From assembly GCA_947574085.1 (NCBI GenBank), contig CANPIH010000001.1, positions 1 to 51,553 on the forward strand: DNA of 51,553 bases, written 5' to 3'. The DNA is from an uncultured Mycoplasmatota bacterium (GTDB taxonomy: Bacteria; Bacillota_I; Bacilli_A; RF39; UBA660). How positions within the stretch are numbered: the stretch's first letter is position 1; the number at the start of each line of letters is the position of its first letter. The notes under the pieces are model-generated. The model made no database searches and was not told where the DNA came from. It saw nothing but the letters and a program-made list of their open reading frames with translations. Both the position numbers and the translations under genes were made by a program. Of the stretch, positions 1 through 51,553 are shown one piece after another.

Positions 1-205
1 AACTTTGTTCCTGTGATTCACTGCTTTGTTGTTCTGATTGTTGTTGTGTTTCTTGAGATTGTTCTTCGCTTTGTGAACTCTGCTCTTGTGATTCACTACT
101 TTGTTGTTCTGATTGTTGTTGTGTTTCTTGTGATTGCTCTTCACTTTGTGAACTTTGCTCTTGTAATTCACTACTTTGTTGTTCCGATTGTTGTTGTGTT
201 TTTTG
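1..205. repeat. 75-bp (25-codon) tandem repeat, about 2.7 copies, possibly continuing beyond the window
   Basis: The anchor gtgattcac recurs at 13, 88 and 163 (as gtaattcac in the third copy), giving an exact 75-nt period. Units are near-identical with a few substitutions. Confidence 0.85.
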
Positions 206-253
206 TTCAGAAGTATCTTGTATTATATCTTTTACATATTTCCAAAATTTCAT
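1..253 (-). CDS. 5' part of a gene for a Gln/Ser/Glu-rich tandem-repeat protein (runs off the left edge)
   Basis: Minus-strand ATG at 253..251. It reads MKFWKYVKDIIQDTSEQKTQQQSEQQSSELQEQSSQSEEQSQETQQQSEQQSSESQEQSSQSEEQSQ... and stays open to base 1. The + strand ORF 13..258 in the track is its antisense shadow. Confidence 0.6.
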   Translation of the reverse strand, partial: MKFWKYVKDIIQDTSEQKTQQQSEQQSSELQEQSSQSEEQSQETQQQSEQQSSESQEQSSQSEEQSQETQQQSEQQSSESQEQS

Positions 254-268
254 TTTAATACCTTACTT

Positions 269-1057
269 CTATTTTTTCTTTTGCAATGTAAATATGTCTT
301 TATCTTTAGGTTCATTTAAATCATATACTTCTTCAACAAATTTTTTATCTCTTTTTGAATATTGATTATATGATGCTTGTTTTTTAAATTTACCATCAAA
401 AGTAAATACCCAAGGATGATATTTTCCATTTTCAAATATTTTCAAATCATTATAACAATGTCCTTCAATTCCTATTGCATCAATTCTATTTTGAGTTGGA
501 TAAACAACTTCCTTTTTACCATGTTCAGTATCAAACATCAATATAAAACCATAATGAATAGTTCCAAGCATTACTCCTGGACATAAAGGATAATCCTTTT
601 TTACAAGTTCATCTTGTAAAATCATACTTTGTTCTGGATCTAGTGCTATTTGTACTCTTAATGGGTTTTCTAGTTTTGGCTCTCCCATAAACATATCATA
701 GTTTTCAACAATAGTATCAAATTTTCTTCTAAATTCATCAGTAAAATCTCCAAAAGCAGAATATTCTAATTTTCCTGTCTTATTAAATCTCCAACTTAAC
801 TTTTTTCCTTCTTCAAATATTTTTAAAACTCCACCTTCAATACCAATTGCTTCAATTCTACATTGTGTTGGATAAAAACATTCTCTTTGTTTTCCATTGT
901 TATCACTTATTATAATAAAACCAAAATGTTCTCCTCCAAACATAGCACCTGGAACTAATGGGTGTTCTTCTTTGCAGTCTTCATCTGCCAATATCACATT
1001 TGAATCTTTACCTATCTTTATGCAAATAGGATCTTGCATTTTTGCTTCTAAATTCAT
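269..1057 (-). CDS. Hypothetical protein built from two homologous ~125-aa halves
   Basis: Half 1 has PGAMFGGEHFGFIIISDNNGKQRECFYPTQCRIEAIGIEGG..KIFEEGK. Half 2 has PGVMLGTIHYGFILMFDTEHGKKEVVYPTQNRIDAIGIEGH..KIFENGK. No signal peptide or TM segment. No family recognised. Confidence 0.6.
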   Translation of the reverse strand: MNLEAKMQDPICIKIGKDSNVILADEDCKEEHPLVPGAMFGGEHFGFIIISDNNGKQRECFYPTQCRIEAIGIEGGVLKIFEEGKKLSWRFNKTGKLEYSAFGDFTDEFRRKFDTIVENYDMFMGEPKLENPLRVQIALDPEQSMILQDELVKKDYPLCPGVMLGTIHYGFILMFDTEHGKKEVVYPTQNRIDAIGIEGHCYNDLKIFENGKYHPWVFTFDGKFKKQASYNQYSKRDKKFVEEVYDLNEPKDKDIFTLQKKK

Positions 1058-1127
1058 ACAACAACCTCCGATGGCTACTTATACTACCATATTTTCTTTA
1101 TTTTAGCAATAAAATGCCTGTATTTTA

Positions 1128-1155
1128 TTGATTTTTTTTGAAAAAATGATATAAT
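1128..1155 (+). promoter_or_regulatory. Sigma-A-type promoter for the LRR gene pair
   Basis: TTGATT (1128-1133), 16-nt spacer, TGATATAAT extended -10 (TATAAT at 1150-1155). RBS AAGGGGGA lies just before the ATG at 1184. Confidence 0.5.
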
Positions 1156-1183
1156 AACTAACTACTGAAAAAGGGGGATTTTT

Positions 1184-4100
1184 ATGGTAGAAGGTAATGC
1201 ATGGATTAAACTTGATAAAAATAAGACAATTAACCCTAATATTAAATCATTTGAATATGCTGAAAGAAAAGATATTACTGAAGTAAATATTCCTAATGGT
1301 GTAACTACTATTGGAGAAAGAGCTTTTGCAAAATGTACTAATTTAAAAAAATTAATTATTCCAGATAGTGTTACTACAATTGGAGCAAGTGCTTTTAGTG
1401 AATGCGAAAATTTAGAAGAAGTAGTTTTATCTAAAAATTTAAAAAAACTAAATTATAGAACATTTGCAGACTGTAAGCGACTTAAAAAAATTATCATTCC
1501 TGATGGTATAGAAGAACTAGATTGGGCAGTTTTTTCAGGATGCGAAAATCTTGAAGAAATTGTATTACCGAATAGCATTAAAGCACTAAATAAACAACTA
1601 TTTCTAAATTGTAAAAAATTAAAAGATATAATCCTCCCACAAAGTTTAGAAAGTTTACCAAATGAATGTTTTAAAGGTTGTAATAATTTAAACATTAATC
1701 TAAATGAAAAAATAAAAAAACTTGGAGATAGAACATTTGAAGATTGCTATAATTTATCTACTTTTCCAGAAAATGTAACAACATTTGGTAAAAATTGTTT
1801 TAGAAATTGTAGAAAATTAACAAAAGCAACTTTAAATACTGAAATAAAAGAATTATCTGATGGTATGTTTGATGGGTGTATTAATTTAAGTGAAATAAAC
1901 TATCAAAGTGATAATTCATTAAGAATTGGAGAAAGATGTTTTAGAAATTGCAAAAGTCTTAAAACTATTCCTAAATTTATTGCAAATTTTAATGAACGAG
2001 CTTTTGAAAATTGTACTGGTCTTACAAGCATAGATATAATAGATAATGTAGTTCCTTTTGCTTGTTTTAGAGGTTGCAAAAATATTAAAGAAATATTAAA
2101 TCAAGAAAAAATTTTAGCACTTTCTGGCTTTGCATTTTCAGGATGTGAAAATTTAGAAGAAATAGATATAATTTATCCTTCTGTTATTGCTGCAGAAGCA
2201 TTTAGTAATTGTAAAAAACTTACTAAAGTTAGATTAAATATGGGTGTTAGAAAAATTGAATCAAGAGCTTTTTATAATTGTAAAAAATTAGAAAATATAA
2301 ATTTGCCTGACACTATTGATATGATTGGTAAAGAATCTTTTAAAAATTGTCATTCTATTACTTGCATAACAATCCCTGCTAACCTTAAGTCTTTTGGAGA
2401 TGGAGCATTTTCTTATATGGACTCTCTTGAAAGAATAGAAGTATCTCCATATAACAAAACATTTATTACTCCTGATAATAAAATACTTATTCATCAAATG
2501 TATCAAAAATTAATGTTATATGCGAGTGGTTGTAAGGATAAATCATATTCCTTAAAAGATTATAATTTTGAACTTGATATGTTTAATCATGCACTTGTTA
2601 GACCAATTACAGGAATTGGTAAATATGCTTTTGCAGGTGCTAAATATCTTGAAGAATTAAATCTATGTTGTTGTACTGTCGATATTGAACATACTGCATT
2701 TTATGATTGTCCAAAACTTAAAACTTTGAAAATTCACCCTATTGCATTTTATACAACTGGAGGGTTTAATTTAAGAACTGATGGTAGATATTATTTTGAA
2801 GAGGCAGCAAAAACAAAACCTCAACTCCCATTTGAAACAGTTGAATTTTGTGAAAGTCCAAATGGAGAAGATAATTTAATTTGGATAAATCAAAATGCTC
2901 TACCTAAATTTAAGAATGTAACTAAAGTAATTTTACCTAAAGTTGGTAGTTATTTTATAGGAAATAATGCTTTCTATGATTGTCAAAAACTTGAAGAAGT
3001 TGAAATACCGAATAATGTTACAAGCATTGATAAATGTGCATTCCCTACTTCCACAAAATTAAAATTTGAAAATGGTTTACAACCAGAAGGATTAATAGAA
3101 TTAATACATAACGATCAATATATAGGTGATTATAAATTATATGTTTTAGAAGATGGAACTTATTATATAGAGCAAGATAGTAAAATTACGACATTATCAA
3201 AACAATACATTGATGAAGTATGTTCTCATTCAGAAGATATAAGAGATAATTCTATTCTATTTATAGATTTTATGAATGACTTATTAGAACACGATTTAGG
3301 TATTAAATTTTTATTTAATGGGATTTTATTTGCAAATATGAGTTTAGAAAATAGAAAGATTCTTTTTGATAACTTAAATAAAAATGATAAGTTTTTTATA
3401 AATGTTCTTAAAAATAGTGGGTTACTTGATAAAAAAGATAATAATACTGAATTGTTATTATCTAAAACAAACTTTCAATTAGTGATTGATTTTATTAAAG
3501 TGTTAAGAAAATACAATATTGAACATCCATTATTGCATAATAAATTTTTAATAGCTAATTACGATTTAAAAAGTTTAGAACGAATAATAAATCTTGATTT
3601 ACCATTATTAATTAAAACACTAGAAGATAGTAAATTATTTGATAATGATTTTATAACACTAGTCGGAAATGGGCATGAAGATACAAGAGAAAGTTATTAT
3701 TTAACTTATGAAATATTAAAAAATAATGTATTAGAAAAATTTATCAGATTAGCTAAAAAATATAATATTAAAGATAAATATTTATTTGAAAAACCATTTA
3801 TATCAATAGCAGATAATCCGTTAACAGAACAATTATTTAAAATTTATGATGCAAACACTAAAAGATTATTAAAATCAAGTTTAGCAACTGAAACAAATGT
3901 TGGATCAAAGGTTAATTTAAGTGATTTAATGATATTAATGAAAATTACTGGTGCATTAGAAGAAAATCCAATTATAAGACAACGAGCAAGTACATTTATA
4001 GTTGAAAAACTTTTTGAAGAAAAACTTCCTAACGGAGAAAATAATGAGTATAGAATTGTTGGAAACGATATTCATAGAATTTTTGATTTCTATGATTTAA

Positions 4101-5032
4101 GGGGCGAATTTGATGAAGAATTTGCACAATTCTTTTTAGAGAATTATCAAGAATTAATAAAAGAAGAAAAACAAAAATCAGGTTTTATTCAAAGAGTTTA
4201 TTTAAACTTTAGGGAAATATCAAGAACTTCCACTTCAAATAAAGGATCTCAAAGACATTTAAAAGTTACTATTGATAAATGTAAGAACTTTTTATCTAAT
4301 GTTAAGTTTGATGGTGTAACCGAAGAAAATAAAGATTTTGCAGAATTAATTGGTGCTTGGTATGATACTAATACTGCTTGGATTAATGCACAAATAATTC
4401 ATAAAGAATCATTGAAAGCCCCTAGAAATATCTTTACTGAAGAAACTATTGATGAAGAAGGAAATATTATATATGATAATGATCCATCAAAGGATTTAAG
4501 AGAAGATATTAACCCAGACTTTTCTTATGAGTGGTTACCAAAACAAAATTATGATAATTTAATATTAGGAAAATATTGTAGTTGTTGTGCTCATATAGAA
4601 GGTGCTGGTCAAGGTATTATGAGGGCAAGTATGATTCTTGATTGTTGTCAAAATCTTGTTATCAGAAATAATTTAGGTCAAATCATTGCTAAATCAACTA
4701 TATTTGTTAATAAAGAAAAAGGATATGCAGTTTTTAATAATGTAGAAACATCACTAAATTATAGAGATAAAATAGAACTTGGAAAGATTTATGAGGCATT
4801 TTTAAGAGGTACTAATGCTTTTGTAGTTGCATATAATGAAAATCACAAAGGCACTCCACTACACAATATTTCTATTGGAGCAAATAGAAATACAATTTTA
4901 GATTATTTAACAGATGCTAAACATCCAGTTGTTGATGTACAACAAGCATTACAATATGGATCTTATTCTCTTAGTGGAAGTGGATATAGTGGAGATTGGA
5001 CAAGTAAACAAAGATTAGTGTTAAAAAGATAA
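1184..5032 (+). CDS. Giant BspA/TpLRR-type leucine-rich-repeat protein with an unassigned conserved C-terminal Cys-motif module
   Basis: The N-terminal ~620 aa are built from repeating units of the type IP.GVTTIGERAFAKCTNLKKLIIPDSVTTIGASAFSECENLEEV. The C-terminal ~330 aa are shared with the next gene (SQRHLKVTIDKC, YEWLPKQ.YDNLILGKYCSCCAH, GIMRASMIL, CQNLVIRN). No signal peptide. Confidence 0.8.
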   Translation: MVEGNAWIKLDKNKTINPNIKSFEYAERKDITEVNIPNGVTTIGERAFAKCTNLKKLIIPDSVTTIGASAFSECENLEEVVLSKNLKKLNYRTFADCKRLKKIIIPDGIEELDWAVFSGCENLEEIVLPNSIKALNKQLFLNCKKLKDIILPQSLESLPNECFKGCNNLNINLNEKIKKLGDRTFEDCYNLSTFPENVTTFGKNCFRNCRKLTKATLNTEIKELSDGMFDGCINLSEINYQSDNSLRIGERCFRNCKSLKTIPKFIANFNERAFENCTGLTSIDIIDNVVPFACFRGCKNIKEILNQEKILALSGFAFSGCENLEEIDIIYPSVIAAEAFSNCKKLTKVRLNMGVRKIESRAFYNCKKLENINLPDTIDMIGKESFKNCHSITCITIPANLKSFGDGAFSYMDSLERIEVSPYNKTFITPDNKILIHQMYQKLMLYASGCKDKSYSLKDYNFELDMFNHALVRPITGIGKYAFAGAKYLEELNLCCCTVDIEHTAFYDCPKLKTLKIHPIAFYTTGGFNLRTDGRYYFEEAAKTKPQLPFETVEFCESPNGEDNLIWINQNALPKFKNVTKVILPKVGSYFIGNNAFYDCQKLEEVEIPNNVTSIDKCAFPTSTKLKFENGLQPEGLIELIHNDQYIGDYKLYVLEDGTYYIEQDSKITTLSKQYIDEVCSHSEDIRDNSILFIDFMNDLLEHDLGIKFLFNGILFANMSLENRKILFDNLNKNDKFFINVLKNSGLLDKKDNNTELLLSKTNFQLVIDFIKVLRKYNIEHPLLHNKFLIANYDLKSLERIINLDLPLLIKTLEDSKLFDNDFITLVGNGHEDTRESYYLTYEILKNNVLEKFIRLAKKYNIKDKYLFEKPFISIADNPLTEQLFKIYDANTKRLLKSSLATETNVGSKVNLSDLMILMKITGALEENPIIRQRASTFIVEKLFEEKLPNGENNEYRIVGNDIHRIFDFYDLRGEFDEEFAQFFLENYQELIKEEKQKSGFIQRVYLNFREISRTSTSNKGSQRHLKVTIDKCKNFLSNVKFDGVTEENKDFAELIGAWYDTNTAWINAQIIHKESLKAPRNIFTEETIDEEGNIIYDNDPSKDLREDINPDFSYEWLPKQNYDNLILGKYCSCCAHIEGAGQGIMRASMILDCCQNLVIRNNLGQIIAKSTIFVNKEKGYAVFNNVETSLNYRDKIELGKIYEAFLRGTNAFVVAYNENHKGTPLHNISIGANRNTILDYLTDAKHPVVDVQQALQYGSYSLSGSGYSGDWTSKQRLVLKR

Positions 5033-5044
5033 GGGGGGTGTAGA

Positions 5045-8020
5045 ATGAATAATACATATAGTAAAGAATCAAAGGTCATTATTATTCCAGATGGAACGAA
5101 ACAAATAAGTGATGAAACATTTATGGATTTTAATAATCTTGAAGAAGTAATAATTCCAGATTCAGTTGAGCATATAGGAAAAGCTGCATTTAAAGGATGC
5201 AGTTCTCTAAAAAAGGTAAGATTATCAAATAACTTACATTTATTAGAGGATTTTGCTTTTAGTGAGTGTGAAAGTTTAGAAGAAATAGATATTCCAAAAT
5301 CATTGCATTATTATTCTTATGGAGTATTTAGTCATTGTCCTAATTTAAAGAAAATAAATGGACATAATGAAATAGATTTTATAGATGATTTAGCATTTTT
5401 CGGTTGTAAAAGTCTAACTGATTTTCATATAGCAGATAATACAACTAGCATTGGTAAAATGGCTCTATATTGTTGTGAATCTATAAAAGAAATACACATT
5501 CCAAAAAGTGTAGAATTGATAGAATATGGTGCTTTATCACTAATGTCATCATTAGAAAAAATCACAGTAGATTCCGAAAACTCTAAATATTTTACTGAAG
5601 ATGATGATACAGTTCTTTTATCAAAAGATGGAATGATAATACAATATGCAATAAATTGTGATCGTGATGAATTTATTGTTGGATACTATATTGAATCATT
5701 TGGTAATACTGTTGATGAAAATGGTAATACAATTCCTTTAGAAAGTAATGCACTAATATACAATATTGCAGATTATGCTTTTGCAGGTGCTAAAAAATTA
5801 AAGAAATTATATTTAGCATCTGAAGTTGAAGGTATAGGAGGTAAATCATTTCTTGGATGTGATAATCTAAAAGATTTAGAAATATTCCATTCAAGTTATG
5901 GAGATGCCTTATCATTGCATATTCATAAACCATTTAATGAAGAAGCAGAAATTCCATTTGAAAACATTACTATTGATGATGGAATAAAAACATTATGTGG
6001 TAAATTATCAGACTTATTTAAAAATGCTAAAACCATTACTCTACCCTCTACATTAGAGCATATAGGGGAAGATATTTTCTTAAAATCCAAATATTTAAAA
6101 TATTTAAAAATACCTGAAAATATTAAAATGATTAGTCCCAATACATTTAATCCTGGAATAGAACTAGAATTTCCTACATTCGGAGTGTTAAATAGCAACT
6201 TGTTCAATATGTTGCAAACAAAAACTAGCGAGGATTATTATATTAGTCATCATGATAGAGGAAATATTAGAATATTTTCATTAAAAGATGGAACATATTA
6301 TGTTAAAATTGATGATTATGATACAGTAAAAGTAAATAGAGATGAAATAATAAACCTTTCTAATAGTTCAAGTATTATGGCTGATAAACCTGATGACTTT
6401 ATAATGTATATAATACATCTATTAAGTATTAATGTTGAAAGCAGTAGAATTTTAACAAGTATATGGACTGATCCAAAGTTAGAAGAACTTTTTAATAAAT
6501 TTGTGAATGACTGTGATTATGTAAAGGAAATTGCAGAGAAAAAAACATCAAGAACAATTAGAGAAATATTAGACCATAGTGGTATATATGATGAATTTTT
6601 ATTTACTGGAATGATAATGAGAAAGATCAGTAAAGAAGAAATGGTTAAAGTAATATCAAATTATAATGATTCAATAAATAGATTTTTTAGATTATCCCCT
6701 ATTGATACTGATGATGAAGTTGTCATTAATGTTGATAGTTTGATTAGATATTGTAATCTATTAGAGAAGTATCAACGATACGATAAATTTCTTTATAATC
6801 CAGTATTTATTAATCGCTTAAGCTATCAAAATCAAGAATTATTGGTTAAATATTTTAATAAAAACATCAAACGCCTACTTATAAGTAGTAAAACTTTAGA
6901 TGATAAATATGGCGAAAATCTTAATGATTTATTAAAATTATGTAATTCACTAGGTATATTTTGCAATGAAGAAAGATTAAGTCAAAGAATGAGTACCTTC
7001 CTAAACGAAAAAGTTTTTAACGAAGAAGATTCTACCCATGTTTTAGGAAATGATATACACTCTATGTTTGGCGAAATTAAACCTCGTGATGAGGTAGATT
7101 ATGAATTTGTACTATTCTTTGTAGAAAATTATGAAAAACTTGTAAAATTAGAGAAACAAAAATCTGGTATTATTGCAAGAATATATAATGCTTTTAGAGA
7201 TATTTCAAAGACATCTACATCACATAGAGGATCTCAAAGACATTTAAAAGTTACTATTGATAAATGTTTAGATTACTTTTTAGCAGAAAGATTTGAAGGT
7301 GTAACTGAAGAAAATAAAGATTTAGCACAATTATTACAAAAATATTATTCTGAATCTTATGCTTTAAGCATAGGAGAAATGATTACAAAACAAAGCCAAA
7401 ATGCCCCTAGAAATATTTTTACTAAAATTGTATATGATGAAAATGAAGATCCAATTTATTCTTATGATAGTAGTGAAGATTTAGTAGAACATAATATAGA
7501 TGATTTTTCATACGAATGGCTACCAAAACAAGATTATGATAATTTAATATTAGGAAAATATTGTAGTTGCTGTGCTCATTTACTGGGTGCAGGTGCAGGT
7601 ATCATGAGAGCAAGTATGATTTTAAACAACTGTCAAAATCTTGTTATAAGAAATACAAATAATGAAATAATTGCTAAAATGACTATTTATGTAAACAAAG
7701 AAGAAGGTTATGCAGTTTTCAATACTACTGAAATAAATGCAATCTATCGTGATGCTGATAGTTTAGATAAAATATATAAGGCATTTTTAAGAGGTACTAA
7801 AGCATTTGTAGAAAGATATAATGAAAATAATGATATTCCTATAACAATTGTTTCTATTGGAGAATATAGAAATATATTAAAAGAACATTTAGGAGATATA
7901 GAAACTAAACTTTTATCTACTCCAAATTATTCTTGCTATGGTTATTATGCAGGAGATAAAAGTGTTGGTACTTATGATGGAGATTGTAAAAATAAGCAAA
8001 TATTAGTGTTAAAAAAATAA
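5045..8020 (+). CDS. Paralogous BspA-type LRR protein with the same C-terminal module
   Basis: RBS AAGGGGGG lies 13 nt after the upstream stop. LRR units such as IPDSVEHIGKAAFKGCSSLKKV. The C-terminal module is clearly alignable to ORF 1184..5032, including 40 identical nt (7228-7267 vs 4243-4282). Confidence 0.8.
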   Translation: MNNTYSKESKVIIIPDGTKQISDETFMDFNNLEEVIIPDSVEHIGKAAFKGCSSLKKVRLSNNLHLLEDFAFSECESLEEIDIPKSLHYYSYGVFSHCPNLKKINGHNEIDFIDDLAFFGCKSLTDFHIADNTTSIGKMALYCCESIKEIHIPKSVELIEYGALSLMSSLEKITVDSENSKYFTEDDDTVLLSKDGMIIQYAINCDRDEFIVGYYIESFGNTVDENGNTIPLESNALIYNIADYAFAGAKKLKKLYLASEVEGIGGKSFLGCDNLKDLEIFHSSYGDALSLHIHKPFNEEAEIPFENITIDDGIKTLCGKLSDLFKNAKTITLPSTLEHIGEDIFLKSKYLKYLKIPENIKMISPNTFNPGIELEFPTFGVLNSNLFNMLQTKTSEDYYISHHDRGNIRIFSLKDGTYYVKIDDYDTVKVNRDEIINLSNSSSIMADKPDDFIMYIIHLLSINVESSRILTSIWTDPKLEELFNKFVNDCDYVKEIAEKKTSRTIREILDHSGIYDEFLFTGMIMRKISKEEMVKVISNYNDSINRFFRLSPIDTDDEVVINVDSLIRYCNLLEKYQRYDKFLYNPVFINRLSYQNQELLVKYFNKNIKRLLISSKTLDDKYGENLNDLLKLCNSLGIFCNEERLSQRMSTFLNEKVFNEEDSTHVLGNDIHSMFGEIKPRDEVDYEFVLFFVENYEKLVKLEKQKSGIIARIYNAFRDISKTSTSHRGSQRHLKVTIDKCLDYFLAERFEGVTEENKDLAQLLQKYYSESYALSIGEMITKQSQNAPRNIFTKIVYDENEDPIYSYDSSEDLVEHNIDDFSYEWLPKQDYDNLILGKYCSCCAHLLGAGAGIMRASMILNNCQNLVIRNTNNEIIAKMTIYVNKEEGYAVFNTTEINAIYRDADSLDKIYKAFLRGTKAFVERYNENNDIPITIVSIGEYRNILKEHLGDIETKLLSTPNYSCYGYYAGDKSVGTYDGDCKNKQILVLKK

Positions 8021-8046
8021 AAGAAATCATTATTTGAGATTTCTTT
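8020..8046. terminator. Hairpin between convergent genes, followed by a T-rich tract on the + strand
   Basis: aaagaaatc (8020-8028) pairs with gatttcttt (8038-8046) across a 9-nt loop, and ttgttt follows. It overlaps the 3' end of the minus-strand gene. Confidence 0.5.
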
Positions 8047-8734
8047 TTGTTTCCGTTGAAAAATCTAGCACTAATTTTTCAAAATCAATTTCTTTTTTAA
8101 ATCTAGTTATTTCAGGAATTAGAATATCAGCAAATGGATGATTAGGCATATTTTTTTCCATTTCTGGTATTATCCCAATTAGCATATAATCAAAACCATT
8201 ATGATATGTTTTAAAGTCATCTCTTTCACGACCAGGATGATTCATTATAGTTGATTTTGATATTATTTGTTTAATTTCAGGATGTTCCAACTTATAATAT
8301 GTTTCCTTTTCTATTTTTAACATAGAAAATAAATCATAAACCCAAACTTTTTGTCCCTCTTTTACCTCCAACCACGAATTAAAATCTAAATGTTCTACAC
8401 CATACATAAAAAACGGAATATTCCTAGTTGAATCAGTATCTCCATGAACAATCTGATATTCTTTGTCTTCCATAGTATGTGTTAATAATTCAGCTTTATT
8501 AGCTATATTGTTAAAGGTTGTTGGCTCATAAAACATATAAATTAATGCAGAATAATAAGCATAATATAATTTTCTTAATCTAGTTAATGTCGTTTGATCA
8601 AATTCTACAATTTTTCCAGCAGCAACTGCTTTATTATATATATCTAATTTATCTTTGTCTTGAGATATATTATGGTGGAATACTGTTTCTCCACTCAATT
8701 TAATTGATCCATATAAATCTTTTCTATCTATCAC
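8030..8734 (-). CDS. Hypothetical protein
   Basis: Intact 234-aa ORF convergent with the LRR pair. No recognisable motifs, signal peptide or TM segment. Confidence 0.5.
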   Translation of the reverse strand: MIDRKDLYGSIKLSGETVFHHNISQDKDKLDIYNKAVAAGKIVEFDQTTLTRLRKLYYAYYSALIYMFYEPTTFNNIANKAELLTHTMEDKEYQIVHGDTDSTRNIPFFMYGVEHLDFNSWLEVKEGQKVWVYDLFSMLKIEKETYYKLEHPEIKQIISKSTIMNHPGRERDDFKTYHNGFDYMLIGIIPEMEKNMPNHPFADILIPEITRFKKEIDFEKLVLDFSTETKRNLK

Positions 8735-8821
8735 TCTAACACCTGCTTTTTAATAATAACACTAATAAAATTATACCATAAAATAGGTATATTTCCTATG
8801 TAATTACTTCACTATTAATAA

Positions 8822-9556
8822 TTATCTTTCTATTTCATCATAAAATTCATCATCAAAATCCCATAGATTTTCTATTGGATTTTTTAATTTATACAAATTA
8901 CTTTCAATAGCATTTTTAAAATACCCATACTTATTATTTATTGAATTACCATCTTCATCTTTAAATTTTCTATCTAATACTCTTGGAATAATATAATGAA
9001 CTATTTGTACTAAATCTTTATATGAATTACCTTCTTCCAATAATTGTTCAAATAATTTATCATAGTAAAATATTTGTGTATCATTTTCATTTATATATTT
9101 TCTATCAACTAATTCTAGTGTTAGTATATTATGTTCTTCAGGAACGAAAAAAGATGATATTTTGGTTTTATCATCTTTATCTATTTGTTTATTAGTATTT
9201 ATTATATTAGTATTTATTTGTGTGTCCTTTTCCACATCTCCTAAGTCCATATCTCCCTTTTGGGTATTTGGTGTTTCATATATCAAATATTCATATTCAA
9301 ATTGACCAAATTCATTTTGTTTTTTCTCTATAACTAAATAGTCATTTTGTTGTAATTCTTGCAAAATATTTCTAATTGCTTTAACACCCTCTTTGCTTAT
9401 TGATACTAATCCATTTATTGAATAATCCCAATCTTCTGGTAAAGATAGCATAAAAGATAATAAACCTTTTGCTTTATATGATAAATTTTTATCTCTTAAA
9501 TGGTAATTAGACATAACTGTATAATTACTATTTTTTTCTATTGTAAATTTTGCCAT
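8822..9556 (-). CDS. Replication-initiator / replisome-organiser-like winged-HTH protein (plasmid/phage type)
   Basis: The N-terminus MAKFTIEKNSNYTVMSNYHLRDKNLSYKAKGLLSFMLSLPEDWDYSINGL matches the pattern I know from Firmicute plasmid/phage Rep and DnaD-like HTH proteins. Start moved to the ATG at 9556, which has RBS AAAGGAGAG 6 nt upstream. Confidence 0.6.
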   Translation of the reverse strand: MAKFTIEKNSNYTVMSNYHLRDKNLSYKAKGLLSFMLSLPEDWDYSINGLVSISKEGVKAIRNILQELQQNDYLVIEKKQNEFGQFEYEYLIYETPNTQKGDMDLGDVEKDTQINTNIINTNKQIDKDDKTKISSFFVPEEHNILTLELVDRKYINENDTQIFYYDKLFEQLLEEGNSYKDLVQIVHYIIPRVLDRKFKDEDGNSINNKYGYFKNAIESNLYKLKNPIENLWDFDDEFYDEIER

Positions 9557-9585
9557 TATATACTCTCCTTTCATATATAAAAAAA

Positions 9586-9601
9586 CAGACTATTAAGTCT
9601 G
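9586..9601 (-). terminator. Short hairpin plus T-run just upstream of the rep-like start (terminator- or attenuator-like)
   Basis: On the minus strand CAGACT-TAAT-AGTCTG is followed by TTTTTTT. It lies between the dac stub and the rep RBS. Confidence 0.4.
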
Positions 9602-9705
9602 CTATCTATTAAAAGGTGTAACTATATTTAAACTAACTTCATAAGAAACTGTATAATTACTATGGCATATATTCGTTGTATTTCTTACATATTCTTGGTT
9701 AATGA

Positions 9706-9876
9706 CTATGTAGTCATAATATTACTTATACTTGCAATTAAATGTTCATCGTAAGCGCTTTTCTCAAACAGAACTCGATTCGTATCCATATCTATTGCAA
9801 CCATATTTCGTGCTGAAATAGCATTTACTTTAATTGGAAACAACAAAAGCAAAAACAAAAAGAACAATTTTTTCAT
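9706..9876 (-). pseudogene. 5' remnant of a serine-type D-Ala-D-Ala carboxypeptidase (PBP5/DacB-like) gene
   Basis: Hand translation gives MKKLFFLFLLLLFPIKVNAISARNMVAIDMDTNRVLFEKSAYDEHLIASISNIMTT*. This is a signal peptide plus the conserved dac N-terminus (compare ..IDa.sGrvLyeKn......IASITKIMT). The SxxK lysine is Asn (AAT) and a TAG follows 5 codons later. RBS AGGTGA lies upstream. Too short for the ORF track. Confidence 0.6.
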
Positions 9877-9980
9877 ACATTTCACCTAAAAAATTGTATG
9901 AAAAAAAGGACAACTTTAGTCCTTTAGATCAAAAATGTTTACCATGAAATCTTCTTTCTAGACAAATATATAAATATCTA

Positions 9981-10526
9981 TTAATCGTTTGTATAATTAT
10001 AGATTCCATGTATTTTTTCTAAACTTTCCGTACTTACTGGGTTAAGTACCCATTTTCCCTCTTTTTTAACGACTTTAAAGTCAATAGTATATTCTATTGT
10101 TGTAGTATTTTTTTGCATCTGCTCTAGTTTATAATTTAAAAATTTATCCTTATCATAATTTCCATTGTTATCAATAAATTCTTGACGATTATTATTTTTA
10201 TATTCTTCTGTTTCTTTTTGAACTTTATACAAATCATAAACTGTTATTTTAGTTGTTACTATTGCTTCTTCACCATTGTAACTTTCTGAAGAAATTTTAT
10301 AACTTAGATCTTTATATTGTTTATTCATAACCTCTTTGTACCTTTTGCTTTGCTCCTCATTTAAATTTTCTTCTTTTGTGATGTTTTCAAGCTCTGTAAG
10401 TATTTTCTCATCTCGATTATTATACTTATTCAAATATTCCTTTACGGCATCGCTTGCACTTGATTTACTACAAGCACATCCTACTACCATACTTAAAGTA
10501 ATTAAAAATACAATTATTTTTTTCAT
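9981..10526 (-). CDS. Lipoprotein, function unknown
   Basis: MKKIIVFLITLSMVVGCAC has a signal peptide with a lipobox-like VVGC. Confidence 0.65.
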   Translation of the reverse strand: MKKIIVFLITLSMVVGCACSKSSASDAVKEYLNKYNNRDEKILTELENITKEENLNEEQSKRYKEVMNKQYKDLSYKISSESYNGEEAIVTTKITVYDLYKVQKETEEYKNNNRQEFIDNNGNYDKDKFLNYKLEQMQKNTTTIEYTIDFKVVKKEGKWVLNPVSTESLEKIHGIYNYTND

Positions 10527-10608
10527 ACGTTCTTTCTCCTTATTTTTATTTTTAACATTTTTATATAAAATATACTTTTTTATGTTAAAATAAGGAAAAG
10601 GTGATGAA

Positions 10609-11592
10609 ATGAAAAGAATATTAACTGGTTTAAAACCTAGCGGGGAATTAACATTAGGAAGTTTTATTGGAGGAATAAAGCAAAGTGTGGAATACCAAAA
10701 TATTTACGATTCTTTTATCTTTGTTCCAGATTTGCATGCCATAACAGTTCCTCAAGATGCCAATCTTTTGCATGAACGTATTAAAAAAAATGTAGCTTTA
10801 TATCTTGCTTGCGGAATTGATCCAAATAAAAATACTATATATTTACAATCAGAAAATGTTTATCATACTAATCTTTCTTGGATCCTAGAATGCCATACGT
10901 ATATGGGAGAAGCAAGTCGAATGACACAATACAAAGATAAAGCAAGCAAAAAAGAAAATATCAGCGTTGGCTTATTTACCTATCCTATCTTAATGGCAGC
11001 AGATATTCTTTTATACGATGCCGATTTGGTTCCTGTAGGAATTGATCAAAAACAACACGTTGAATTAGCTCGTAATTTAGCAGAAAGATTTAACCATAAA
11101 TATGGAGAAACTTTTGTTGTACCCGAATCACTTATTCCGAAAGTGGGAGCTAAAATTATGGATTTACAAAATCCTACTAAAAAAATGAGTAAATCGGATG
11201 GAGATACAAAAGGAACAATACTATTATTAGATAAAGAAGAAATCATTCGAAAAAAAATTATGTCTGCTGTTACTGATAGTGAAAATAAAGTCTATTATGA
11301 TTTAGAAAACAAGCCAGGAATTTCTAATCTTTTAACCATTTACTCTAGTTTATCAAATCTTTCTATAAAAGAAACTGAAGAAAAATTTAAAGATTCTAAT
11401 TATGGAAATTTAAAAAAAGAAGTTGCTGATCTGGTTACTACAACTTTATTAGAAATTCAAAAAAAATACCAAGAAATTATAAATTCTGGTATAGTTGATA
11501 GGGTTTTAGAAAACGGACATAAAATTGTTTTAAAGATTGCGAAGAAAAAATACGATAGCGTTTTAAAAAAAGTGGGACTCGGTCGTAATTAG
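10609..11592 (+). CDS. trpS: Tryptophan--tRNA ligase
   Basis: Alignable along its full length to Bacillus TrpS as I remember it: GLKPSGELTLGSFIG, HAITVPQD, GIDQKQHVELARNLAERFN, KMSKSD. Confidence 0.95.
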   Translation: MKRILTGLKPSGELTLGSFIGGIKQSVEYQNIYDSFIFVPDLHAITVPQDANLLHERIKKNVALYLACGIDPNKNTIYLQSENVYHTNLSWILECHTYMGEASRMTQYKDKASKKENISVGLFTYPILMAADILLYDADLVPVGIDQKQHVELARNLAERFNHKYGETFVVPESLIPKVGAKIMDLQNPTKKMSKSDGDTKGTILLLDKEEIIRKKIMSAVTDSENKVYYDLENKPGISNLLTIYSSLSNLSIKETEEKFKDSNYGNLKKEVADLVTTTLLEIQKKYQEIINSGIVDRVLENGHKIVLKIAKKKYDSVLKKVGLGRN

Positions 11593-12233
11593 TTTACATT
11601 GTTATAAGACATCTTAATAAAATCATAGATGTTTTTTAATTGTGTATTGTACTCTTTATTTAATGCAATAGTCATATCTTTATAAATCTTTTCAATATCA
11701 GATTGAGTTTTGTTAAACCATTCGTAATACAAATATTTTAACTTACTATAGTTTTTCTCTTTATAAAGAACATCAATTTCACATTTAACAATTTTTTTAA
11801 TTTCCTCTACCTGTCGTAATGAATCTTTTTTGGAATACTTATTCCGTTTTTCATACGTTAAATCATTTTCTTTCATAGTGTAGACTACTTCCATTAAATT
11901 TAAATCATCTCCTGGTAATAATTTACTTCTACTTATAACTACCCCTTCTTTATTTAATTCTAAGGCTATTGCATTTTTAGAATCACTAAGCAACATAGCA
12001 TATTCTATAGTGTTTGAAGACGATTTTAATAAAGTTTTTCCTTTAATTTGCTCTACCAATTCATTCGAAAATTTTACTTGGTATTTAAAAAAATCTTTTA
12101 AATTTTCTGTTTTCACACGAAAAACAGGAATTTTTTTTACAAATTCTATAGTGTCTTTTTCTTCCCACTCGTAAAATTCAAATAAATCTTTGTCATCTCC
12201 GAAATTTAGTAGAACGTCGTAGTAATAATACAT
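11589..12233 (-). CDS. Conserved hypothetical cytoplasmic protein (possibly YqhG/DUF3603-like)
   Basis: Intact 214-aa ORF starting MYYYYDVLLNFGDDKDLFEFYEWEEKD. The family assignment is from memory only. Confidence 0.4.
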   Translation of the reverse strand: MYYYYDVLLNFGDDKDLFEFYEWEEKDTIEFVKKIPVFRVKTENLKDFFKYQVKFSNELVEQIKGKTLLKSSSNTIEYAMLLSDSKNAIALELNKEGVVISRSKLLPGDDLNLMEVVYTMKENDLTYEKRNKYSKKDSLRQVEEIKKIVKCEIDVLYKEKNYSKLKYLYYEWFNKTQSDIEKIYKDMTIALNKEYNTQLKNIYDFIKMSYNNVN

Positions 12234-12429
12234 TTTTTATGCTCCTTTCAAATGAGAATATAAGTACAATAAGACCTAAAATAAACAATAAACACTCTAA
12301 CCTTTTACTAATAAAATTAACAAAAAGAGAAAAACTATACCCCATTGTTAATAGATTCGTATACAAAAGAATAAAAGTAAGACCAATGCTAGCTAAAACA
12401 CTTCCTAATAAAGCTCCTAATAAATTCAT
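12193..12429 (-). CDS. Small two-TM membrane protein
   Basis: Start set at the ATG at 12429 after RBS GGTGGTG. MNLLGALLGSVLASIGLTFILLY... is hydrophobic. Its 3' end overlaps the next gene. Confidence 0.4.
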   Translation of the reverse strand: MNLLGALLGSVLASIGLTFILLYTNLLTMGYSFSLFVNFISKRLECLLFILGLIVLIFSFERSIKNVLLLRRSTKFRR

Positions 12430-12496
12430 TATCACCACCTATTTAATTTTATTTCTTAATTTTAAAATTTATTATATAATTAAGTAAGGTGATAAA

Positions 12497-13306
12497 ATGA
12501 AATACGTAATTTATATATTATTAGGAATTTTACAGGGTTTTACAGAACCTTTACCTATTTCTTCAAGTGGTCATTTATTTTTATTCAAGAACATTTTTAA
12601 TACAGAGATGCTAAATGATCTTAATTTTGAAATATTTGTAAATTTTGGTTCGTTTTTAGCAATTCTTTTTATATTTATTCCTGATATTATAAAATTAATC
12701 AAATCTTTTTTTCTTTTTATTTTTAAAAAAGAAAAAAGAAAAATTGTTAAAAATGATTTTAAATACTGTATGTTAATTCTTGTAGGAAGTATTCCAGTTG
12801 GAATTATGGGAGTTTTATGTAAAGATAAAATAGAAAATGCTTTAAATATTAAACTATTAGGCATAGCATTTTTAATCACAGCCATTTCTTTATTTCTTGT
12901 AAAAAATATTCAAGGTACTAAAGAAGACAAAGACATAACCTATAAAGACGCTATCATCATTGGACTTTTGCAAATGGTTGCCTTATGCCCTGGAATTAGT
13001 CGCAGTGGAATTGTATTGGTTGGTTGTTTACTTTGTAAACTAAAAAAAGAAACTGCACTAAAATACACATTTATGCTTTATTTTCCAGTAAGCGTAGCCT
13101 CTATGGGCCTAAGCGTCTTAGACTTTATAGAAAATCCAGCGAGTACTAACTTATTACCAAATTATGTAATTGGTATGATATTTGCTGGCATTGTCACCTA
13201 TTTTTCTTATCAATGGCTTTCTAATTTAGTAAAAAAAGGAAAATTGTGGAAATTTTCAATTTATTGTTTAGGTTTAGCTCTATTTGTTTTTATTTATTTT
13301 AGATAA
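12497..13306 (+). CDS. uppP: Undecaprenyl-diphosphate phosphatase (BacA/UppP)
   Basis: GFTEPLPISSSGHL signature and a PGISRSG motif in a multi-TM protein. Confidence 0.9.
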   Translation: MKYVIYILLGILQGFTEPLPISSSGHLFLFKNIFNTEMLNDLNFEIFVNFGSFLAILFIFIPDIIKLIKSFFLFIFKKEKRKIVKNDFKYCMLILVGSIPVGIMGVLCKDKIENALNIKLLGIAFLITAISLFLVKNIQGTKEDKDITYKDAIIIGLLQMVALCPGISRSGIVLVGCLLCKLKKETALKYTFMLYFPVSVASMGLSVLDFIENPASTNLLPNYVIGMIFAGIVTYFSYQWLSNLVKKGKLWKFSIYCLGLALFVFIYFR

Positions 13307-13429
13307 TTCAAAGTAAATTATTTTAAATGTCGTTATAAACTCTTTAATTCTAGAATTTTACGGCATTTTTTATTTATATAAATCATCCCCTACGCATAAT
13401 TATCAAAGTAAATATTGTCTATTCTTAAT

Positions 13430-14551
13430 TTAGTTCTCATTATCCTCATTTACTTTCTGTATTAATATTCTATCGTATATTTGTCTTCCATTAATAAGTC
13501 CTCTATGTCTTTGCGTTGGTATGGTTCTTAACTTTTCAACCTCTGGTGTCATATCCCCAGAATGTGTATGTCCAATAATTCTAAATTGTCTTGGACTATG
13601 AAATTTAAGAAATGTTATTGGAACTCCCATAACCTTGTTATAATCAGATGGAATAGCATCATATCTAGGAACTTCTAGTGCATCATAATTATCAAACTTC
13701 GGATATGTATTTAGACCATAATCTTTTTCTAATTTTTTTATTAATGGTTTGTTATATCGTAAATTATCTTGCATAGTCATCAAACTAAGAGTTGTATGTC
13801 GCCTTTTTAAATCAATATTAGTGAACCAACAAATATTGCCCATACTACGCCATTTTTGTCCTTTTTCATCTATCCAAAATCTCGTTTCTCTTGGTTCTAA
13901 ATCTTTTGGTACCTTAAACGCCATATCTCCAGCATTTTTGCCTAACTACATAATTTCGTCTCTAACAAGTGGAAATGTTTCCTTTGTAGTAGCATCATTC
14001 TCATTACCAATTATTATAAATTGCTTTTTTGCTTCTATTAACCACGAAAGAAATTCTCTAAATAATGAAAATGGTGGATTTGTTATTATAATGTCTGATT
14101 CATTTCTTAATTTTTTTACTTCATCAGATCTAAAATCGCCATCGCCTTCAAGATAATCCCATTCCAAATCATATATATCAATTCTTCCAGATTTATTTGT
14201 GTCTCTATCTAAAGTAAATAGTTTTCCATGGGAATTGGTTTTGGTTTTATCATATTTTGAACTTTCCTGCTCAAATAATGATAATTGTTCAAATACTGCA
14301 GTTTTTTTATCGTTAGCATAACTTGTACTTATTAATTTTTTTAAACCAAGTAATAAAAAGTTTTGAGCAAAATATCTTGTAAAATTACTCCATTCTGGGT
14401 CATCACAAGGTAGTAAAACTGTCTTATTTCTAAAAACCTCTGGATTATATTCCAAATAAGCATTCATTTCTCTTTCTATATCTGAATATTCTGTATAAAA
14501 TTCATCATCTTTTTCTTTTTTTGCCCTTTTTAAGCTTTCATTATTTGCCAT
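13430..14551 (-). pseudogene. N6-adenine DNA methyltransferase (EcoRI-methylase-like family) interrupted by one in-frame TAG
   Basis: ORFs 13946..14551 and 13430..13924 are in the same frame, separated by TAG plus 7 sense codons (..VRDEIM*LGKNAGDMAFKVP..). Motifs seen: DEFYTEYSDIE, ITNPPFSLFREF, ICWFTN. No restriction endonuclease gene is nearby. Confidence 0.7.
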
Positions 14552-14648
14552 AATTTACCACCCAAACTATGTATACAAGTATATCATAAAGTCTAAAAAT
14601 TTTGATATATATAATAAAAGATAGATAAAAAAAATAAAGTATTTCACT

Positions 14649-15743
14649 TTAATTTTTATCTTTATTTTCTAATTCATCTACATTTACATTATGAATAGAA
14701 TGAAAACGCTTGGTTATTTTATCAGTAGTAATATTAATTTCTTTTACATCTCTAGTAACAGTATCAATGCTTCGCGATAATTTATCCCAACGTTCTTTAT
14801 AATGAGAAAATTCAAAAGACAATTTATTTAATTCTTCATGAATGACTTTTGCATACTTGTCTCTTTCTATATTTTTTAAAATCATATTTATTGTAGTAAG
14901 TGTACTCATTAATGTAGTTGGACTTGTTATCCAAACCTTCTTATTATAAGCCTCCTTAATTAAATCTGAATGATAGGCATTGATTTCTGCAAAGATGGCT
15001 TCCGCAGGCAAAAAAAGAATTGCTTCACCTGCAGTTTCCCCTGGTACAATATATTTGCTACTAATTGTATCAATGTGTTTTCTTATATCCACTTTAAATT
15101 GTTTCATTGCAATTTCTCTAGCTTCTTTTGACAAAGTTTTATCTGTCATTCTTTGATAATTCTCTAAAGGAAACTTTGAATCTATACAAATTGTTCCTAA
15201 AGGACTTGGTGCATAAAGTATAGCATCCGCTATAAAACCATTACTTAATTTATGTTGTGTCTCGTAGATTCCTATAGAATGTTCTCCAAAAACACTTGTT
15301 AAAATATAATTTAAATTTACTTCTCCAAATATTCCCCTAGTTTTTTTGTCCGTTAATACGCTTTGTAAAGAAACAATTTCTGTAGACAACCCATCAATTT
15401 TTTTCTGAGCTTCGTCAATTTTGGTAAGTCTCTCTAAAATGTTAGTAAAAGTTTTATTAGACTTTTGAAAATTGTCATCTAGTCTTTCATTTACTTTTTC
15501 ATTCATACGTTCTATTTTTTGTTGCATAAGTTCACTTAAATGTTCAAAGTCTTTTCGCAAATCATTAGAAAATCCAAATTTAAACTCTCCAATTTCTTTT
15601 GTTATATTTGTTTCAAATCGTCCCAATCTTTCTAGTGTATTGTCTTCTTTTCCTTTTAAAAGTAAAAGAACTAATAATAAAACAATCAACAATAATATTC
15701 CTAACACTACATACTCCATATACTTCTCACTAATCCAATCCAA
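14649..15743 (-). CDS. rmuC: DNA recombination protein RmuC
   Basis: N-terminal TM, a coiled-coil region, then a C-terminal region with KTRGIFGEVNLNYIL and FLPAEAIFAE, typical of the RmuC family. Confidence 0.8.
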   Translation of the reverse strand: MDWISEKYMEYVVLGILLLIVLLLVLLLLKGKEDNTLERLGRFETNITKEIGEFKFGFSNDLRKDFEHLSELMQQKIERMNEKVNERLDDNFQKSNKTFTNILERLTKIDEAQKKIDGLSTEIVSLQSVLTDKKTRGIFGEVNLNYILTSVFGEHSIGIYETQHKLSNGFIADAILYAPSPLGTICIDSKFPLENYQRMTDKTLSKEAREIAMKQFKVDIRKHIDTISSKYIVPGETAGEAILFLPAEAIFAEINAYHSDLIKEAYNKKVWITSPTTLMSTLTTINMILKNIERDKYAKVIHEELNKLSFEFSHYKERWDKLSRSIDTVTRDVKEINITTDKITKRFHSIHNVNVDELENKDKN

Positions 15744-16311
15744 ATTTTTTATTAATAATTTTACTCAAAACAAATGCAATCAACAATAAAATAGCAACCT
15801 TTAAAAAAGCAATAGGATGAGAGAAACTCTGCACTAAACTTGTTCCAACAAATCCCCAAAACAAAACCAAAAATATTTTTCCAATACACAAAGCTATAAA
15901 AAACTTTTTAAAAGGCATCTTTGAAAGCCCCGCTGCAATATTTACCAAAAAAGCAGGAGTAAATGGAACCGCAATAATAGTAGTTAATTGTTCAAATTTT
16001 ACCTTATTGACGACCATCATAATTTTTTGAAATCTTTTTTTATCTTTTGTTTTTTTATCAAACCAGTTTTTTATTTTTTTACGAAATAAGAAAAAAGACA
16101 ACATACAACCCAAAACTGTAAAAATCCATGAAAGAAAAAAACCTATAATACTTCCAAAAACCAAAAAGTTAATTGTAATAAACACAAACAATGGAAGAAT
16201 TGGCAAAATAGATTCTATTACAATAAAAAAACAGCCAAGAATTGGTCCATATATGCCAATATGTAATAAAAACTCATTAATCAATTTATCCATATTTCCA
16301 ATTATCTCCAT
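15730..16311 (-). CDS. TVP38/TMEM64 (DedA-related) family membrane protein
   Basis: Multi-TM 193-aa protein containing FLVFGSIIGFFLSWIFTVLGCMLSFFLFRK. Confidence 0.65.
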   Translation of the reverse strand: MEIIGNMDKLINEFLLHIGIYGPILGCFFIVIESILPILPLFVFITINFLVFGSIIGFFLSWIFTVLGCMLSFFLFRKKIKNWFDKKTKDKKRFQKIMMVVNKVKFEQLTTIIAVPFTPAFLVNIAAGLSKMPFKKFFIALCIGKIFLVLFWGFVGTSLVQSFSHPIAFLKVAILLLIAFVLSKIINKKFGLD

Positions 16312-16377
16312 AGCACATCACTTTTATTATTATACCACAGGAAAAAGAATTTATAGCTTTGAAAAGTAAACACCAAA

Positions 16378-17217
16378 TTAATTTTGCCTTTCTAAATATT
16401 TAATTCGCTTTCTTTTTAACTCTTCCTTTTTTGCAATAGACTCTTCTTGAAGAGGCATTTTATCAATCAAAGCATGATTTAATAACCACAAATCATCCAA
16501 AATTCTTGCAATTTCAATTTCTTTAACTAAATCTGAATCTCTAATTTCAATACAAACCATTGCATTACAATAAATAAACAAGTTGTTTGATTTGTATTCA
16601 TAATAAGGATTATTTTTTAGATTGGAATTAATAAAATAACGAATAATAGTACAAATTAGCCATAAATCGCTTTGATCTATTCTTTTGTCTACTTTCATAT
16701 AATAATAGCTTAATTGCTTTTTAATACAAAAAGAATCATCACGTAAACTATTTAAATTATATTGTATAGAACTTCGTTTATGATCTGAAGAACGCAAAAC
16801 CAGCTTCTCGATCATGTGTTTTTCAATTGGCAAAATAGCGTATTCATAGAAATCATGCATTTTGATAGACTTTATTGTTTGCTCTAACTTAGACATTTCA
16901 TCAAGAGAATTTTGGGAAAAAAATATATTTAATTTTTCCTCTTCATTATTTTGCAATTTTAAGCCTGTATATTCTACTCCATTCTTTGTTTTTTTAAATG
17001 TATCCGAACAAATAAAAGTTAATTGCTTATTCTGCAAAAAGTGAAAAAAAATAGCTTCGTAAATTTCTTTAGTTGTTTCTTTATACTTTTTCTTAAGAAA
17101 CTTTTGTTTTATTCCATTTGAAGTGACTATAAAAAAACGATAATAAAGATAATTCTGTTGAATCAATTTATTTCCAGAATGTTTTCCTACAAGTACAATC
17201 ATTTCTTTTTTTAACAA
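16378..17217 (-). CDS. Hypothetical protein
   Basis: Intact 279-aa ORF. No HUH, Walker or other motif recognised. Confidence 0.45.
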   Translation of the reverse strand: MLKKEMIVLVGKHSGNKLIQQNYLYYRFFIVTSNGIKQKFLKKKYKETTKEIYEAIFFHFLQNKQLTFICSDTFKKTKNGVEYTGLKLQNNEEEKLNIFFSQNSLDEMSKLEQTIKSIKMHDFYEYAILPIEKHMIEKLVLRSSDHKRSSIQYNLNSLRDDSFCIKKQLSYYYMKVDKRIDQSDLWLICTIIRYFINSNLKNNPYYEYKSNNLFIYCNAMVCIEIRDSDLVKEIEIARILDDLWLLNHALIDKMPLQEESIAKKEELKRKRIKYLERQN

Positions 17218-17294
17218 AATAAAAACCTCCTATTGTATAATGTATTTTTATTTTATACTATTTTTATCTATACGTCAATTTAGGAGATTTTAAA

Positions 17295-17582
17295 TTAATT
17301 TGGCAAAGTTTCACTATTTTTCATTACTTGAGTAACATCATACCCGTAAAATTCTAAAATACTTACTACTTTACGACTATGAATTCCTTTTAAACACATA
17401 ATATAATATTTTTTTTCCTTATTTAATATCTCTTTGTAATGCAATAACAATTTTTCATAAGGTATATTTACACTTCCTGGATAAGGATTTTGTTTATAAC
17501 TAATTTCATCCGATACATCAATTAAAGTTCCCATATCTTTGTTATAAACATTCAAATCTATTCTTTTCATTTGCTTCACCAC
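17295..17582 (-). CDS. Single-domain rhodanese-like protein
   Basis: 95 aa with a candidate active-site loop YIMCLKGIHSRKV. Confidence 0.6.
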   Translation of the reverse strand: MVKQMKRIDLNVYNKDMGTLIDVSDEISYKQNPYPGSVNIPYEKLLLHYKEILNKEKKYYIMCLKGIHSRKVVSILEFYGYDVTQVMKNSETLPN

Positions 17583-17683
17583 TATATTATATGAAAGAAA
17601 ATAAAAAAAACAGAGGATGAAAAACCCGTTTGCTAAATTAAATAAAAAAAAACAAACATTTTGGTTTGCTTTTTTTTATTTTT

Positions 17684-19873
17684 TTAATCGTCATCCCCAA
17701 AAAAATCATCAAAAAATTCATCATCGGTAATAATTGCATCATCTACAATTACACTATCTACATCAATATTAATTTTGGGTTGATCTGGAAGTTTATCTTT
17801 TTTTTCTTTTTTGGGTTGCCTTTTTATAGATGTTTTCTCAGTATTTATTTCCTCTACCTTTGGAATAGCAGAGTTTTGTTTTCTTACTTCTTCTTTTTGC
17901 GTATTTTCCATTACTTCTTTTTTAGGTAATGATTCCATTTCTTTCTTCTGTCTTGCTTCTTCTTCGTCTAATTCTTTTAGTTTTTTATCAATATCTGCAA
18001 TCATACGGTCAATTTCTTCATTAGACGTAGGAGCATTTTTTAAAAAAGGATTTGGAAGTCCCATTCCAGGAAAAGCATTCATAGTAGGCATTCCACTTGG
18101 TTCTATAAAATTAGGCATTCCCATGGCTAAATTTTCTTTATTTTTATCTAAATTTTCAAGCATTGCTTTTCTTTTTTCTTCTGAAACGTATTTTTTAATA
18201 TCAAACAAAGCTATTGCCATTTCTTTTCTAGTAGGCAATTCGGCTTTCTGACGATTAATTCCCCAGTCCATTTTAAAATCTGGTTCTAACTTAGTTTTAA
18301 ATGGATATTTTCTCAAGCGCATAATTATAGCTTCAAATAATTTTAATTTCTGCAAATCTGTCACTGTAACTAATGGAGTGGATGCAGTTTTATCTTTTTC
18401 TTTAGATTTCACATCTCCACACATTTTACTAATTTCTTCTAAAGCAGCCATTTCGGTACTGATCAAATACACCCAATTACCACAATTTCCTTTTATTACT
18501 TCCGCTACTTCTTTTCCATATACATCATTTAATTGAGCAAAATTTTGAATAATAAAAGTAAATCTAATATCACGACTTCGAGCTGCTGAAACCATACTAT
18601 CGACATCCTTTAAAGGAGGCATATTAGCAAATTCATCTAAAATAAAATTAGTACGAAAAGGAAGTTTTCCACCAGTTTCTTTTGCTACGTCTATTAAAGT
18701 TTCATAGCATTGTTTAATAAAAATAGTAAGTAAACTATGATAAGTCGTTTTTTCATCATGAATAATCATAAATACTGCTGTTTTTTCTTTCCCAATATCG
18801 CGCATATTGAAATCACTATGAGAAAGCATTTCACTTAATTTTTCACGGGAAGCAAAAATACGTATTTTTTGTCTAAAAGTAGAAGTAATACCACCTTGCG
18901 TATCTTTCGGAGCATTAATGGTATTTGAAGCAAATATGTATGGACTAGAAGCCTCTCCTTTTAGCAAAAAATATTCCTTAATATAAGTACTTGTAGCAAA
19001 TCTCTCTTCCCCAATACTGCTCATAAAATTGATAGAATTTAAATTAATTTCCTCTTCTTTGGCATCCATAAATAATCCGAGTGCAAGGCCAGAAAAATAA
19101 TCCGCTGCACTATTTTCCCAAAATGGTTCACTTTTATTATTTGGATCGCGAATAATATTTAAACCAACGTCATCCAAAAGCTCAGTAGATTTATCTATAT
19201 TTCCATCTTTATAGTAACGATAAGGCAAAGTTAAAGGATTCCAAGCATTTCCTCTTTGTGGGTCTCTAAAATTCAAAACAATAATTTTATATCCCTGTTT
19301 TTTTAAATAATCCGCACTATATTCATAAATCTCACCTTTAGGATCCGTAATAATCATACTTTCACCCTTTTTAGCAAGTAAATTTACCATTGGTTTTACC
19401 AAACATTCGGTTTTACCAGATCCAGTAGACCCAATAACCAAATTGTGATATTCTCCATTATCAACCCATATATCCTTACCATTATTGATAAGAGGCATCC
19501 CAGCAGCACTAACTTTACGAGCGGTTGGAAGAACATGTTCAATATTTTTATCTTCTTTAATTTCTTTATCTCTACTCCATCTAGAGTATCCCTTCTCTTC
19601 TTTTTCTTTTATGTTAAGACCAAATCCATGTTTTTCACGATCAAAAATATAAGAGGATACAGATGTAAAAATAATAATAAGAGCAATAAAAAACATTAGC
19701 ATGGTAAGAACTAAATTATCCCCTACGAAGGCTGGAAAAGGATTCAAGCCATAAAATTCACCATCATTAAAAAAGGAAGTAAAATTAAGTACTGCTATAG
19801 CACACAAGTACAATAAAAATATACAAAATATGATAAACATTGTAAAATCTTTTGGGGTTACTCTAAATTTCAT
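17684..19873 (-). CDS. Type IV coupling protein (VirD4/TraG family) with a long low-complexity acidic C-terminal tail
   Basis: Two N-terminal TM segments. Walker A IGSTGSGKTE, TDPKGEI, Walker B ILDEFANMP, RSRDIRFTFIIQNFAQL. Start set at the ATG at 19873 (RBS GGAGGA). Confidence 0.9.
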   Translation of the reverse strand: MKFRVTPKDFTMFIIFCIFLLYLCAIAVLNFTSFFNDGEFYGLNPFPAFVGDNLVLTMLMFFIALIIIFTSVSSYIFDREKHGFGLNIKEKEEKGYSRWSRDKEIKEDKNIEHVLPTARKVSAAGMPLINNGKDIWVDNGEYHNLVIGSTGSGKTECLVKPMVNLLAKKGESMIITDPKGEIYEYSADYLKKQGYKIIVLNFRDPQRGNAWNPLTLPYRYYKDGNIDKSTELLDDVGLNIIRDPNNKSEPFWENSAADYFSGLALGLFMDAKEEEINLNSINFMSSIGEERFATSTYIKEYFLLKGEASSPYIFASNTINAPKDTQGGITSTFRQKIRIFASREKLSEMLSHSDFNMRDIGKEKTAVFMIIHDEKTTYHSLLTIFIKQCYETLIDVAKETGGKLPFRTNFILDEFANMPPLKDVDSMVSAARSRDIRFTFIIQNFAQLNDVYGKEVAEVIKGNCGNWVYLISTEMAALEEISKMCGDVKSKEKDKTASTPLVTVTDLQKLKLFEAIIMRLRKYPFKTKLEPDFKMDWGINRQKAELPTRKEMAIALFDIKKYVSEEKRKAMLENLDKNKENLAMGMPNFIEPSGMPTMNAFPGMGLPNPFLKNAPTSNEEIDRMIADIDKKLKELDEEEARQKKEMESLPKKEVMENTQKEEVRKQNSAIPKVEEINTEKTSIKRQPKKEKKDKLPDQPKINIDVDSVIVDDAIITDDEFFDDFFGDDD

Positions 19874-19988
19874 AATACATTCCTCCAACTTATATGTAAA
19901 ATAATTTGTTTTTAAATTTCCATTTTATTTTACTATATAATTTATTTTTTCGCAATTGAATTATTTTCATAAATGGCTTAAATTAAAA

Positions 19989-20774
19989 TTAGTTATTTTT
20001 TACAATATTTACCATTTTGTTATTATTTATTTGATATATATATGTAGAAGATTTTCCAACTTCACTAAAATACCCCTTTAAAAGAATAAAATAATCATTT
20101 TTATTATTAAAAATATTAATTATTCCTTTGGCTTGGTATATAGGAACTTCAATACTGTCCTTCGTATTGTAAATGTCTATATGTAAAACGGAAGTTTTTT
20201 TATTTACAACTGAAATAACAATAGAAAATAATTTCTCATCATTCGAAACATCACTGGCGTTAGAAGCAAATAGAATTTTTTCCTTTTTTCCATCTTTATT
20301 AAAATCGTGTTCTACTACTTCATTTTGTTCTAAAAAAGAATAGCCTGCAACTCCATTTTCAGCTAAATATTTTTCTAATATTAAAATTTCTTCATCATTC
20401 ATTTCACGCTTATCAAAATTAATAACGTTCAAATCTATTTCTTCACTTCCAGCAATATAATTATCAGAAATATTTATCCAGTTATTGTTTTGATCAAAAA
20501 AATTCCATTTGCTAATATACTTTAATTTAAAAATACCAAGATTTTCTCCATATTGAAATACTTGAAAATCACTTTTAGCATTGTTTATGACAAGGCTTTT
20601 ATCTATATTTTTACATCCTTTTTTATTGCATTGATAACTAGAAACATTTGACAATAATAAATAGCCTTGTTTTTGAACTTTATTCACTATATAAACAACC
20701 ATTACTCCCAATACAATTAAAACAAGTATAACCCAAAAAGAAGGAACTTTCACAATTTTTTTTAAGCTTTCCAT
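19989..20774 (-). CDS. Membrane-anchored extracytoplasmic protein of the T4SS module (VirB8-like role possible, unproven)
   Basis: Start at the ATG at 20774 (RBS AAGGAG). A single N-terminal TM (VPSFWVILVLIVLGVMVVYIV) is followed by a soluble domain. Confidence 0.45.
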   Translation of the reverse strand: MESLKKIVKVPSFWVILVLIVLGVMVVYIVNKVQKQGYLLLSNVSSYQCNKKGCKNIDKSLVINNAKSDFQVFQYGENLGIFKLKYISKWNFFDQNNNWINISDNYIAGSEEIDLNVINFDKREMNDEEILILEKYLAENGVAGYSFLEQNEVVEHDFNKDGKKEKILFASNASDVSNDEKLFSIVISVVNKKTSVLHIDIYNTKDSIEVPIYQAKGIINIFNNKNDYFILLKGYFSEVGKSSTYIYQINNNKMVNIVKNN

Positions 20775-20784
20775 AGTATTCTCC

Positions 20785-22956
20785 TTAATATCTATAAACA
20801 ACTATTTGATCCAAATCATTTACATTATAGGAATTAACACTTCCTGAAGCTGGATCATATACAGTAAAGTTCTGACCAACAATCTGTTTTAAAACCACGT
20901 AATGACCTCTTGGATGAGCATCATTTTTAAAATGTAGTAAAATACTCGTACGATCACTCATATTGTCTTGAACTTTATCTAATTTTTCTACCGCATTCCC
21001 TGAAAATTTTTCAGATTTAACAAAATTAAAGGAAGGAGCAAAAAAGCGAATGGCATTATTATTCCAATAAATATTTGCACCATCAAAACCTCCAGTTGCG
21101 TTCATTTTTTCAACCAACATTCCAGGATTAAAATTTGCCACATTATTTATAATAGTTCCAGAACAAGACATAGCAATAGCAACGGAAGTAACAGCACAGC
21201 CAGAACGACTCATAGTAGTAGAAGAAGTTCCAAGTTTAATACTTCCCCATCTTGGATCTCCCTGTTTATAAATGGTACAATTACCAGAACCTGGTTCTCC
21301 TATTCCAGAAGATGGTGTACAAACATCAGCATCCAAACCAAATATTTTTTTTCGACTACTTATCATGGATTGTAATTGATAAACCAAATAAGCGTATTTA
21401 TCTTCTTCAGTAGTGGGAACACAATCGTCTCCACCAGCAACTGTACAAGTTTTTCCAGACGCACAAGCATCCTTTACTCGTTCTGGTATATTATCATCAT
21501 AAATAGCACTTGCATATACGCAACCACCTATCTTCCAATCGCCAGGATTATACCAATAATCACCTAAATAAGCATATTCACCCATAAAATCCGTTATAGA
21601 GCTAAACTTTGATGCAAAACTTAAGAATCCTGCAACACCTTCTGCTAGACTATTATAAGATTTACATGCTGACAAACCACCTGTATTTGTACAGCCTAGA
21701 CCCCAATAATTATTCCTTGATGCACCCGGTGAATATCCTTCCACATCGGCTCTTACAAAAACCAATTCGGGATTGATGCCATTGGAAGAAGCCATATCGT
21801 AAATCATTTCAGCATTATCACCAAGAATTTTAGCCCCCCCTCCATGACTATTTCCATAATTCTTAGCAAGACGAATAAAAACTTCTCTAGGTAATTTTGT
21901 GTTGTGTAACGAAATGGGACTACAATTTAAATTGGGTTCTTCACTAAAAGCAGTGTAAATTGTATAATACTCAATATCTCTTCCAAAATAATACTCAAGT
22001 GTACGATAAAGCTCAAATTGTGTATCTATTTGTTCCAATAAATATTTTGAACCATATATACTCATGGCAGTTAATTTTAAAGTAAATGGTAACCATGACT
22101 TAGGAATATCTTTCCCTTTTGCTTTTTCAATTTCTTCTACCCAATCCATAGGAATAACTTGTTGCTCTTCTTCATTTTCATGTACCATATGATAAAAATA
22201 TTTAGAATTTGCAGATATATATTCATCTTTTACTTTTTCTTTGTAACTAAATGCAGAATACAAAGCGGAAATAATTTTACGATCTTTTCCAATTATCATT
22301 CCTTTAGTACTTCGTACCGCATCGTTAATTTCACTATATTTTTCTTCATCACCAGTTAACTCTGTAAAACTAGAAGCTTGTTCATCATATTCTTTTAATA
22401 CAATACAATTTGTTGCCATATTAGCAATTAAACGACTTCTCGCTACAATAGACATCATTTCATAAACCACTTGGTTTTCCACATCTCCAGCGTTGTAATT
22501 ATCTGTCCAGACGATTCCTGCAATATAGGTGTCATAATCGTATTCTTTGTATTCAAAACGTTCTGTATCAGAAATAGTAACCAAATATGGATCTGTAATG
22601 GGCTTATAATCTAAATCGTTTTTATACTTTTGTGTATAACTTTCTTTTTCCCAAACTAAAATCACTTTATCACATGGTGTTTCATAATAGTCTGGATTGA
22701 TATTTCCTATCCCAAAAAAATCAAATTTAATCACTATTAAAATGAAAACAAATAAAAGAATACCTCCTAAAATAATCCAAAATATAGGACTTGTAACAAT
22801 AGTAATAAAACCCTTTACTAACAATCTTTTTGTTGCTTCTTTTATTGCCAAAGATGCTGGATTTACTCCATTATTTTCTAAATCAGAAGAAGCCGATTCT
22901 TCAATCGGCTCATGATTTGTATTTTGTTCTTGTAATTCTTCTTCATTGAAATCCAT
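20785..22956 (-). CDS. Membrane-anchored multidomain peptidoglycan hydrolase (SpoIID-like + glucosaminidase/muramidase-like + C39-like/CHAP-type Cys peptidase)
   Basis: TM at about aa 50-80. SpoIID-like YIAGIVWTDN..VVYEMMSIVARS. INPELVFVRADVEGYSPG..NNYWGLGC resembles the glucosaminidase family. The C-terminal GDPRWGS..MSRSGCAVTSVAIAM and GHYVVL resemble Cys/His peptidase motifs. Position and architecture resemble CwlT/TcpG/PrgK-type conjugation hydrolases. Confidence 0.7.
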   Translation of the reverse strand: MDFNEEELQEQNTNHEPIEESASSDLENNGVNPASLAIKEATKRLLVKGFITIVTSPIFWIILGGILLFVFILIVIKFDFFGIGNINPDYYETPCDKVILVWEKESYTQKYKNDLDYKPITDPYLVTISDTERFEYKEYDYDTYIAGIVWTDNYNAGDVENQVVYEMMSIVARSRLIANMATNCIVLKEYDEQASSFTELTGDEEKYSEINDAVRSTKGMIIGKDRKIISALYSAFSYKEKVKDEYISANSKYFYHMVHENEEEQQVIPMDWVEEIEKAKGKDIPKSWLPFTLKLTAMSIYGSKYLLEQIDTQFELYRTLEYYFGRDIEYYTIYTAFSEEPNLNCSPISLHNTKLPREVFIRLAKNYGNSHGGGAKILGDNAEMIYDMASSNGINPELVFVRADVEGYSPGASRNNYWGLGCTNTGGLSACKSYNSLAEGVAGFLSFASKFSSITDFMGEYAYLGDYWYNPGDWKIGGCVYASAIYDDNIPERVKDACASGKTCTVAGGDDCVPTTEEDKYAYLVYQLQSMISSRKKIFGLDADVCTPSSGIGEPGSGNCTIYKQGDPRWGSIKLGTSSTTMSRSGCAVTSVAIAMSCSGTIINNVANFNPGMLVEKMNATGGFDGANIYWNNNAIRFFAPSFNFVKSEKFSGNAVEKLDKVQDNMSDRTSILLHFKNDAHPRGHYVVLKQIVGQNFTVYDPASGSVNSYNVNDLDQIVVYRY

Positions 22957-22977
22957 ACAATTCACCTACTTAATTTG

Positions 22978-24762
22978 TTATAGACCTCCACCTGATCCAA
23001 AAGAATCTAATTCTTCTTGTGTAACTATAACATTAATACGCATTCTTCTATTACCACAAATAAATAGTGCTTCCCCTTGATTGTAATACTTGATGCTTTC
23101 TATTTCTGCATCATTTAAATCTATTAATTTTGATAAATCCTCTGTAGCTTGTTTACGGAGACCCATAATCAAATAATAAGAGGCATTATCAAAAATAGCT
23201 TTTCCATGAACCAAAACATTTGGTGCCGCAAAGTCAGTTGGCTGTTGAGTAATAATAATGGTTCCAGTGTTGTATTTACGACTACGTCTTTGAATTTGGG
23301 CTAAGAATTCAGCACCTAATTCATTACGAGTTGATAACAGTACATGTGCTTCATCCACACACATTACAGTATCCAATTCTTTGTCCAAACATAAACCCCA
23401 AGCGTATTTTAAAATATTAAAGAATAAAGCATTTTTAATATTTTCATCACTATTCATAAGCTCACGAATATTAAATACAATAAAATCACTTTCAATGTGT
23501 AAAGTTGTATGCCCAGTGAAATAATATTTTAATTCTTTTACAAGTGGTCTTACCTTTAATTCTAAACGCTCCATAACATCTTTTTCATGTGTTTTATCTG
23601 GCATGGACAAAAGTCTACCTTTAATAGTCGCATATACATCATCAAACGTTGGATAATCTTCACTATTTAGTTTAGTATAATCTGTATCGTAATCAATTTT
23701 ATAACGTTTATAAGTATCTTGAACAACTTCACTAAACATCGTTAATACATCTTCTTCAATTGAAGGAGAATAATATTTCATAAATGCTTTTAGTTGTTGT
23801 AATGTTCGAGTAAGAACAGTGTAACCTAATCCTTGTTCTATTTCTTCTTCATCAGCATCGACAACAATTTCTAAGGGATTGATCATACCAAACTCCCCAC
23901 CTTTTCCAAGGTCTAAAAAATCTCCACCAATGCTTCTAGTCATTTCAGCAAGTTCTCCTTCTGGATCAATACAAACAACTTTGTACCCATTTCTTAAATG
24001 ACCTCGAATTAATAGCTTTGCTGCTGTAGACTTACCACTACCGCTTGTTCCTAAAATAATCATATTGGCATTGTTACGATTGTTTTCTTTTTTTATCTTA
24101 TACAAAAATTGATTAAATAAAACAACACCACCAGAGAAATCCACACCAAATAAAATACTATTTCCAGGGTCTTTTACGCTATCAAAAATAAAAGGATACA
24201 TAGCAGCAACAGTCACAGATGGAATTGGTGTTCCTACTCGATTTTCTACATCTTGTTTTGGAAAAATAGGCAAAATTGATTTCAGCACTTTTTCTTGTTC
24301 AAACATCAATGGTATTCCACGCATTCCCATACCTTCCAAAAAGTTACGAACTTGCATTTTCTTCATTTCCAATTCTTCTTTATTATTTGCAGAAATAAAT
24401 AAATGCATTTGAAAATCAAAAATTCTTGCTTGAGTTGCTGCAAGCATTTGAATGAATTGTTCTAAAGATTCGTAATCTTGACGTATTCTTTCTTGAAAAG
24501 TTTTATCATTTTCTGTTTGATATCTTTGTTTTAAATCCGCTATTTCTTTATTTAGCATTCTTTGTAATGTAGAAAAAGCAATTGGAATATGTTTAATAGC
24601 AACTTTTACACCTGATATATTTGTAATATTTGCTAAGTAACCTTCTGCAATATATTTTGGAAAAGTAACTATAGTTAAAATGGTACAATACCTTCCACTG
24701 ATTACCATTTCTGTAGGTTTAAATTCAATCCCCTTTGGGGCTAATTGAGCTTTTATATTCAT
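22978..24762 (-). CDS. VirB4-family T4SS ATPase, C-terminal (ATPase) part
   Basis: Walker A ILGTSGSGKST, Walker B VMCVDEAHVLL, RRSRKYNTGTIIITQQPTDF. Only 594 aa; the N-terminal domain is encoded by the upstream ORF. Confidence 0.9.
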   Translation of the reverse strand: MNIKAQLAPKGIEFKPTEMVISGRYCTILTIVTFPKYIAEGYLANITNISGVKVAIKHIPIAFSTLQRMLNKEIADLKQRYQTENDKTFQERIRQDYESLEQFIQMLAATQARIFDFQMHLFISANNKEELEMKKMQVRNFLEGMGMRGIPLMFEQEKVLKSILPIFPKQDVENRVGTPIPSVTVAAMYPFIFDSVKDPGNSILFGVDFSGGVVLFNQFLYKIKKENNRNNANMIILGTSGSGKSTAAKLLIRGHLRNGYKVVCIDPEGELAEMTRSIGGDFLDLGKGGEFGMINPLEIVVDADEEEIEQGLGYTVLTRTLQQLKAFMKYYSPSIEEDVLTMFSEVVQDTYKRYKIDYDTDYTKLNSEDYPTFDDVYATIKGRLLSMPDKTHEKDVMERLELKVRPLVKELKYYFTGHTTLHIESDFIVFNIRELMNSDENIKNALFFNILKYAWGLCLDKELDTVMCVDEAHVLLSTRNELGAEFLAQIQRRSRKYNTGTIIITQQPTDFAAPNVLVHGKAIFDNASYYLIMGLRKQATEDLSKLIDLNDAEIESIKYYNQGEALFICGNRRMRINVIVTQEELDSFGSGGGL

Positions 24763-25316
24763 TCTGGCATCACCGTTCCTAACGTAGTAGCTTGTCCTCC
24801 ATTGAAGAAATTATCAATTAGCATTCTTAAGTCATTATTAGAAACTTGAGAAGAATTAAGCTTGCATGTTGATAAATTATTAATTAAATTATGAATACGT
24901 TTTTGAACAATTTCCAATTTTTTCTCTTTAAACAATATAAAATACTCGGTATCCACCACATTGTATTCTTGACTCATAAACATATTAGCTTTATTGATAT
25001 CTTGCATAATTAGTTTTCTTATAGCAGAACTATTTGAATTGTTATATAAAACTTGCAAGTGTGATAAATGAACATTTATATCTACTGGGCGATCAGCGAC
25101 AATCAGCCAAAATTCATAATCCATTGTATTATAAAAATTTCTTAAATTATAAATAACATTGTTTTGTGTGTCTTGATCCAAAATAAAAATGTTTTTAGGA
25201 GCAACTTTTACACCTGTAACGTATTCTCCTGAATCCAATTGAATCATTCCATTCATAATTTGCTTAATTGGCACCCAATCCTCTGTAAATTTACTTGTTA
25301 CTTTACTCTTTGCCAT
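24759..25316 (-). CDS. VirB4 N-terminal-domain protein (separate ORF, ATGA overlap with the ATPase part)
   Basis: FTEDWVPIKQIMNGMIQLDSGEYVTGVKVAPKNIFILD resembles the N-terminus of Gram-positive VirB4 proteins. The stop TGA overlaps the next ATG (24759-24762). Start placed at the ATG at 25316, because the track start is a TTG. Confidence 0.6.
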   Translation of the reverse strand: MAKSKVTSKFTEDWVPIKQIMNGMIQLDSGEYVTGVKVAPKNIFILDQDTQNNVIYNLRNFYNTMDYEFWLIVADRPVDINVHLSHLQVLYNNSNSSAIRKLIMQDINKANMFMSQEYNVVDTEYFILFKEKKLEIVQKRIHNLINNLSTCKLNSSQVSNNDLRMLIDNFFNGGQATTLGTVMPE

Positions 25317-25617
25317 CGTTGATACACCAGCCTTTCCAATACAATCTTTTTCTACCAAATACAAATAGAAATATATTTGTCAATAATTGTAACACATTAT
25401 GATAATTTGGAACAGGCATAACTAAAAATGCAGACAACAAGGCTGGCGATAAAATTAATAGTAAAGTACCCATTTCCACTTTATTATTAAATAGAAACAA
25501 TAAAGATAATGTTACAGTACACCCTACCCCAAAGATAATTAAATCAATGGGTGTAAAAAACCCCAAGATTAACATTGATTTTTTTGAATTTGCTGGTATT
25601 AAATAATTATGATTCAT
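25303..25617 (-). CDS. PrgI/VirB3-like small membrane protein
   Basis: 104 aa with two TM segments, starting MNHNYLIPANSKKSMLILGFFTPIDLIIFGV. It sits immediately upstream of VirB4, as VirB3/PrgI genes do. Confidence 0.6.
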   Translation of the reverse strand: MNHNYLIPANSKKSMLILGFFTPIDLIIFGVGCTVTLSLLFLFNNKVEMGTLLLILSPALLSAFLVMPVPNYHNVLQLLTNIFLFVFGRKRLYWKGWCINDGKE

Positions 25618-25648
25618 CCCTTTTCATCCTCCTTTTATATTTTATATT

Positions 25649-26191
25649 TTATCTTTTTTCAGGAAAATTTCCTAAATAAGAAATTAAAATTTGATTCCTT
25701 CTAGCAATTTCATCTTTCAAAATATCTATTTTCTCAATTGTCCAATCTTTTTTTACAAAATTATACAAGTTTTTAAATACTACTAAATGAGCATTTTTAA
25801 GAATAATTGCATTTAGCAGTACAACATGCTTTTGAATATCTTGTATATCTACAAGTTTCAATATTTGATTTTTAACATAATGAAGAATTTTTTCATATTC
25901 TTCATCCAATCTTCTAATTTCATTTTTTATCTTCTTTTTTTCATTTTCATTCTCTTCATGGACCATTAGTTTTAATTTTACTTTCTTAAAATCATTTAGA
26001 GATTTTAAACTCATACTTAAATCTCCAAATATTTCTGGAAATTCATAAAATATATCTTGTTGAGAAAAAACATTTAATAAATCTTCAATAATATTTATTT
26101 CATGAATGGCTTCTTCATAGGCTTTTTTTTCATTTCTATAATCGGAGCTGTTATTTGTCGTCCAATCTATGATTTTATCCCAAAATTTCAT
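25649..26191 (-). CDS. Hypothetical cytoplasmic coiled-coil protein
   Basis: 180 aa, K/E-rich heptad-like sequence, no TM segment. Confidence 0.45.
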   Translation of the reverse strand: MKFWDKIIDWTTNNSSDYRNEKKAYEEAIHEINIIEDLLNVFSQQDIFYEFPEIFGDLSMSLKSLNDFKKVKLKLMVHEENENEKKKIKNEIRRLDEEYEKILHYVKNQILKLVDIQDIQKHVVLLNAIILKNAHLVVFKNLYNFVKKDWTIEKIDILKDEIARRNQILISYLGNFPEKR

Positions 26192-26199
26192 AATCCTAC

Positions 26200-28353
26200 C
26201 TAACTTTTATTTTTTGATTCTTCTTGATATTTTTTAGCTACTTCCGAATCTATAGTTCTTGAAGCACTTTTAATTGCTTCGTTACATGTTTTATCAAACA
26301 TGTTTCGTATATTATCAGAACTAATAAAATCATATATTTGTTGTTCACTATTATTAACGGCTTGTTTTATAAAATTATTTAAAGAAGCATTAATAGTTGC
26401 ATTCGTTGTATCTGCATAATCTGCAATGGCTTTAGCGTTTTGAAATGATTTTGTTCTAAAATCCGTAATTAGACTTTGTAATTGAGCATCATAAGCGGAA
26501 TCAAAGTCTTCGGATTTAATTTTAGCATTTGGATTTGCACTTGCTAAGTTATAACCAGCCAAAATATCTTTCTTCATAGCTTCTTTCATATCAAACTCTG
26601 CTTTTGCCATTTTAGTTAACATACTTCCAGTTACACTTGCTCCAGCACTTGTTTTACCAGTAGATTTCATAATTTCCATTTCGTTTAATAAATCCGCATA
26701 ATTATTAAAACCTGCTCCAGGGGCTGTAACACCTTCTACATCAAATCGGGTTCGACTCGTAAGTTTATTTTTATCTCTAGATAATATGGCATCTAAACGA
26801 TCATTTATAGCTTTTCTAGCGTCTTTTACTTCATTAACTTTTGTTTGTTCTTTCTTCAGAATCTCTAAACCAGCTCGCATCCCAGAAAATTGAGAGAATT
26901 TTCTTGCAAAATCTTGAACATGTCCTATAGTAACGTCGGCTATGTTATTTCCATAATTCGCACGATACGCTTCTCTTTCATCTCTAGATTGTAATGAAGC
27001 TGCTGCTCCTTGCGATGCAGCTTTTTTAACATCGGCATATGTTTTAGCAGAAAAACCAGCCTTTGCACTTCGAGCAGCTCCACTAATAAATCCTCCCATC
27101 GTACTAATTGGTGTCTTAATTCCTTCTTTAAGAGTATTAAGTTTTCCATTAGCTCCAATTGTTTTTAAAGCACCATGGGTTAAATTGTTAACGCCCGTTT
27201 TTATACCACCACCAAGCATAGAAGCAATGCCAAACGCACCATTGGCTACCAATTTATTGCGAATACCCAATTTAATTTTTCCAGAATCAATTCCTAATGT
27301 ATCACTCAATAACTTTGGAGCTTGTTTGGCAAAAGCAAATAAGCCAAGTATAACGATTGCATTTCCTAATAATCCTATATTACTGTTAACTAAATAAACT
27401 TCACCTTTTACAATAGCTGAGATAATAAAAACAATCAAATACATAATAAACAATCGAATAAAAACTTCCATAAAAGCATAGATTATTCCTTTTAACCAAT
27501 TATCAAAAACAGATTTTTTCTCTGGAATAATACGCATCAATATAGGAATGGGGGCAATAATCTGGTAAAAAGCAAGTTTTACCACCCGAATTCCTAAATC
27601 TAAACAAAAAGATAGTAAAACATAGGCTAAAAAAGCTCCACAGATGGTTCCTATAATTGGAATATAATCTACTTCTCCTTTATGAACTGGTTCAGCAAAA
27701 TCAGTTATTTTTAAAAAACCTTCTGATGCACCATTAGCTACACCTATTTTAAATTCATCCCATGTTAAAGAAGAAAGCCCCTCCATAGGTGAATTATCTG
27801 GGTTTAAAAAAGCATTTAACACACTTAAAGCTGCAACATTACCGTATCCAGATACCATTCCTATTTGATTTTCAGTAGTATTGTTTGAAGAATATTTCTT
27901 AACTTCATCTGTTCCTAAAATCAATGTATCAATAATATGATCATTAATTACTGCTTCTTGAATTTGAAAAATATAAGAAAATAGTAAAGGTACTATTCCA
28001 ATTAAAACTAAAGAAATAACTGAATTGGTAGCAATTTTACCAATATTTTTGTTGAAATCATCTGGATTTATCATTGTTTTTAAGAGCGAATAAGCCAAAT
28101 AAAACAACATCATAACACCAATAATAACATAAAAACGATTCACTATAGCTTGATAAGTTTCTTGCGGTATTATTCTTACTCCTGCAAGAGCTTCAAAAAT
28201 TGCAAACAATTTACTAACAATCCAATAGACCAAACCGTCTAAAAATAAAAATATACCACTCAAGCCATATTTTCCAACATCAAAAATATTGACAACTTTA
28301 AATTTTTCTAAAATAAGAGGAGCAACAGGAACTAGTAAATCCAAAAATAACAT
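26200..28353 (-). CDS. VirB6/TrbL-like polytopic membrane protein with a large C-terminal soluble extension
   Basis: Start at the ATG at 28353 (RBS AAGGAG). There are at least 6 hydrophobic segments in the first ~400 aa, then an A/K/S-rich ~330-aa tail. Size and position match ConG/TcpH-type components. Confidence 0.6.
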   Translation of the reverse strand: MLFLDLLVPVAPLILEKFKVVNIFDVGKYGLSGIFLFLDGLVYWIVSKLFAIFEALAGVRIIPQETYQAIVNRFYVIIGVMMLFYLAYSLLKTMINPDDFNKNIGKIATNSVISLVLIGIVPLLFSYIFQIQEAVINDHIIDTLILGTDEVKKYSSNNTTENQIGMVSGYGNVAALSVLNAFLNPDNSPMEGLSSLTWDEFKIGVANGASEGFLKITDFAEPVHKGEVDYIPIIGTICGAFLAYVLLSFCLDLGIRVVKLAFYQIIAPIPILMRIIPEKKSVFDNWLKGIIYAFMEVFIRLFIMYLIVFIISAIVKGEVYLVNSNIGLLGNAIVILGLFAFAKQAPKLLSDTLGIDSGKIKLGIRNKLVANGAFGIASMLGGGIKTGVNNLTHGALKTIGANGKLNTLKEGIKTPISTMGGFISGAARSAKAGFSAKTYADVKKAASQGAAASLQSRDEREAYRANYGNNIADVTIGHVQDFARKFSQFSGMRAGLEILKKEQTKVNEVKDARKAINDRLDAILSRDKNKLTSRTRFDVEGVTAPGAGFNNYADLLNEMEIMKSTGKTSAGASVTGSMLTKMAKAEFDMKEAMKKDILAGYNLASANPNAKIKSEDFDSAYDAQLQSLITDFRTKSFQNAKAIADYADTTNATINASLNNFIKQAVNNSEQQIYDFISSDNIRNMFDKTCNEAIKSASRTIDSEVAKKYQEESKNKS

Positions 28354-28367
28354 AAAAATTCTCCTTT

Positions 28368-29078
28368 CTAGCCAAGAGCACAAACTCCAAATTCAATTCC
28401 AGCTATTTTTAATAAAAATTCTATTACAGTCGGCAATAAAAATATAAATATGCCAATAATTAACCTTTTAATTAGTTTATTGCCCGCTTTTTTCAAATCA
28501 TCTTGATTTTGAGAGGCTAAAGCCTTTATAAAATCCATAATAGCAAATCCTGCAATTAAAATAGGAATTAAAAATTTAATAATATTAAATATTTGGTCTA
28601 AAATTTTACCAAATTTGCCACTAAAAATCGAATCACATTTTAAATTATCTTGCACAGGATTCTCTGTAGTTGAATTGTCTTTTTCTATAAGAGTTAAAAT
28701 TCCGCTTTCAGCGTCGTCTCGATAAGAAATCATTTGTGTTGCTGTATCAGTACTATCCGCAGCAGCCACTTCTATTTTATTAAAATACACAATATGTCGA
28801 AAGCATTCTTTATGATTACTAAAATAGTCTTTTGCGTTAAAAATAACAGACTTCCCCCAATTTGAAATATCAATTCTTTTATTATTATCCGATACAACTT
28901 TACAATGAGCTGAATTATCGGAATAAAAACATGTCATGGATACATCCTCTGTTATTTGTTTTCCATACAATGTATATGTATAGTTTCCTTTATAATCACA
29001 AGATAAATCTGCTTTTGCTTCCACATTTTTATACCCTATGCAAAAAAGGAAACCAATCAAAATAAATATTTTTCTCAT
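28368..29078 (-). CDS. Secreted Cys-containing domain fused to a VirB2/TrbC-like TM hairpin
   Basis: Signal peptide MRKIFILIGFLFCIGYKNVEA. C-terminal hairpin KFLIPILIAGFAIMDFIKALASQNQDDLKKAGNKLIKRLIIGIFIFLLPTVIEFL. Confidence 0.55.
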   Translation of the reverse strand: MRKIFILIGFLFCIGYKNVEAKADLSCDYKGNYTYTLYGKQITEDVSMTCFYSDNSAHCKVVSDNNKRIDISNWGKSVIFNAKDYFSNHKECFRHIVYFNKIEVAAADSTDTATQMISYRDDAESGILTLIEKDNSTTENPVQDNLKCDSIFSGKFGKILDQIFNIIKFLIPILIAGFAIMDFIKALASQNQDDLKKAGNKLIKRLIIGIFIFLLPTVIEFLLKIAGIEFGVCALG

Positions 29079-29145
29079 TATTTACACCTACTTATCAGTT
29101 ACATATTAAATGATTATATCATAATACCAATTTAAATGAAATGAA

Positions 29146-30282
29146 TTAATCTTTTGATATCTTACATTTACTAGGACTAGATATACAAGTTTGACAATCC
29201 TTAAAAGAAATTCCTTTTTTATTTACTAAACTAAAAGCAAAATCAATGATGGTAGGAATTAAAAATATGATAACTCCTGCTATAATTCTTGTTATTAAAG
29301 ATTTTGTTGATTTAGCAATCGCCTCTGTATCAGAAGAAGTCATTGCTTTTACAAAATCAATTGTCCCTAAAGCAATTAATAGTAAAGGTATTAGTAGTTT
29401 AACCACCCATAACATATAACCTATAAAACGAAAAACTTTTTTGGCATCATTATTTTTACAAATAGGAGCAAAATTTCCTTCTATAATTTCATTTGTTTTT
29501 TTACAGTCAATATTGGCATTATTAGGATAATTACATTCACCTGAACAAAAATACTCTATTGACTCATAATCGTCTCCACATATAAAGTTATTTTGGGTTG
29601 GATCGTAATTATTGTGTGTTCCTATATATTGAAAGTAATCATAATTTGCATACATAAATTTCTGAGTTCTAGTATTATAAAATATATCACCACAACTAGA
29701 AGATAAATAAGTAGACAAATCAGCATATTTATATTTTCCATTTGGATAATATATAATATAAGTTCCTTTTTCTTTTTTAATCGTCAATTTACCACTAGGT
29801 CCTGTATAAACACATTCCCAAATTTCCTCTTCAGTTGATGTTTGTGATCCATTGCATTTTCCTTCACATGTACTTTTTGATGTATCTAAATTATAATAAT
29901 ATTTATCTCGCTCATCTGGATTTGGTTCATTGCTAAAATTAATCACTTTTCCTGTTGCTCTTTCTTTTACAATATATACAGGACAATCAAAATTCCCTTC
30001 ATCATACATAAAATGATATTTGTGTAAATTTTCATTACTTGCTTCTTGAAACAAATCAAAATCTCCTACTCCAAATTCAATATTACCATTCTCATCTAAA
30101 GAAGCACGGTCAATAATAATATAATCTCCACTATAATAAGAACAATATAATTTAAGTGTGTTATCATTTGGAGTTTCACTTTCTATAATCTCTACTCCAT
30201 GAATAGTTTTTTTTGCAAAAGTATTCGAACAAAATAAAAGCATAGAAATCAATAGTAAAACAATATAGCTAATTTTTTTCAT
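29146..30282 (-). CDS. Secreted Cys-rich domain (~300 aa) fused to a VirB2/TrbC-like TM hairpin
   Basis: Start at the ATG at 30282 (RBS GGAGAGAG). Signal peptide MKKISYIVLLLISMLLFCSNTFA. Hairpin KLLIPLLLIALGTIDFVKAMTSSDTEAIAKSTKSLITRIIAGVIIFLIPTIIDFA. Tail CQTCISSPSKCK. Confidence 0.55.
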   Translation of the reverse strand: MKKISYIVLLLISMLLFCSNTFAKKTIHGVEIIESETPNDNTLKLYCSYYSGDYIIIDRASLDENGNIEFGVGDFDLFQEASNENLHKYHFMYDEGNFDCPVYIVKERATGKVINFSNEPNPDERDKYYYNLDTSKSTCEGKCNGSQTSTEEEIWECVYTGPSGKLTIKKEKGTYIIYYPNGKYKYADLSTYLSSSCGDIFYNTRTQKFMYANYDYFQYIGTHNNYDPTQNNFICGDDYESIEYFCSGECNYPNNANIDCKKTNEIIEGNFAPICKNNDAKKVFRFIGYMLWVVKLLIPLLLIALGTIDFVKAMTSSDTEAIAKSTKSLITRIIAGVIIFLIPTIIDFAFSLVNKKGISFKDCQTCISSPSKCKISKD

Positions 30283-30353
30283 AATCTCTCTCCAATATTT
30301 CTTATTAACATTATAACAATTTATAAGCAAAATAAAAAGGCAAAATTTTAATT

Positions 30354-31463
30354 TTACCTTATTACATATGGATTTTCTCTTGTTCCATTTCCACTTTTGT
30401 ATAAAATTCCATTTTTAAGAGCAATAACAAACCTTAAATCCGCACTGTAAGAAGTATTATCGGAATCAATTTCTCCATAGGTACTAATGCTAAAAGCAGA
30501 ATAAGTATTGACCATATTTCCAGTCATTGTCCACCATCTTGAATCTTCATTTACAAAATAATTATAATTTTGACACTCTTTACTAATTGAGGTTTGACAC
30601 ATGGCATCTAAACTAGCATTCATATAATCATAAAGAGGTAACAAACCAATTTCTTGATTTTGTATCTTTTCATTACATTCCAATCTTCCACTTTTATCAG
30701 TACTATCGTTCAATCTTTTTCCAACACATAAATCAAATTTTGTTAAATATTCTTCGTATTTTTTATATTTTGTATCATAAACTTTTTTTGAAAAAATAAG
30801 TACTCTACTTAAATTAAAATTATTTATTCCGTAATTAGAGTTTGCCTCTGTATTGTAACGATCATCCCATACACTATAAAGATCATTGTCTTCTGTTTCT
30901 GTTAATATTATTTGAATTGTATTGTTATTATCTATTTTTACAATTCGCCATATTTCATCAGCAATACTAACGTAATTATTCGGATTTTGTCCACGAAAAA
31001 CAAGCTCATTATTCATTTCATAGAGACCCTCACCAGTTTGAGAGATTTTATTATTTTCTTTAATTTTATCTACAAATTTTTCAGTTTTAAATTCTTTACA
31101 TGTCAAATATGCTTGATAGCTATAATCGTTATTTACAAAATCAACCATAATATTAGCAGTACAGGAAGAATCTTTCACATATTTTTTTAACTCTTTTATA
31201 TATTTTTGTTCTATTAGAGTAGAACTATTTACAACAATTGTTGGATTATTAGCATTTGGCAAATAATTCGGATTTTCACTCAAATATCTATAAGTAGCCG
31301 TCTCTAAAATTTCCTCTAAATTTTCATAGGAAATTTTAATACCTACAAATTTTACTGCTACAGAAATAGAAATAATAATTAATAGCATAACCAAAGCAAT
31401 ACTTCCAAATAAAGTAGCTTTTTGCTTATTACTGTTTATCCATCCCTTTATTTTTTCTATCAT
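30354..31463 (-). CDS. N-terminally anchored extracytoplasmic protein
   Basis: Single TM (ATLFGSIALVMLLIIISISVAV), then a soluble region with ..YVSIADEIWRIVKIDNNNTIQII.. that ends GNGTRENPYVIR. Function unknown. Confidence 0.45.
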   Translation of the reverse strand: MIEKIKGWINSNKQKATLFGSIALVMLLIIISISVAVKFVGIKISYENLEEILETATYRYLSENPNYLPNANNPTIVVNSSTLIEQKYIKELKKYVKDSSCTANIMVDFVNNDYSYQAYLTCKEFKTEKFVDKIKENNKISQTGEGLYEMNNELVFRGQNPNNYVSIADEIWRIVKIDNNNTIQIILTETEDNDLYSVWDDRYNTEANSNYGINNFNLSRVLIFSKKVYDTKYKKYEEYLTKFDLCVGKRLNDSTDKSGRLECNEKIQNQEIGLLPLYDYMNASLDAMCQTSISKECQNYNYFVNEDSRWWTMTGNMVNTYSAFSISTYGEIDSDNTSYSADLRFVIALKNGILYKSGNGTRENPYVIR

Positions 31464-31521
31464 ATGCTATCACCTTAAAAAAATCATAACATAGGAGCAA
31501 AAAAAAAGCAATTTACATCGC

Positions 31522-31902
31522 TTATTTATTTTCCTTATTCCAAAGTGTATCTGCTTCATTGCACTTTGAAGGACTTACAATACACTTTTGACATACAGCA
31601 TAATCTTTTTTAGCTGTTTCATTAAAACCACCTATTAATGTCATAACATAAGATATAATAGTAGGAAGTAAGAAAATAATAATTCCAGCAATAGCTCTTC
31701 TAATTAAAGAACTAGTTGCTTTTTTAATTTCATCCTCTTTACTAGCAATAACAGCCTTTCCTAAATCAATCATACCAAAAACAATTAATAAAATTGGAAT
31801 TGCAATTTTAAACACTAATAATACATACCCTACAATTTGCCAAATGTTTGCTGTTTTGCTACAAAAATTTATATCCGTAAGCATTGTTAAAAATAAATCC
31901 AT
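31522..31902 (-). CDS. Stand-alone VirB2/TrbC-like pilin-type hairpin protein
   Basis: KIAIPILLIVFGMIDLGKAVIASKEDEIKKATSSLIRRAIAGIIIFLLPTIISYV with tail CQKCIVSPSKCN. Start placed at the ATG at 31902, 7 nt after GAGAGAGAGG. The track start at 31908 is too close to the RBS. Confidence 0.55.
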   Translation of the reverse strand: MDLFLTMLTDINFCSKTANIWQIVGYVLLVFKIAIPILLIVFGMIDLGKAVIASKEDEIKKATSSLIRRAIAGIIIFLLPTIISYVMTLIGGFNETAKKDYAVCQKCIVSPSKCNEADTLWNKENK

Positions 31903-31932
31903 ATACATACCTCTCTCTCAATCTATAACCTA

Positions 31933-31961
31933 ATTCTAAACACAATTTTTAATATTGTCAA
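31933..31961 (-). promoter_or_regulatory. Sigma-A-type promoter ahead of the T4SS half of the array
   Basis: On the minus strand: TTGACA (31961-31956), 17-nt spacer, TAGAAT (31938-31933). Confidence 0.55.
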
Positions 31962-31978
31962 GTTTTAGAAATCAAAAA

Positions 31979-31993
31979 TGTCAATCTTTGACA
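31979..31993. promoter_or_regulatory. Palindrome TGTCAA-n3-TTGACA just upstream of the -35 (candidate operator)
   Basis: tgtcaa tct ttgaca at 31979-31993. The -35 hexamer provides a third TTGACA half-site. Confidence 0.35.
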
Positions 31994-32039
31994 ATTAAAA
32001 TTATCAAACCTTTTGTTTTTTATAATTTTCTATGAAAAT

Positions 32040-33035
32040 TTACTTGAAAATACTAAACAATTTATTATTTTTTGTCTCTTCTCCAACTGTTTCTTCAAAA
32101 CGAGCAAAACCCAACTTTATTAAAAATTCTTCTATCACTTTTTGATTATCCAATTTATCATCTAAGTTAGGAATATTAAAGAAAACTTTACTTTTAGATT
32201 CGTATTCAAAATCTTTAACATCTCTAGGATTTAAAATGCTTCGATTTAAAACAATCTTTTTATCACATAATTTTTCAAAAGTACGTTTATCTTTACGAAT
32301 TAATTTATTTAATTTAATTAAACCTGGTTCAATCAAATAAATCACTTCAGTACAAGCACTAATACTTCCTCGGTCATTTAAATCGACCAACATCACTTCA
32401 ACTTCACTGTTTGTAGCAATAAACGCTGGTAAATCCAGACTAGATGTTGTTTTAAGCGTTTTATCATTAAAATAAATAAAATCGTGTTCATCTACTTCTA
32501 CTGCTAAAACATTATATTTTTTTGCTAATTCTTTCTTTAGTAAATATGTCAAAGTAGTGGAACCAGCATGATTGGTCACATTTTTTATACCAATAACTCT
32601 TAATCCAATTTTATTATATCCCCCTTCATTTGAAGAATCTATAGTGGTAACATTGTTTAATTGATGAAATTGGGCAACATCTTTATACGTATTTGGATTA
32701 TCAATTAAGAATTTAATAGCATCAACATTTCTTGTAAAATTATAAATTCCCATAGAAATTAAACTTGATAAATACTTTGGTGAATTTACTATTTCAGAAT
32801 CATCCAAAAGAAGAATAATATTACTTACATCCATACTTACAGATAAACTTTGAAACGTAGAAACTTCTTGGTAATTTCTTAAAGCTGTAACATCCAAAAT
32901 CATTTTATTATAATAAAAATTAGTAAATTGATTGACTAAGTCCTCTACTTCAAATTCTCCATTAATATTTTTAATAATATCAATATCTAATGTTGAGAGT
33001 AGAGATTGATACTTATTGGAAACAATTACATTCAT
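32040..33035 (-). CDS. TadZ/CpaE-like protein (pseudo-receiver + MinD/ParA-like domain with a degenerate Walker A)
   Basis: N-terminal CheY-like pattern (MNVIVSN...MILDVTAL...IILLLDD). C-terminal VIGIKNVTNHAGSTTLTYLL occupies the place of KGGxGKT. It sits in a Tad locus. Confidence 0.5.
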   Translation of the reverse strand: MNVIVSNKYQSLLSTLDIDIIKNINGEFEVEDLVNQFTNFYYNKMILDVTALRNYQEVSTFQSLSVSMDVSNIILLLDDSEIVNSPKYLSSLISMGIYNFTRNVDAIKFLIDNPNTYKDVAQFHQLNNVTTIDSSNEGGYNKIGLRVIGIKNVTNHAGSTTLTYLLKKELAKKYNVLAVEVDEHDFIYFNDKTLKTTSSLDLPAFIATNSEVEVMLVDLNDRGSISACTEVIYLIEPGLIKLNKLIRKDKRTFEKLCDKKIVLNRSILNPRDVKDFEYESKSKVFFNIPNLDDKLDNQKVIEEFLIKLGFARFEETVGEETKNNKLFSIFK

Positions 33036-33553
33036 TTCTTTTCCTCCTTTTTTATTATTTTTAAAGTGTCTCCTGGATGGATAATATTTCCAGTACTGCC
33101 ATTTACATCAAATTTAAAAATATCTCCTAATATAGGTAAATTAAAATATAAAAATAAATTCACTTTATAATAAACTTGCCCTTCCTCTTTATAGTTTTCT
33201 CCATTTGCCATTACACTTTTGCTCATCTTAGTTACACAGTAATAATAATTATTTTTATTCTCTTTGGTTACTTCTGTTAAAGTTGCTGAATCTAAACTAC
33301 GTACACCATAACTTCCTTCAGGACATCTTTTTGTTACTCTATAATTATTGTTTTTTAAATAATTGTTTATAATCTGTATACTGCCATTTTCTTTATCTGT
33401 CAATCCTTCGTATTTTTCTATAATGGTTAGGACTTCATTTTTCATTTTAAATGCTTTTGTGTAATTTAAAGATAAAGCTAAAAAAGCTACAAACAAAAGC
33501 ATAAATATTATAACTAATTGGGTTAACCAAGTTCCTCCTATCGCCTCTCTCAT
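33032..33553 (-). CDS. Pseudopilin / TadE-like minor pilin candidate
   Basis: MREAIGGTWLTQLVIIFMLLFVAFLAL leader plus TM, then a ~140-aa domain. Paralogous to the upstream gene. ATGA overlap with the downstream gene. Confidence 0.45.
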   Translation of the reverse strand: MREAIGGTWLTQLVIIFMLLFVAFLALSLNYTKAFKMKNEVLTIIEKYEGLTDKENGSIQIINNYLKNNNYRVTKRCPEGSYGVRSLDSATLTEVTKENKNNYYYCVTKMSKSVMANGENYKEEGQVYYKVNLFLYFNLPILGDIFKFDVNGSTGNIIHPGDTLKIIKKEEKK

Positions 33554-33557
33554 GTTA

Positions 33558-34163
33558 TCAACCTCCTATTATTGGGCCAGATACAGTACTACAATCAATC
33601 AAAGGTCCAATAGGTTTTCCATTTTCGTATTTTTGACATAGATTATTTTTTTTACGATAATAACCATTTGTATATCGCATTACTTTTGTATCCCCTTTAA
33701 TTCTAAATTGAAAAATACTTCTAAAAATAGGTAAATCTAATTGATAAAATACCACAATACGATAATAACTAGCATCAGGTAAATCCCCTTCGCTTTTATC
33801 TGTTGTTACACTTTGTTTAGCAATACAAAAAGAGGGATTATTTTCTACTATTTTTCCTTCGCGATTATAGCCAATATAGTGGGTAATAACTTTTCCACTT
33901 TTATCAGTAATATCTAAACTTTTACAGTCTCCTGTTGTTCTATACGAAGTTTTATTTAAGTAATCAACAATGTCTTTAATCGCTTGATCTCCCATTGGAT
34001 TTTCTAAATTTACTCCCTTTTCTCGTTCTATAGCTTTTACAATTTCATTTTTTACATTAAATGCCTTGGAATGATTAATTGACAAACATATATACCCTGT
34101 AAAAAGCAATACAAAAAATATTACGATTTGGAATATCCAAGTTCCACCAATTGCCTCTCTCAC
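33558..34163 (-). CDS. Pseudopilin / TadE-like minor pilin candidate
   Basis: MREAIGGTWIFQIVIFFVLLFTGYICL; shares its N-terminus and ..FK.KNE.. with ORF 33032..33553. Confidence 0.45.
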   Translation of the reverse strand: MREAIGGTWIFQIVIFFVLLFTGYICLSINHSKAFNVKNEIVKAIEREKGVNLENPMGDQAIKDIVDYLNKTSYRTTGDCKSLDITDKSGKVITHYIGYNREGKIVENNPSFCIAKQSVTTDKSEGDLPDASYYRIVVFYQLDLPIFRSIFQFRIKGDTKVMRYTNGYYRKKNNLCQKYENGKPIGPLIDCSTVSGPIIGG

Positions 34164-34176
34164 ATGACCACCTCAA

Positions 34177-34419
34177 TTAACCTTTCCAAACGCATTTAAA
34201 AGAATTTCCTTGTTTATTACCATTCTTATCATAATATGCACAAGTAACCATTCCATTGTTTAACGTTTTTTTATCACAAATCGCATCACTACATCGATTT
34301 GTAGAAATATAAGTATTTTTAATACTAGGCCATAAAACCCCAAAGAAAAAGACCGATAGGAATCCTACCGCTACAACAATCACGACAGTTATATTTAATT
34401 CTCCTGTGGCCTCTTTCAT
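34177..34419 (-). CDS. Small pilin-like protein (copy 2)
   Basis: 80 aa: MKEATGELNITVVIVVAVGFLSVFFFGVLWPSIKN, then a Cys-containing variable C-terminus. Confidence 0.55.
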   Translation of the reverse strand: MKEATGELNITVVIVVAVGFLSVFFFGVLWPSIKNTYISTNRCSDAICDKKTLNNGMVTCAYYDKNGNKQGNSFKCVWKG

Positions 34420-34440
34420 ATATTTTTAACTCCTTTTATT

Positions 34441-34719
34441 TTATTTAGCTTGACTAGTTCCATTTTCAAAACTGCATTTTCCAGACCATGCCTTTTGACC
34501 AGTAGTGTCGTCTGCATCAACCCTACAAGAAGTACAAACTGTTTTAGATTTGTCTGTATTACAACTTGCTTGGTCACAAGTAGCCATTGCACAATATGTG
34601 GAAGCAGTTATACTATTTTTTATATTTGGCCAAATAAACGCATAGAAGAATGCCGCTACTGCTGCTATTGCTACTACTGTTACAACAGTCATATTTAATT
34701 CTCCAGTTGCCTCTTTCAT
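34441..34719 (-). CDS. Small pilin-like protein (copy 1)
   Basis: Start moved to the ATG at 34719 (RBS GAGGAGGAA). MKEATGELNMTVVTVVAIAAVAAFFYAFIWPNIKN, then a Cys-rich variable C-terminus. Confidence 0.55.
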   Translation of the reverse strand: MKEATGELNMTVVTVVAIAAVAAFFYAFIWPNIKNSITASTYCAMATCDQASCNTDKSKTVCTSCRVDADDTTGQKAWSGKCSFENGTSQAK

Positions 34720-34775
34720 TTTATAAATTCCTCCTCTTTCATTTGAGTAGGATTGGTAGTAGCAAGCAGTAGCGT

Positions 34776-34925
34776 CTATGTTTCTTTTAAACAGTTTTTC
34801 AAACAATCACTAGACACGTTATCATTTTCTACTGGACATTGTGCTTCACAAGTATTTTTTTTAATACTAACTTGAATACTTGGCCATATAAACGCATATA
34901 AGAATGTCGCTACTGCTACTATCCC
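34776..34925 (-). pseudogene. 5'-truncated third pilin copy
   Basis: The minus-strand frame reads ..GIVAVATFLYAFIWPSIQVSIKKNTCEAQCPVENDNVSSDCLKNCLKET*. The nucleotide sequence is clearly homologous to copy 1 across the TM-coding part and diverges at about 34922. There is no start codon or MKEATGELN leader in frame. Confidence 0.55.
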
Positions 34926-35038
34926 AACCCTTACCCTGTTACTTTTATTATAAACTTTTTTTAGTTTATTATCAATTCTTTATTACTTATTTGACTATTT
35001 CTAGTCATCATCAAAAAAATCCCTTTTTCTTGCTTGTT

Positions 35039-35067
35039 ATTATATCAAGATAATACTTATAAGTCAA
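35039..35067 (-). promoter_or_regulatory. Near-consensus sigma-A promoter ahead of the pilin genes
   Basis: On the minus strand: TTGACT (35067-35062), exactly 17 nt, TATAAT (35044-35039). Confidence 0.65.
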
Positions 35068-35170
35068 AAATAACTTATACAACGCATTTAAAGAAACAGA
35101 ATGATTAAACTTTCTTGGTTTCTAATTCAAATAGGCACTTTTAAAAAAAGAATAAGTTTTATTCCTATTC

Positions 35171-35959
35171 TTACATCCCCATCAGCATTAATACTGCAAA
35201 TATCAAAAGAATCATAACTCCAAGACCAGTTGTAATCAACATACTCATCGTTTTGGATTCCATTTTTTCTAATCTTTCCTTATATTTTGTTTCTCTTGCT
35301 TTTTGTTGTAAATTTGAAATCGTTTTGGAAAAAGCTAGCAATTGTTCTTGCTTATGCTCTTGACGTCCTAAGCTTAAACGATACAATAAACGCATCATAC
35401 GCATAGAATCTCTTACAGGATATTCTCTAGCAAAATTTACATAAGGTTCTATAGTATTGTTACCAGCATTGATCTCATTAATCAATTCTTGCAATCCCTC
35501 TCTAAATATAGGAGGAGCATCATTAATAGATTTTCCCAAAGCTACTGGCACTGTATAATGTTGAATAAGAATTTCTAAACTTTTTAAATAATGTGGCAAC
35601 ATAGAATTGATTTCGTGTAAGTGTGCTTTATAATATTTTTTTATATTCAAATAATCCAATTTAAAAACTAAAAAACCACCTAGAAAACAAAACAATACTG
35701 TTACATAATTCAATTTCGAAATCAAGCAAAATACTAAAACTATAATAGTAATTAATCCATTACGAATTCTTTTATTAAATAAAATATCACTATTTACACC
35801 TTCTCCATATTTTGCTTTTACATAAAAATCCCAATCGTCTTCTTTTAATTTACGGAAATAAACTTCATTATCTCTAATAAAACGATTTGTACTAATGCGT
35901 CCAGTGTAGTTCATAATGTAAAGGAAAATAACTCCAATAATTACAATTTCTATTGCCAT
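35171..35959 (-). CDS. TadC-like platform protein (T2SS-F family)
   Basis: 262 aa with TM segments at both ends flanking a cytoplasmic helical domain (LPHYLKSLEILIQHYTVPVALGKSINDAPPIFREGLQEL). Paired with the upstream paralog next to the TadA ATPase. Confidence 0.65.
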   Translation of the reverse strand: MAIEIVIIGVIFLYIMNYTGRISTNRFIRDNEVYFRKLKEDDWDFYVKAKYGEGVNSDILFNKRIRNGLITIIVLVFCLISKLNYVTVLFCFLGGFLVFKLDYLNIKKYYKAHLHEINSMLPHYLKSLEILIQHYTVPVALGKSINDAPPIFREGLQELINEINAGNNTIEPYVNFAREYPVRDSMRMMRLLYRLSLGRQEHKQEQLLAFSKTISNLQQKARETKYKERLEKMESKTMSMLITTGLGVMILLIFAVLMLMGM

Positions 35960-35960
35960 A

Positions 35961-36854
35961 TTATTCTACCCCCACATCATCGTTATAATATTTTTCTCCA
36001 CTTATAAGAAAGAAACAGTTGATCCAAATGATGGCGTGCAAAACAAGTTTTACATACCAAATATCGAGAAGTTCAATATAACTATCTGTACCTAGCAAAA
36101 ACTGCATGGCCATTACAAGTAAAAATAAGGCAAGTCCAAATGTAATAAAACGTTTGTGAAAATTTTTACGATCTGCTTGATCACGATATACACCTTCTAC
36201 CAGTGCATCAATGTCCTGAGACATATTTTCTAAAGCTTCTCCAGAATCTTTAGCCCCTTCTTTCGTTATTTGTAAAAAAAGTTGATTCATATTTTTTACC
36301 ATATAGAAGGGATATTTTTCATTAAAGAAATCAATAGATTCGTCAATCGTTCCATTTTGATAAGACATTTCTATCATTATTTTTACATCTTGTAAAACAG
36401 GATCCTCCAAAATTCCAGAATCTCTTACTCCTTCTAGACTTTTTACATAACTTTGAGTTGTAGTAAATTCCATTATTACATTGGTTGTATAAATTTGAAT
36501 TTGTTCAAATATAAATTCACTGTAAATTTTTTGATATCTTAAATATGCCAAATAAGGGATAAAAGCAATAGATGCAAGTACATAAAAAATAACCGCTAGA
36601 ATATTGTAAAAGTAAAGATAAGAAATTCCACCAGCAATAACAGCAAATAAAATTACTTGACTAGTATATTGACGTACTGTAAATTCTTGTCCTAATGATT
36701 TTACTTTTTCTCTTACTTCTTTATAACTATAGGGAGCAAATTTGTCGTATGTATCTTTTACTTGTGTTATAAAGAATCGATAAACATTTTCTCCATTGTT
36801 TTGACGATAAGAGACAACATAAATCCCTATAATCCATAAAATGATTAATTCCAT
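35961..36854 (-). CDS. TadB-like platform protein (T2SS-F family)
   Basis: 297 aa with the same TM-helical domain-TM layout. 1-nt gap to the next gene. Confidence 0.65.
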   Translation of the reverse strand: MELIILWIIGIYVVSYRQNNGENVYRFFITQVKDTYDKFAPYSYKEVREKVKSLGQEFTVRQYTSQVILFAVIAGGISYLYFYNILAVIFYVLASIAFIPYLAYLRYQKIYSEFIFEQIQIYTTNVIMEFTTTQSYVKSLEGVRDSGILEDPVLQDVKIMIEMSYQNGTIDESIDFFNEKYPFYMVKNMNQLFLQITKEGAKDSGEALENMSQDIDALVEGVYRDQADRKNFHKRFITFGLALFLLVMAMQFLLGTDSYIELLDIWYVKLVLHAIIWINCFFLISGEKYYNDDVGVE

Positions 36855-36871
36855 TTTTTTGCACCTACTTT

Positions 36872-38032
36872 CTAAATAACCTCTGTATTTGTCATTCTTG
36901 GCATACTATAAGTACTTGTATTCATAGTTGTAGTACTTGATTGTAATTTTGTAGCTGAAGCAGAAACATTATCATTATTTGTCCTAAAAATATTTTCTGG
37001 TACCATAACACCTTGAATAGCTAAATAATCTTTTAAATGTTTAGTTGGGTTTTTTAAAGCTAATTTTCCATCCATTGTTTTTTGATAAATGATATTCACT
37101 TGTGGCTTATTTTCCTCATCTACATAAAACTCACATATTTCCATAATTTCTCTTTGAAATCTTCCTAGTTCTTTGCTCATATATCCTTTTACATAAACTC
37201 CAATTTGAATATAGCGATGAATAGTAGTTAAAAATTGCTCAACATCCTGATTAGATTCCAACAAACTATACATACGCATAGGTATACTACTGGCTTTATC
37301 TGAGTGAATAGTTGATAAAATGTGATGCCCAGAAGAAATTGAATTACGTATTGCAAGTACAGCCTCAGCACTACGAACTTCAGACAATAATATCCAAATT
37401 GGATTTTGACGCATACAGGTAACCAAAACCTCTGAATAAGAAGCAATATTATTGGTTTTCATAGCCACTATATCTCTATGAGGAAAAATTCGATCCAAAT
37501 GAAGCTCTAATGTATCTTCAATTGTTATAATTTTTTCATCCTCTTTTGTAGTACCCGCCAAATATTTAACCAACTCTGTTTTTCCAGAACCTGTTTCTCC
37601 GCTTACTATAATATTCGCATGTCCTTTTACACATTGTAACAAAAAATCCAATAAATCTTCTGAAACGTATTTCTCATTAATTAATTTTTCTTTATTCAAA
37701 CGAATTTTTGCTGGAGTTTTACGAATCAAACAAGCAATTCCATTGGTAGCAATAGAATCATGTATAAAATTCAAACGCAATTCTGTAGATTCAGCATCTA
37801 AAAAAGGATGAGCCATATTGAAAGTCTTCCCCATAACATTTGAACATTGAAAAGCCAATTTTTCCATAAGGTTATTATTAATCTCTGGTCTTTCCACTTT
37901 ATAAACACCACGAGAAAGTGTCTTAACCCATACTTGTCCACCATTACTATAGGAAATATCTGTTACATCATCTACTCGTAAAAATTCTTCTAAAGGACCA
38001 AAGTCCAATTGAGAAAATATTGAATCATCCAT
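36872..38032 (-). CDS. TadA/CpaF-type secretion ATPase (T2SS-E / VirB11 superfamily)
   Basis: Walker A VSGETGSGKTE, Walker B-like MRQNPIWILLSEVR, His box GHHILSTIHS. Confidence 0.9.
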   Translation of the reverse strand: MDDSIFSQLDFGPLEEFLRVDDVTDISYSNGGQVWVKTLSRGVYKVERPEINNNLMEKLAFQCSNVMGKTFNMAHPFLDAESTELRLNFIHDSIATNGIACLIRKTPAKIRLNKEKLINEKYVSEDLLDFLLQCVKGHANIIVSGETGSGKTELVKYLAGTTKEDEKIITIEDTLELHLDRIFPHRDIVAMKTNNIASYSEVLVTCMRQNPIWILLSEVRSAEAVLAIRNSISSGHHILSTIHSDKASSIPMRMYSLLESNQDVEQFLTTIHRYIQIGVYVKGYMSKELGRFQREIMEICEFYVDEENKPQVNIIYQKTMDGKLALKNPTKHLKDYLAIQGVMVPENIFRTNNDNVSASATKLQSSTTTMNTSTYSMPRMTNTEVI

Positions 38033-38063
38033 TTCTAGACACCCTCTTTATCATCTTTTTTTG

Positions 38064-38903
38064 TTATTGATTATTGTTATTATCATTATTATTATCATTT
38101 TGATTTGTGCTTGAGGTTGTATTTTGCGGAATTGTTGCACTTTTTGCTAAAATGAAACTTTTAATATAATCACTTGATACATTGGTTTCTCCAGGATTTG
38201 CACTATAAGATGCATTTCTTGGAACTGGAACAATCTCAATTGAAGATCCACTTATATACCCAGCTTTCATTAATAATTCATACATATCATTTGGTACAGC
38301 AAATAATAACTCACTTGGTGTACGAGATTCTACAGTTGTTTCAAACACATGATTTCCTTGACTGTCTTTTACCGCCAATACTTTAATGCTTTCAATAAAT
38401 TTTCCATACATAACAAGACCTGTATCGTCAATTCCTTTAAAATACAAATCAATATAATTTTCAGGATAAATTGAATTACCATAAGTAGTATGTAAATTAA
38501 CATTCAAACTATAAATCGTATAGCCATCTGGAATATCTGCAAATGCACTATCAGGCATTTCATTGGATTTCAAAATTTGTGATTTATAAAACATACTATT
38601 AGCTGGCACAGTTGTACCAAAAGACACATAATTATTAATAAGTTCATTGGCATTTGTAATTAAATTTGAACTATTTCTCACTACACTACTAGATACTTCC
38701 ATATAACCAATCATGTCAGAAGTAATTAAAGTACGTGAAGATATTTCTTGTTTTGCATATGGTACAGTAACTGGAGTTGTAGCTTGTTTTACACGATAAT
38801 TATAACCTAAATATATAACCAATATAGCAAGTAATACTCCCAAAATTGTTACAGTGTTTTTGTTGGCTAAAAATCTTTTAACCGTTGTTAATACATTTCC
38901 CAT
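38064..38903 (-). CDS. CpaB/RcpC-like pilus assembly protein (N-terminal TM + SAF-like domain)
   Basis: TM TVTILGVLLAILVIYLGY, then VTVPYAKQEISSRTLITSDMIGYMEV, typical of the CpaB N-terminal region. Asn/Asp-rich C-terminus. Confidence 0.6.
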   Translation of the reverse strand: MGNVLTTVKRFLANKNTVTILGVLLAILVIYLGYNYRVKQATTPVTVPYAKQEISSRTLITSDMIGYMEVSSSVVRNSSNLITNANELINNYVSFGTTVPANSMFYKSQILKSNEMPDSAFADIPDGYTIYSLNVNLHTTYGNSIYPENYIDLYFKGIDDTGLVMYGKFIESIKVLAVKDSQGNHVFETTVESRTPSELLFAVPNDMYELLMKAGYISGSSIEIVPVPRNASYSANPGETNVSSDYIKSFILAKSATIPQNTTSSTNQNDNNNDNNNNQ

Positions 38904-38915
38904 TTTTCATTCCTC

Positions 38916-39338
38916 CTAATTATCGGATGCTTTTTCTGGAACCATAAGTTCTAGAATTGCATCCACTTTATTTACTATATCAAATGAAGTTTGATCACCT
39001 GCTATTGTAAAACTTTTCGATTTACTTGAAACTTTCACACTTACCTTTGGTGGTGCTTCATAAATATCATAAAATGATATTTCGTAAGTATTAAAGCTTA
39101 CATTTTCTGCAAACCTTCTAATAAACGATTCAATAAACTTTTCACGATCTATTTTAAGTTCGCCATACTTACGATAGTATCCATAATTTACAGCATCTAC
39201 CATAGCGGCTTCTGTAACTTCTTTAATTAAATAATAATCTTGTGTATTTTGAGTAGTAACGCTAGAAATCAACATCATAATAACTACTACAAAAACACCT
39301 AACATTATAATCCAATAACCCCAATACGTTTCTTTCAC
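38916..39338 (-). CDS. Small N-terminally anchored protein with a pilin-like leader
   Basis: MKETYWGYWIIMLGVFVVVIMMLISS resembles the MKEA/MREA leaders of the pilin and pseudopilin genes. Confidence 0.45.
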   Translation of the reverse strand: MKETYWGYWIIMLGVFVVVIMMLISSVTTQNTQDYYLIKEVTEAAMVDAVNYGYYRKYGELKIDREKFIESFIRRFAENVSFNTYEISFYDIYEAPPKVSVKVSSKSKSFTIAGDQTSFDIVNKVDAILELMVPEKASDN

Positions 39339-39355
39339 TAGTTATTCACCTCTTT

Positions 39356-42316
39356 TTACTTCCAAGCTGGTCCAACACTTGCTTTAAGTAATTCCACATT
39401 TACAACACCTGTTGCTGGATTTGCTTGTACTTGCTCTCCAGTCCATAACTTCCAATTATTATTTAAAGTTCCCGCTGAAAAGTAATTTTTATTAATAGGT
39501 CGATTGGATTGACCCATATCTCGTAAGAAAGAACTATATCCGGCAATGTTGGTAATACCATCTACACTTTCATACGTTAAATCTTGTGCTACATAAGTAC
39601 CAGTGTTTTTATTATAATCACGTATATTTTTCATATTGGTTGGTGTAATTGTAAATGTATATTCTGCATTTTGGTAAGCATTTTCTGGTAAATCCTCAGT
39701 AATTTTTTTAAACGTTTCTGACGCTTTTTGACTTGCTTTTTCATTCCAATTTATACCCAACTCACGATTATTTGGATTAAAATCATTTAGTGACACTGTA
39801 CGATAAAAATACGTATCTTCACCATCAAATACACAATTTATACAATAAACTTTGCACTCTGGACAATCTGGTTCAATAATTACACATTCGTATTGTCCTC
39901 TTTTTTCACAAGTTGTTTGATCTGGTAAAAGCGATTCAGGAGGACATTCGCATGAATATTCACAATCTGGACAATCCACCACATATACACAAACGTATTC
40001 TAAATCCGTTTCTATTCCTTTATTCTTTTTCTCTAAAATTTCATTTAATCTTCCTAACTTACAGGAAGGCTCAGAAGAATCATTATACTGCCCCATATTT
40101 GAAAATTTAAACGACCATTTGTACACTCCAGTTGGAGTTTTTAATGCTATTGGGAATACAGCTCCTAAATATTCATATGGTGATTGAGGTTCTCCACTTC
40201 CTGGAGGCTTTTCCTCGATAGTTCCATGTGGAAAATTAGATTGAAATTGGGTCTTATTTTTTATTGTTGCTATTCCCTCTGAAACTTTTTTTACATGAAA
40301 ATACTCTGTTGAAATATTTTCTGCTTTTGTCTCTAAACGACAACCACTCTCATCACAAAATAAATAAGTAATAGTTTCTAAATTTCCTTCTTGCATTCCA
40401 CTTGTATAGTATTCATTCATCTCTGTGTTTTTGGAATACGTTACCTCTTTATCATTATTTGGAGCTGGAATATTGTATTCTAATTCAATATTATATGGTT
40501 CTTCATAAGCAAAATCAAGAATAGGATCTAGACAAAGTTTATTACTCCAATTAAAACACTCTTTAAACTTTTTAATTATATCATTTAAATTAGATGCAGC
40601 CTTTTGCATTTTAGCTTTTGCCTCTATTACAGCTTGTTCAAATTGCTCTTCCGTATAATTACCTCGATCTTCTGTTTCTGTACATTGGCAACTTCCAGTA
40701 GAACAAATACCACCAGTTGGTGACGAACCATCAGAACATTTACCACACGATGTTGTAGTTATTTTAAGACCCCAAGTACGTTCAGTTGTCATTTTTGTTG
40801 CTGTTTTATTTGCTTGACAAACACCTGTTTTTTTATCACAAATGCTATCATCTATTGTATAGGCACTGTATGACGATGAAGCTATACTTTTAAATTCTTC
40901 ATCAGCCTTAGAAGTATCACAATGTGACGTTTTGGTAATTGTTGGATTTTTAGAAAGTTCTAGTTCTTTTTTGGCTTTTTCATAATCATTTGCAGCGCTT
41001 AACATTGCTTTTTGAGCATTAATAACATCTTCTATAAATCCGCTTTTATTAACAGTGTCATTGTCTCCACCAATTTTTATATTAGTTTTTTCTGGATCAC
41101 TGTCTGGATTTGTAGTATAACAAGTCCTTGTAGCCTTAATTGTTGTATCTTGTAATGTAAAATATCTTCCACTTGTTGTAAATTGTGATCCTGGTAAAGT
41201 CATATTATAATCTTCTTTACAATAAACTGCACAATAGGGATTATCGACAACTTGACCATCCGTCATCTTATAAGAAACCCCTTCTTCGTTTCCTAATGCA
41301 TCATTAAGAATACAATATTTAACATTCGTTTCTTCTTCTAAATTATCTGGATTATCTGGATTTGTAACTTTGATTGATGCTTCGTTTTCTCCTTCATCAC
41401 AATACGTTGGCATTTTTAAAACAGTTTCTTGATTGCATTTACTTTCTCCGTTTTTATCACAATACTTCTTATAATAATTTCCACCAGTAGTAGCTCCCTC
41501 TACGGAACCAATAATCGTTCCATTTATTCCCCCTTCTGTAGAAGAATTACTGCTAGAATCTCCTGAAAAAGAAAATGTAATAGTTTGTTGTCCTTGAGCT
41601 ACACATTCAAAAAGATTAGTATTAGAATTTTGGTTATTATTACCAGAGGTAACAGCACTAATGGTAAAATTACAATCTGGTTCTTTTACTCGCACCTTTA
41701 CACTACCACTTGTACCATTCCAATTTTGTTCTATAACATCACAACCATTACTAGAATTACAAATAAAATTTATATTACTAATATTTGTTGAAGAGGATAC
41801 TTTGTAAGTAGCTTCATAAGTATTGTTGGTTTCTCGAAAATTTTCTTTAATAAAAACCAATTGTTCACTTTCATTTTTAACGTTTCTAGCAGCATCAACT
41901 AATTGATTAATTTCACTTGCCAAATCTCCTGAAACTGTATGGTAGTCTTTATACCTACGTACAGCCGCCGTAATAATATCATCATTCTTTCCAGAATTTA
42001 AAATATAAAGCAAACCTGGGTCATGCACACTCTGGCAGAAATAATTATTTGCCACTCGGTTTGGTTCTGAAGGATACCCAACTAACCTTTGTCCATAGTT
42101 TTCACAATAGCCTTTGTACTCTTGACCATTGTATCTTACTTTTATTGAATAACTTTTATGGAGATGTTGTCCATCATAAATAATACCTGGATTAACTTTT
42201 GCATCTTCTCTTCTTGTAGTAGTACCTGCCAAAGCATTTAGTGCATAAACATTAGATGGTAGTAATAAAATTCCCATAAATAGAAATATAAAATATTTTA
42301 TTTTATTTTTTTTCAT
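39356..42316 (-). CDS. Large secreted Cys-rich protein (candidate adhesin or pilus-associated protein)
   Basis: Signal peptide MKKNKIKYFIFLFMGILLLPSNVYA. Cys clusters such as CPDCEYSCECPP and CPECKVYCINC. No LPXTG motif and no C-terminal TM. Confidence 0.6.
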   Translation of the reverse strand: MKKNKIKYFIFLFMGILLLPSNVYALNALAGTTTRREDAKVNPGIIYDGQHLHKSYSIKVRYNGQEYKGYCENYGQRLVGYPSEPNRVANNYFCQSVHDPGLLYILNSGKNDDIITAAVRRYKDYHTVSGDLASEINQLVDAARNVKNESEQLVFIKENFRETNNTYEATYKVSSSTNISNINFICNSSNGCDVIEQNWNGTSGSVKVRVKEPDCNFTISAVTSGNNNQNSNTNLFECVAQGQQTITFSFSGDSSSNSSTEGGINGTIIGSVEGATTGGNYYKKYCDKNGESKCNQETVLKMPTYCDEGENEASIKVTNPDNPDNLEEETNVKYCILNDALGNEEGVSYKMTDGQVVDNPYCAVYCKEDYNMTLPGSQFTTSGRYFTLQDTTIKATRTCYTTNPDSDPEKTNIKIGGDNDTVNKSGFIEDVINAQKAMLSAANDYEKAKKELELSKNPTITKTSHCDTSKADEEFKSIASSSYSAYTIDDSICDKKTGVCQANKTATKMTTERTWGLKITTTSCGKCSDGSSPTGGICSTGSCQCTETEDRGNYTEEQFEQAVIEAKAKMQKAASNLNDIIKKFKECFNWSNKLCLDPILDFAYEEPYNIELEYNIPAPNNDKEVTYSKNTEMNEYYTSGMQEGNLETITYLFCDESGCRLETKAENISTEYFHVKKVSEGIATIKNKTQFQSNFPHGTIEEKPPGSGEPQSPYEYLGAVFPIALKTPTGVYKWSFKFSNMGQYNDSSEPSCKLGRLNEILEKKNKGIETDLEYVCVYVVDCPDCEYSCECPPESLLPDQTTCEKRGQYECVIIEPDCPECKVYCINCVFDGEDTYFYRTVSLNDFNPNNRELGINWNEKASQKASETFKKITEDLPENAYQNAEYTFTITPTNMKNIRDYNKNTGTYVAQDLTYESVDGITNIAGYSSFLRDMGQSNRPINKNYFSAGTLNNNWKLWTGEQVQANPATGVVNVELLKASVGPAWK

Positions 42317-43071
42317 AATACTCTACTCCTTTTCTTTTTTATAAGAATCACAGTAGTAGCAACCCCCGCTACAATAATGATAATTATTATACTATTTATA
42401 ATTATTTTATTGTCTTGATAAAACGCTTGTAGTTTTTCAAAAAAATTCTTATTATTATCTTGATGATTTTTTTCTATTTCTGTTTCTTCATTTTTTTTAT
42501 ATTCTTTTATCTTGTCTTTAAATTCGTTTATAGAAATGTTACTGGACGATAAAAACTCTTGGCAGTAATAAAAATCAGTGACTCCATTACATTCTGGCCA
42601 TTCCGAAAAAAAATTATAAATAGGTGTCGTAAGAGTGAATTTTCGAAATAATTCTCCAGCACAAGAATACTTATCTGAATAAACTTCTATAGTATAAGTT
42701 TTCAGATTGTACACATCTTCCGTTCTAAATTTCATTGAACCATTCTCTGTATCTTTATATCTGTATGTTATAACATTATTATCCAAATCATTACTAACTT
42801 TAACATAAATATCATCAGTAATATTCAAAATACTTATATCAAATCCTTTTACATAATAATCAACTAAACCATCTTCACTATCTGTAACACCATCTATATC
42901 TACTAATTTTCCGGCGTATATTTCCACTACTTCATAGGTTGCTTTTACATTGGCAACTATATCGTTTAATTCTGCTTGTTCACTATAACTACAAGAACTA
43001 ATAGCTTTAACTGAATTTGGAGTCAATAATATAATCGCTAGTAAAAACAATTTTTGCAAATTTGTTTTCAT
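42313..43071 (-). CDS. Secreted protein with a C-terminal TM anchor; first gene of the array
   Basis: Signal peptide ..LLTPNSVKA. C-terminal IIIIIIVAGVATTVILIKKKRSR. 4-nt overlap with the next gene. Confidence 0.5.
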   Translation of the reverse strand: MKTNLQKLFLLAIILLTPNSVKAISSCSYSEQAELNDIVANVKATYEVVEIYAGKLVDIDGVTDSEDGLVDYYVKGFDISILNITDDIYVKVSNDLDNNVITYRYKDTENGSMKFRTEDVYNLKTYTIEVYSDKYSCAGELFRKFTLTTPIYNFFSEWPECNGVTDFYYCQEFLSSSNISINEFKDKIKEYKKNEETEIEKNHQDNNKNFFEKLQAFYQDNKIIINSIIIIIIVAGVATTVILIKKKRSRVL

Positions 43072-43102
43072 CTAATCCACCCAACCTAAATAATCTGCCA
43101 TG

Positions 43103-43131
43103 ATTATAACATAAAGATTTAGGGAATACAA
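43103..43131 (-). promoter_or_regulatory. Extended -10 sigma-A promoter for the first gene of the array
   Basis: On the minus strand: TTGTAT (43131-43126), 17 nt, TGTTATAAT (TATAAT at 43108-43103). Confidence 0.5.
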
Positions 43132-43249
43132 GGGAAAATTTGCTTTAAATAAAGGATCTCAAAGTAATCAAACAAACAAAATAATAAACAAAAAATAAAT
43201 CGACTTTAAAATTTTTACAATCTATGTTATATTTTAAATGGTGATTGTA

Positions 43250-43711
43250 ATGGAAAATAAAAAAAGAACTTTTATACTTTGCTCAGTACTAATAATAATG
43301 TTGGGAGTAGGAATTATTTTTATTTGTCGTTCTACTTTCAATAATAATAATAATAATAATAAAGAATCCAAATTAGTATCGATTTCTGTAACAGAATTGG
43401 AAGCAAAAATGAACAAGAAAGAAAACTTTGTACTCGTTCTTAGTCAAACTGGTTGTAGTCATTGTGAACAATACTTACCAGAATTAGATCGTACATTAAA
43501 AGAAGTAAAATTTAATGCATTTGTTATAAATGTTACAGACCTTTCGAGTGAAGAAATGGCTGTTTTAAATCGTCATGTAAATTTTTCTGGAACCCCTACT
43601 ACCATTTTTTTTCATGAAGGAAATGAATCAACAACTTTAAATCGAATTGTAGGATATGCGGGCAAAGCTAAAATAATAGAAAGATTAAAATCATTGGGGT
43701 ATATAGATTAA
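43250..43711 (+). CDS. Membrane-anchored extracytoplasmic thioredoxin-like protein (CxxC)
   Basis: TM FILCSVLIIMLGVGIIF, a poly-Asn linker, then VLVLSQTGCSHCEQYLPEL and the cis-Pro motif GTPTTIFF. Confidence 0.75.
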   Translation: MENKKRTFILCSVLIIMLGVGIIFICRSTFNNNNNNNKESKLVSISVTELEAKMNKKENFVLVLSQTGCSHCEQYLPELDRTLKEVKFNAFVINVTDLSSEEMAVLNRHVNFSGTPTTIFFHEGNESTTLNRIVGYAGKAKIIERLKSLGYID

Positions 43712-43712
43712 T

Positions 43713-44429
43713 ATGGAAAAGATTGAAAAATTCACAAAAGGTATTTTGTTTAGTGTAGGTATTTTTGTACTTTATTATTTAATATGTCCGAATTTATTTG
43801 CATTATTATTTAAAAAATTTTTAACTAGTGATAATTTTTGGATTTCCAATTTTGCTTTTTTAGGAATATACGCATTTACTTTTCTTATTTTATTTTTAAT
43901 TGTTCACAAAGACATTTTAAAGCAATGGAAAGCATTTATAAAAGATCCAAAACGTTTTTTAAATAAAGGATTTTCTTATTGGGGATATGGATTAATTTTC
44001 ATGATGCTTTGCAATTTGCTCATTTCATCCATTGTAGGAAATATCGCTGTAAACGAACAAGAAACAAGACAACTATTATTTAAAGCACCTTTATACGCCC
44101 TTCCTACTACTATCTTTTTTGGACCATTTTTAGAAGAACTTGTATTTCGCTTAGGCTTTAGAAAATCATTTAACAAAAAAATTCCTTTTGCTTTATGTTC
44201 AGCATTTGTTTTTGGTTTGTTGCATGTATTAGCTGCAATTGATTCATTTACAATTGCAAATTTAATGACCCATTGGAAAGAGTTTTTATTTATTATTCCC
44301 TATGGTTCTATAGGATTCTTTTTTGCAAAAGCTTATTACGAAACTGACAATATTTTTTCTTCTATAATACCTCATATGTTTCATAATGCTATGTCAGTTT
44401 TCCTTATTTATCTTACACAGGTCTTATAA
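43713..44429 (+). CDS. CPBP-family (CAAX-type) intramembrane protease
   Basis: Motifs LEELVFRLGFR, FVFGLLHV and IPHMFHNAM in a polytopic protein. Confidence 0.8.
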   Translation: MEKIEKFTKGILFSVGIFVLYYLICPNLFALLFKKFLTSDNFWISNFAFLGIYAFTFLILFLIVHKDILKQWKAFIKDPKRFLNKGFSYWGYGLIFMMLCNLLISSIVGNIAVNEQETRQLLFKAPLYALPTTIFFGPFLEELVFRLGFRKSFNKKIPFALCSAFVFGLLHVLAAIDSFTIANLMTHWKEFLFIIPYGSIGFFFAKAYYETDNIFSSIIPHMFHNAMSVFLIYLTQVL

Positions 44430-44440
44430 GAAGAGGTTTT

Positions 44441-45337
44441 ATGAAAGAAGAAAAAATACTTGAACAAAAATCAGAAGAAATAAATAAAAAAAAGAAATTC
44501 ATTTTAAGAAACACAATTTTAATAATTTTTCTTTTCAATTTACTTTTTTATTTTTATATTCGATATATAGAACCCAATTTACTAAAAGTCAATGAGTATG
44601 CAATTGTAGATAATCAACTTCCTTACTCTTTTCATGGTATAAAAATTGTACAGTTTTCTGATATTCTATATGGCTCCAACATGAAAGAAATCCATATAGA
44701 AAAAGTAGTAAATAAAATAAATAATTTAAAACCAGATATTGTTCTTTTTACAGGTGATTTATTAAATAATACTATTAAAATTAATGATACAACTAAAAAA
44801 AATCTTATAGAAATATTAAGTAAAATAAACGCTACTTATAAAAAATATGCAATTTTAGGAGACAACGATTTTAGTGACACCAATGCCTATTATGAAATTA
44901 TGGAAAGTGCTAATTTTATGATACTTAATAATAAAAATGATTTTTTATATTACATGGGAAACGATCCTTTACTATTTGTAGGAACTTCTTCTTTAAATGA
45001 ACAAGAATTCAATAAAGAACAAGCCTTAGCAAACCCAGATGATATTCAAACTGCCTATAAAATTTGGTTGCATCATGAACCAGCTGTTTTTGAAGAATTA
45101 ATAGCCACCAATTATAAACCAAATTTGGTATTTACTGGTCATAGTCTAAATGGATTAATTAAAATTCCATTTTATGGTCCTCTATTAAAACAAGACGGAA
45201 TTAATTCTTTTACAGAAAATTATTACGAAAAAAATGAAGTGAAAATGTATATTTCTGGAGGATTAGGAACTTACAAATACAATGTTCGTTTTTTTAACTT
45301 CCCTTCCATTAATTTGTATCGTTTGTATCAATATTAA
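44441..45337 (+). CDS. Membrane-anchored metallophosphoesterase (YkuE-like)
   Basis: IVQFSDILYG, FTGDLLN, LGDNDF, WLHHEP, TGHSLNG. Confidence 0.75.
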   Translation: MKEEKILEQKSEEINKKKKFILRNTILIIFLFNLLFYFYIRYIEPNLLKVNEYAIVDNQLPYSFHGIKIVQFSDILYGSNMKEIHIEKVVNKINNLKPDIVLFTGDLLNNTIKINDTTKKNLIEILSKINATYKKYAILGDNDFSDTNAYYEIMESANFMILNNKNDFLYYMGNDPLLFVGTSSLNEQEFNKEQALANPDDIQTAYKIWLHHEPAVFEELIATNYKPNLVFTGHSLNGLIKIPFYGPLLKQDGINSFTENYYEKNEVKMYISGGLGTYKYNVRFFNFPSINLYRLYQY

Positions 45338-45360
45338 ATTACATCAAATATTCTTTTTTC

Positions 45361-45384
45361 AAAAAAAAAGACCATTAAGGTCTT
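45361..45384 (-). terminator. Rho-independent terminator between convergent genes
   Basis: aagacc (45368-45373) pairs with ggtctt (45379-45384). An A9 run on the + strand gives a T-run after the hairpin on the minus strand. Confidence 0.55.
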
Positions 45385-45823
45385 ATACGCAGTCTACGAA
45401 TGTATCCGTTAAGCATCTTATTGCACAAATGCAATCTAGACTAATTGTAAAAAATGAACTTGTAGCAACATATGGATTTAAACTTGTTGGATCTGGATTG
45501 TCAGCTAAAACTCGACAAGTACAACAGTTTCCATCCACTTTTTCTACCCTAAACACATTTGAACAAGTAGCACTTGCATCACGACAAGTTGCTGTTGAAT
45601 CTTTCGTAGTTGGCATACTCCATGGAGTTCCATTTCCACAACAAGTATAAAGCATTATTGGTCTAGTATTACAAATAAGACAATTTGGTCCTCCACCAAG
45701 CATAGGTCTATCGCAAGAATCTAAACAACTATCTGGACATGCATTTTGTTGAAGAACTAATATTACATTTAGAATTTCAGCTATGCAACTTGCGTTGTCA
45801 TGATTGTTTTCTTTATTACACAT
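45383..45823 (-). CDS. CotY/CotZ-family spore coat protein
   Basis: Start moved to the ATG at 45823 (RBS AAGGGTG). CIAEILNVILVLQQ, NTRPIMLYT and NVFRVEKVDGNCCTCRVL match the CotZ/CotY pattern as I remember it. Confidence 0.65.
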   Translation of the reverse strand: MCNKENNHDNASCIAEILNVILVLQQNACPDSCLDSCDRPMLGGGPNCLICNTRPIMLYTCCGNGTPWSMPTTKDSTATCRDASATCSNVFRVEKVDGNCCTCRVLADNPDPTSLNPYVATSSFFTISLDCICAIRCLTDTFVDCV

Positions 45824-45942
45824 ATCATTCACCCTTTCCTGTATTCTCATTAATAATTTATGATAGTTTAAAAAAATAGTTCTTAAATTCAAAAAGGTTT
45901 TAAAAATTCTTAATTTGTTGTATAATTTTAGTAGGTGATATT

Positions 45943-46260
45943 ATGGAAACATGGATTCAATATTTAATCATAATTGCTGTTCTTATACTTATTTCATTAA
46001 TTGTTATCAAATTAATGAAAAAAGATTTTAGTGTAGAGGCTAATAAACTCATTAATTATTTAGGGGGAAAAGACAATATTATAAATGCAGAATGCAATAT
46101 GTCACGATTTAAAGTAATTTTAAAAGATGTCTCTGTAGTAGATAAAGATAATATTCAAAAACTTGGAGCAAAAGGAATTGTAGAAATTGACAATCAGTTA
46201 AAAATTATTTTTGGAAAAGACGCTAGACAATTAAAAAAGTATATAGATGAAATTTTATAG
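45943..46260 (+). CDS. Membrane-anchored PTS EIIB-like domain protein
   Basis: N-terminal TM, then NYLGGKDNIINAECNMSRFKVILKD, which resembles the glucose-family EIIB site (N.CATRLR). Confidence 0.55.
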   Translation: METWIQYLIIIAVLILISLIVIKLMKKDFSVEANKLINYLGGKDNIINAECNMSRFKVILKDVSVVDKDNIQKLGAKGIVEIDNQLKIIFGKDARQLKKYIDEIL

Positions 46261-46268
46261 TGTAAAAT

Positions 46269-46562
46269 TTACACTTTTTTTATGTCTAAAAGATCAGAAA
46301 TTAAAATTGTTTCTCCCGTTAACGTCAAAATAGAAGTATTAGTAAGTCCTACTACATCCACTTCTTTGCTTCCTTTATTAGTGGTTATTTGTACTCTTGT
46401 CTTATAAACATGTTTTTTATCACTAAAAATACGATTTATTTCCGTTTCCGTTATAGGAGTACTACGAACACTGCTTCTTTCAGCACTTTGAAAAATTTCT
46501 TCATTATTTTTTATTTCTTTCGTAATAGGAACTGCGTATACATGTGGTAATTTTTTATTCAT
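46269..46562 (-). CDS. Hypothetical small protein
   Basis: Start placed at the ATG at 46562 (RBS GAGGTG). 97 aa, no family recognised. Confidence 0.4.
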   Translation of the reverse strand: MNKKLPHVYAVPITKEIKNNEEIFQSAERSSVRSTPITETEINRIFSDKKHVYKTRVQITTNKGSKEVDVVGLTNTSILTLTGETILISDLLDIKKV

Positions 46563-46619
46563 ATCGAACACCTCGTTACATTTTATGATTATTTGCCTAT
46601 TTTGTTGCATACTAAAAAT

Positions 46620-47711
46620 ATGAAAACGAAGAAAATAAAACAAAATTTATTTTTTATATTACCTCTAGGTTTTCTCATGATAGCTAGTTTTTTTTGTATG
46701 TATGAGGTTCGCTTTATTAAAGATATTTATGCCAATCATTTTTTTAAGCAAATTTTGTGGTTTTTTTTAGGTTTTATTCTTATTTTTATTTTAAAAAAAA
46801 TAAAAATAAAATTATTATTTCAATATAGCTTTTATTTTTATTTACTAGGAAATTTTCTTTTACTACTTGTTTTATTCATAGGAAAAGAAACAAATGGTGC
46901 CAAAGCATGGTTTCATTTCAAATTTTTTAATTTTCAGCCAAGTGAGTTTATGAAAATTGCTTTATTACTTTATTTATCAAAAGTAACTTACGACTTTACA
47001 ATTAGCAAAAAAAGAAAAGAGTTTGTTTATATTTTAAAATGTTTTTTTCTTGTTTTAATACCTAGTGTACTTGTTTTTTTAGAACCCGATACAGGAGCTA
47101 TTGTAATGTATTTATTAATATTACTTTCCGTTTTACTTATTTCAAAAATTAAAAAACGATGGTTTGTTATAGCTTTTCTTCTACTATTTACCTTAATTTG
47201 TGCATTCACTTATTTTTATCTTTTTCATCAAGAAGAATTAATTAAATGGATTGGAACTAGTCTTTTTTATAGAATGGATCGCCTGATTCATTTTCGAGAT
47301 GGAAGTGGAATGCAACTTAATAATGCATTAGCTACCATTGGAAATGCTGGATTCTTTGGGCATGGAATTCAAAAAGAAATATTATACGTTCCAGAATACC
47401 CTACGGACTTTGCCTTTACTCTTTTTATATCTATGTTTGGATTTATTGGAGGAATACTTTTACTTCTTTCATTCTTTGTATTAAATTGGTATTTTATTAA
47501 CAATTTTTTTTCTGTTAAACACATCGAATACAAATGCTTCATTCATGGTTTTCTGTTCTTATTTTTCTTTCAACAAATTCAAAACATATTGATGAATATA
47601 GGTCTCATGCCAATTATGGGTATTCCTCTACCATTTTTATCCTATGGTGGTTCTAACATGATTGTTACTTTCCTTTTTATTGGAATTATTTTAAATCTAA
47701 CAAAAAAATGA
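46620..47711 (+). CDS. FtsW/RodA/SpoVE-family (SEDS) protein
   Basis: Polytopic. FQPSEFMKIALLLYL, EPDTGA, PEYPTDFAF, MGIPLPFLSYGGSN. Start set at the first ATG (46620), because the track start is a TTG. Confidence 0.85.
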   Translation: MKTKKIKQNLFFILPLGFLMIASFFCMYEVRFIKDIYANHFFKQILWFFLGFILIFILKKIKIKLLFQYSFYFYLLGNFLLLLVLFIGKETNGAKAWFHFKFFNFQPSEFMKIALLLYLSKVTYDFTISKKRKEFVYILKCFFLVLIPSVLVFLEPDTGAIVMYLLILLSVLLISKIKKRWFVIAFLLLFTLICAFTYFYLFHQEELIKWIGTSLFYRMDRLIHFRDGSGMQLNNALATIGNAGFFGHGIQKEILYVPEYPTDFAFTLFISMFGFIGGILLLLSFFVLNWYFINNFFSVKHIEYKCFIHGFLFLFFFQQIQNILMNIGLMPIMGIPLPFLSYGGSNMIVTFLFIGIILNLTKK

Positions 47712-47787
47712 TAATTTCTCTATACTCATAAAAAAAATCTGATGTAGTACATAACAGATTTTTTTTATGCAAAATGCAATCTATTTT

Positions 47788-48012
47788 TTATCTTCCATAA
47801 GGAATAGGATAATAATAGCTATAAGAATAATTACCATATGGACCTGGTCCCATTGGTGGATAATATGGTCTTGGAGCAACATTATAAATTGGTCTTGGTC
47901 TAGTAAGTCCTACAGCGGCACCTCCAACCAAAGCCCCAGTTAAAAAGGGAAAGAAAAATTGACGATCTCCATTTCTATTTGTTGATGGATAAGGATAAGA
48001 ATTTTGATACAT
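47788..48012 (-). CDS. Small Tyr/Pro/Gly-rich protein with one hydrophobic segment
   Basis: 74 aa: YPYPSTN..FFFPFLTGALVGGAAVGL..PYYPPMGPGPYGNYSYSYYYPIPYGR. Confidence 0.4.
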   Translation of the reverse strand: MYQNSYPYPSTNRNGDRQFFFPFLTGALVGGAAVGLTRPRPIYNVAPRPYYPPMGPGPYGNYSYSYYYPIPYGR

Positions 48013-48059
48013 TTGAAAAGTCCTCCTTTCAATGTAATTTATGAAAAAAGAAGATTTTG

Positions 48060-49286
48060 TTATTTATAAAAGCCTAAATAATATTTTTTCTTTCCTTTTT
48101 TTACAATAATGATTTTATTTTCGATAAAATCTTCTATCATAACCTTTTTCTCCACACTGTTCACTTTGCAATTGTTAATCGAAATAGCTCCACTGTTGAT
48201 CATTTCCCTAGCTTCTCTCTTACTCGAACAAATACTGTTATCTACTAACAAGTCAATAAGTAAACTATTTTCTTTAACTTCAAAAGTAGGGATGTCTTTT
48301 AAACTTGCAATAATATCCTCTGCACTCAGTTTGGTAATATCTTTACTGAATAAAGATTCACTCATTAACTTTGCATGTTCAAATTCGTCTACTCCATGTA
48401 AATCCGTAATTATTTCTTTTGCCAAACGTTTATGGGCCTCGCGTAATTCTGGATTCTTTTTATGACGAACTTCAATACTTTCAATTTCCTCTTTTTCTAT
48501 AAATGTTAATTTCTTTAAGTAATCAATTATCATAGAATCTTCTAAATTTATTAAAAATTGGTACAATTCGTAACTTGACGTTTTATTTTTATCTAACCAT
48601 AAAGCATTTCCTTCAGTTTTTCCAAATTTAACTCCGTTAGAATCTGTGACAAGAGGCATCACCATTCCATATGCTGTTTGATCTAATTTTTTACGAATTA
48701 ACTCAATACCAGCTGTTATATTTCCCCACTGATCACTTCCAGCTACTTGTAAAACGCAATTCTTAGTTTTAAATAAATGTAAAAAATCCAATGCTTGTAA
48801 AATCATATAAGAAAATTCAGCAAATGTTATTCCGGTTTCTATTCTTGATTTTACTTTATCTTTTGCAAGCATATAATTAATATTAAAATATTTACCATAA
48901 TCTCTTAAAAAGTCAATAACATGGATATCTTTTATCCACTCATAGTTATCTACCACTTCAAAACCAAAAATACTTTCTGCCTGTTTTTTTAATCCAATAA
49001 TATTTTTTACTACTTCTTCCTTTGAAATTATTGGTCTTTCACTTGTAGGCTTTGGATCTCCAATTAAACCTGTAGCACCTCCAACTAAAAGAATGGGATG
49101 ATGTCCTGCACGAGCAAGCCTTTTTGAAATCAAAAAAGAGCTATAATGTCCAATGTGCATAGAATCTGCTGTAGGATCGGTTCCTATATAAAAAGTAAGC
49201 CCTCCTTTATTTAATTTTTCAATTAATTCTTCATCGCTTATATCTTGTACAAGTCCTCTCCATACTAAATCTTCATAAACAGTCAT
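48060..49286 (-). CDS. tyrS: Tyrosine--tRNA ligase
   Basis: Start at the ATG at 49286 (RBS AGGAGG). HIGH motif (DSMHIGH), KFGKT (KMSKS-type) motif, C-terminal S4-like domain. Confidence 0.95.
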   Translation of the reverse strand: MTVYEDLVWRGLVQDISDEELIEKLNKGGLTFYIGTDPTADSMHIGHYSSFLISKRLARAGHHPILLVGGATGLIGDPKPTSERPIISKEEVVKNIIGLKKQAESIFGFEVVDNYEWIKDIHVIDFLRDYGKYFNINYMLAKDKVKSRIETGITFAEFSYMILQALDFLHLFKTKNCVLQVAGSDQWGNITAGIELIRKKLDQTAYGMVMPLVTDSNGVKFGKTEGNALWLDKNKTSSYELYQFLINLEDSMIIDYLKKLTFIEKEEIESIEVRHKKNPELREAHKRLAKEIITDLHGVDEFEHAKLMSESLFSKDITKLSAEDIIASLKDIPTFEVKENSLLIDLLVDNSICSSKREAREMINSGAISINNCKVNSVEKKVMIEDFIENKIIIVKKGKKKYYLGFYK

Positions 49287-49304
49287 TTTCTTTCCTCCTA
49301 TCAA

Positions 49305-49545
49305 TAAAAAAACACGACAAACAAGCCTTATAAAGGACGAATTTGCCGTGGTACCACCTTAATTCATGATTTAATCATGCACTTTTAATTATATCGCATT
49401 ACCGAAGTTGATTCCTAAAGAGTAATTCGTTACTTTTCCTAGACTTGTTTTCATCAACCACAAGTTTTCTTCTTTCCGAAAAAAGCAACTACTAATCTTT
49501 CCTCAACACCAACTTGAATATAAATACTGTATCATAAATATTTTT
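49305..49545 (-). promoter_or_regulatory. T-box riboswitch leader of tyrS
   Basis: On the minus strand the T-box motif AATTAAGGTGGTACCACGG (49364-49346) overlaps a terminator helix (about 49314-49349) followed by GTTTTTTT. An AGTA-containing stem I start lies near 49500. A UAC (Tyr) triplet at 49424-49422 sits in a plausible specifier region. Confidence 0.85.
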
Positions 49546-49580
49546 ATAAAACAACATTTTAATTTAAAATCCTAAAAAAA

Positions 49581-50042
49581 TTAAGCAGTTTTTTTCTTAG
49601 CCGTTTTGGCTTTATTTTTAGGTGTTGCTTTGATTTCATTGTTTTCTATTTTATCAATTGCACTTTTTAAAATAGAAACTGTTTTTTCTTTTATTTCTTT
49701 AGCGACTTTTTCAACTACTGGTATGCTCTTTTCTTTAGCAGAATCAATTAAATCATCAGCTTTCTTTAAAAGAGCATTTCCTTTTTCTTTAATCATTTCT
49801 TTAGCGGTTTCTTTGTTTAAATTTTCTAAATCTTTTTTTAGCTCTTTTATTTTTTGCTCAAATTTAGCTTTCATTTCCGTTGCATCAATATTTTTGATAT
49901 CTTCTGCCATTTTCTTTGTTTTTCTTTTTAAATCTTCTCTAGTTTCACTTCCCTTTTTAGGAGCAAATAGCACACCTAAACCAGCACCTATAGCAGTACC
50001 AAGAATAAATTTTCCCATTCCTTTTTTACTCATTTTCATCAC
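49581..50042 (-). CDS. YtxH-like protein
   Basis: GKFILGTAIGAGLGVLFAPKKGSETREDLK followed by K/E-rich helices. The exact start among the clustered Met codons is uncertain. Confidence 0.75.
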   Translation of the reverse strand: MMKMSKKGMGKFILGTAIGAGLGVLFAPKKGSETREDLKRKTKKMAEDIKNIDATEMKAKFEQKIKELKKDLENLNKETAKEMIKEKGNALLKKADDLIDSAKEKSIPVVEKVAKEIKEKTVSILKSAIDKIENNEIKATPKNKAKTAKKKTA

Positions 50043-50328
50043 TTTCCTTTTTTAACTTTTTCTTTTTCTTACTAAAAAATAACTTATTGAATAAAGTTGA
50101 TACTCCATCCACCACTTTATCCGTTGCAAAAGCTATTTTATCCGTTGTATAGTCTATAATATGAAAAAAACCATTTAAAGTCTGCACTTTCTCTTTTACA
50201 TCTTCCACTACTTTTTCTACTTTACTCAAAGTTATTATAAACTTTACACCTAATATTATGCCAATTATTAGGAAAATTATTAATAAAATGTAAATTACTA
50301 TAGGTAAAAAATCTAGCCAAAAACTCAT
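50026..50328 (-). CDS. DUF948 (YtxG-like) membrane protein
   Basis: N-terminal TM plus a helical domain, directly upstream of the YtxH-like gene as in the Bacillus ytxG-ytxH pair. Confidence 0.6.
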   Translation of the reverse strand: MSFWLDFLPIVIYILLIIFLIIGIILGVKFIITLSKVEKVVEDVKEKVQTLNGFFHIIDYTTDKIAFATDKVVDGVSTLFNKLFFSKKKKKLKKESDENE

Positions 50329-51269
50329 TATTCTTCTTCCTCTCTGTTATCATACATCGAATCAATTAAATCAAATAAGTCATTTTCTAAAGTATCTTCT
50401 TCAAATTTTTGTTCTTCACTTTTATTAGGTTGTTCATCTAGTACTTGTAAATCTTCTGTAGATTCTAATTCTTGTTCTTCTAATGGATGTCGATCGCTTC
50501 TTTTTGCAGTATCACTATCAAGACCACTTTCGTCGACCCTACTGCGAATTGTTTTTTCATTTCTGCTTTCACGAGAAACTCTTCTTTTTTCAATCAATAA
50601 ATCAATTTTGTCATCAGCAGATTCGTTTAATAAATCCTCTATGGTTGAAGTATCACCAACATAAAAATCTTCCTTAGAAGTATCGAATGTTTTTTCAATA
50701 TCTTCTTCTAAAGTTCCAAATGCTTTTTTACGAATTGTATCTACATCAATTTTCTTTTTAGGTTCTTCTTTTACAGTTATTATATCCTCTTTTTTATAAT
50801 TTTTATCTAAAACTCCATACACTGGTGAAATGACTGGAGATGGGGTAAAAACTTTTTTTATGTTTTTTGGCTCTTCTATTTCTTTTCTTAAAGTCTCTTT
50901 GCGACTAAGTTTTGGCTTTTTATCCATTTCAAAAGTTATTGGTTTTACTCTATCTAAACTTTCTTTGGGTGTCAGCGTGCGTTCCTTTTTTTCTTCCATT
51001 TCTATTGGTGGTTTATAGCTCGTTTTAAACTCATCCTCATCAAATTCTGGAAACTTAAAAGTATTCTCTGCTTTAAACAAGTCTCTTTCATTTTCTTCTA
51101 ACAAAGTTTCTTTTTTCTTTTTTTCGATCTCTGTTTTTTTATCAACACTGTCATCTTTAATAACTTGCTTTGTATTATTCTCTAAAGGTTCTTTTATTGG
51201 TATTTCGATTTCTTCTACCTCTAATAAAGCATTTTTTAATTTATTAAACAGTCCCATTTTTTTCTTCAC
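50328..51269 (-). CDS. Acidic Lys/Glu-rich low-complexity protein
   Basis: 313 aa. The N-terminal GLFNKLKNALL looks like an amphipathic helix, as in SepF-type N-termini, but no SepF core was recognised. Confidence 0.4.
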   Translation of the reverse strand: MKKKMGLFNKLKNALLEVEEIEIPIKEPLENNTKQVIKDDSVDKKTEIEKKKKETLLEENERDLFKAENTFKFPEFDEDEFKTSYKPPIEMEEKKERTLTPKESLDRVKPITFEMDKKPKLSRKETLRKEIEEPKNIKKVFTPSPVISPVYGVLDKNYKKEDIITVKEEPKKKIDVDTIRKKAFGTLEEDIEKTFDTSKEDFYVGDTSTIEDLLNESADDKIDLLIEKRRVSRESRNEKTIRSRVDESGLDSDTAKRSDRHPLEEQELESTEDLQVLDEQPNKSEEQKFEEDTLENDLFDLIDSMYDNREEEE

Positions 51270-51272
51270 CTC

Positions 51273-51545
51273 TTAATTAATTAAATCCATATCTGGCAAA
51301 ACATTTGTATTACTATTAGAATCATTTTTTAAATCTTCATCGTATTCAATTAAATTATTGTCTTTACTTGTGGTTTCAAAAATATTGTACTCATTTTCAT
51401 TGTAGTTTAAAATGTCTGCCCCAATCATATTCTCTATGATTTTGTCATTATAGGAGATAGAACTTAATAAAGAAATCGCATAACTAAGCATTTCCTTGAT
51501 GTCCTTATTATTTACTATCACTTCTATTTTAGCATAATTATACAT
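51273..51545 (-). CDS. Hypothetical small acidic protein
   Basis: Intact 90-aa ORF, 3 nt upstream of the next gene. Confidence 0.35.
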   Translation of the reverse strand: MYNYAKIEVIVNNKDIKEMLSYAISLLSSISYNDKIIENMIGADILNYNENEYNIFETTSKDNNLIEYDEDLKNDSNSNTNVLPDMDLIN

Positions 51546-51553
51546 AATTTCAA

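Follow-up and report, generated by a model that had tools for sequence, protein, structure and literature searches.

Genes at the locus

The window, by which the whole analysed stretch of 51,553 nucleotides is meant, carries close to its left end a pair of adjacent genes for large LRR proteins, ORF A and ORF B, with genes on the opposite strand on either side. The genes and the promoter-like site delineated in this part of the window are as follows:

2..253, minus strand: first 84 codons of gene X, for a vWA-like protein with an acidic S/Q/E-rich repeat; runs off the left contig end
269..1057, minus strand: orf269, 262 aa, with two internal repeats of ~125 aa each; divergent from A
1128..1155, plus strand: promoter-like site TTGATT-16-(TG)-TATAAT upstream of A; 10/12 matches, extended -10
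1184..5032, plus strand: ORF A, A-type LRR protein of 1282 aa; BspA-type LRRs, then a helical middle, then the C-terminal module
5045..8020, plus strand: ORF B, B-type LRR protein of 991 aa
8030..8734, minus strand: orf8030, 234 aa, conserved and Cys-free; convergent with B
8822..9574, minus strand: Rep-like/DnaD-like HTH_36 gene; Pfam HTH_36 at E 4e-6, PHROG replication-initiation families to E 1e-20
9706..9876, minus strand: truncated dac-like ORF of 56 codons; signal-peptide-like N-terminus, then ASISNIMTT

Both LRR reading frames were recovered on the plus strand with the lengths of 1282 and 991 aa given in an initial annotation of this DNA, the observations of which were confirmed as a whole and the interpretation of which is supported in part. 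The ATG of A at 1184 is preceded by the ribosome-binding site AAAGGGGGA. The start of B follows the stop of A after 12 nt and has a GGGGGG ribosome-binding site of its own, an arrangement from which co-transcription of the two genes is probable.

Searches of A and B against Pfam returned LRR_5 and LRR_8 alone, both in the N-terminal parts, with LRR_5 (PF13306) at E values of 4.4e-106 in A and 5.5e-49 in B. The two proteins are 35% identical overall by BLASTP (E 1e-159) and 56% identical over their last ~340 aa as aligned using MAFFT, and every motif block quoted in the initial annotation as common to both is visible in their alignment. The further statement that the C-terminal module is much better conserved than the rest holds between the paralogues A and B but not among orthologues, for which identities of 52-74% were calculated in the module and of 46-75%, modestly lower, in the LRR part. 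Variation of the LRR parts among orthologues is not pronounced, and their description as a variable targeting region was not upheld.

No signal-like or TM-like stretch was detected in a Kyte-Doolittle scan of A and B (maximal 19-residue mean of 1.2-1.4, compared with 2.0 for a neighbouring lipoprotein), in agreement with the absence of signal peptide and TM segment reported initially, and no wall-anchor domain was found by Pfam search. From their sequences A and B look cytoplasmic, with LRRs of the BspA type. With LRR_5 present and export signal and anchor absent, the earlier view that these are not standard surface LRR adhesins was borne out.

Export of A and B by a non-classical route, for example a T4SS-type machine, as adhesins or as host- or microbe-interaction effectors with a module that acts in the target cell like the LRR-NEL effectors IpaH/SspH, was considered and is judged very unlikely. 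It would accord with the BspA-type LRR_5 repeats, which are typical of surface and host-interaction proteins, with an NCBIfam match to HupY/LrrG at the level of the LRRs, with a T4SS coupling protein at 17684-19888 and a T4SS-type machine 10-35 kb downstream in the window, and with the combination of LRRs and a Cys enzyme, which is the architecture of NEL effectors. However, signal peptide, TM segment and wall anchor are all lacking from A and B, the housekeeping genes trpS, uppP and rmuC separate the T4SS region from the gene island to which the pair belongs (see below), this island is found elsewhere in unrelated contexts with no T4SS nearby, and Pfam searches detected neither an NEL nor any other known effector domain.

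The C-terminal module and its predicted fold

The modules and the Cys/His loops that they contain were delineated as follows:

3983..5029, plus strand: C-terminal module of A (P0001, 349 aa); helical subdomain (residues 1-145) and predicted GNAT-fold domain
4577..4594, plus strand: C-x-C-C-x-H loop of A (A residues 1132-1137)
7010..8017, plus strand: C-terminal module of B (P0002); predicted GNAT-like part about nt 7493-8017
7562-7579, plus strand: C-x-C-C-x-H loop of B; CCAH corresponds to B residues 842-845

Homologues of the module were grouped into 604 clusters at 50% identity, 236 of them at E<1e-30, and the module is C-terminal in essentially all 604. Nearly all carriers are uncultured gut Bacilli and Clostridia, often with several copies per genome. 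Ten distant members were scanned for further domains: seven have LRR_5 as the N-terminal partner, while the remaining three are short (336-512 aa) and gave no N-terminal domain match. The module was not recognised in sequence searches of Pfam, NCBIfam, PHROG, PADLOC and the PDB; the PHROG search gave no match better than E 0.019, the plasmid search gave no match, sequence and profile searches of the PDB yielded nothing useful and no GNAT, and none of the GNAT sequence models of Pfam (Acetyltransf_*) and NCBIfam matched even at E<=10. The conserved module of no named family put forward in the initial annotation is thus real and strongly constrained, with no assignment from Pfam, NCBIfam or the PDB, and constitutes a large family for which there is no family model and which annotation takes no further than 'LRR domain-containing protein'. 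Its core is homologous to a domain of ORF68L of the cyanophage MaMV-DC (hhalign probability 95%, E 3e-8), in which CCxH..GAG is kept. Matches to RadC (E 0.005) and DUF6933 (E 0.05-0.08) in the helical subdomain were seen in 1-2 of 16 members and were discarded as noise. A polymorphic toxin with an immunity gene was also rejected, the C-terminal module being the best-conserved part and both orf269 and orf8030 lying on the opposite strand.

The AF2 model of the A module was obtained with a pLDDT of 93.7 and a pTM of 0.90, and its order of elements, β-α-α-β-β-β-α-β-α-β, is that of the GNAT fold (β1-α1-α2-β2-β3-β4-α3-β5-α4-β6). When this model was compared with the PDB using Foldseek, the best 50 matches were all GNAT acetyltransferases (SpeG, Gcn5/PCAF, PaiA, RimL, NatD), with E values of 6e-4 to 3e-3 and target-normalised TM scores of 0.30-0.59; the scores are moderate, with an rmsd of 6-7 Å, and GNATs also dominate the matches in the viral library (BFVD). 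The structure prediction and Foldseek search proposed with the initial annotation thus produced a confident model with a GNAT-like fold. The module is shown, at the level of the model, to consist of a helical subdomain and a divergent GNAT-fold domain that covers about residues 176-349 of P0001 (nt 4508-5029), and as a family it is best read as undescribed but based on a known fold. The predicted fold fits the earlier suggestion of an enzymatic domain carried on an LRR targeting region.

The motif A loop of GNATs, Q/R-x-x-G-x-G/A between β4 and α3, falls at residues 257-262 of P0001. Across 264 sequences this loop is of variable length and contains no conserved residue, and the model shows a vestigial α4 helix. 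Use of acyl-CoA by the module is doubtful on both grounds, and the GNAT-like domain could be a pseudo-enzyme.

The initial annotation had also named PcfJ-like families of mobile elements as a lead. Several BFVD PcfJ-like proteins do appear among the weaker Foldseek matches (E 4e-3 to 7e-3, TM 0.08-0.42), and a similar pattern of helix, H-C motif, helix and three strands can be made out by eye in PcfJ sequences. However, neither module matched PF14284 at E<=10, PF14284 is absent from the whole MAG whereas the same search finds the family in other genomes of the class, and hhalign against 11 genuine PcfJ domains returned probabilities of 0.2-0.3% in local, relaxed and global modes. PcfJ as a family assignment was therefore ruled out by HMM, genome and profile-profile searches; weak fold-level echoes remain after every sequence test failed, and a divergent PcfJ-like domain (PF14284) is an extremely improbable identity for the module. 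We know of no solved PcfJ structure.

The Cys/His loop

In the AF2 model the loop is preceded by predicted helix 195-198 (α1 position) and followed by predicted helix 210-218 (α2 position). Its residues C199, C201, C202 and H204 (P0001 numbering) are 97-100% conserved in 264 homologues, so that the Cys/His positions singled out in the initial annotation are indeed conserved across the family, and the fuller motif C-x-C-C-x-H-x-x-G-x-G is near-invariant. The CC doublet is invariant in both alignments made. To our knowledge, a CxCCxH loop has no counterpart among GNAT enzymes. The β4- and β5-position strands, which hold the active site in GNATs, carry the conserved polar residues N252, E255, N303 and D338. 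With a familiar fold, the CxCCxH loop as its most conserved element and the acetyl-CoA motif missing, the module may hold new chemistry.

These residues also bear on whether the module is catalytic at all. A GNAT-like pseudo-enzyme with a structural zinc knuckle, acting as a non-catalytic binding or scaffold domain by which A and B serve as adaptors and assemble with the ankyrin, vWA and AAA+ proteins of the island into a complex, would explain the loss of the canonical acetyl-CoA loop motif and the vestigial state of the α4 helix; C-x-C-C-x-H is reminiscent of a compact knuckle that binds metal, and the remaining parts (LRR, Ank, vWA) are all protein-protein interaction modules. We regard this as rather unlikely in view of the very strong conservation over 604 clusters, which includes the four polar residues at the GNAT active-site strands, and of the pattern of loss within the loop, where C199 or H204 is missing in a few family members but the CC doublet in none, which fits a catalytic residue better than a structural site with four ligands.

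Age of the duplication

The A-type and B-type proteins form two deep clades in the tree, with orthologues of 1200-1310 aa and 960-1015 aa, respectively, and with genomes of origin that are largely the same. The A/B duplication is ancient and the pair is co-inherited; recent duplication and concerted evolution of A and B were ruled out by the tree. The 40-nt identity between 4243-4282 and 7228-7267 was reproduced exactly (40/40), and the near-identical stretch over the Cys block was found as 37 identical nucleotides at 4548-4584 (YDNLILGKYCSCC codons). A short patch of gene conversion is the best reading of the 40-nt identity. From the choice of recent duplication, gene conversion or constraint offered initially, local conversion in the 40-nt patch and constraint were retained, and recency was not.

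A conserved seven-gene island

Comparison with related loci placed the pair in an island of seven genes spanning ~13-14 kb, in which genes for an ankyrin (Ank) protein, an AAA_5 ATPase, the vWA-like X and orf269 are read leftwards, A and B rightwards, and orf8030 leftwards again. All 18 loci of the A/B clade for which the upstream flank extends to 4.7 kb or more contain X, AAA_5 and Ank, as do three additional metagenome contigs. The window contig breaks inside the vWA-like X gene, and since it ends within the cluster the pair's place in this larger conserved unit had been missed in the initial annotation. The acidic repeat of X is a break point in many assemblies. The rest of the island was not found in the window's own MAG, a bin that is 86% complete.

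The X reading frame of the window begins 16 nt past the stop of orf269, and its N-terminus (MKFWKYVKD, followed by SEQQ repeats) matches that of X in a related locus, L019 (MRFWKFIKD). The X proteins of relatives begin with a long N-terminal part that is acidic and disordered, and their C-terminal domain carries conserved MIDAS-like FYFDMSGSMSxYTN and CVVFxDFDP motifs; Pfam finds no VWA domain in these proteins. The ATPase gene lies beyond the end of the window contig; in related loci the protein is assigned at the level of AAA_5 (Pfam E 1e-10, with Ank_2 at E 6e-22 for the ankyrin protein), is ~596 aa long with a long C-terminal extension, and has invariant Walker A (GPPGAGKT) and Walker B (DE) motifs. 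Comparison with solved AAA+ proteins gave marginal matches to ClpB/HslU/Lon by sequence and none with a profile.

The gene orf269 is the first of the orf269-X-AAA-Ank operon, with a visible GGAGG ribosome-binding site; its homologues adjoin LRR genes in 25/69 loci, and the protein had no match in Pfam, NCBIfam, PHROG, PADLOC or the PDB. Homologues of orf8030 follow B in 21 loci. The AF2 model of orf8030 has a pLDDT of 91.6, and a search of the PDB with Foldseek gave nothing better than E 0.18, the matches being weak echoes of papain-like, arylamine-NAT and UCH proteins; papain-like catalysis was ruled out because the protein contains no Cys. Profiles of orf269 and orf8030 retrieved nothing from the PDB.

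The distribution is patchy, with 45 of the 251 genomes of the order and none of the three other genomes of the same genus, and the chromosomal site and flanks of the island differ from genome to genome. Debris near the insertion sites includes IS110, transposase fragments, RhuM, a methylase fragment, PemK toxin and Rep-like genes. In the window the ASISNIMTT of the dac-like ORF is presumably the PBP5 SxxK region, i.e. the truncated start of a D-Ala-D-Ala carboxypeptidase gene, and the island's right-hand insertion junction is probably at this ORF. The varied sites, the Rep-like gene after orf8030 in seven related loci and the truncated dac-like ORF support the mobile or accessory context near a Rep-like gene that had been proposed initially. 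The AAA/vWA/Ank trio also occurs without LRR genes (G372 and G387), and distant module-bearing loci are entirely without the trio; judging from this gene content, the link between trio and LRR genes is clade-specific.

The patchy accessory distribution and the varied insertion sites amid mobile-element debris would also be expected of a MoxR-vWA-centred conflict system directed against phages or mobile elements, in which the LRRs sense an invader protein, the Cys-loop GNAT-like domain is the effector and modifies, e.g., tRNA or a protein of translation or of a phage, the AAA+/vWA pair gates activation, and orf269 and orf8030 are regulators or antidotes. Homologous core domains occur in phages, and ternary MoxR-vWA systems with variable effectors have been proposed to be conflict systems (PMC7159879). 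However, PADLOC-DB 2.0 holds no model that matches A, B, X, orf269 or orf8030, with partial, domain-level matches for AAA and Ank; orthologues show no hypervariability in their LRRs; neither VMAP nor iSTAND components were recognised; the distant clade has the module without the trio; and the described ternary systems are enriched among multicellular bacteria rather than in gut Bacilli with reduced genomes (PMC7159879). On balance this account is unlikely, and its fuller form, in which the seven genes make up a new MoxR-vWA-gated immune or conflict system with LRR receptors and a new effector chemistry released by the ATPase and vWA protein, is a little less likely again. If it were true, the LRRs would be intracellular receptors for invader proteins.

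Proposed mechanism

Alongside the demonstrated absence of export signals, motif conservation, duplication age and gene neighbourhood, a probability of roughly 0.5 was assigned to the main reading, that A and B are a pair of LRR-targeted, Cys-dependent, transferase-like proteins, possibly served by a chaperone of the MoxR/vWA type. The LRR solenoid would bind, and present to the GNAT-like domain, a specific macromolecule that is most likely a protein. This domain would be a transferase or another kind of group-modifying enzyme. Its CC(x)H loop could provide a thiol nucleophile with a His base for an acyl-enzyme ping-pong reaction or, as a second option, a metal site, and the partners of the loop would be N252, E255, G299 and N303, on the β4- and β5-position strands, together with Y284, N285 and D338. 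The donor need not be acetyl-CoA, since the usual acetyl-CoA pyrophosphate loop is missing. The AAA+/vWA/ankyrin trio, putatively of the MoxR-vWA chaperone/co-chaperone type, would remodel, activate or load the LRR enzymes or control their deployment; from synteny, action of the trio on the LRR enzymes is most likely.

Within this clade of Bacilli, one conserved island unites the Cys-loop LRR family with the AAA+/vWA/ankyrin operon, a pairing that gives the LRR family and the trio a testable functional partner, client or effector. That LRRs are fused to an enzyme-like domain within gut bacteria of reduced genome suggests that proteins are modified in a targeted way, a theme for which the known examples are so far mainly secreted effectors of pathogens.

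Comparison with known systems

PcfJ-like proteins (PF14284) resemble the module weakly at the level of the fold, are likewise linked to mobile elements and phages, and have a Cys/His motif before a three-stranded sheet, but show no HMM or profile-profile similarity to it. In common with BspA-type surface proteins (HupY/LrrG), A and B have bona fide LRR_5 repeats at their N-terminus; they differ in that signal peptide, lipobox, wall anchor and TM segment are all missing and a conserved, enzyme-like C-terminal module is present instead.

In the NEL E3 ligases IpaH/SspH/SlrP, and in XopL, an N-terminal LRR is followed by a helical region and then by a C-terminal domain that has an invariant Cys, an architecture like that of A and B, and one weak match to XopL was obtained at the level of the LRRs. 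The catalytic domain of these effectors is an all-helical NEL or an XL-box, whereas that predicted here is α/β and GNAT-like; A and B have no secretion signal or secretion-system linkage that could be found; and their hosts are reduced gut Bacilli and Clostridia rather than proteobacterial pathogens.

MoxR-vWA pairs, among them RavA-ViaA, CbbQ-CbbO, NorQ-NorD and CoxD-CoxE, have an established chaperone/co-chaperone role (Kaur et al. 2020, PMC7159879). In related loci, the AAA_5 protein of the island, with intact Walker motifs, adjoins a protein with a MIDAS-like DxSxS motif and has further conserved partners, which recalls these pairs. Unlike them, the ATPase carries its long C-terminal extension (~596 aa in all) and matches no solved AAA+ protein at the profile level, the N-terminus of the vWA-like protein is long, acidic and disordered, and the partners are ankyrin and LRR/GNAT-like proteins instead of the VMAP, iSTAND, FtsH or β-propeller of the ternary systems.

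The module shares with the GNAT superfamily the predicted order of strands and helices, its top structural matches all being GNATs. It differs in lacking a sequence-profile match and a conserved Q/RxxGxG/A loop, in its vestigial α4 helix, in a CxCCxH..GxG insertion of its own between the α1 and α2 positions, and in the obligatory helical subdomain of ~145 aa in front of the GNAT-like domain together with the N-terminal fusion to BspA-type LRRs.

The paired LRR genes

The window is one entire 51.5-kb contig of a MAG of 1.36 Mb (86% complete) with a low GC content (25-30%). The two neighbouring LRR genes of the initial annotation, ORF A and ORF B, were both recovered by ORF listing with unchanged coordinates and sizes:

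1184-5032, plus strand: ORF A, 1282 aa
5045-8020, plus strand: ORF B, 991 aa

The sole Pfam matches of A and B were BspA-type LRR_5 and LRR_8 repeats in their N-terminal parts. Identity between the two proteins is 35% overall (BLASTP) and far higher, 56% (MAFFT), over the C-terminal ~340 aa, hereafter the module; every shared motif block quoted in the initial annotation was visible in the A-B alignment. The 40-nt identity reported between 4243-4282 and 7228-7267 is exact, and a further run of 37 identical nucleotides spans the CSCC codons. Upstream of A lie a promoter-like TTGATT-16-TGxTATAAT and strong RBSs; because B starts 12 nt past the stop of A and is preceded by GGGGGG, the two genes probably form a single operon. 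A rival reading takes A and B as secreted effectors or adhesins; a hydropathy scan revealed neither a signal peptide nor a TM segment in either protein, as had been claimed before.

Sequence family of the module

The modules of A and B (P0001 and P0002, the last 336-349 aa of the two proteins; residue numbers follow P0001) gave no significant match in Pfam, NCBIfam, PHROGs, PADLOC or PDB sequences, permissive thresholds included, and a module profile built from 16 sequences found no PDB match. An exhaustive phmmer search yielded homologues in 604 clusters at 50% identity, 236 of them below 1e-30, with the module at the C-terminus in essentially all 604. LRR_5 was the N-terminal partner in 7/10 distant members scanned, the remaining three being short and free of any N-terminal domain match. 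The consensus of 264 aligned modules reads LGKyCxCCaHxxGaGxGIMrASmi...cQNLVIrn..g.IiaK.T.yvN...gY.vfN..E. The Cys/His positions on whose conservation the initial annotation had staked its proposal (C199, C201, C202 and H204) are 97-100% conserved among these 264 homologues; C199 or H204 is missing in a few members and the CC doublet in none.

A phage homologue was found by tblastn in Microcystis phage MaMV-DC:

L081 (phage locus) 1528-3621, plus strand: ORF68L, 697 aa, CCxH..GAG core near residues 489-562

It was matched by hhalign with a probability of 95% (E 3e-8) over a 74-column core in which CCxH..GAG is kept, and carries neither LRRs nor a Pfam or PHROG match. We regard this as real homology; the core domain of the module therefore circulates in phages too, without LRRs.

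Membership of the PcfJ family, a candidate raised in the initial annotation, was rejected: PF14284 did not match the module and is also absent from this genome, and hhalign of the module profile against 11 genuine PcfJ domains taken from other genomes of the class, whether run in local, relaxed or global mode, gave probabilities of 0.2-0.3%.

Predicted fold of the module

The AlphaFold2 model of the module (53-sequence alignment; pLDDT 93.7, pTM 0.90) is helical in residues 1-145 and follows the GNAT element order in residues ~176-349. All of the top 50 Foldseek matches in the PDB were GNAT acetyltransferases (SpeG, Gcn5/PCAF, PaiA, RimL, NatD and others), with E-values of 6e-4 to 3e-3 and target-normalised TM scores of 0.30-0.59. 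Ranking first in BFVD, with E 5e-11 over 317 columns, was an uncharacterised phage protein; GNATs came next and, lower down, a few models named PcfJ-like. The CxCCxH motif sits between predicted helices 195-198 and 210-218, the GNAT α1 and α2 positions; in GNATs, the α1-α2 loop lines the acceptor site. Between the β4 and α3 positions, the canonical pyrophosphate loop, Q/RxxGxG/A, shows no conservation, and the α4 position has only a vestigial helix. For these reasons the predicted fold is termed GNAT-like, with no assignment to any acetyl-CoA-using GNAT family. The module thus represents a family not described before, built, as judged from the model, on a known GNAT-like fold and marked by a new conserved Cys loop.

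History of the pair

In many metagenomes, orthologues of A (A-type, ~1270 aa) and B (B-type, ~990 aa) share a contig. The tree built from 58 modules falls into two deep clades, one A-type and one B-type, whose members come largely from the same genomes; this indicates that the duplication is old and the pair co-inherited. The usual state in most genomes is KGSQRKLKVT in A versus RGSQRHLKVT in B; the B-like His is present in A of the window and of its closest relatives (loci L012, L013 and L015), and the A and B nucleotides at that site are identical at 38-41/42 positions in the window, L012 and L013, and at 35/42 in L015. A short patch of gene conversion from B to A is the best explanation of the shared stretch. 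Among orthologues, identity is 46-75% in the LRR parts and 52-74% in the modules, and the LRRs are therefore not hypervariable, contrary to the variable targeting region first proposed. Overall, the observation behind the initial annotation was confirmed and its interpretation held in part: the undescribed conserved domain stands, as does, probably and for the short patch, gene conversion, while PcfJ membership and a recent duplication, the latter at odds with the deep A/B clades, do not.

The conserved gene island

The genes adjoining the pair in 69 genome loci were compared. The divergent orf269 adjoins it in 25/69 and the convergent orf8030 in 21/69; trpS and the remaining right-hand genes are not conserved beside it. 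ORF listing of long loci revealed three more conserved genes downstream of orf269.

269-1057, minus strand: orf269
8030-8734, minus strand: orf8030, 234 aa
Downstream of orf269: X, a vWA-like gene, 585-780 aa in long loci; its N-terminus lies at 2-253 of the window, minus strand, where the contig breaks within a repeat
Downstream of orf269: AAA_5 ATPase, ~596 aa, Pfam E 1e-10, invariant GPPGAGKT and DE
Downstream of orf269: ankyrin protein, ~240 aa, Ank_2 E 6e-22

X has no Pfam domain. Its N-terminus is a long acidic S/Q/E repeat, and its highly conserved C-terminal domain carries a MIDAS-like FYFDMSGSMSxYTN and CVVFxDFDP; its homologues measure 386-771 aa, a spread due mostly to repeat length. 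The repeat is a common break point of many independent assemblies (ends of the window, L012, L013, L020, L022-L024 and L046). Two tandem ~125-aa repeats, an internal duplication, make up orf269, each with the pattern P(L)xPGxM.G..HYGF...YPTQ..I.A.G...G..K.FE.GK kept across 14 homologues. The predicted fold of orf8030 is confident and has no significant structural neighbour.

X, the ATPase and the ankyrin gene (the trio) were present in 18/18 A/B-clade loci whose upstream flank is 4.7 kb or longer. In this clade, the module belongs to a conserved seven-gene accessory island including the AAA+/vWA/ankyrin trio. The trio occurs without LRR genes in genomes G372 and G387 and with A only in G396. 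Module homologues were found in 45/251 genomes of the order and in 0/3 other genomes of the same genus. Distant Clostridia-type loci have no trio, and arrays of 3-6 module genes are frequent there; Clostridia MAG loci L050, L060 and L070 hold up to six within 20 kb (module identity 35-41%), without the trio, orf269 or orf8030.

The same island was found on three more metagenome contigs with unrelated flanks: one between rnhB/ylqF and rplS/trmD, another in a glycosyltransferase island with IS110, and another adjoining HTH and PemK genes. The copies are decayed on 2/3. At L084, an A-type gene (8988-9998, plus strand) is cut by an internal deletion to 336 aa, so that ~280 aa of LRR run straight into the final ~55 aa of the module, and transposase, methylase and RhuM fragments replace orf8030. 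At L087 (5060-13660), a decaying island within a glycosyltransferase/O-antigen region is flanked by IS110 and Transposase_mut genes; X is down to 288 aa, and orf269 and the A-type gene are absent or fragmentary, with no more than a pair of small ORFs (64 and 71 aa) at their usual sites.

Beyond orf8030 in the window follow the Rep-like gene already noted in the initial annotation and a dac-like stub:

9706-9876, minus strand: dac-like stub, 56 codons, signal-peptide-like start then ASISNIMTT

We take the stub to resemble a truncated PBP5/DacB-type carboxypeptidase start with the SxxK lysine replaced. It may be the right junction of an inserted island, and its position with the Rep-like gene is consistent with an insertion junction. 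Further right, two ORFs (13430-14551, minus strand) cover separate parts of an EcoRI-type adenine methyltransferase (PF13651 positions 2-186 and 199-344), probably a frameshifted pseudogene. A T4SS coupling protein (17684-19888, minus strand; T4SS-DNA_transf, TraG-D_C) heads a long single-strand array reaching ~43 kb, and the housekeeping genes trpS, uppP and rmuC stand between this array and the LRR island.

Proposed mechanism

The LRR would bind a target and offer it to the GNAT-like, transferase-type domain, in which the CC(x)H loop may be catalytic, either through a thiol nucleophile paired with a His base or through a metal centre; a rival reading makes the module a non-catalytic scaffold. 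Another rival casts the island as a MoxR-vWA-centred conflict system, but a known defence system had no PADLOC support. Under the LRR-enzyme reading, the AAA_5/vWA/Ank trio would remodel, load or gate the LRR enzymes, by analogy with MoxR-vWA chaperone pairs, which have been proposed to capture a substrate peptide and, driven by ATP, to release it (PMC7159879).

What the first reader, a model, noticed from the sequence alone, without database searches (positions are those of the whole stretch)
17684..43071. A Tad/Flp-type pilus module joined to a Gram-positive T4SS in one 25-kb single-strand array, with no relaxase or integrase in the window
Minus-strand order from 43071 to 17684: SP+TM protein, 986-aa Cys-rich secreted protein, small anchored protein, CpaB-like, TadA ATPase (GETGSGKTE), TadB-like, TadC-like, decayed pilin, pilin, pilin, two pseudopilin-like, TadZ-like. 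The T4SS half follows directly: VirB2-like, anchored protein, two VirB2-like fusions, VirB6-like, coiled-coil protein, VirB3/PrgI-like, split VirB4 (GTSGSGKST, DEAH), three-domain cell-wall hydrolase, anchored protein, VirD4 (GSTGSGKTE, DPKGE). Gaps are mostly under 70 nt or are 4-nt overlaps. Only three promoter-like sites interrupt the array (43103-43131, 35039-35067, 31933-31961). The Gram-positive conjugation systems I know (Tn916, ICEBs1, pCW3, pCF10 types) are described as pilus-less. An accessory type IV pilus for mating is known from the Gram-negative IncI plasmid R64. T4SS machinery reused for DNA uptake is known from Helicobacter ComB and the archaeal Ced/Ted systems. No ORF here shows relaxase (HUH or other), integrase/recombinase, secretin or A24 prepilin-peptidase motifs, and the array is flanked by ordinary chromosomal genes. 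Candidate functions are pilus-assisted conjugation with the relaxase supplied in trans, a domesticated DNA import/export machine, or contact-dependent effector delivery. I cannot distinguish these from sequence alone.
Basis: partly seen in the sequence, partly recalled or inferred. Interest (0 to 1): 0.9.

Follow-up and report, generated by a model that had tools for sequence, protein, structure and literature searches.

The report
Chromosomal conjugation-type machine with pilus module
A 25-kb run of 24 genes in an uncultured gut bacterium encodes a DNA/protein transfer machine (type IV secretion) joined to a Tad-like pilus motor. It is laid out like the transfer operon of pLS20-type Gram-positive plasmids, yet it sits at a fixed chromosomal site in many related species with no relaxase nearby, so it looks like a plasmid machine taken over by the host.

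Summary
Window 17684-43071 (minus strand) carries 24 tightly packed genes. One half is a Tad-like filament module: CpaF-type ATPase, CpaB-like and TadZ-like proteins, pilin-like proteins and DUF5411. The other half is a Gram-positive T4SS: VirB2-like array, VirB6-like, VirB3 plus split VirB4, wall hydrolase and VirD4. I found no relaxase, integrase, tRNA or att-like repeat in the 51.5-kb contig.

It is not an ordinary ICE. Relatives keep the same chromosomal flanks (rhodanese, RmuC, BacA, TrpRS). The junction protein occurs in hundreds of species-level MAGs of RF39-like gut Bacilli. In some species the parts are scattered among housekeeping genes.

The pairing is not unprecedented. [quoted passage not shown] In those operons the "VirB11" sub-module corresponds to the Tad-like part, and a relaxase lies downstream.

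Best reading: a host-fixed, vertically inherited derivative of a pLS20-type conjugation apparatus working as one contact-dependent translocation machine. Its substrate is unknown. It parallels the relaxase-less, VirB2-array T4SS of Patescibacteria. I rate it a new variant of a known kind, of moderate to high interest.

The parts
42313..43071 (-). g01: secreted 252-aa protein with a signal peptide and C-terminal TM anchor (4 Cys). It is the first gene of the array.
   Evidence: Sequence read. No Pfam or NCBIfam hit. Homologues sit next to g02 in 50 related loci.
39356..42316 (-). g02: 986-aa secreted Cys-rich protein (37 Cys). Candidate adhesin or filament-associated surface protein. Evolves fast.
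   Evidence: Only 22-42% identical among relatives. It occupies the position of the adhesin (Tie, SpaA-like, Ig-like) in the plasmid operons (PMC8557374).
38916..39338 (-). g03: DUF5411 protein, N-terminally anchored and pilin-like (MKETYWGYW...).
   Evidence: PF17424 at 3.6e-57. N-terminal logo. A DUF5411 protein is annotated at the same position in the Priestia plasmid and in CpaF operons of Clostridia (PMC9523054).
38064..38903 (-). g04: CpaB/RcpC-like protein.
   Evidence: TIGR03177 at 9.4e-5 and PF16976 at 8e-4, both below cut-off. My HMM hits the SAF-domain protein of the Priestia plasmid at 2e-31.
36872..38032 (-). g05: CpaF/TadA/VirB11-family secretion ATPase (Walker A GETGSGKT).
   Evidence: T2SSE at 3.9e-26. 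Best PDB match CpaF at 1.4e-17, then VirB11 at 4e-15 and FlaI at 9e-14. 31-33% identity to 'CpaF/VirB11 family' proteins of Gram-positive plasmids. 71-91% identical among relatives.
35961..36854 (-). g06: polytopic membrane protein, probable platform protein (TadB/T2SSF-like).
   Evidence: No direct HMM hit. 24% identity at 6e-7 to a Priestia plasmid protein annotated 'type II secretion system F family', HMM 2.4e-13. The AF2 model is unusable, pLDDT 46.
35171..35959 (-). g07: second polytopic membrane protein (TadC-like by position).
   Evidence: No direct HMM hit. HMM hits the ORF after the T2SSF protein in the Priestia plasmid at 8.6e-15. It also hits the second membrane protein of pZB18 weakly, at 1.4e-4 in a 21-protein set.
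34776..34979 (-). Decayed pilin gene remnant, interrupted by stop codons.
   Evidence: Frame translation ...VGIVAVATFLYAFIWPSIQ....
35039..35067 (-). Candidate internal promoter ahead of the pilin genes (TTGACT-17-TATAAT with a TG extension).
   Evidence: Consensus match only; the total number of sites in the region is at chance level.
34441..34806 (-). g08: pilin-like protein. The probable true start is at 34719 (MKEATGELN...).
   Evidence: The N-terminus MKEATGELNMTVV...FIWP is nearly invariant in 137 homologues.
34177..34419 (-). g09: pilin-like protein (80 aa, 4 Cys).
   Evidence: No Flp, TadE or N_methyl HMM hit.
33558..34163 (-). g10: minor-pilin-like protein (MREAIGGTW...).
   Evidence: HMM hits the 120-aa ORF at the equivalent place in pZB18 at 3e-4 and at 1.6e-5 in the small set.
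33032..33553 (-). g11: minor-pilin-like protein, a paralogue of g10.
32040..33035 (-). g12: TadZ/CpaE-like two-domain protein at the junction. It has a receiver-like N-domain and a MinD/ParA-like C-domain with a degenerate Walker A (NHAGSTT).
   Evidence: No HMM or PDB sequence hit. AF2 pLDDT 69. Foldseek matches HypB, UreG, ParF, MinD and FlhG at E 1e-4 to 1e-3. The family has 479 clusters at 50% identity.
31933..31961 (-). Candidate internal promoter in the 131-nt gap between the two halves.
   Evidence: TTGACA-17-TAGAAT. Consensus match only.
31522..31908 (-). g13: VirB2-like T4SS pilin-domain protein.
   Evidence: PF18895 at 2.7e-4. 31 of 62 family members hit PF18895, best 1.6e-7, and 2 hit CagC.
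30354..31463 (-). g14: N-terminally anchored extracellular protein of unknown role.
   Evidence: no significant family. Paralogues follow VirD4 in L024 and L028.
29146..30330 (-). g15: signal peptide, Cys-rich ectodomain (16 Cys) and C-terminal VirB2-like domain.
   Evidence: PF18895 at 1.1e-3 and NCBIfam Mbov_0395 'pilin-like conjugal transfer protein' at 1.7e-3. Sequence.
28368..29078 (-). g16: signal peptide, ectodomain and C-terminal VirB2-like domain.
   Evidence: PF18895 at 6.8e-4. Arrays of 1-6 such genes per related locus.
26200..28383 (-). g17: VirB6-like polytopic protein with an N-terminal VirB2-like segment and a long hydrophilic tail.
   Evidence: PF18895 at 1.9e-4. NCBIfam Mbov_0396 ICE TM protein at 8e-7 and pLS20_p028 family at 9e-5, both below cut-off.
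25649..26191 (-). g18: 180-aa coiled-coil protein, poorly conserved.
   Evidence: Found in only 2 related loci.
25303..25617 (-). g19: VirB3/PrgI-like small membrane protein.
   Evidence: Aligns to residues 2-96 of the Mycoplasma VirB3-VirB4 fusion model at 0.018. PrgI (faint) in orthologues. Weak HMM hit to DUF5592 of pZB18.
24759..25364 (-). g20: VirB4 N-terminal domain as a separate protein.
   Evidence: NCBIfam VirB4_plasma residues 96-276 at 6e-16. PF26593 TraC-like in orthologues.
22978..24762 (-). g21: VirB4 ATPase (Walker A GTSGSGKS).
   Evidence: PDB 4AG5 at 7.5e-59. 78-96% identical among relatives. At most 29.6% identical to any plasmid VirB4.
20785..22965 (-). g22: multidomain cell-wall hydrolase (VirB1 role) with a SpoIID-like part and a C39-like peptidase part.
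   Evidence: PF13529 at 7e-4, TIGR02669 at 1.8e-4 and PDB SpoIID at 1e-3. Orthologues carry SpoIID, or M23 plus lysozyme domains.
19989..20801 (-). g23: N-terminally anchored 270-aa protein, in the VirB8 position. Its identity is not shown.
   Evidence: No hit. Similar-sized genes at the same position in L088 and pZB18.
17684..19888 (-). g24: VirD4-type coupling protein (Walker A GSTGSGKT, acidic C-terminal tail).
   Evidence: PF02534 at 2.4e-54, TrwB_AAD_bind at 1e-25, TraG-D_C at 9e-24. Orthologues are 65-83% identical.
43713..44429 (+). CPBP/CAAX-type intramembrane protease, divergent from g01. A possible accessory gene; no link is shown.
   Evidence: PF02517 at 2.9e-13. The same neighbour is seen beside g01 in human-gut relatives. 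A CPBP protease also sits upstream of the adhesin/CpaF module in pZB18.
43238..43711 (+). Membrane-anchored thioredoxin-like protein (CSHC). A possible helper for the many Cys-rich exported proteins; no link is shown.

Best explanation
The array is a host-fixed, vertically inherited descendant of a pLS20/pZB18-type Gram-positive conjugation apparatus. The Tad-like filament module and the T4SS are two halves of one ancestral transfer operon, not a chance fusion.

Proposed working (inferred unless marked):
- The CpaF-type ATPase g05, with two platform-like membrane proteins (g06, g07), a CpaB-like protein (g04) and a TadZ-like protein (g12), assembles a short filament.
- The filament is built from the MKEATGE-type pilins (g08, g09). 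The minor pilin-like proteins (g10, g11, g03) prime it.
- The fast-evolving Cys-rich surface protein g02 (with g01) decorates or extends it and makes contact with a partner cell.
- The hydrolase g22 opens the peptidoglycan.
- VirB3/VirB4 (g19-g21), the VirB6-like g17 and the VirB2-like ectodomain fusions (g13, g15, g16) form the channel.
- VirD4 (g24) selects and feeds the substrate.

Shown: the gene content, the collinearity with plasmid transfer operons, the conserved chromosomal position, the lineage-wide spread, and the absence of a relaxase or integrase in the neighbourhoods examined.

Not shown: the filament, the channel, the transcription units and the substrate.

I lean slightly (about 55:45) towards a host-serving role in cell-cell interaction or exchange, as proposed for Patescibacteria. 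The alternative is classical conjugation with a relaxase encoded elsewhere.
For: 1. Components are identified.
2. Collinearity with transfer operons. pZB18 runs: CPBP protease, adhesin, small TM protein, CpaF/VirB11, two membrane proteins, 120-aa pseudopilin-like, VirB2-family, VirD4, VirB6-like, DUF5592, 205 aa, VirB4, hydrolase, then a MobP2 relaxase. The Priestia plasmid runs: relaxase, T4CP ... Ig-like protein, DUF5411, SAF/CpaB, ParA-like, CpaF, T2SSF. HMM cross-hits fall at matching positions. The pLS20 gene table shows the same series (PMC8557374).
3. Fixed chromosomal site. L088, L024 and L028 keep VirD4, then rhodanese and/or RmuC, then BacA (and TrpRS in L088), as in window 10609-17582.
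4. Lineage-wide spread. The junction protein gives 5571 hits. Of 599 pattern-matching stretches in a one-genome-per-species collection, 451 encode a relative, all from uncultured gut Bacilli/'Tenericutes' MAGs. The family has 479 clusters at 50% identity.
5. Parts are dispersed among housekeeping genes in other species. VirD4 is an orphan between uppS and rhodanese. The Tad half is followed by sortase, LytR and SpoVAD genes.
6. The motors are more conserved than the flanking genes: VirB4 93% against RmuC 80% in L088. Exposed parts diverge fast: g02 is 22-42% identical and the VirB2 fusions roughly 31-54%.
7. There is no tRNA, no att-like repeat of 16 nt or more, and no relaxase or integrase.
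8. T4SS parts stay next to the Tad operon through two different junctions, TadZ to VirB2-like and TadZ to hydrolase-VirD4.
Against: - The Tad and T4SS halves are not adjacent in 27 of 61 informative loci. Candidate internal promoters sit in the two large gaps. They could therefore be separately expressed and functionally independent.
- DUF5411/CpaF operons exist alone in Clostridia (PMC9523054).
- Platform proteins, pilins and the TadZ-like protein are not recognised by any curated HMM. No prepilin peptidase was seen.
- Absence of a relaxase is shown only for this contig and for about 10-kb neighbourhoods in relatives, not for whole genomes.
- Similarity to plasmid components other than the three ATPases is weak, and some E-values come from small search sets.
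- The order-level assignment (RF39) rests on record titles and my own knowledge, not on a phylogeny.
Confidence: 0.6

Rival explanations
1. Two independent systems share an operon neighbourhood in this clade: a Tad-like adhesion pilus, as in the stand-alone DUF5411/CpaF operons of gut Clostridia, and a separate T4SS. They are not mechanistically coupled.
For: The halves are separated in 27 of 61 loci. The best promoter-like site lies in the 131-nt junction gap. In L080 the Tad half is followed directly by sortase, LytR, sigma-factor and SpoVAD genes. Stand-alone CpaF-PilC/GspF-DUF5411 operons occur in Roseburia, Ruminococcus and Eubacterium (PMC9523054).
Against: The same ATPase module lies inside genuine conjugation operons, in the same relative order (PMC8557374). 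Two different rearrangements keep T4SS genes next to the TadZ-like gene.
Confidence: 0.2
2. An active conjugative element (ICE), or a conjugation system that mobilises chromosomal DNA. Its relaxase and oriT, and any integrase, lie outside this contig.
For: All close mobile relatives are conjugation systems with a relaxase a few kb from the T4SS. VirD4 keeps its DNA-transfer-type domains. Genes of the system are dispersed in some species, so a relaxase could be too. Mycoplasma ICEs transfer chromosomal DNA without a canonical relaxase (PMC12857230).
Against: No relaxase or integrase was found in 51.5 kb or in the neighbourhoods of five relatives. Housekeeping flanks are conserved across species down to 65% TadZ identity. 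There is no tRNA or att repeat. GC is similar to the flanks. For the narrow 'ICE' version my confidence is about 0.05; the remainder is chromosomal conjugation with a relaxase in trans.
Confidence: 0.15
3. A decaying remnant of an integrated plasmid or ICE that no longer works.
For: One pilin gene is decayed. g18 and g23 are poorly conserved. The VirB2-to-VirB4 block is missing between the TadZ-like gene and the hydrolase in L024 and L028.
Against: All 24 ORFs are intact with intact Walker motifs. The motor proteins are 71-96% identical across species. The split VirB4 is conserved, not degenerate.
Confidence: 0.03

Closest known systems
Conjugation operons of pLS20-family Bacillus plasmids and of E. 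faecium pZB18 (pLS20_p028-type VirB6)
   Same: Same series of genes in nearly the same order: surface adhesin, small N-anchored protein, CpaF/VirB11-family ATPase, two polytopic membrane proteins, about 120-aa N-anchored protein, very small hydrophobic proteins, VirB2-family protein, VirB6-like, VirB3-like, about 200-aa protein, VirB4, wall hydrolase and VirD4 (PMC8557374). pZB18 also has a CPBP protease upstream.
   Different: Those are plasmid-borne with a relaxase (MobP2 or MobQ), oriT, regulators and exclusion genes. This array is chromosomal, vertically inherited and has none of these in cis. It also has CpaB-like and TadZ-like genes, Cys-rich ectodomains and multiple VirB2-like fusions, and VirD4 sits at the end. 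Identity is low: ATPase 31-33%, VirB4 at most 30%. The pLS20 paper calls the ATPase VirB11 and reports no pilus homologues.
Priestia koreensis plasmid NZ_CP061869.1 Tad-like module next to a relaxase and T4CP
   Same: Large surface protein, DUF5411, SAF/CpaB, ParA/TadZ-like, CpaF, T2SSF-family protein and a second membrane protein. HMM hits to g04, g05, g06 and g07 range from 2e-13 to 4e-60.
   Different: It is plasmid-borne with a replication-relaxation family protein beside the T4CP. No VirB4, VirB6 or VirB2 genes are annotated in the roughly 53 kb inspected.
Chromosomal relaxase-less T4SS of Patescibacteria (Southlakia epibionticum; PMC12102498, PMC12857230)
   Same: A monoderm MPF_FATA-like T4SS in the chromosome, usually without a relaxase, and with arrays of divergent VirB2-like (PF18895) pilin genes. 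A type IV filament system is needed alongside it. The host lineage has a reduced genome.
   Different: The host here is a walled member of Bacillota. The filament module is Tad-like and physically joined to the T4SS. Whether VirB4 falls in the Patescibacteria clade was not tested. Essentiality is unknown.
Mycoplasma ICE (Mbov_0395/0396/0397 families)
   Same: Weak NCBIfam hits of g15, g17 and g19-g21 to the ICE pilin-like, TM and VirB3-VirB4 proteins. g19, g20 and g21 together are colinear with the 894-aa Mycoplasma protein.
   Different: All scores are far below the family cut-offs. Mycoplasma ICEs are mobile, use a DDE transposase and have no Tad-like module or wall hydrolase (PMC12857230).
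Stand-alone CpaF-PilC/GspF-DUF5411 operons of Roseburia, Ruminococcus and Eubacterium (PMC9523054)
   Same: CpaF-type ATPase, platform protein and DUF5411, plus a large surface protein, in gut Bacillota.
   Different: No T4SS is reported next to them. Their function is also unknown.
T4P-assisted transfer systems: IncI R64 thin pilus, PAPI-1, Sulfolobus Ups/Ced
   Same: A type IV filament works together with VirB4/VirD4-type machinery for cell-to-cell DNA movement (PMC12857230, PMC12102498).
   Different: These are diderm or archaeal hosts with a different filament class (T4b, Ups). They are mobile elements (R64, PAPI-1) or a DNA importer without a T4CP (Ced).

Membership tests
Tad/Flp pilus (type IVc filament) | TadA/CpaF-type secretion ATPase | tested here: met
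   T2SSE at 3.9e-26. The best solved relative is CpaF at 1.4e-17. NCBIfam scores for VirB11 (1.7e-30) and the TadA family (9.6e-29) are similar and far below cut-off, so it is a divergent CpaF/VirB11-family member.
Tad/Flp pilus (type IVc filament) | TadB and TadC platform proteins with a T2SSF domain | tested here: inconclusive
   No T2SSF hit at E up to 10. No PDB profile hit. g06 against g07 by hhalign gives probability 0.4%. The AF2 model has pLDDT 46. The only positive is 24% identity at 6e-7 to a plasmid protein annotated as T2SSF family.
Tad/Flp pilus (type IVc filament) | Flp-type pilin (G/XXXXEY) and TadE/TadF pseudopilins | tested here: not met
   No Flp_Fap, TadE or N_methyl hit. 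The conserved N-terminus is MKEATGELN...FIWP, or M[RK]EAIGGTW, which is a different motif. Pilin-like topology only.
Tad/Flp pilus (type IVc filament) | Prepilin peptidase (TadV, A24 family) | tested here: not met
   No Peptidase_A24 hit in any window ORF or in the gene tables of relatives. It could be encoded elsewhere in the genome.
Tad/Flp pilus (type IVc filament) | CpaB/RcpC and TadZ/CpaE accessory proteins | tested here: inconclusive
   CpaB hits are below cut-off: 9.4e-5 and 8e-4. For the TadZ-like protein only the fold and architecture fit (MinD/ParA-like plus receiver-like). There is no sequence match to PDB chains, among which I expected E. rectale TadZ.
Gram-positive (MPF_FATA-like) T4SS | VirB4 ATPase | tested here: met
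   (4AG5 at 7.5e-59). It is split into an N-domain (g20) and an ATPase (g21), and the split is conserved.
Gram-positive (MPF_FATA-like) T4SS | VirD4-type coupling protein | tested here: met
   PF02534 at 2.4e-54, PF10412 at 1e-25, PF12696 at 9e-24.
Gram-positive (MPF_FATA-like) T4SS | VirB6-like channel protein, VirB3-like protein and VirB1-like wall hydrolase | tested here: met
   The hits are weak but concordant. g17 matches Mbov_0396 at 8e-7 and pLS20_p028 at 9e-5. g19 matches the VirB3 part of VirB4_plasma, and PrgI in orthologues. g22 has SpoIID and C39-like domains, and M23 plus lysozyme in orthologues.
Gram-positive (MPF_FATA-like) T4SS | VirB8-like (PrgL/TcpC) protein | tested here: inconclusive
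   g23 and g14 are N-anchored proteins in plausible positions, but neither has any family or PDB hit.
Self-transmissible conjugative element (ICE or plasmid) | Relaxase (any MOB class) and oriT | tested here: not met
   No relaxase family hit in the 50 window ORFs scanned against Pfam, or in the smaller NCBIfam and PHROGs scans. None appears in the neighbourhoods of relatives either. The rest of the genome could not be searched. oriT was not tested.
Self-transmissible conjugative element (ICE or plasmid) | Integrase or recombinase, att repeats, and insertion into a variable site | tested here: not met
   No integrase, no tRNA, and no shared repeat of 16 nt or more between the flanks. The same housekeeping flanks recur in L088, L024 and L028.
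Patescibacteria-type co-opted T4SS | Chromosomal, no relaxase nearby, arrays of VirB2-like (PF18895) genes | tested here: met
   with 1-6 VirB2-like genes per locus. Compare PMC12102498.
Patescibacteria-type co-opted T4SS | VirB4 inside the monophyletic Patescibacteria clade | not tested
pLS20-family type conjugation operon | Gene series of adhesin, small TM protein, VirB11/CpaF, two membrane proteins, small TM proteins, then VirD4, VirB6, VirB4, VirB8, VirB1 | tested here: met
   Shown by gene order and size, plus HMM cross-hits for the ATPases, g07, g10/g11 and g19 (PMC8557374). Only the three ATPases are strongly similar. VirD4 sits at a different place.

The most novel reading that the evidence does not exclude
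RF39-like gut Bacilli form a whole uncultured, genome-reduced order. They may depend on this fixed Tad-plus-T4SS machine for an obligate interaction with partner cells, attaching to them and exchanging or acquiring macromolecules, as Saccharibacteria depend on their T4SS and type IV pili. That would make RF39 a second, independent monoderm lineage that converted a conjugation apparatus into a lifestyle-defining organelle. It would also explain why no member has been cultured alone.
Probability: 0.2. Interest if true: 0.85.

Novelty: new variant of a known kind. Interest (0 to 1): 0.6.

Why it matters
1. A recent review presents the Patescibacteria T4SS as the one exception among monoderms in having VirB2-like pilins and a non-conjugative, host-serving role (PMC12857230). 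A second case in walled Bacillota would show that this co-option is not unique. It could also point to the Gram-positive plasmid lineage (pLS20 type) from which such systems derive.

2. It re-reads the puzzling 'VirB11' block of pLS20-family and enterococcal plasmids as a Tad-like filament module. That block includes vancomycin-resistance plasmids such as pZB18, which carries vanA genes. The re-reading gives a testable idea for how these plasmids form mating pairs in liquid.

3. RF39 is a prevalent, uncultured human and animal gut order (PMC9606305). A conserved surface machine with fast-evolving Cys-rich ectodomains is a concrete lead for its ecology and cultivation.

Tried and rejected
- Exact look-ups of window proteins in the contig index found nothing. 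Cluster look-up gave no names or accessions. NCBI taxonomy did not place the named relatives. The RF39 assignment therefore stays an inference from record titles and from Gilroy et al..
- TadB/TadC. Pfam at E up to 10, PDB profile searches and hhalign of g06 against g07 were all negative. The AF2 model of g06 had pLDDT 46, so I ran no fold search on it.
- TadZ-like protein. A profile search against PDB sequences was negative. Foldseek gave generic SIMIBI/MinD/ParA folds, not TadZ itself, in the top 50.
- CpaB-like g04 and g23 against the PDB gave nothing.
- tblastn of the TadZ-like protein and DUF5411 against plasmids gave no match.
- I tested whether the 279-aa ORF after rhodanese is a g14 paralogue or a relaxase. 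It is neither.
- I looked for overlap between human-gut loci to link scattered parts into one genome. There was none.
- Literature searches for RF39 with T4SS, pilus, VirB4 or CpaF found no relevant paper.
- The ICE hypothesis is rejected on flank synteny and on the lack of att, tRNA and integrase. The pseudogene reading of the split VirB4 is rejected on conservation.

Full report
WHAT IS THERE. The window is a whole 51.5-kb metagenome-assembled contig with 24-33% GC. From 43071 down to 17684, 24 ORFs lie on the minus strand. Their gaps range from -62 to 131 nt, apart from one 364-nt gap. That gap holds a decayed pilin gene at 34776-34979.

THE T4SS HALF. The evidence is firm.
- VirD4 matches PF02534 at 2e-54 together with TrwB and TraG-D_C domains.
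- VirB4 matches the Thermoanaerobacter VirB4 structure at 7.5e-59.
- The wall hydrolase has SpoIID-like and C39-like parts.
- A VirB6-like protein and a VirB3-like protein are present.
- Four adjacent proteins carry a VirB2-like T4SS_pilin domain.

Each PF18895 hit is below Pfam's cut-off. However, 31 of 62 homologues from related loci hit the family, the best at 1.6e-7, and two hit CagC. VirB4 is divided into a VirB3-like protein (104 aa), an N-domain (201 aa) and an ATPase (594 aa). This division is colinear with the fused Mycoplasma protein. It is conserved in all relatives where the region is visible, so it is not a pseudogene.

THE TAD-LIKE HALF. This half is real but divergent.
- The ATPase is a T2SSE protein whose nearest solved relative is CpaF (1.4e-17), ahead of VirB11 and the archaeal FlaI/GspE proteins.
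- CpaB-like hits are below cut-off.
- DUF5411 is a strong hit at 4e-57.
- The junction protein has no sequence relatives in Pfam, NCBIfam or the PDB. Its model (pLDDT 69) has a receiver-like N-domain and a MinD/ParA/HypB-like C-domain with a degenerate Walker A. That is the TadZ/CpaE architecture.
- Two pilin-like proteins, two minor-pilin-like proteins and DUF5411 share a short M-[KR]-E-x-x-G leader followed by a hydrophobic helix. In 137 pilin homologues the motif MKEATGELN...FIWP is almost invariant. It is not the Flp, TadE or N-methyl motif, and no such HMM matches.
- The two 'TadB/TadC' proteins have the expected size, position and topology but no HMM, PDB or fold support. The only link is a 24%-identical Priestia plasmid protein that NCBI annotates as T2SSF family.
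- No A24 prepilin peptidase was seen.

NOT AN ORDINARY ICE.
- Fifty window ORFs were scanned against Pfam. Twenty cluster ORFs were also scanned against NCBIfam and ten remaining ORFs against PHROGs. None showed a relaxase or integrase.
- There is no tRNA gene.
- The flanks share no repeat of 16 nt or more, and 14-mers occur at chance level.
- The flanks are housekeeping genes: TrpRS, BacA, RmuC, a DedA-type protein and rhodanese on one side, and FtsW/SpoVE and TyrRS on the other.
- In L088 (VirD4 76% identical) the order is VirB4, hydrolase, anchored protein, VirD4, rhodanese, unknown, VTT, RmuC ... BacA, DUF3603, TrpRS. This matches the window.
- In L024 and L028 (junction protein 65% identical) VirD4 is again followed by RmuC and BacA.

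The locus has therefore kept its chromosomal address through considerable divergence.

DISTRIBUTION. The junction protein has more than 5,500 hits in the 90%-clustered database and 479 clusters at 50% identity. In a collection with one genome per species, 451 of the first 599 candidate stretches encode a relative. All 80 best records are uncultured gut MAGs labelled Bacilli, 'Tenericutes', 'Mycoplasma sp. CAG:776', Erysipelotrichaceae, or evidently mislabelled bins. Comparable 'CAG' genomes are placed in order RF39 by Gilroy et al.. I therefore call the host RF39-like, but I did not test this phylogenetically. RF39 is an entirely uncultured gut order (PMC9606305) predicted to be walled and spore-forming (PMC10868615). 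This fits the BacA, FtsW/SpoVE and CotZ-like genes here.

ARRANGEMENT VARIES.
- Of 61 related loci with at least 4 kb after the junction gene, 31 have a VirB2-like gene directly after it and 33 have one within 10 kb. A few have hydrolase-VirD4 directly after it. In 27 there are no T4SS genes.
- In L080 the Tad half is followed by sortase, LytR, a sigma factor and SpoVAD.
- In an abundant human-gut species VirD4 is an orphan between uppS and rhodanese, amid PriA, PBP, L33, EF-P and DnaE genes.
- In another species g01-g02-DUF5411 stand apart from the ATPase.

A mobile element would not survive such scattering, whereas a host machine can.

CONSERVATION IS UNEVEN. In the nearest relative the motors are 91-96% identical (TadA, g06, g07, VirB4). 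The exposed parts are 36-57% identical (g02, the VirB2 fusions and one pilin). In L088, VirB4 (93%) is more conserved than the flanking RmuC (80%).

THE KEY COMPARISON. tblastn against 72,556 plasmids shows 31-33% identical 'CpaF/VirB11 family' ATPases on Gram-positive plasmids.

In E. faecium pZB18 the order is: CPBP protease, SpaA-like adhesin, small TM proteins, CpaF/VirB11, two membrane proteins, a 120-aa N-anchored protein, a VirB2-family protein, VirD4, a pLS20_p028-type VirB6, DUF5592, a 205-aa protein, VirB4, a transglycosylase/C40 hydrolase, two more proteins, and then a MobP2 relaxase.

A Priestia plasmid has a relaxase and T4CP. About 10 kb further on it has an Ig-like surface protein, DUF5411, SAF/CpaB, a ParA-like protein, CpaF, a T2SSF protein and a second membrane protein.

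My HMMs built from the RF39-like orthologues hit the matching positions:
- CpaB at 2e-31, g06 at 2e-13 and g07 at 9e-15 in the Priestia plasmid.
- The pseudopilin at 3e-4, g19 to DUF5592, and VirB4 and VirD4 in pZB18.

The published pLS20 gene table has the same series. It notes that a VirB11 homologue is unusual for Gram-positive systems, and it reports no pilus homologues (PMC8557374). The small hydrophobic proteins of these plasmids resemble the pilins here by eye (...VAFPEVF against ...FIWPNIK). That resemblance is not statistically supported.

Its 'VirB11 block' can be read as a Tad-like filament module.

INTERPRETATION. The simplest account is that an ancestor of this lineage fixed a pLS20-type transfer apparatus in its chromosome. 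Since then it has been inherited vertically, rearranged and kept under strong constraint, while the relaxase and regulatory parts are not linked to it.

The nearest functional parallel is the chromosomal T4SS of Patescibacteria. That system derives from monoderm conjugation systems, usually lacks a relaxase, carries arrays of 2-11 divergent VirB2-like genes, and is essential together with type IV pili for epibiotic growth (PMC12102498, PMC12857230). Here too there are 1-6 VirB2-like genes per locus, many fused to variable Cys-rich ectodomains.

I cannot tell whether the substrate is DNA or something else. DNA would mean chromosomal conjugation with a relaxase in trans or an unconventional initiator. 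VirD4 and the plasmid ancestry argue for DNA. Order-wide vertical conservation, very high conservation of the motors and the absence of any linked relaxase argue for a host-serving role.

NOVELTY. I found no paper linking RF39 to a T4SS or to pili. The components and the architecture are known kinds. The chromosomal, lineage-wide, relaxase-unlinked form in walled Bacillota, with VirB2-like arrays and a fuller Tad-like set, is a new variant.

Noticed in passing
window 43713-44429 (+) and 44441-45337 (+); L097 3497-4177 and 2718-3500; L135 7641-8087: A CPBP/CAAX-type intramembrane protease, with a metallophosphoesterase, lies divergent from the first gene of the array. The same pair sits beside g01 in a distant human-gut relative. 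A CPBP protease also precedes the adhesin/CpaF block in plasmid pZB18. No A24 prepilin peptidase is present, so the CPBP protease could be the enzyme that processes the MKExxG leaders. This is pure speculation.
   Followed up: partly
window 43238-43711 (+): A membrane-anchored thioredoxin-like protein with a CSHC motif lies directly upstream of an array rich in exported cysteines: g02 has 37 Cys, g15 has 16, the hydrolase has 14 and the pilins have 4-7. This suggests extracytoplasmic disulfide formation in an anaerobe, as BdbDC does for ComGC in B. subtilis (my own knowledge).
   Followed up: no
L084-L087 (VirD4 at 10001-12300 of each locus): In other species VirD4 is an orphan gene between uppS and a small rhodanese-domain gene, amid housekeeping genes. 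The VirD4-rhodanese adjacency is kept in the window (17295-17582), in L088 and in these loci.
   Followed up: partly
L136/L138 (Priestia koreensis plasmid NZ_CP061869.1, 128-181 kb): A replication-relaxation family protein and a T4CP are followed by a complete Tad-like module (DUF5411, SAF/CpaB, ParA-like, CpaF, T2SSF). No VirB4, VirB6 or VirB2 gene is annotated in the roughly 53 kb inspected. This may be a T4CP-plus-Tad transfer system reminiscent of PAPI-1.
   Followed up: partly
window 13430-13924 and 13946-14551 (-): An EcoRI-type adenine methyltransferase is split into two ORFs, matching profile positions 2-186 and 199-344. It is probably a frameshifted or otherwise interrupted orphan methylase. 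No endonuclease is nearby.
   Followed up: no
window 1184-5032 and 5045-8020 (+): Two very large BspA-type leucine-rich-repeat proteins (1282 and 991 aa) lie side by side. Internalin-like LRR proteins were reported in the DUF5411/CpaF operons of Clostridia (PMC9523054). Here they lie about 10 kb from the array.
   Followed up: no
window 8822-9574 (-) and 8030-8734 (-): A phage/plasmid-type replication-initiator-like protein (HTH_36; PHROG replication initiation at 1e-20) sits beside an unknown ORF, between conserved housekeeping genes and the LRR genes. It may be a remnant of another mobile element. It is not a relaxase family.
   Followed up: partly
window 49330-49515 (-): A T-box leader lies upstream of tyrS. 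It scores 90.9 bits, just under Rfam's gathering score of 93, so the default scan of the window reported no RNA family at all.
   Followed up: yes
L080 11038-11784; L039 11077-11835; L057 11061-11807: In loci where no T4SS genes follow the TadZ-like gene, a roughly 250-aa ORF follows it instead. In L080 that ORF is a sortase (2.9e-14). The L057 one has no clear family.
   Followed up: partly
L024 and L028, 11100-16300: The VirB2-to-VirB4 block (about 9 kb, g13-g21) is missing between the TadZ-like gene and the hydrolase, while hydrolase, g23 and VirD4 stay in place before RmuC and BacA. The block was either moved elsewhere or lost in those species.
   Followed up: partly

Follow-up and report, generated by a model that had tools for sequence, protein, structure and literature searches.

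Arrays of VirB2-like genes have been described in the type IV secretion systems (T4SS) of Patescibacteria (CPR), where 2–11 divergent genes were found using PF18895 and PF04956 (PMC12102498), and Southlakia epibionticum carries a six-gene array (PMC12857230, review). A further VirB2-like pilin has been reported for pCF10 (PrgF), and most Gram-positive plasmids are said to encode candidates; ter Beek et al. identified Gram-positive VirB2-like proteins by a length of 50–150 aa, two transmembrane (TM) segments, a charged cytoplasmic loop and a position near virB6 (bioRxiv 10.64898/2025.12.18.695078). The remark in the original prediction that pilin-like subunits are unusual in Gram-positive T4SS is outdated (PMC12102498; bioRxiv 10.64898/2025.12.18.695078).

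The window (the whole stretch of 51,553 nucleotides analysed) comes from a low-GC, uncultured gut member of the Bacilli, the relatives being RF39-type MAGs. Three of its genes, a, b and c, are best explained as an array that encodes VirB2-like pilin-family proteins of PF18895 type in a chromosomal type IV secretion locus (table 1). The locus resembles those of CPR in its PF18895 family, its tandem divergent paralogues (1–8 module genes per array over ~80 related loci), a chromosomal monoderm FATA-type T4SS mostly without relaxase, the involvement of a type IV-pilus-class system, and a reduced-genome, host- or community-dependent organism. It differs in host lineage (Bacillota, RF39-type), in a conserved (predicted) disulfide staple, in being physically joined to a Tad/VirB11-like operon and, by published descriptions, in that most extra paralogues are fusions of signal peptide and ectodomain. 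Published accounts of T4SS pilins do not describe variable secreted domains fused to the hairpin.

Table 1. Features of the window; all positions are window coordinates.
Feature	Position	Strand	Description
VirD4-type coupling protein	17684..19888	-	T4SS-DNA_transf E 2.4e-54, TrwB_AAD_bind, TraG-D_C (Pfam)
Cell-wall hydrolase-like protein (VirB1 analogue)	20785..22965	-	variable domains; weak Peptidase_C39_2 match
VirB4 ATPase, two ORFs	22978..25364	-	N-terminal part 24759-25364, ATPase 22978-24762
VirB3-like membrane protein	25303..25617	-	104 aa; weak TcpE, PrgI matches
VirB6-like polytopic protein	26200..28383	-	directly 3' of c
Copy c	28368..29078	-	signal peptide 1-21, ~130-aa Cys-containing ectodomain, polar linker, module ~154-235 (nt 28374-28619)
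Copy b	29146..30282	-	signal peptide 1-23, ~250-aa Cys-rich ectodomain, module ~280-374 (nt 29161-29445)
Bitopic protein, 369 aa	30354..31463	-	between a and b; N-terminal TM, Cys-containing ectodomain, without module
Copy a	31522..31902	-	pilin-family hairpin, 126 aa; module ~19-117 (nt 31552-31848)
Sigma-70-like promoter match	31933..31961	-	TTGACA-17-TAGAAT, 11/12; just 5' of a; consensus match only
Tad/VirB11-like block	32040..38903	-	5' of a
ParA-like (a)	32040-33035	-	331 aa; weak CbiA, E 0.023
Two TadE-like candidates (a)	33032-34163	-	
Flp-like candidate (a)	34441-34806	-	
Two TadB/C-like membrane proteins (a)	35171-36854	-	
Secretion ATPase	36872-38032	-	T2SSE E 3.9e-26; NCBIfam VirB11 106 bits, TadA-family 100.6 bits
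CpaB-like	38064-38903	-	NCBIfam CpaB E 9e-5, RcpC weak
Thioredoxin-like CxxC protein	43238..43711	+	membrane-anchored; Pfam Thioredoxin_2 E 5.6e-7; flanks block
(a) Named by size, position, topology and N-terminal motifs only.

The shared hairpin module

Gene calling gave products of 126 aa (a, P0004), 378 aa (b, P0001) and 236 aa (c, P0129), all encoded on the minus strand directly 5' of the VirB6-like, VirB3-like and VirB4 genes. As originally predicted, and with the coordinates confirmed, the three end in a common TM–loop–TM unit: pairwise BLASTP showed the C-terminal ~85–100 aa to be paralogous (a versus b, E 1.5e-20, 97 aa, 47% identity; a versus c, E 1.3e-16, 75 aa, 37%; b versus c, E 1.9e-15, 71 aa, 39%), and no other window ORF matched a, b or c at E<1e-3. 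The motif noted earlier holds and, over 225 unique homologous modules, takes the general form K-x3-P-x3-I-x5-D-x2-KA ... K ... R-x7-F-x2-P, in which K17, P21, D31, K34, A35, K46, R54, F62 and P65 are kept in bare and fused modules. The tail common to two copies was found in a (CQKCIVSPSKC) and b (CQTCISSPSKC).

PF18895 (T4SS_pilin) was the top Pfam match of all three copies, at 21.4 (a), 19.5 (b) and 20.1 bits (c), scores below the gathering cut-off of 26.6 bits. It was matched by 62/62 close a-type homologues (best E 1.1e-7), is present as precomputed annotation on many relatives and, among ~30 other window proteins, polytopic ones included, matched only the N-terminus of the VirB6-like protein. 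CagC (the H. pylori VirB2 homologue), the 'pilin-like' Mbov_0395 and Mbov_0396 (Mycoplasma ICE) recurred as weak matches. Comparison by hhalign with TrwL (R388), PrgF (pCF10), TraA and VirB2 gave probabilities <3% throughout, and 0.8–1.7% for PrgF; searching PDB sequences yielded nothing but spurious matches to TM5–TM6 of rhodopsin. The AF2 model of a was a long antiparallel helical hairpin (helices 18–53 and 56–90, pLDDT 78); the sole structures that Foldseek matched to it, at E>3, were TM hairpins of a generic kind (HtrII, ATP synthase c). The VirB2/TrbC pilin reading of the original prediction is partly upheld, by family, VirB6/VirB3/VirB4 context and topology and not by similarity to characterised VirB2, TrbC, TraA or PrgF, and the label 'VirB2-like' refers here to a family name from bioinformatics, to the topology and to the neighbouring genes.

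Hydropathy placed two TM segments in each module, and signal-peptide-like N-terminal segments on b and c, as had been expected; the loop between TM1 and TM2 is net positive. A Cys just before TM1 is combined with at least one after TM2 in 222/225 proteins, exactly one Cys lies within 20 aa before the hairpin in 203/225 (mostly 7–9 aa away), and the number after TM2 is odd (1, 3, 5, 7...) in 223/225; copy a has four, C14 before TM1 and C104, C107 and C114 after TM2. The signal peptides of b and c, the net-positive loop and the family-wide cysteine pattern favour termini outside and the loop inside, as in VirB2, over the reverse orientation that would have spoken against a pilin. Together these data show or strongly imply that each protein is a helical hairpin with its pre-TM1 and post-TM2 flanks outside and its charged turn cytoplasmic, the flanks being joined by one or two predicted disulfides. 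T-pilin and RP4 TrbC undergo head-to-tail cyclisation, of which a staple between N-flank and C-flank is a possible functional analogue. Both termini point outward in known pili, a geometry that would permit a fusion at the N-terminus.

With VirB2, TrbC and TraA the module shares the hairpin, outward termini, a charged loop expected on the lumen side and a gene position 5' of virB3 and virB4. It shows no sequence or Foldseek similarity to those proteins, and copy a has no long cleaved leader; they are Gram-negative, whereas the window envelope is monoderm and genes for VirB5, VirB7, VirB9 and VirB10 are absent at the locus. Copy a lies within the bounds set by ter Beek et al. and, like PrgF_B2, is small, with two TM segments and a short charged cytoplasmic loop, and is encoded beside a VirB6-like gene of a monoderm T4SS. 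The PrgF_B2 pilus model, unlike the sequence-based one proposed here, is backed by genetics and labelling. The data also show or strongly imply that copy a is the conserved subunit of bare type, served by a promoter-like site of its own; a GAGAGG ribosome-binding site 5' of the ATG at 31902 and a weak stem followed by T9 3' of the stop (~31495–31520) are likewise consensus matches only.

Fused ectodomains and arrays in relatives

Large Cys-containing ectodomains are present on b and c as foreseen, with sizes of ~250 and ~130 aa, not 300 and 150; mature b has 14 Cys and mature c six. Classical VirB2, TrbC and TraA pilins have no large N-terminal domains, and the fusions were rightly called unusual for VirB2 pilins; forms such as b and c also escape a screen limited to 50–150 aa. 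The AF2 model of b (pLDDT 88) showed a long antiparallel helical hairpin of 38+36 residues next to two domains rich in beta structure and a small helical part, and Foldseek gave no match among PDB and viral structures.

Fused paralogues in relatives consist of a signal peptide, a variable ectodomain of 60–500 aa and then the hairpin, with a signal-peptide-like N-terminus in 107/109 fused homologues and at least 34 ectodomain similarity clusters on the one module. Identity to relatives is 60–72% for a, 39–67% for modules and 31–48% for the b ectodomain where it is not replaced, and the c ectodomain is mostly undetectable; for VirB4 it is 91–96%, and for the Tad A/B/C-like proteins 84–94%. The ectodomains are far more divergent than the core machine, which, with the clusters, fits the earlier suggestion that one type of anchor displays different ectodomains. 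The data show or strongly imply that b and c are Sec-exported and that their hairpin, common to all three copies, bears fast-evolving Cys-rich ectodomains.

Across the ~80 loci, drawn from RF39-type gut Bacilli MAGs, almost every array opens with the stand-alone copy, and fused copies follow it (one exception, L069). At least two module genes were present in 43/43 loci with VirB6/VirB4 downstream; seven of the eight loci without them had one module gene, and the other had two.

Neighbouring secretion genes

The order of genes in the window is a, the 369-aa gene, b, c, VirB6-like, VirB3-like, VirB4, hydrolase and VirD4, and is repeated in four relatives (L001, L002, L004 and L007). The 369-aa protein, with a weak DUF7359 match as its sole Pfam match, has its gene in 22/80 related loci, in each ~0.5 kb after a. 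The VirB6-like protein matched the NCBIfam models for the Mbov_0396 ICE TM protein (E 8e-7) and pLS20_p028 (E 9e-5). Its residues 74–138 (nt 27970–28164) matched PF18895 at 21.9 bits and the module profile in hhalign with a probability of 81% (profile A2) or 26% (profile A7); by these matches, the N-terminus is possibly a very divergent fourth hairpin copy. The VirB3-like protein has 71–89% identity to relatives, VirB4 matched VirB4_plasma (NCBIfam, E 6e-16) and AAA_10, P-loop_TraG and DUF87 (Pfam), and the hydrolase-like protein in relatives carries M23 plus lysozyme or C39 domains.

Mbov_0395, Mbov_0396 and Mbov_0397 of the Mycoplasma ICE have the same order as the window (pilin-like, polytopic TM, VirB4). 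Copy b matched Mbov_0395 at E 1.6e-3 and the VirB4 N-terminal part matched Mbov_0397 at E 6e-16 (NCBIfam), all matches to the three models being far under the NCBIfam cut-offs. The Mbov proteins differ from the window locus in being ICE-borne, and the Mbov_0395 family (model 80 positions long) seems to be made up of small proteins that lack ectodomains. Domain searches of the window proteins found no relaxase, so 'conjugative' is unproven for this system, and a search of PLSDB plasmids yielded no homologue.

Function of the array and its link to the Tad/VirB11-like block

We tentatively prefer to read the locus as a PF18895-type pilin array in which a is the major pilus subunit and b and c are minor or tip subunits with recognition domains. 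Copy a would be pulled out of the membrane and added layer by layer to the VirB6-like platform, so that a short conduit or pilus crosses the wall. The hairpin that b and c share with a would let them into this assembly, either as a few subunits or as its first layer at the tip, where they would display variable domains for recognition or adhesion, as VirB5 or separate adhesins do elsewhere; the adjacent Tad/VirB11-like genes may cooperate with assembly or share subunit a. A domain of 130–250 aa on every subunit would presumably misfit a VirB2-type helical lattice, so sub-stoichiometric or tip incorporation would be needed. The likeness to VirB5, and to minor or tip pilins as known from type IV pili and from type II secretion, is one of proposed role only, low-copy tip display and first entry into the fibre: b and c have no homology to VirB5, and their tip location is a proposal. 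In type IV pili one pilin fold is common to minor and major pilins, just as one hairpin is common to a, b and c, the shared element here being a two-helix hairpin and not the type IV pilin helix. If this reading is true, the fused copies may be a way for a DNA- or protein-transfer machine to show recognition domains.

It is rather unlikely, though a serious competitor, that the hairpin is a non-extruded anchor or docking element, with no filament, a being a small integral subunit of the VirB6-like platform and b and c membrane-anchored surface proteins docked on its side as adhesins, wall-spanning or exclusion-type components. Solved pilins show no similarity to the module, the VirB6-like protein may itself open with a similar hairpin, suggesting hairpin-to-hairpin packing in a membrane complex, and large ectodomains on polar linkers are what tethered surface proteins would be expected to have; a static anchor, too, would gain stability from a disulfide staple. 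The PF18895 assignment and VirB2-like topology argue the other way, and a strongly conserved bare copy, first in all but a few arrays and with a promoter-like site, is what is expected of an abundant structural subunit. One TM segment is enough for tethering, yet the full hairpin signature is kept in 126 fused proteins.

The original prediction overlooked the link of the stand-alone gene to the Tad/VirB11-like operon, in some relatives without a T4SS nearby. The block is syntenic in 24/36 fully flanked loci; Pfam and NCBIfam gave no family match for its TadB/C-like, Flp-like, TadE-like and ParA-like proteins, bar weak CbiA for the last. At least seven fully flanked loci have an a-type gene last in a Tad/VirB11-like operon with VirB6/VirB4 absent within 10 kb, the range over which Tad-only status was judged. 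Operons in the compact loci L053, L076 and L081 start with genes for a 250-aa secreted protein, a 1230–1300-aa Cys-rich protein, DUF5411 and CpaB-like, and end with the ATPase, two TadB/C-like proteins and the a-type gene, followed by housekeeping addB/addA; L058 and L060 fit this layout by BLAST, and none of the five has a Flp-like, TadE-like, VirB6 or VirB4 gene within 10 kb. Assignment of a to the T4SS is therefore not exclusive, and a may serve the Tad/VirB11-like machine instead. That a is mainly a component of that machine, possibly a fibre subunit, with only b and c T4SS-specific and two systems fused, seems improbable to us. It accords with the L053, L076 and L081 operons, with the single module gene of Tad-only loci and the tracking of extra copies with VirB6/VirB4, and with the best scores of the block ATPase, to VirB11 and TadA-family models (NCBIfam). 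Against it, five fully flanked loci have an a-type gene, array and VirB6/VirB4 with Tad-like genes absent within 10 kb, the pilins of Tad and type IV systems have a single helix and a class III signal peptide and are not two-TM hairpins, and the window already has Flp-like and TadE-like candidates. In L030, housekeeping genes lie 5' of the array.

Sub-threshold Pfam scores in the window and the compositional matches that TM hairpins draw (rhodopsin, Frizzled, 7tm_1) would suit a hairpin of a general two-TM kind that has no tie to secretion and goes under a misleading Pfam name (a membrane protein of holin, immunity, entry-exclusion or bacteriocin type), but this is very improbable given that Pfam and NCBIfam profile searches gave no match to holin or immunity families, that the position 5' of VirB6/VirB3/VirB4 is strict in dozens of species, that signal peptides, large ectodomains and outside termini misfit two-TM holins, which are N-in/C-in, and that phage or toxin context is absent at the locus. 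The plus-strand thioredoxin-like protein flanking the block is, by inference only, a candidate oxidoreductase for the abundant extracytoplasmic cysteines.

Hairpin modules, topology and family

Protein comparisons were performed on three predicted proteins that the original prediction had described as sharing one C-terminal membrane hairpin, namely a stand-alone protein of 126 aa (a) and two proteins of 378 aa (b) and 236 aa (c) in which the hairpin follows an ectodomain. The paralogy was confirmed, with module identities of 47%, 37% and 39% (E 1.5e-20 to 1.9e-15), and the hairpin motif, the CQxCIxSPSKC tail and the signal-peptide-like segments at the starts of b and c were all found as described. 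Hydropathy analysis gave two hydrophobic segments round a charged turn in every module, and a module HMM matched these three window ORFs and no others. The hairpin helices of the AF2 models comprised residues 18-53 and 56-90 of a (pLDDT 78) and 278-315 and 319-354 of b. Copy a has the properties of a small two-TM pilin with a charged loop; b and c are too large. Residues 74-138 of the adjacent VirB6-like protein may form a divergent fourth hairpin, which was weakly matched by Pfam and was moderately supported by profile-profile hhalign (probability 81% with one module profile and 26% with the other), and which could provide a docking template for the pilin layer. The N-terminal part of the VirB6-like protein was observed as a separate ORF of ~290 aa in three related loci from RF39-type gut Bacilli (L002, L004 and L018).

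The evidence on orientation favours the VirB2-type arrangement, with both termini outside and the loop cytoplasmic, over the inverse one with the loop outside and the termini inside. Both b and c begin with signal-peptide-like segments, as do 107 of the 109 fused homologues, and the ectodomain and the start of TM1 are therefore placed outside; the loop has a net positive charge (4-6 K/R against 3-4 D/E). Cysteines were counted in 225 unique module proteins: 203 have exactly one within the 20 residues N-terminal to the hairpin, usually 7-9 residues from it, an odd number follows TM2 in 223 (pattern (1,3) in 131 and (1,1) in 58), and the hairpin core is free of cysteine in 189. The mature forms of a, b and c contain 4, 14 and 6 cysteines, respectively. 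This pattern points to a disulfide that staples the two flanks together on an oxidising (outer) side, and the sequences strongly imply an out-in-out topology with such a staple. T-pilin and TrbC are cyclised head to tail, and the predicted staple may be regarded as analogous to that closure.

Family assignment was performed with Pfam model PF18895 (Type IV secretion system pilin), the one family matched consistently, which was the top match of each of the three proteins and was covered over nearly all of its 71 positions, at 21.4 (a), 19.5 (b) and 20.1 bits (c) (E 2.7e-4 to 1e-3) against a gathering score of 26.6. When a-type (stand-alone) homologues were scanned singly, 62 of 62 matched the model at E<=0.01 (best 1.1e-7). 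A profile built from eight modules retrieved 2193 proteins, many with precomputed PF18895 annotation. PF18895 was not matched by ~30 other proteins of the window, among them several polytopic ones. The sequence data thus support membership of PF18895 at family level, each window copy scoring below threshold. Weaker recurrent matches were obtained to CagC (E 0.035 for a; 4/62 homologues at E<=0.01) and to the Mycoplasma ICE families Mbov_0395 (pilin-like), Mbov_0396 and MMCAP2_0566.

More distant comparisons were negative. Alignment by hhalign of the module to TrwL (R388) and PrgF (pCF10), both taken from PLSDB, and to TraA and VirB2 gave probabilities below 3% throughout, no better than the AtpE and PrgG controls. 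Foldseek of the a model against PDB returned generic TM hairpins only (HtrII, ATP synthase c; E>3), and tblastn of a against PLSDB plasmids gave no homologue. 'Almost non-existing sequence homology' has been described among VirB2-like proteins (ter Beek et al., bioRxiv 10.64898/2025.12.18.695078), so the missing similarity weakens the assignment and does not exclude membership. A PDB search with the module profile gave only rhodopsin TM5-loop-TM6 and lactate dehydrogenase matches, which were rejected as compositional. A holin or phage identity was dropped, PHROGs having given nothing for a, b, c or most of their neighbours.

Arrays, ectodomains and a possible fibre

By word-indexed searching, full-length b had only two homologues and c-type proteins had 17. 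Exhaustive searching of representative sequences with a b-type profile gave 8020 matches at E<=1e-3 and 2118 at E<=1e-10, with the full b architecture in ~30 clusters and many proteins of 150-575 aa matching through the C-terminal module alone; no named protein was present among the long fused homologues checked by cluster look-up. GTDB species genomes were scanned with a-type sequences, which gave 288 relatives, and the best 80 were analysed as loci; as the queries were a-type only, the set is biased towards loci holding an a-type gene. These 80 are gut MAGs labelled uncultured Bacilli/Tenericutes, Ca. Ventrenecus, Ca. Coprovivens (order RF39, family CAG-1000; PMC8035907) and Anaeroplasma sp. 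Each locus holds an array of 1-8 module genes by the module HMM. The array is opened by a stand-alone gene (105-147 aa) in nearly all cases, with one exception (L069), and later members reach 616 aa with the module nearly always C-terminal.

Identities to the window proteins were determined by comparison with 15 related loci. Values were 91-96% for VirB4, 84-94% for the Tad A/B/C-like proteins, 79-88% for the ParA-like protein and 71-89% for the VirB3-like protein. Copy a was 60-72% identical (45% in L002, an incomplete locus without an a-type gene) and the b and c hairpins 39-67%; the b ectodomain was 31-48% identical or undetectable, and the c ectodomain was undetectable in 12/15 loci. Quite different ectodomains are held at orthologous positions, for example a 499-aa protein with a helical repeat at the b position of L007 and proteins of ~360 aa at the c position of L001 and L002. 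At least 34 similarity clusters, 21 of them singletons, were obtained from the ectodomains of 109 fused proteins, and bare and fused hairpins retain their signature residues to the same degree. The T4SS cell-wall hydrolase is 34-62% identical among the relatives, though it adjoins VirB4, and its catalytic domains are swapped: Peptidase_C39-like in the window and in L007 (15915-18116), Peptidase_M23 plus Phage_lysozyme2 in L004 (15789-17903).

In the AF2 model of b (pLDDT 88), the long hairpin is accompanied by two beta-rich domains and by a small helical region rich in Cys. Foldseek of this model gave no similar fold (best E 0.039 in PDB and 0.14 in BFVD), and its matches to fluorescent proteins and AttH were discarded at TM 0.1. 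A tandem 'C-x-Y ... C-P-x-Y' repeat in the b ectodomain, the unit of which was also suspected in c, was rejected after hhalign of the two halves (0.4%, 6 columns).

Copy a may be the abundant subunit, as it is first in the array, the most conserved, preceded by a near-consensus promoter-like site and followed after its stop codon by a weak stem and T9. With the VirB6-like protein as its platform, it would assemble into a conduit that crosses the wall, an arrangement already put forward for PrgF and PrgH. Both termini face outward in known pili (ter Beek et al., bioRxiv 10.64898/2025.12.18.695078), so that an N-terminal domain is geometrically allowed. By our own estimate, a domain of 130-250 aa on every subunit would misfit a VirB2-type lattice, and b and c should therefore be minor or first-layer (tip) subunits; they would then act as a built-in, exchangeable recognition module for a monoderm system without VirB5. 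The main rival explanation is that no fibre forms and that the hairpin merely docks surface proteins onto the membrane complex. The fused architecture of b, c and their homologues is compatible with docking, and the bare, array-opening copy a with a fibre.

The gene block and its Tad-like part

The GC content of the window is ~27%, and one minus-strand block spans ~17.7-43.1 kb, in which a Tad/VirB11-like block is joined head-to-tail with a T4SS block (see table). The names TadB/C-, Flp-, TadE- and ParA-like were given from size, position, topology and N-terminal motifs; these proteins had no family match in Pfam or NCBIfam, including T2SSF for the two TadB/C-like proteins, barring a weak CbiA match (E 0.023) for the ParA-like protein. 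Matches to CpaB were weak (E 9e-5), and the window yielded no prepilin peptidase. In relatives, the two genes that open the block have counterparts of ~250 aa and 1230-1300 aa.

Features of the window, from the 5' end of the minus-strand block onwards, followed by outlying genes
Positions	Strand	Feature	Match or place
43238-43711	+	Thioredoxin-like membrane-anchored protein	CSHC motif; right beside block
32040-43071	-	Tad/VirB11-like block
42313-43071	-	252-aa secreted protein, C-terminally anchored	Opens block; no family match
39356-42316	-	986-aa secreted protein, very Cys-rich	Follows 252-aa gene; no family match
	-	DUF5411, then CpaB-like gene	Third and fourth in transcription order
	-	Secretion ATPase	T2SSE E 3.9e-26; VirB11, TadA-family and TrbB models about equal, all below cut-off
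	-	Two TadB/C-like membrane proteins, Flp-like, two TadE-like, 331-aa ParA-like	After ATPase
31933-31961		Promoter-like site	Before a
31522-31902	-	a	After ParA-like
30354-31463	-	369-aa bitopic protein	Between a and b
29146-30282	-	b	Before c
28368-29078	-	c	After b
26200-28383	-	VirB6-like	Directly after c; NCBIfam Mbov_0396 E 8e-7
27970-28164	-	Possible fourth hairpin in VirB6-like	PF18895 21.9 bits
25649-26191		180-aa ORF	Weak transposase-family match in PHROGs (E 2.4e-4)
	-	VirB3-like	Downstream of VirB6-like
22978-25364	-	VirB4, split	VirB4_plasma E 6e-16; downstream with VirB3-like
20785-22965	-	Cell-wall hydrolase, followed by a 270-aa protein	Between VirB4 and VirD4
	-	VirD4 coupling protein	E 2.4e-54; end of block
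45383-45892		CotZ-like spore-coat protein	E 4.8e-14
13430-14551		EcoRI-type adenine methyltransferase, two ORFs	Model positions 2-186 and 199-344
1184-8020		Adjoining giant paralogues, 1282 and 991 aa	35% identity over ~1000 aa

VirB4 is encoded by two ORFs with an overlap of a few bases, a TraC-like N-terminal part of ~185-200 aa and an ATPase of 594 aa; the split is kept in L002, L004 and L007 and is therefore no assembly error. The 369-aa bitopic protein is restricted to the closest clade (22/80 loci, identity 47-68%), has a Cys-containing ectodomain, a weak DUF7359 match and no module, and could be an accessory protein of VirB8 or VirB5 type. The thioredoxin-like protein is a candidate disulfide former for a, b, c, the Flp-like protein and the 986-aa protein. 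No relaxase family was matched among ~35 window proteins by Pfam or NCBIfam scanning, VirD4 being present; a relaxase of unrecognised type, or one encoded outside the window, could still exist. The window contains no tRNA and the scanned proteins no integrase family, so there is no sign of the block as a recently integrated element.

Gene neighbourhoods were compared in the 36 fully flanked loci. The order of the window, Tad-like genes upstream and T4SS genes downstream, was found in 24; T4SS genes only were found in 5, as in L030, in which a is preceded by housekeeping genes, and the Tad-like block only in 7. A compact operon in about a dozen MAGs consists of DUF5411, a CpaB-like gene, a VirB11/TadA-like ATPase gene and two TadB/C-like genes and is closed by the hairpin gene. 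In three Tad-only examples, L053 (4653-10405), L076 (5855-10351) and L081 (5802-10417), the a-type gene lies between the second TadB/C-like gene, which immediately precedes it, and addB/addA. Within 10 kb of the compact Tad-only operons there was no Flp-like, TadE-like, VirB6 or VirB4 gene, and a Flp-like gene was absent from 20 kb of all five compact loci checked (L053, L058, L060, L076 and L081), Flp-like and TadE-like proteins being recognised by eye only. The hairpin gene of the compact operons occupies the expected place of the Flp pilin gene.

These operons bear on the second rival explanation, namely that a is part of the Tad/VirB11-like machine. The T4SS association was scored in loci with at least 9 kb of downstream sequence: VirB6/VirB4 genes are downstream in 43/51, at least two module genes are present in all 43 of these, and exactly one is present in 7 of the 8 others. 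By this copy-number pattern, the additional paralogues, most of them fused, go with the T4SS, and the bare subunit is shared by the two gene sets.

A joint reading, which we hold tentatively and consider rather improbable as a whole, is that the VirB2-family hairpin has been turned into a modular 'pilin anchor' in RF39-type gut Bacilli. One bare, highly conserved subunit would build a wall-crossing fibre or conduit, possibly common to the VirB4/VirB6 T4SS and the VirB11/Tad-like machine, and 1-7 paralogues would mount hypervariable, disulfide-rich ectodomains on it as tip or minor pilins. The ectodomains would take the VirB5 or adhesin role and set partner specificity, and the staple would replace pilin cyclisation.

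Known systems and further genes

To our knowledge, monoderm T4SSs were thought to be without VirB2 pilins until late 2025. In Patescibacteria, 441 VirB2-like arrays (2-11 genes each; mean identity 25%) were identified through PF18895 or PF04956 (PMC12102498), and a review described the potential for conjugative pili in this group as unique among monoderms (PMC12857230). In December 2025, PrgF_B2 and similar small proteins were reported in most Gram-positive plasmids, with no VirB5-like tip factor known for Gram-positive systems (ter Beek et al., bioRxiv 10.64898/2025.12.18.695078). A pilin-like gene is thus not new in kind. Four features are undescribed in those accounts: the occurrence in RF39-type Bacilli, hairpins widely fused to variable ectodomains that bear signal peptides, a conserved cysteine staple, and a coupling, both physical and evolutionary, to a Tad/VirB11-like operon.

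The same pilin family occurs as arrays in an abundant uncultured lineage of gut Bacillota, and most paralogues carry diverse secreted domains whose evolution is far more rapid than that of the machine. On the joint reading, the chromosomal, relaxase-less 'pilin-array' T4SS would reach a second reduced-genome lineage among monoderms beyond Patescibacteria. Entry of the fused copies into the fibre would explain partner recognition by a monoderm T4SS and make them the first pilins of the class to bear their own adhesin domains. The Tad/VirB11-like linkage and the absence of a relaxase among the window proteins scanned raise the question of whether the system serves conjugation or is a housekeeping device for cell-to-cell exchange. 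A device of this sort is essential in Saccharibacteria. The cysteine staple constitutes a simple structural prediction.

Outside the block, the EcoRI-type methyltransferase is probably a frameshifted pseudogene. The giant paralogues contain BspA-type leucine-rich repeats and a common Cys-containing C-terminal region, with no obvious signal peptide. The RF39-type lineage is usually regarded as reduced and Mollicutes-like, and the CotZ-like gene hints at sporulation-related genes in it.

Follow-up and report, generated by a model that had tools for sequence, protein, structure and literature searches.

Cleavage by a prepilin peptidase is regarded as a defining step for every type IV filament, be it a pilus, a type II secretion pseudopilus, a competence pilus or an archaellum. 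A gene array in an uncultured, small-genome gut bacterium of the Mycoplasmatota (contig CANPIH010000001.1; the whole stretch of DNA analysed, 51,553 nucleotides long, is referred to as the window) raises the question of whether the subunits of such a machine may keep their N-termini uncut. A sequence-only reading of the window had described five pilin-like proteins with a shared, non-canonical leader, M(K/R)E(A/T), and no prepilin peptidase in the locus. The five open reading frames (ORFs) are the following:

34441..34719, minus strand: small Cys-rich pilin-like protein 1, 92 aa, begins MKEATGELNMTVV
34177..34419, minus strand: small Cys-rich pilin-like protein 2, 80 aa, begins MKEATGELNITVV; paralogue of protein 1
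33558..34163, minus strand: pseudopilin-like protein 1, 201 aa, GTG start, MREAIGGTWIFQ
33032..33553, minus strand: pseudopilin-like protein 2, 173 aa, begins MREAIGGTWLTQ
38916..39338, minus strand: DUF5411 protein (PF17424), 140 aa, GTG start, MKETYWGYW

All five were present as described, each with an M[KR]E start followed by a hydrophobic helix and with a Shine-Dalgarno-like sequence ahead of it. In four of the five, an in-frame stop lies 2-5 codons upstream; pilin-like protein 2 has stops 3 and 7 codons 5' of its ATG. For pilin-like protein 1, the listed ORF reaches a TTG at 34806 and AGGAGG is found 8 nt 5' of the ATG at 34719. M[KR]E starts make up just 2.5-3% of all ORFs in the genome; hence, their occurrence in three independent gene families is not due to chance.

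The N-termini were aligned across 138 related loci, which hold 222 pilin, 222 pseudopilin and 109 DUF5411 genes, and a tag of fixed length was observed. Position 1 of the model coincided with the start codon in 222/222, 222/222 and 109/109 cases, respectively (553/553 overall), with an in-frame stop no more than two codons upstream in about half of the 553 genes. The tag is six residues long, Met-Lys/Arg-Glu-x-x-Gly, and is kept across hundreds of species; a collection of species-representative genomes contains 586 occurrences of the exact motif. In the pilins, the start MKEATGELNMT is conserved to 92-99% and constant in length (K2 97%, E3 92%, A4 99%, T5 92%, G6 98%, E7 99.5%), and the nearest 120 clusters and the best 150 representatives at 50% identity among the pilin homologues all align from residue 1. 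In the pseudopilins, [RK]2 reaches 99%, [EDQ]3 93% and G6 88% (Ser in 10%), while conservation is weaker in DUF5411 (K2 68%, E3 60%, W6 79%, G7 73%). Residues 2-5 are conserved to the same degree as residues 6-12. The proposed shared leader is thus real and conserved as a start, but the key invariants of the pilins are G6-E7 and not E3, which is Ala in one clade.

The rest of the array encodes a module that resembles Tad systems:

38064..38903, minus strand: CpaB/RcpC-like protein; RcpC E 8.3e-4 (19.7 bits, cut-off 28.8) and TIGR03177 E 9.4e-5 (21.8 bits, cut-off 71), both under cut-off
36872..38032, minus strand: TadA/CpaF-like secretion ATPase; T2SSE E 3.9e-26, closest solved relative CpaF (E 1.4e-17)
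35961..36854, minus strand: TadB-like polytopic platform protein without a Pfam match; paralogue of the TadC-like protein (hhalign E 5.4e-5)
35171..35959, minus strand: TadC-like polytopic platform protein; weak similarity to the PilC of the genome (E 0.09)
32040..33035, minus strand: TadZ/CpaE-like degenerate ParA-type protein; weak CbiA match (E 0.023)

The order of these genes together with DUF5411 is kept in about 138 loci, and the module forms the front part of the operon of a monoderm type IV secretion system (T4SS), to which it is fused; the position of the TadZ-like gene is also kept in genomes G219 and G037. DUF5411, which marks the array, is a marker of this machine class. Within one gut family of Bacilli, where the module is nearly core, 44 of the 51 genomes sampled carry DUF5411, and a phylum-level survey aimed at clostridial relatives gave matches confined to the class already sampled. 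The T2SSF profile matched none of 11 TadC-like members and neither platform protein at E<=1, and a PDB sequence search with the TadB-like protein was empty. By tblastn, the TadB-like protein matched a gene that carries the annotation T2SS F family on a plasmid (24% identity, 84% coverage, E 6e-7), and the Priestia plasmid gene in the position of the CpaB-like protein is annotated as SAF domain-containing.

The array shares with the Tad/Flp systems (type IVc; Cpa of Caulobacter, Tad of Aggregatibacter and a canonical Tad locus on contig C11 of the same genome) a CpaF-like ATPase, a paralogous pair of platform-like proteins, one protein like CpaB and one like TadZ, and small pilins with larger pseudopilins after them, as well as the gene order. 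Unlike these systems, it has subunits that match neither Flp_Fap nor TadE and lack G/xxxxEY, a fixed six-residue non-basic tag, platform proteins missed by the T2SSF profile, no TadV, an extra DUF5411 protein and a fusion to a type IV secretion operon. Miller et al. (2022, PMC9523054) predicted an operon of DUF5411, CpaF and PilC/GspF in Roseburia, Ruminococcus and Eubacterium, and Imam et al. (2011, PMC3244431) reported tadV in Gram-positive tad-like loci that lack a prepilin motif. The array is like the loci of these two papers in being an uncharacterised, DUF5411-marked Tad-like module of Firmicutes without recognisable prepilins; the MKE..G subunit family and its fixed start are absent from their descriptions. 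Nothing relevant was found in the literature on DUF4320 or on pilins that are leaderless or independent of a peptidase.

The sequence-only reading had also found no Flp and no type IVa/Com signature in the N-termini, and this was confirmed, as Flp_Fap, TadE and N_methyl-type profiles gave no match to the array proteins at E<=1. For the pilins, Flp_Fap found nothing at E<=1-10, whereas the Flp of C11 in the same genome scores E 2.9e-8; TadE/TadF (PF07811) did not match the pseudopilins, whereas the TadE-like protein of C11 scores E 5.2e-12. Pfam and NCBIfam scans of all ten array proteins gave firm names to the ATPase and DUF5411 alone, and pseudopilin-like protein 1 fell into no family of either collection. 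The homologues of pilin-like protein 1 form 1862 clusters, none of them named and none with a Pfam domain. An attempt to fix the register by aligning the pilins with the canonical Flp of the genome was rejected as too weak (E 0.005, gapped). The AlphaFold2 model of pseudopilin-like protein 2 (pLDDT 84.8) has helices at residues 5-47 and 58-68 and five strands, that is, a long N-terminal helix plus a beta-sheet, and Cys77 and Cys106 are invariant in a 46-sequence alignment. The DUF5411 protein matches PF17424 over residues 1-131 (E 3.6e-57; 192.5 bits, cut-off 30) and is modelled (pLDDT 79) as bitopic, with a helix at 3-48 and then an alpha/beta ectodomain. Foldseek searches of the PDB with the pseudopilin and DUF5411 models returned nothing below E 0.1. 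Some relatives of DUF5411 carry C-terminal Flg_new extensions. The description of all five as pilin-like was therefore overstated: no profile or fold search assigned any of them to a pilin family, and DUF5411 may be a machine part.

The four small and medium-sized proteins are very likely subunits of a Tad-like machine. It is proposed tentatively, at chances a little short of even, that they build the fibre of a highly divergent Tad-like type IV filament machine and that they retain the tag; both fibre formation and tag retention are what we infer from the array and its relatives. The fibre would comprise two Cys-rich 'pilins' of about 80-90 aa and two 'pseudopilins' of about 170-200 aa, with DUF5411 perhaps as a fifth subunit. 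The pilin family is hypervariable beyond its N-terminal helix, and pilin-like protein 1 is probably the major, variable fibre subunit. The N-terminus would not be a class III leader that is shed and varies in length, but a fixed tag, M-[KR]-[ED]-A-x-G, which would most likely stay on the protein without cleavage by an A24 enzyme. In the pilins, Glu7, which is invariant and lies where the hydrophobic helix begins, would take the role that Glu5 has in ordinary pilins, and the ATPase and the platform would extract the subunits from the membrane and polymerise them, as in other type IV filaments. The proposal draws on the machine context, the shape of a helix of about 45 residues plus a sheet, the fixed tag and its contrast with canonical leaders, as well as on the Gly-less variants, genome G037 and the absence of A24 ORFs that are described below. 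What speaks against it as a whole is that no profile or fold search matched the subunits to pilins and that the platform proteins have no direct T2SSF match; against tag retention, there is the strong prior that every type IV filament characterised to our knowledge requires a prepilin peptidase.

The main alternative regards the tag as an atypical class III signal of short length (MKEATG|ELN, MREAIG|GTW), with cleavage after Gly6. The enzyme would be the only A24 peptidase of the genome, which is of the PilD/ComC type and unlinked, and which would then serve three systems (type IVa/Com, canonical Tad and the array). This is a serious possibility, if an unlikely one. The chief requirement of an A24 peptidase is Gly at -1, and a Gly directly precedes the hydrophobic helix in most members of each family (at position 6 in pilins and pseudopilins, at position 7 in DUF5411), exactly as a class III site would look. 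The suggestion that Gly6 could be such a site is thus adequately backed by its conservation, although the match is one of form only. A six-residue leader is also of normal length for type IVa. The ten canonical prepilins of the genome, however, have basic leaders of 5-10 residues that are rich in K/R/N, vary freely in sequence and end in G, with E at +5 (MKKKG/FTLVE, MVKNMKDNKG/FTLIE, MVIKNQKG/QALVEY). The tag, in contrast, is constant in length and as conserved as the mature part; among its residues are one K/R and one or two acidic ones, with nothing basic at -2/-3 beside the Gly. A cut at Gly6 would leave mature proteins that begin with Glu1 and lack Glu5: residue +5 would be Thr11 in the pilins (93%) and Phe/Thr/Leu in the pseudopilins, and is acidic in no class. 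The Ser found at position 6 of one pseudopilin in ten also argues against cleavage, as do variants without the Gly. One of these is a 49-aa Flp-like protein from a third family of the class, MKEILQEYGG, with a stop codon immediately upstream, whose alignment with the pilins is in register (hhalign E 1.4e-4) and which has EY at 7-8 with no preceding Gly; the other is one of two small proteins of a pLS20-family plasmid, which has Asp at position 6.

The location of the peptidase bears on the same alternative. No A24 peptidase was found in the window and no A24 ORF in the 138 array loci (2.0 Mb in total; positive controls were found), which bears out its reported absence from the locus. The A24 profile search of the genome that had been suggested was run and gave one PilD-type peptidase, on contig C2 (267 aa, with intact CxxC pairs and the GGGDIKF motif), adjoining PilC and PilB. 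An unlinked peptidase is, however, the norm in this genome, and since the canonical Tad locus on C11 also lacks its own, its absence from the array locus is weak evidence, and not the special feature that it had seemed. A24 is present in 397 of 401 genomes of the family. The four that lack it all carry the array, and three of them also lack PilC; because PilC and PilD are adjacent, the joint absence is explicable by one assembly gap. Presence or absence of A24 was rejected as a natural experiment, with one exception, as four losses in 401 fall within the expectation for 93-95% completeness. Hence, the sole clean case is G037, which is 99% complete and lacks A24, with the array intact and colinear; in its family, no tested genome had A24 or T2SSF.

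Alternatively, some or all of the five proteins could be ordinary bitopic components of a Tad-like/T4SS machine, with the tag as a cytoplasmic element that docks on the ATPase or the platform. This is improbable for the set, and most plausible for DUF5411, whose N-terminus is the least conserved and which occurs in a related plasmid module with no MKE-type small pilin seen; it may therefore belong to the core of the machine and not to the pilins. The lack of any match to a pilin family or fold and the non-basic tag, unlike known prepilin leaders, are consistent with such a role. The small proteins, however, are duplicated, hypervariable after the helix and Cys-rich in their tails, like exposed major pilins, and the pseudopilin model has the long helix and sheet of a pilin. 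Moreover, the succession pilin, pilin, pseudopilin, pseudopilin straight after the platform genes is the Tad order.

Processing by an enzyme other than A24, either a neighbouring CPBP protease or one that trims Met-Lys/Arg so that Glu7 becomes +5, is very improbable: such trimming would restore the +5 Glu in the pilins (EATGE) and a perfect xxxxEY in the Flp-like variant (EILQEY), and [KR]2 is 97-99% conserved, but the pseudopilins would still lack Glu5, and a protease with such specificity is not known to us from any filament system. The neighbouring gene is:

43713..44429, plus strand: CPBP (Rce1-like) intramembrane protease, divergent from the array; PF02517 E 2.9e-13, 50.3 bits against 22.4

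Its family assignment holds. A role in processing, raised earlier as speculation, is unsupported by synteny: in roughly 11 genomes of the genus, some 4 kb separate the gene from DUF5411, and this adjacency is limited to part of the genus, while the gene is kept in four array-less genomes, is non-adjacent in at least four genomes with the array and lies on a different contig in G037. The protease is probably outside the system.

The module appears to have distant counterparts in Bacillus plasmids of the pLS20 family. In genes 36-41 of their conjugation operon, gene 37 is annotated as 'putative VirB11' and the rest as 'unknown', and the family was stated to encode no pilus components (PMC8557374). 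As in the array, the order and sizes are an adhesin, a 126-aa bitopic protein, the ATPase (33% identity, E 4e-41), membrane proteins of 267 and 245 aa, then a 114-aa protein and two proteins of 47 and 65 aa with short non-basic starts (MEQNSGRLF, MEPNTDRLY); weak profile links were obtained at E 5.6e-5, 1.2e-3 and 4.5e-3. Unlike in the array, no CpaB-like or TadZ-like gene was seen in the stretch examined, and its sequences are very distant; neither DUF5411 nor the pilin had a tblastn match among plasmids. The thin pilus of R64 (IncI; type IVb, supporting conjugation in liquid) resembles the array as a type IV pilus module encoded with a conjugative T4SS. R64, however, encodes a dedicated prepilin peptidase, PilU, and its prepilins have canonical long leaders; the host is a diderm and the pilus lineage is unrelated.

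If the tag is retained, this would be the first class of type IV filament that needs no prepilin peptidase, with 'leaderless' pilins that keep Met-Lys and use Glu7 for Glu5, a possibility that is regarded as open to considerable doubt. A very widespread subunit family that breaks each rule of the prepilin signal offers a natural test of whether cleavage is obligatory. As the module appears to have distant counterparts in the pLS20 family, the question would be addressable in the laboratory species Bacillus subtilis, which has a single A24 peptidase, ComC. The fusion of a Tad-like module to a T4SS also bears on the long-held view of Gram-positive conjugation as pilus-free.

The window, which has a G+C content of 27%, comes from an assembly of 1.36 Mb in 129 contigs that is 86% complete. 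From its ORFs and profile scans, a single long operon was delineated on the minus strand, running from about 43071 to 17684, with the following genes.

Genes of the operon, in order of transcription
(-): genes 1 and 2, an anchored protein of 252 aa and a Cys-rich secreted protein of 986 aa, upstream of DUF5411
38916-39338 (-): DUF5411 protein (PF17424, E 3.6e-57)
(-): CpaB/RcpC-like protein (profile match below cut-off)
(-): CpaF-like ATPase (T2SSE E 3.9e-26; best solved relative CpaF, E 1.4e-17)
(-): two polytopic proteins of 297 aa and 262 aa
34441-34719 and 34177-34419 (-): two small Cys-rich proteins, here called pilins
33558-34163 and 33032-33553 (-): proteins of 201 aa and 173 aa, here called pseudopilins
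(-): degenerate ParA-like (TadZ-like) protein
(-): 3' part of the operon, with four T4SS_pilin-domain proteins, VirB4, a wall hydrolase and VirD4

The module from DUF5411 to the TadZ-like gene is referred to here as the array. The pilins, the pseudopilins and the large secreted protein are Cys-rich or carry invariant Cys pairs. A thioredoxin-like, membrane-anchored protein (Thioredoxin_2, E 5.6e-7), encoded at 43238-43711 on the plus strand and adjoining the operon, may be a disulfide-forming helper. Elsewhere in the window, an EcoRI-type adenine methyltransferase is divided between two adjacent minus-strand ORFs (13430-13924 and 13946-14551), one of which matches positions 2-186 of the profile and the other positions 199-344. 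The split reflects either a frameshift in the gene or an error in sequencing.

The sequence-only reading held that five ORFs of the array start alike, and this was borne out and extended. The N-termini are MKEATGELN in both pilins, MREAIGGTW in both pseudopilins and MKETYWGYW in DUF5411, and an M[KR]E start is found in only 2.5-3% of all ORFs of the genome. All five are preceded by a Shine-Dalgarno-like sequence, and in four of them a stop lies in frame 2-5 codons before the start; the true start of the ORF listed as 121 aa (TTG at 34806) is the ATG at 34719, with AGGAGG 8 nt upstream. About 138 related loci were gathered and searched with profiles of the three classes, which provided the proposed alignment of homologous leaders. 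The start codon was found at model position 1 in all pilins (222/222), pseudopilins (222/222) and DUF5411 proteins (109/109), with a stop no more than two codons upstream in about half of these genes. Conservation in the pilins is K2 97%, E3 92%, A4 99%, T5 92%, G6 98%, E7 99.5%, L8 94% and N9 97%; in the pseudopilins, [RK]2 99%, [EDQ]3 93% and G6 88% (Ser 10%); and in DUF5411, where the start is the least conserved of the three classes, K2 68%, E3 60%, W6 79% and G7 73%.

The pilin family comprises 1862 clusters at 90% identity and 386 representatives at 50% identity; none of the 1862 clusters has a Pfam domain or a name beyond 'hypothetical protein'. Relatives with the pilin motif are labelled as uncultured gut Bacilli, 'Tenericutes', Coprobacillus sp. 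CAG:605 or Clostridium sp. CAG:628, names in keeping with small-genome gut Bacilli of the RF39 type. The best 150 of the 386 representatives all align residue 1 to residue 1, and hence the length of the start never varies. Residues 2-5 are as conserved as those that follow the Gly. In one pilin clade (MKAATGELNLTV) E3 is replaced by Ala while G6-E7 are invariant, so the shared Glu3 is not the key pilin residue.

No A24 prepilin peptidase (the PilD/ComC/TadV type) was found in the 51,553-nt window, and a PilD profile gave no match in 2.0 Mb of array loci, while the controls scored. The earlier claim that the locus encodes no peptidase stands for the window and the array loci, but the proposed A24 search found one in the genome: a PilD/ComC-type protein of 267 aa, encoded on contig C2 beside PilC and PilB, that has a GGGDIKF motif and two CxxC pairs. 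The genome has three type IV filament systems beside this one detectable A24 peptidase. The first is of the type IVa/Com kind, with seven or more pilins of the KKG/FTLVELL type, the second is a Tad system on contig C11 and the third is the window array. The C11 locus (about 14472-19367, minus strand) encodes TadZ, a 451-aa TadA, TadB, TadC, an Flp starting MVIKNQKG/QALVEY (Flp_Fap E 2.9e-8) and TadE-like proteins starting MNRKNQKG/QALVEF (TadE E 5.2e-12) and MNKKG/QTLILF. Since this textbook Tad locus also contains no TadV of its own, an array locus free of a peptidase is ordinary for this organism.

Within the family, 397 of 401 genomes have A24; in every case where positions were compared, it was unlinked to the array. 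It also occurs in all seven sampled genomes of the family that have no array. The array is present in each of the four family genomes that have no A24, and three of these genomes also lack PilC. These four were set aside as evidence, because PilC and PilD are adjacent and the absences are fewer than the chance gaps at 93-95% completeness. The one clean case of an array without A24 is G037, a 99% complete genome from another family of the class, with the genes from DUF5411 through to VirD4 intact and colinear (starts MKEASGELNMTV, MREALGFTK and MKEPFLLVG); neither A24 nor T2SSF was found in any tested genome of its family.

It is tentatively proposed that the six-residue tag, M-[KR]-[ED]-A-x-G, is retained and is not cleaved by an A24 enzyme. 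Cutting at Gly6 by PilD is possible but rather unlikely. PilD requires mainly Gly at -1; Gly6 is highly conserved, the tag has the length of a type IVa leader and PilD is present in nearly all genomes. However, the ten canonical leaders of the genome are 5-10 residues long, variable in sequence and basic beside the Gly, whereas the tag is fixed in length, conserved throughout, devoid of basic residues at -2/-3 and net neutral or acidic. Cleavage at Gly6 would also place Glu at +1, with no acidic +5 in any class. Finally, a Flp-like variant of 49 aa from the array of a third family of the class, MKEILQEYGGFIL, carries, at positions 7-8, the EY pair typical of Flp without a leader ending in Gly before it; a stop codon directly precedes its ATG, and residues 1-39 align in register with the pilins (hhalign E 1.4e-4). 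Its genes (L078, 414-563, and L079, 321-470, in genomes G211 and G407) immediately precede a divergent DUF5411 gene. This register suggests that Glu7 of the pilins would correspond to Glu5 of an ordinary Flp, the 'leader' having shrunk to Met-Lys.

That the proteins are not fibre subunits at all is improbable. None of the five matched Flp_Fap, TadE or other pilin families in profile scans, which agrees with the earlier view that their N-termini carry neither the Flp nor the type IVa/ComG signature; nor did the platform proteins match T2SSF directly. The 297-aa and 262-aa membrane proteins are paralogous to each other (hhalign E 5.4e-5), as are TadB and TadC of Tad systems, and the first has a hit on a plasmid of Priestia koreensis (24% identity over 84%, E 6e-7), in a gene that carries the annotation 'type II secretion system F family protein'. 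The module containing that gene (NZ_CP061869, 5228-11007) is annotated as DUF5411, SAF domain, hypothetical, CpaF/VirB11, T2SS F and hypothetical; it resembles a stripped-down version of the array's machine and is located behind surface proteins with S-layer-homology and Ig-like domains. In AlphaFold2 models, the pseudopilin (pLDDT 84.8) is predicted to form two helices, the first at 5-47, and a sheet of five strands, and DUF5411 (pLDDT 79) a helix at 3-48 followed by an alpha/beta domain; both models have the general pilin shape. Foldseek returned no solved relative with E < 0.1 for either. As there is no profile or fold match, membership of a pilin family rests on context and shape. The earlier interpretation is partly supported.

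Counting DUF5411 as a fifth pilin was unjustified, given its weakly conserved start, its presence in the Priestia module, in which no MKE-type small pilin was seen, and the C-terminal extensions of many relatives. These extensions (e.g. P0268, P0272, L056, L068, L071) consist of Flg_new (PF09479) repeats or bring the total length to 300 to ~580 aa, and such proteins resemble modular minor pilins displaying extra domains. DUF5411 may belong to the core of the machine or be a minor subunit of modular build. Contig C6 of the related genome G310 has two DUF5411 genes (15897-16289 and 19946-20338), 4 kb apart with secreted proteins between them, which suggests that the front of the operon was duplicated locally.

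Processing of the tag by some other protease is very improbable. The CPBP gene (43713-44429, plus strand), previously raised as a candidate, is a neighbour of DUF5411, at a distance of ~4 kb, in about eleven genomes of the genus; at least four others show no such adjacency. Four genomes devoid of the array have retained the gene, in G037 the gene and the array are on separate contigs, and synteny comparison gave no link beyond neighbourhood.

In the literature searched, only one paper mentions DUF5411, as part of a clostridial operon with CpaF and PilC/GspF that is uncharacterised and predicted to be secretion-related (Miller et al. 2022, PMC9523054). Gram-positive tad-like loci without any prepilin motif have been reported (Imam et al. 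2011, PMC3244431); neither study describes the array subunit family. The array ATPase has 657 plasmid relatives, mainly in Bacillus, Listeria and Enterococcus. The start of the pLS20-family conjugation operon of Bacillus halotolerans (NZ_CP128115, 2790-9147) matches the array in gene order and sizes: thioester adhesin, 126-aa bitopic protein, ATPase (33% identity to that of the array, E 4e-41), membrane proteins of 267 aa and 245 aa, and proteins of 114, 47 (MEQNSGRLF) and 65 aa (MEPNTDRLY). Weak profile links were found to DUF5411 (E 5.6e-5), the TadB-like protein (1.2e-3) and the pilin (4.5e-3), the last in register from Met1. For the pLS20 family, the published gene list has 'putative VirB11' for gene 37 and 'unknown' for genes 36 and 38-41, and the family is stated to encode no pilus components (PMC8557374). 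The similarities in gene order, size and sequence are suggestive of a relationship between the pLS20-family genes and the array. The array itself probably encodes a type IV filament of Tad-like kind, whose subunits have non-canonical starts of fixed length.
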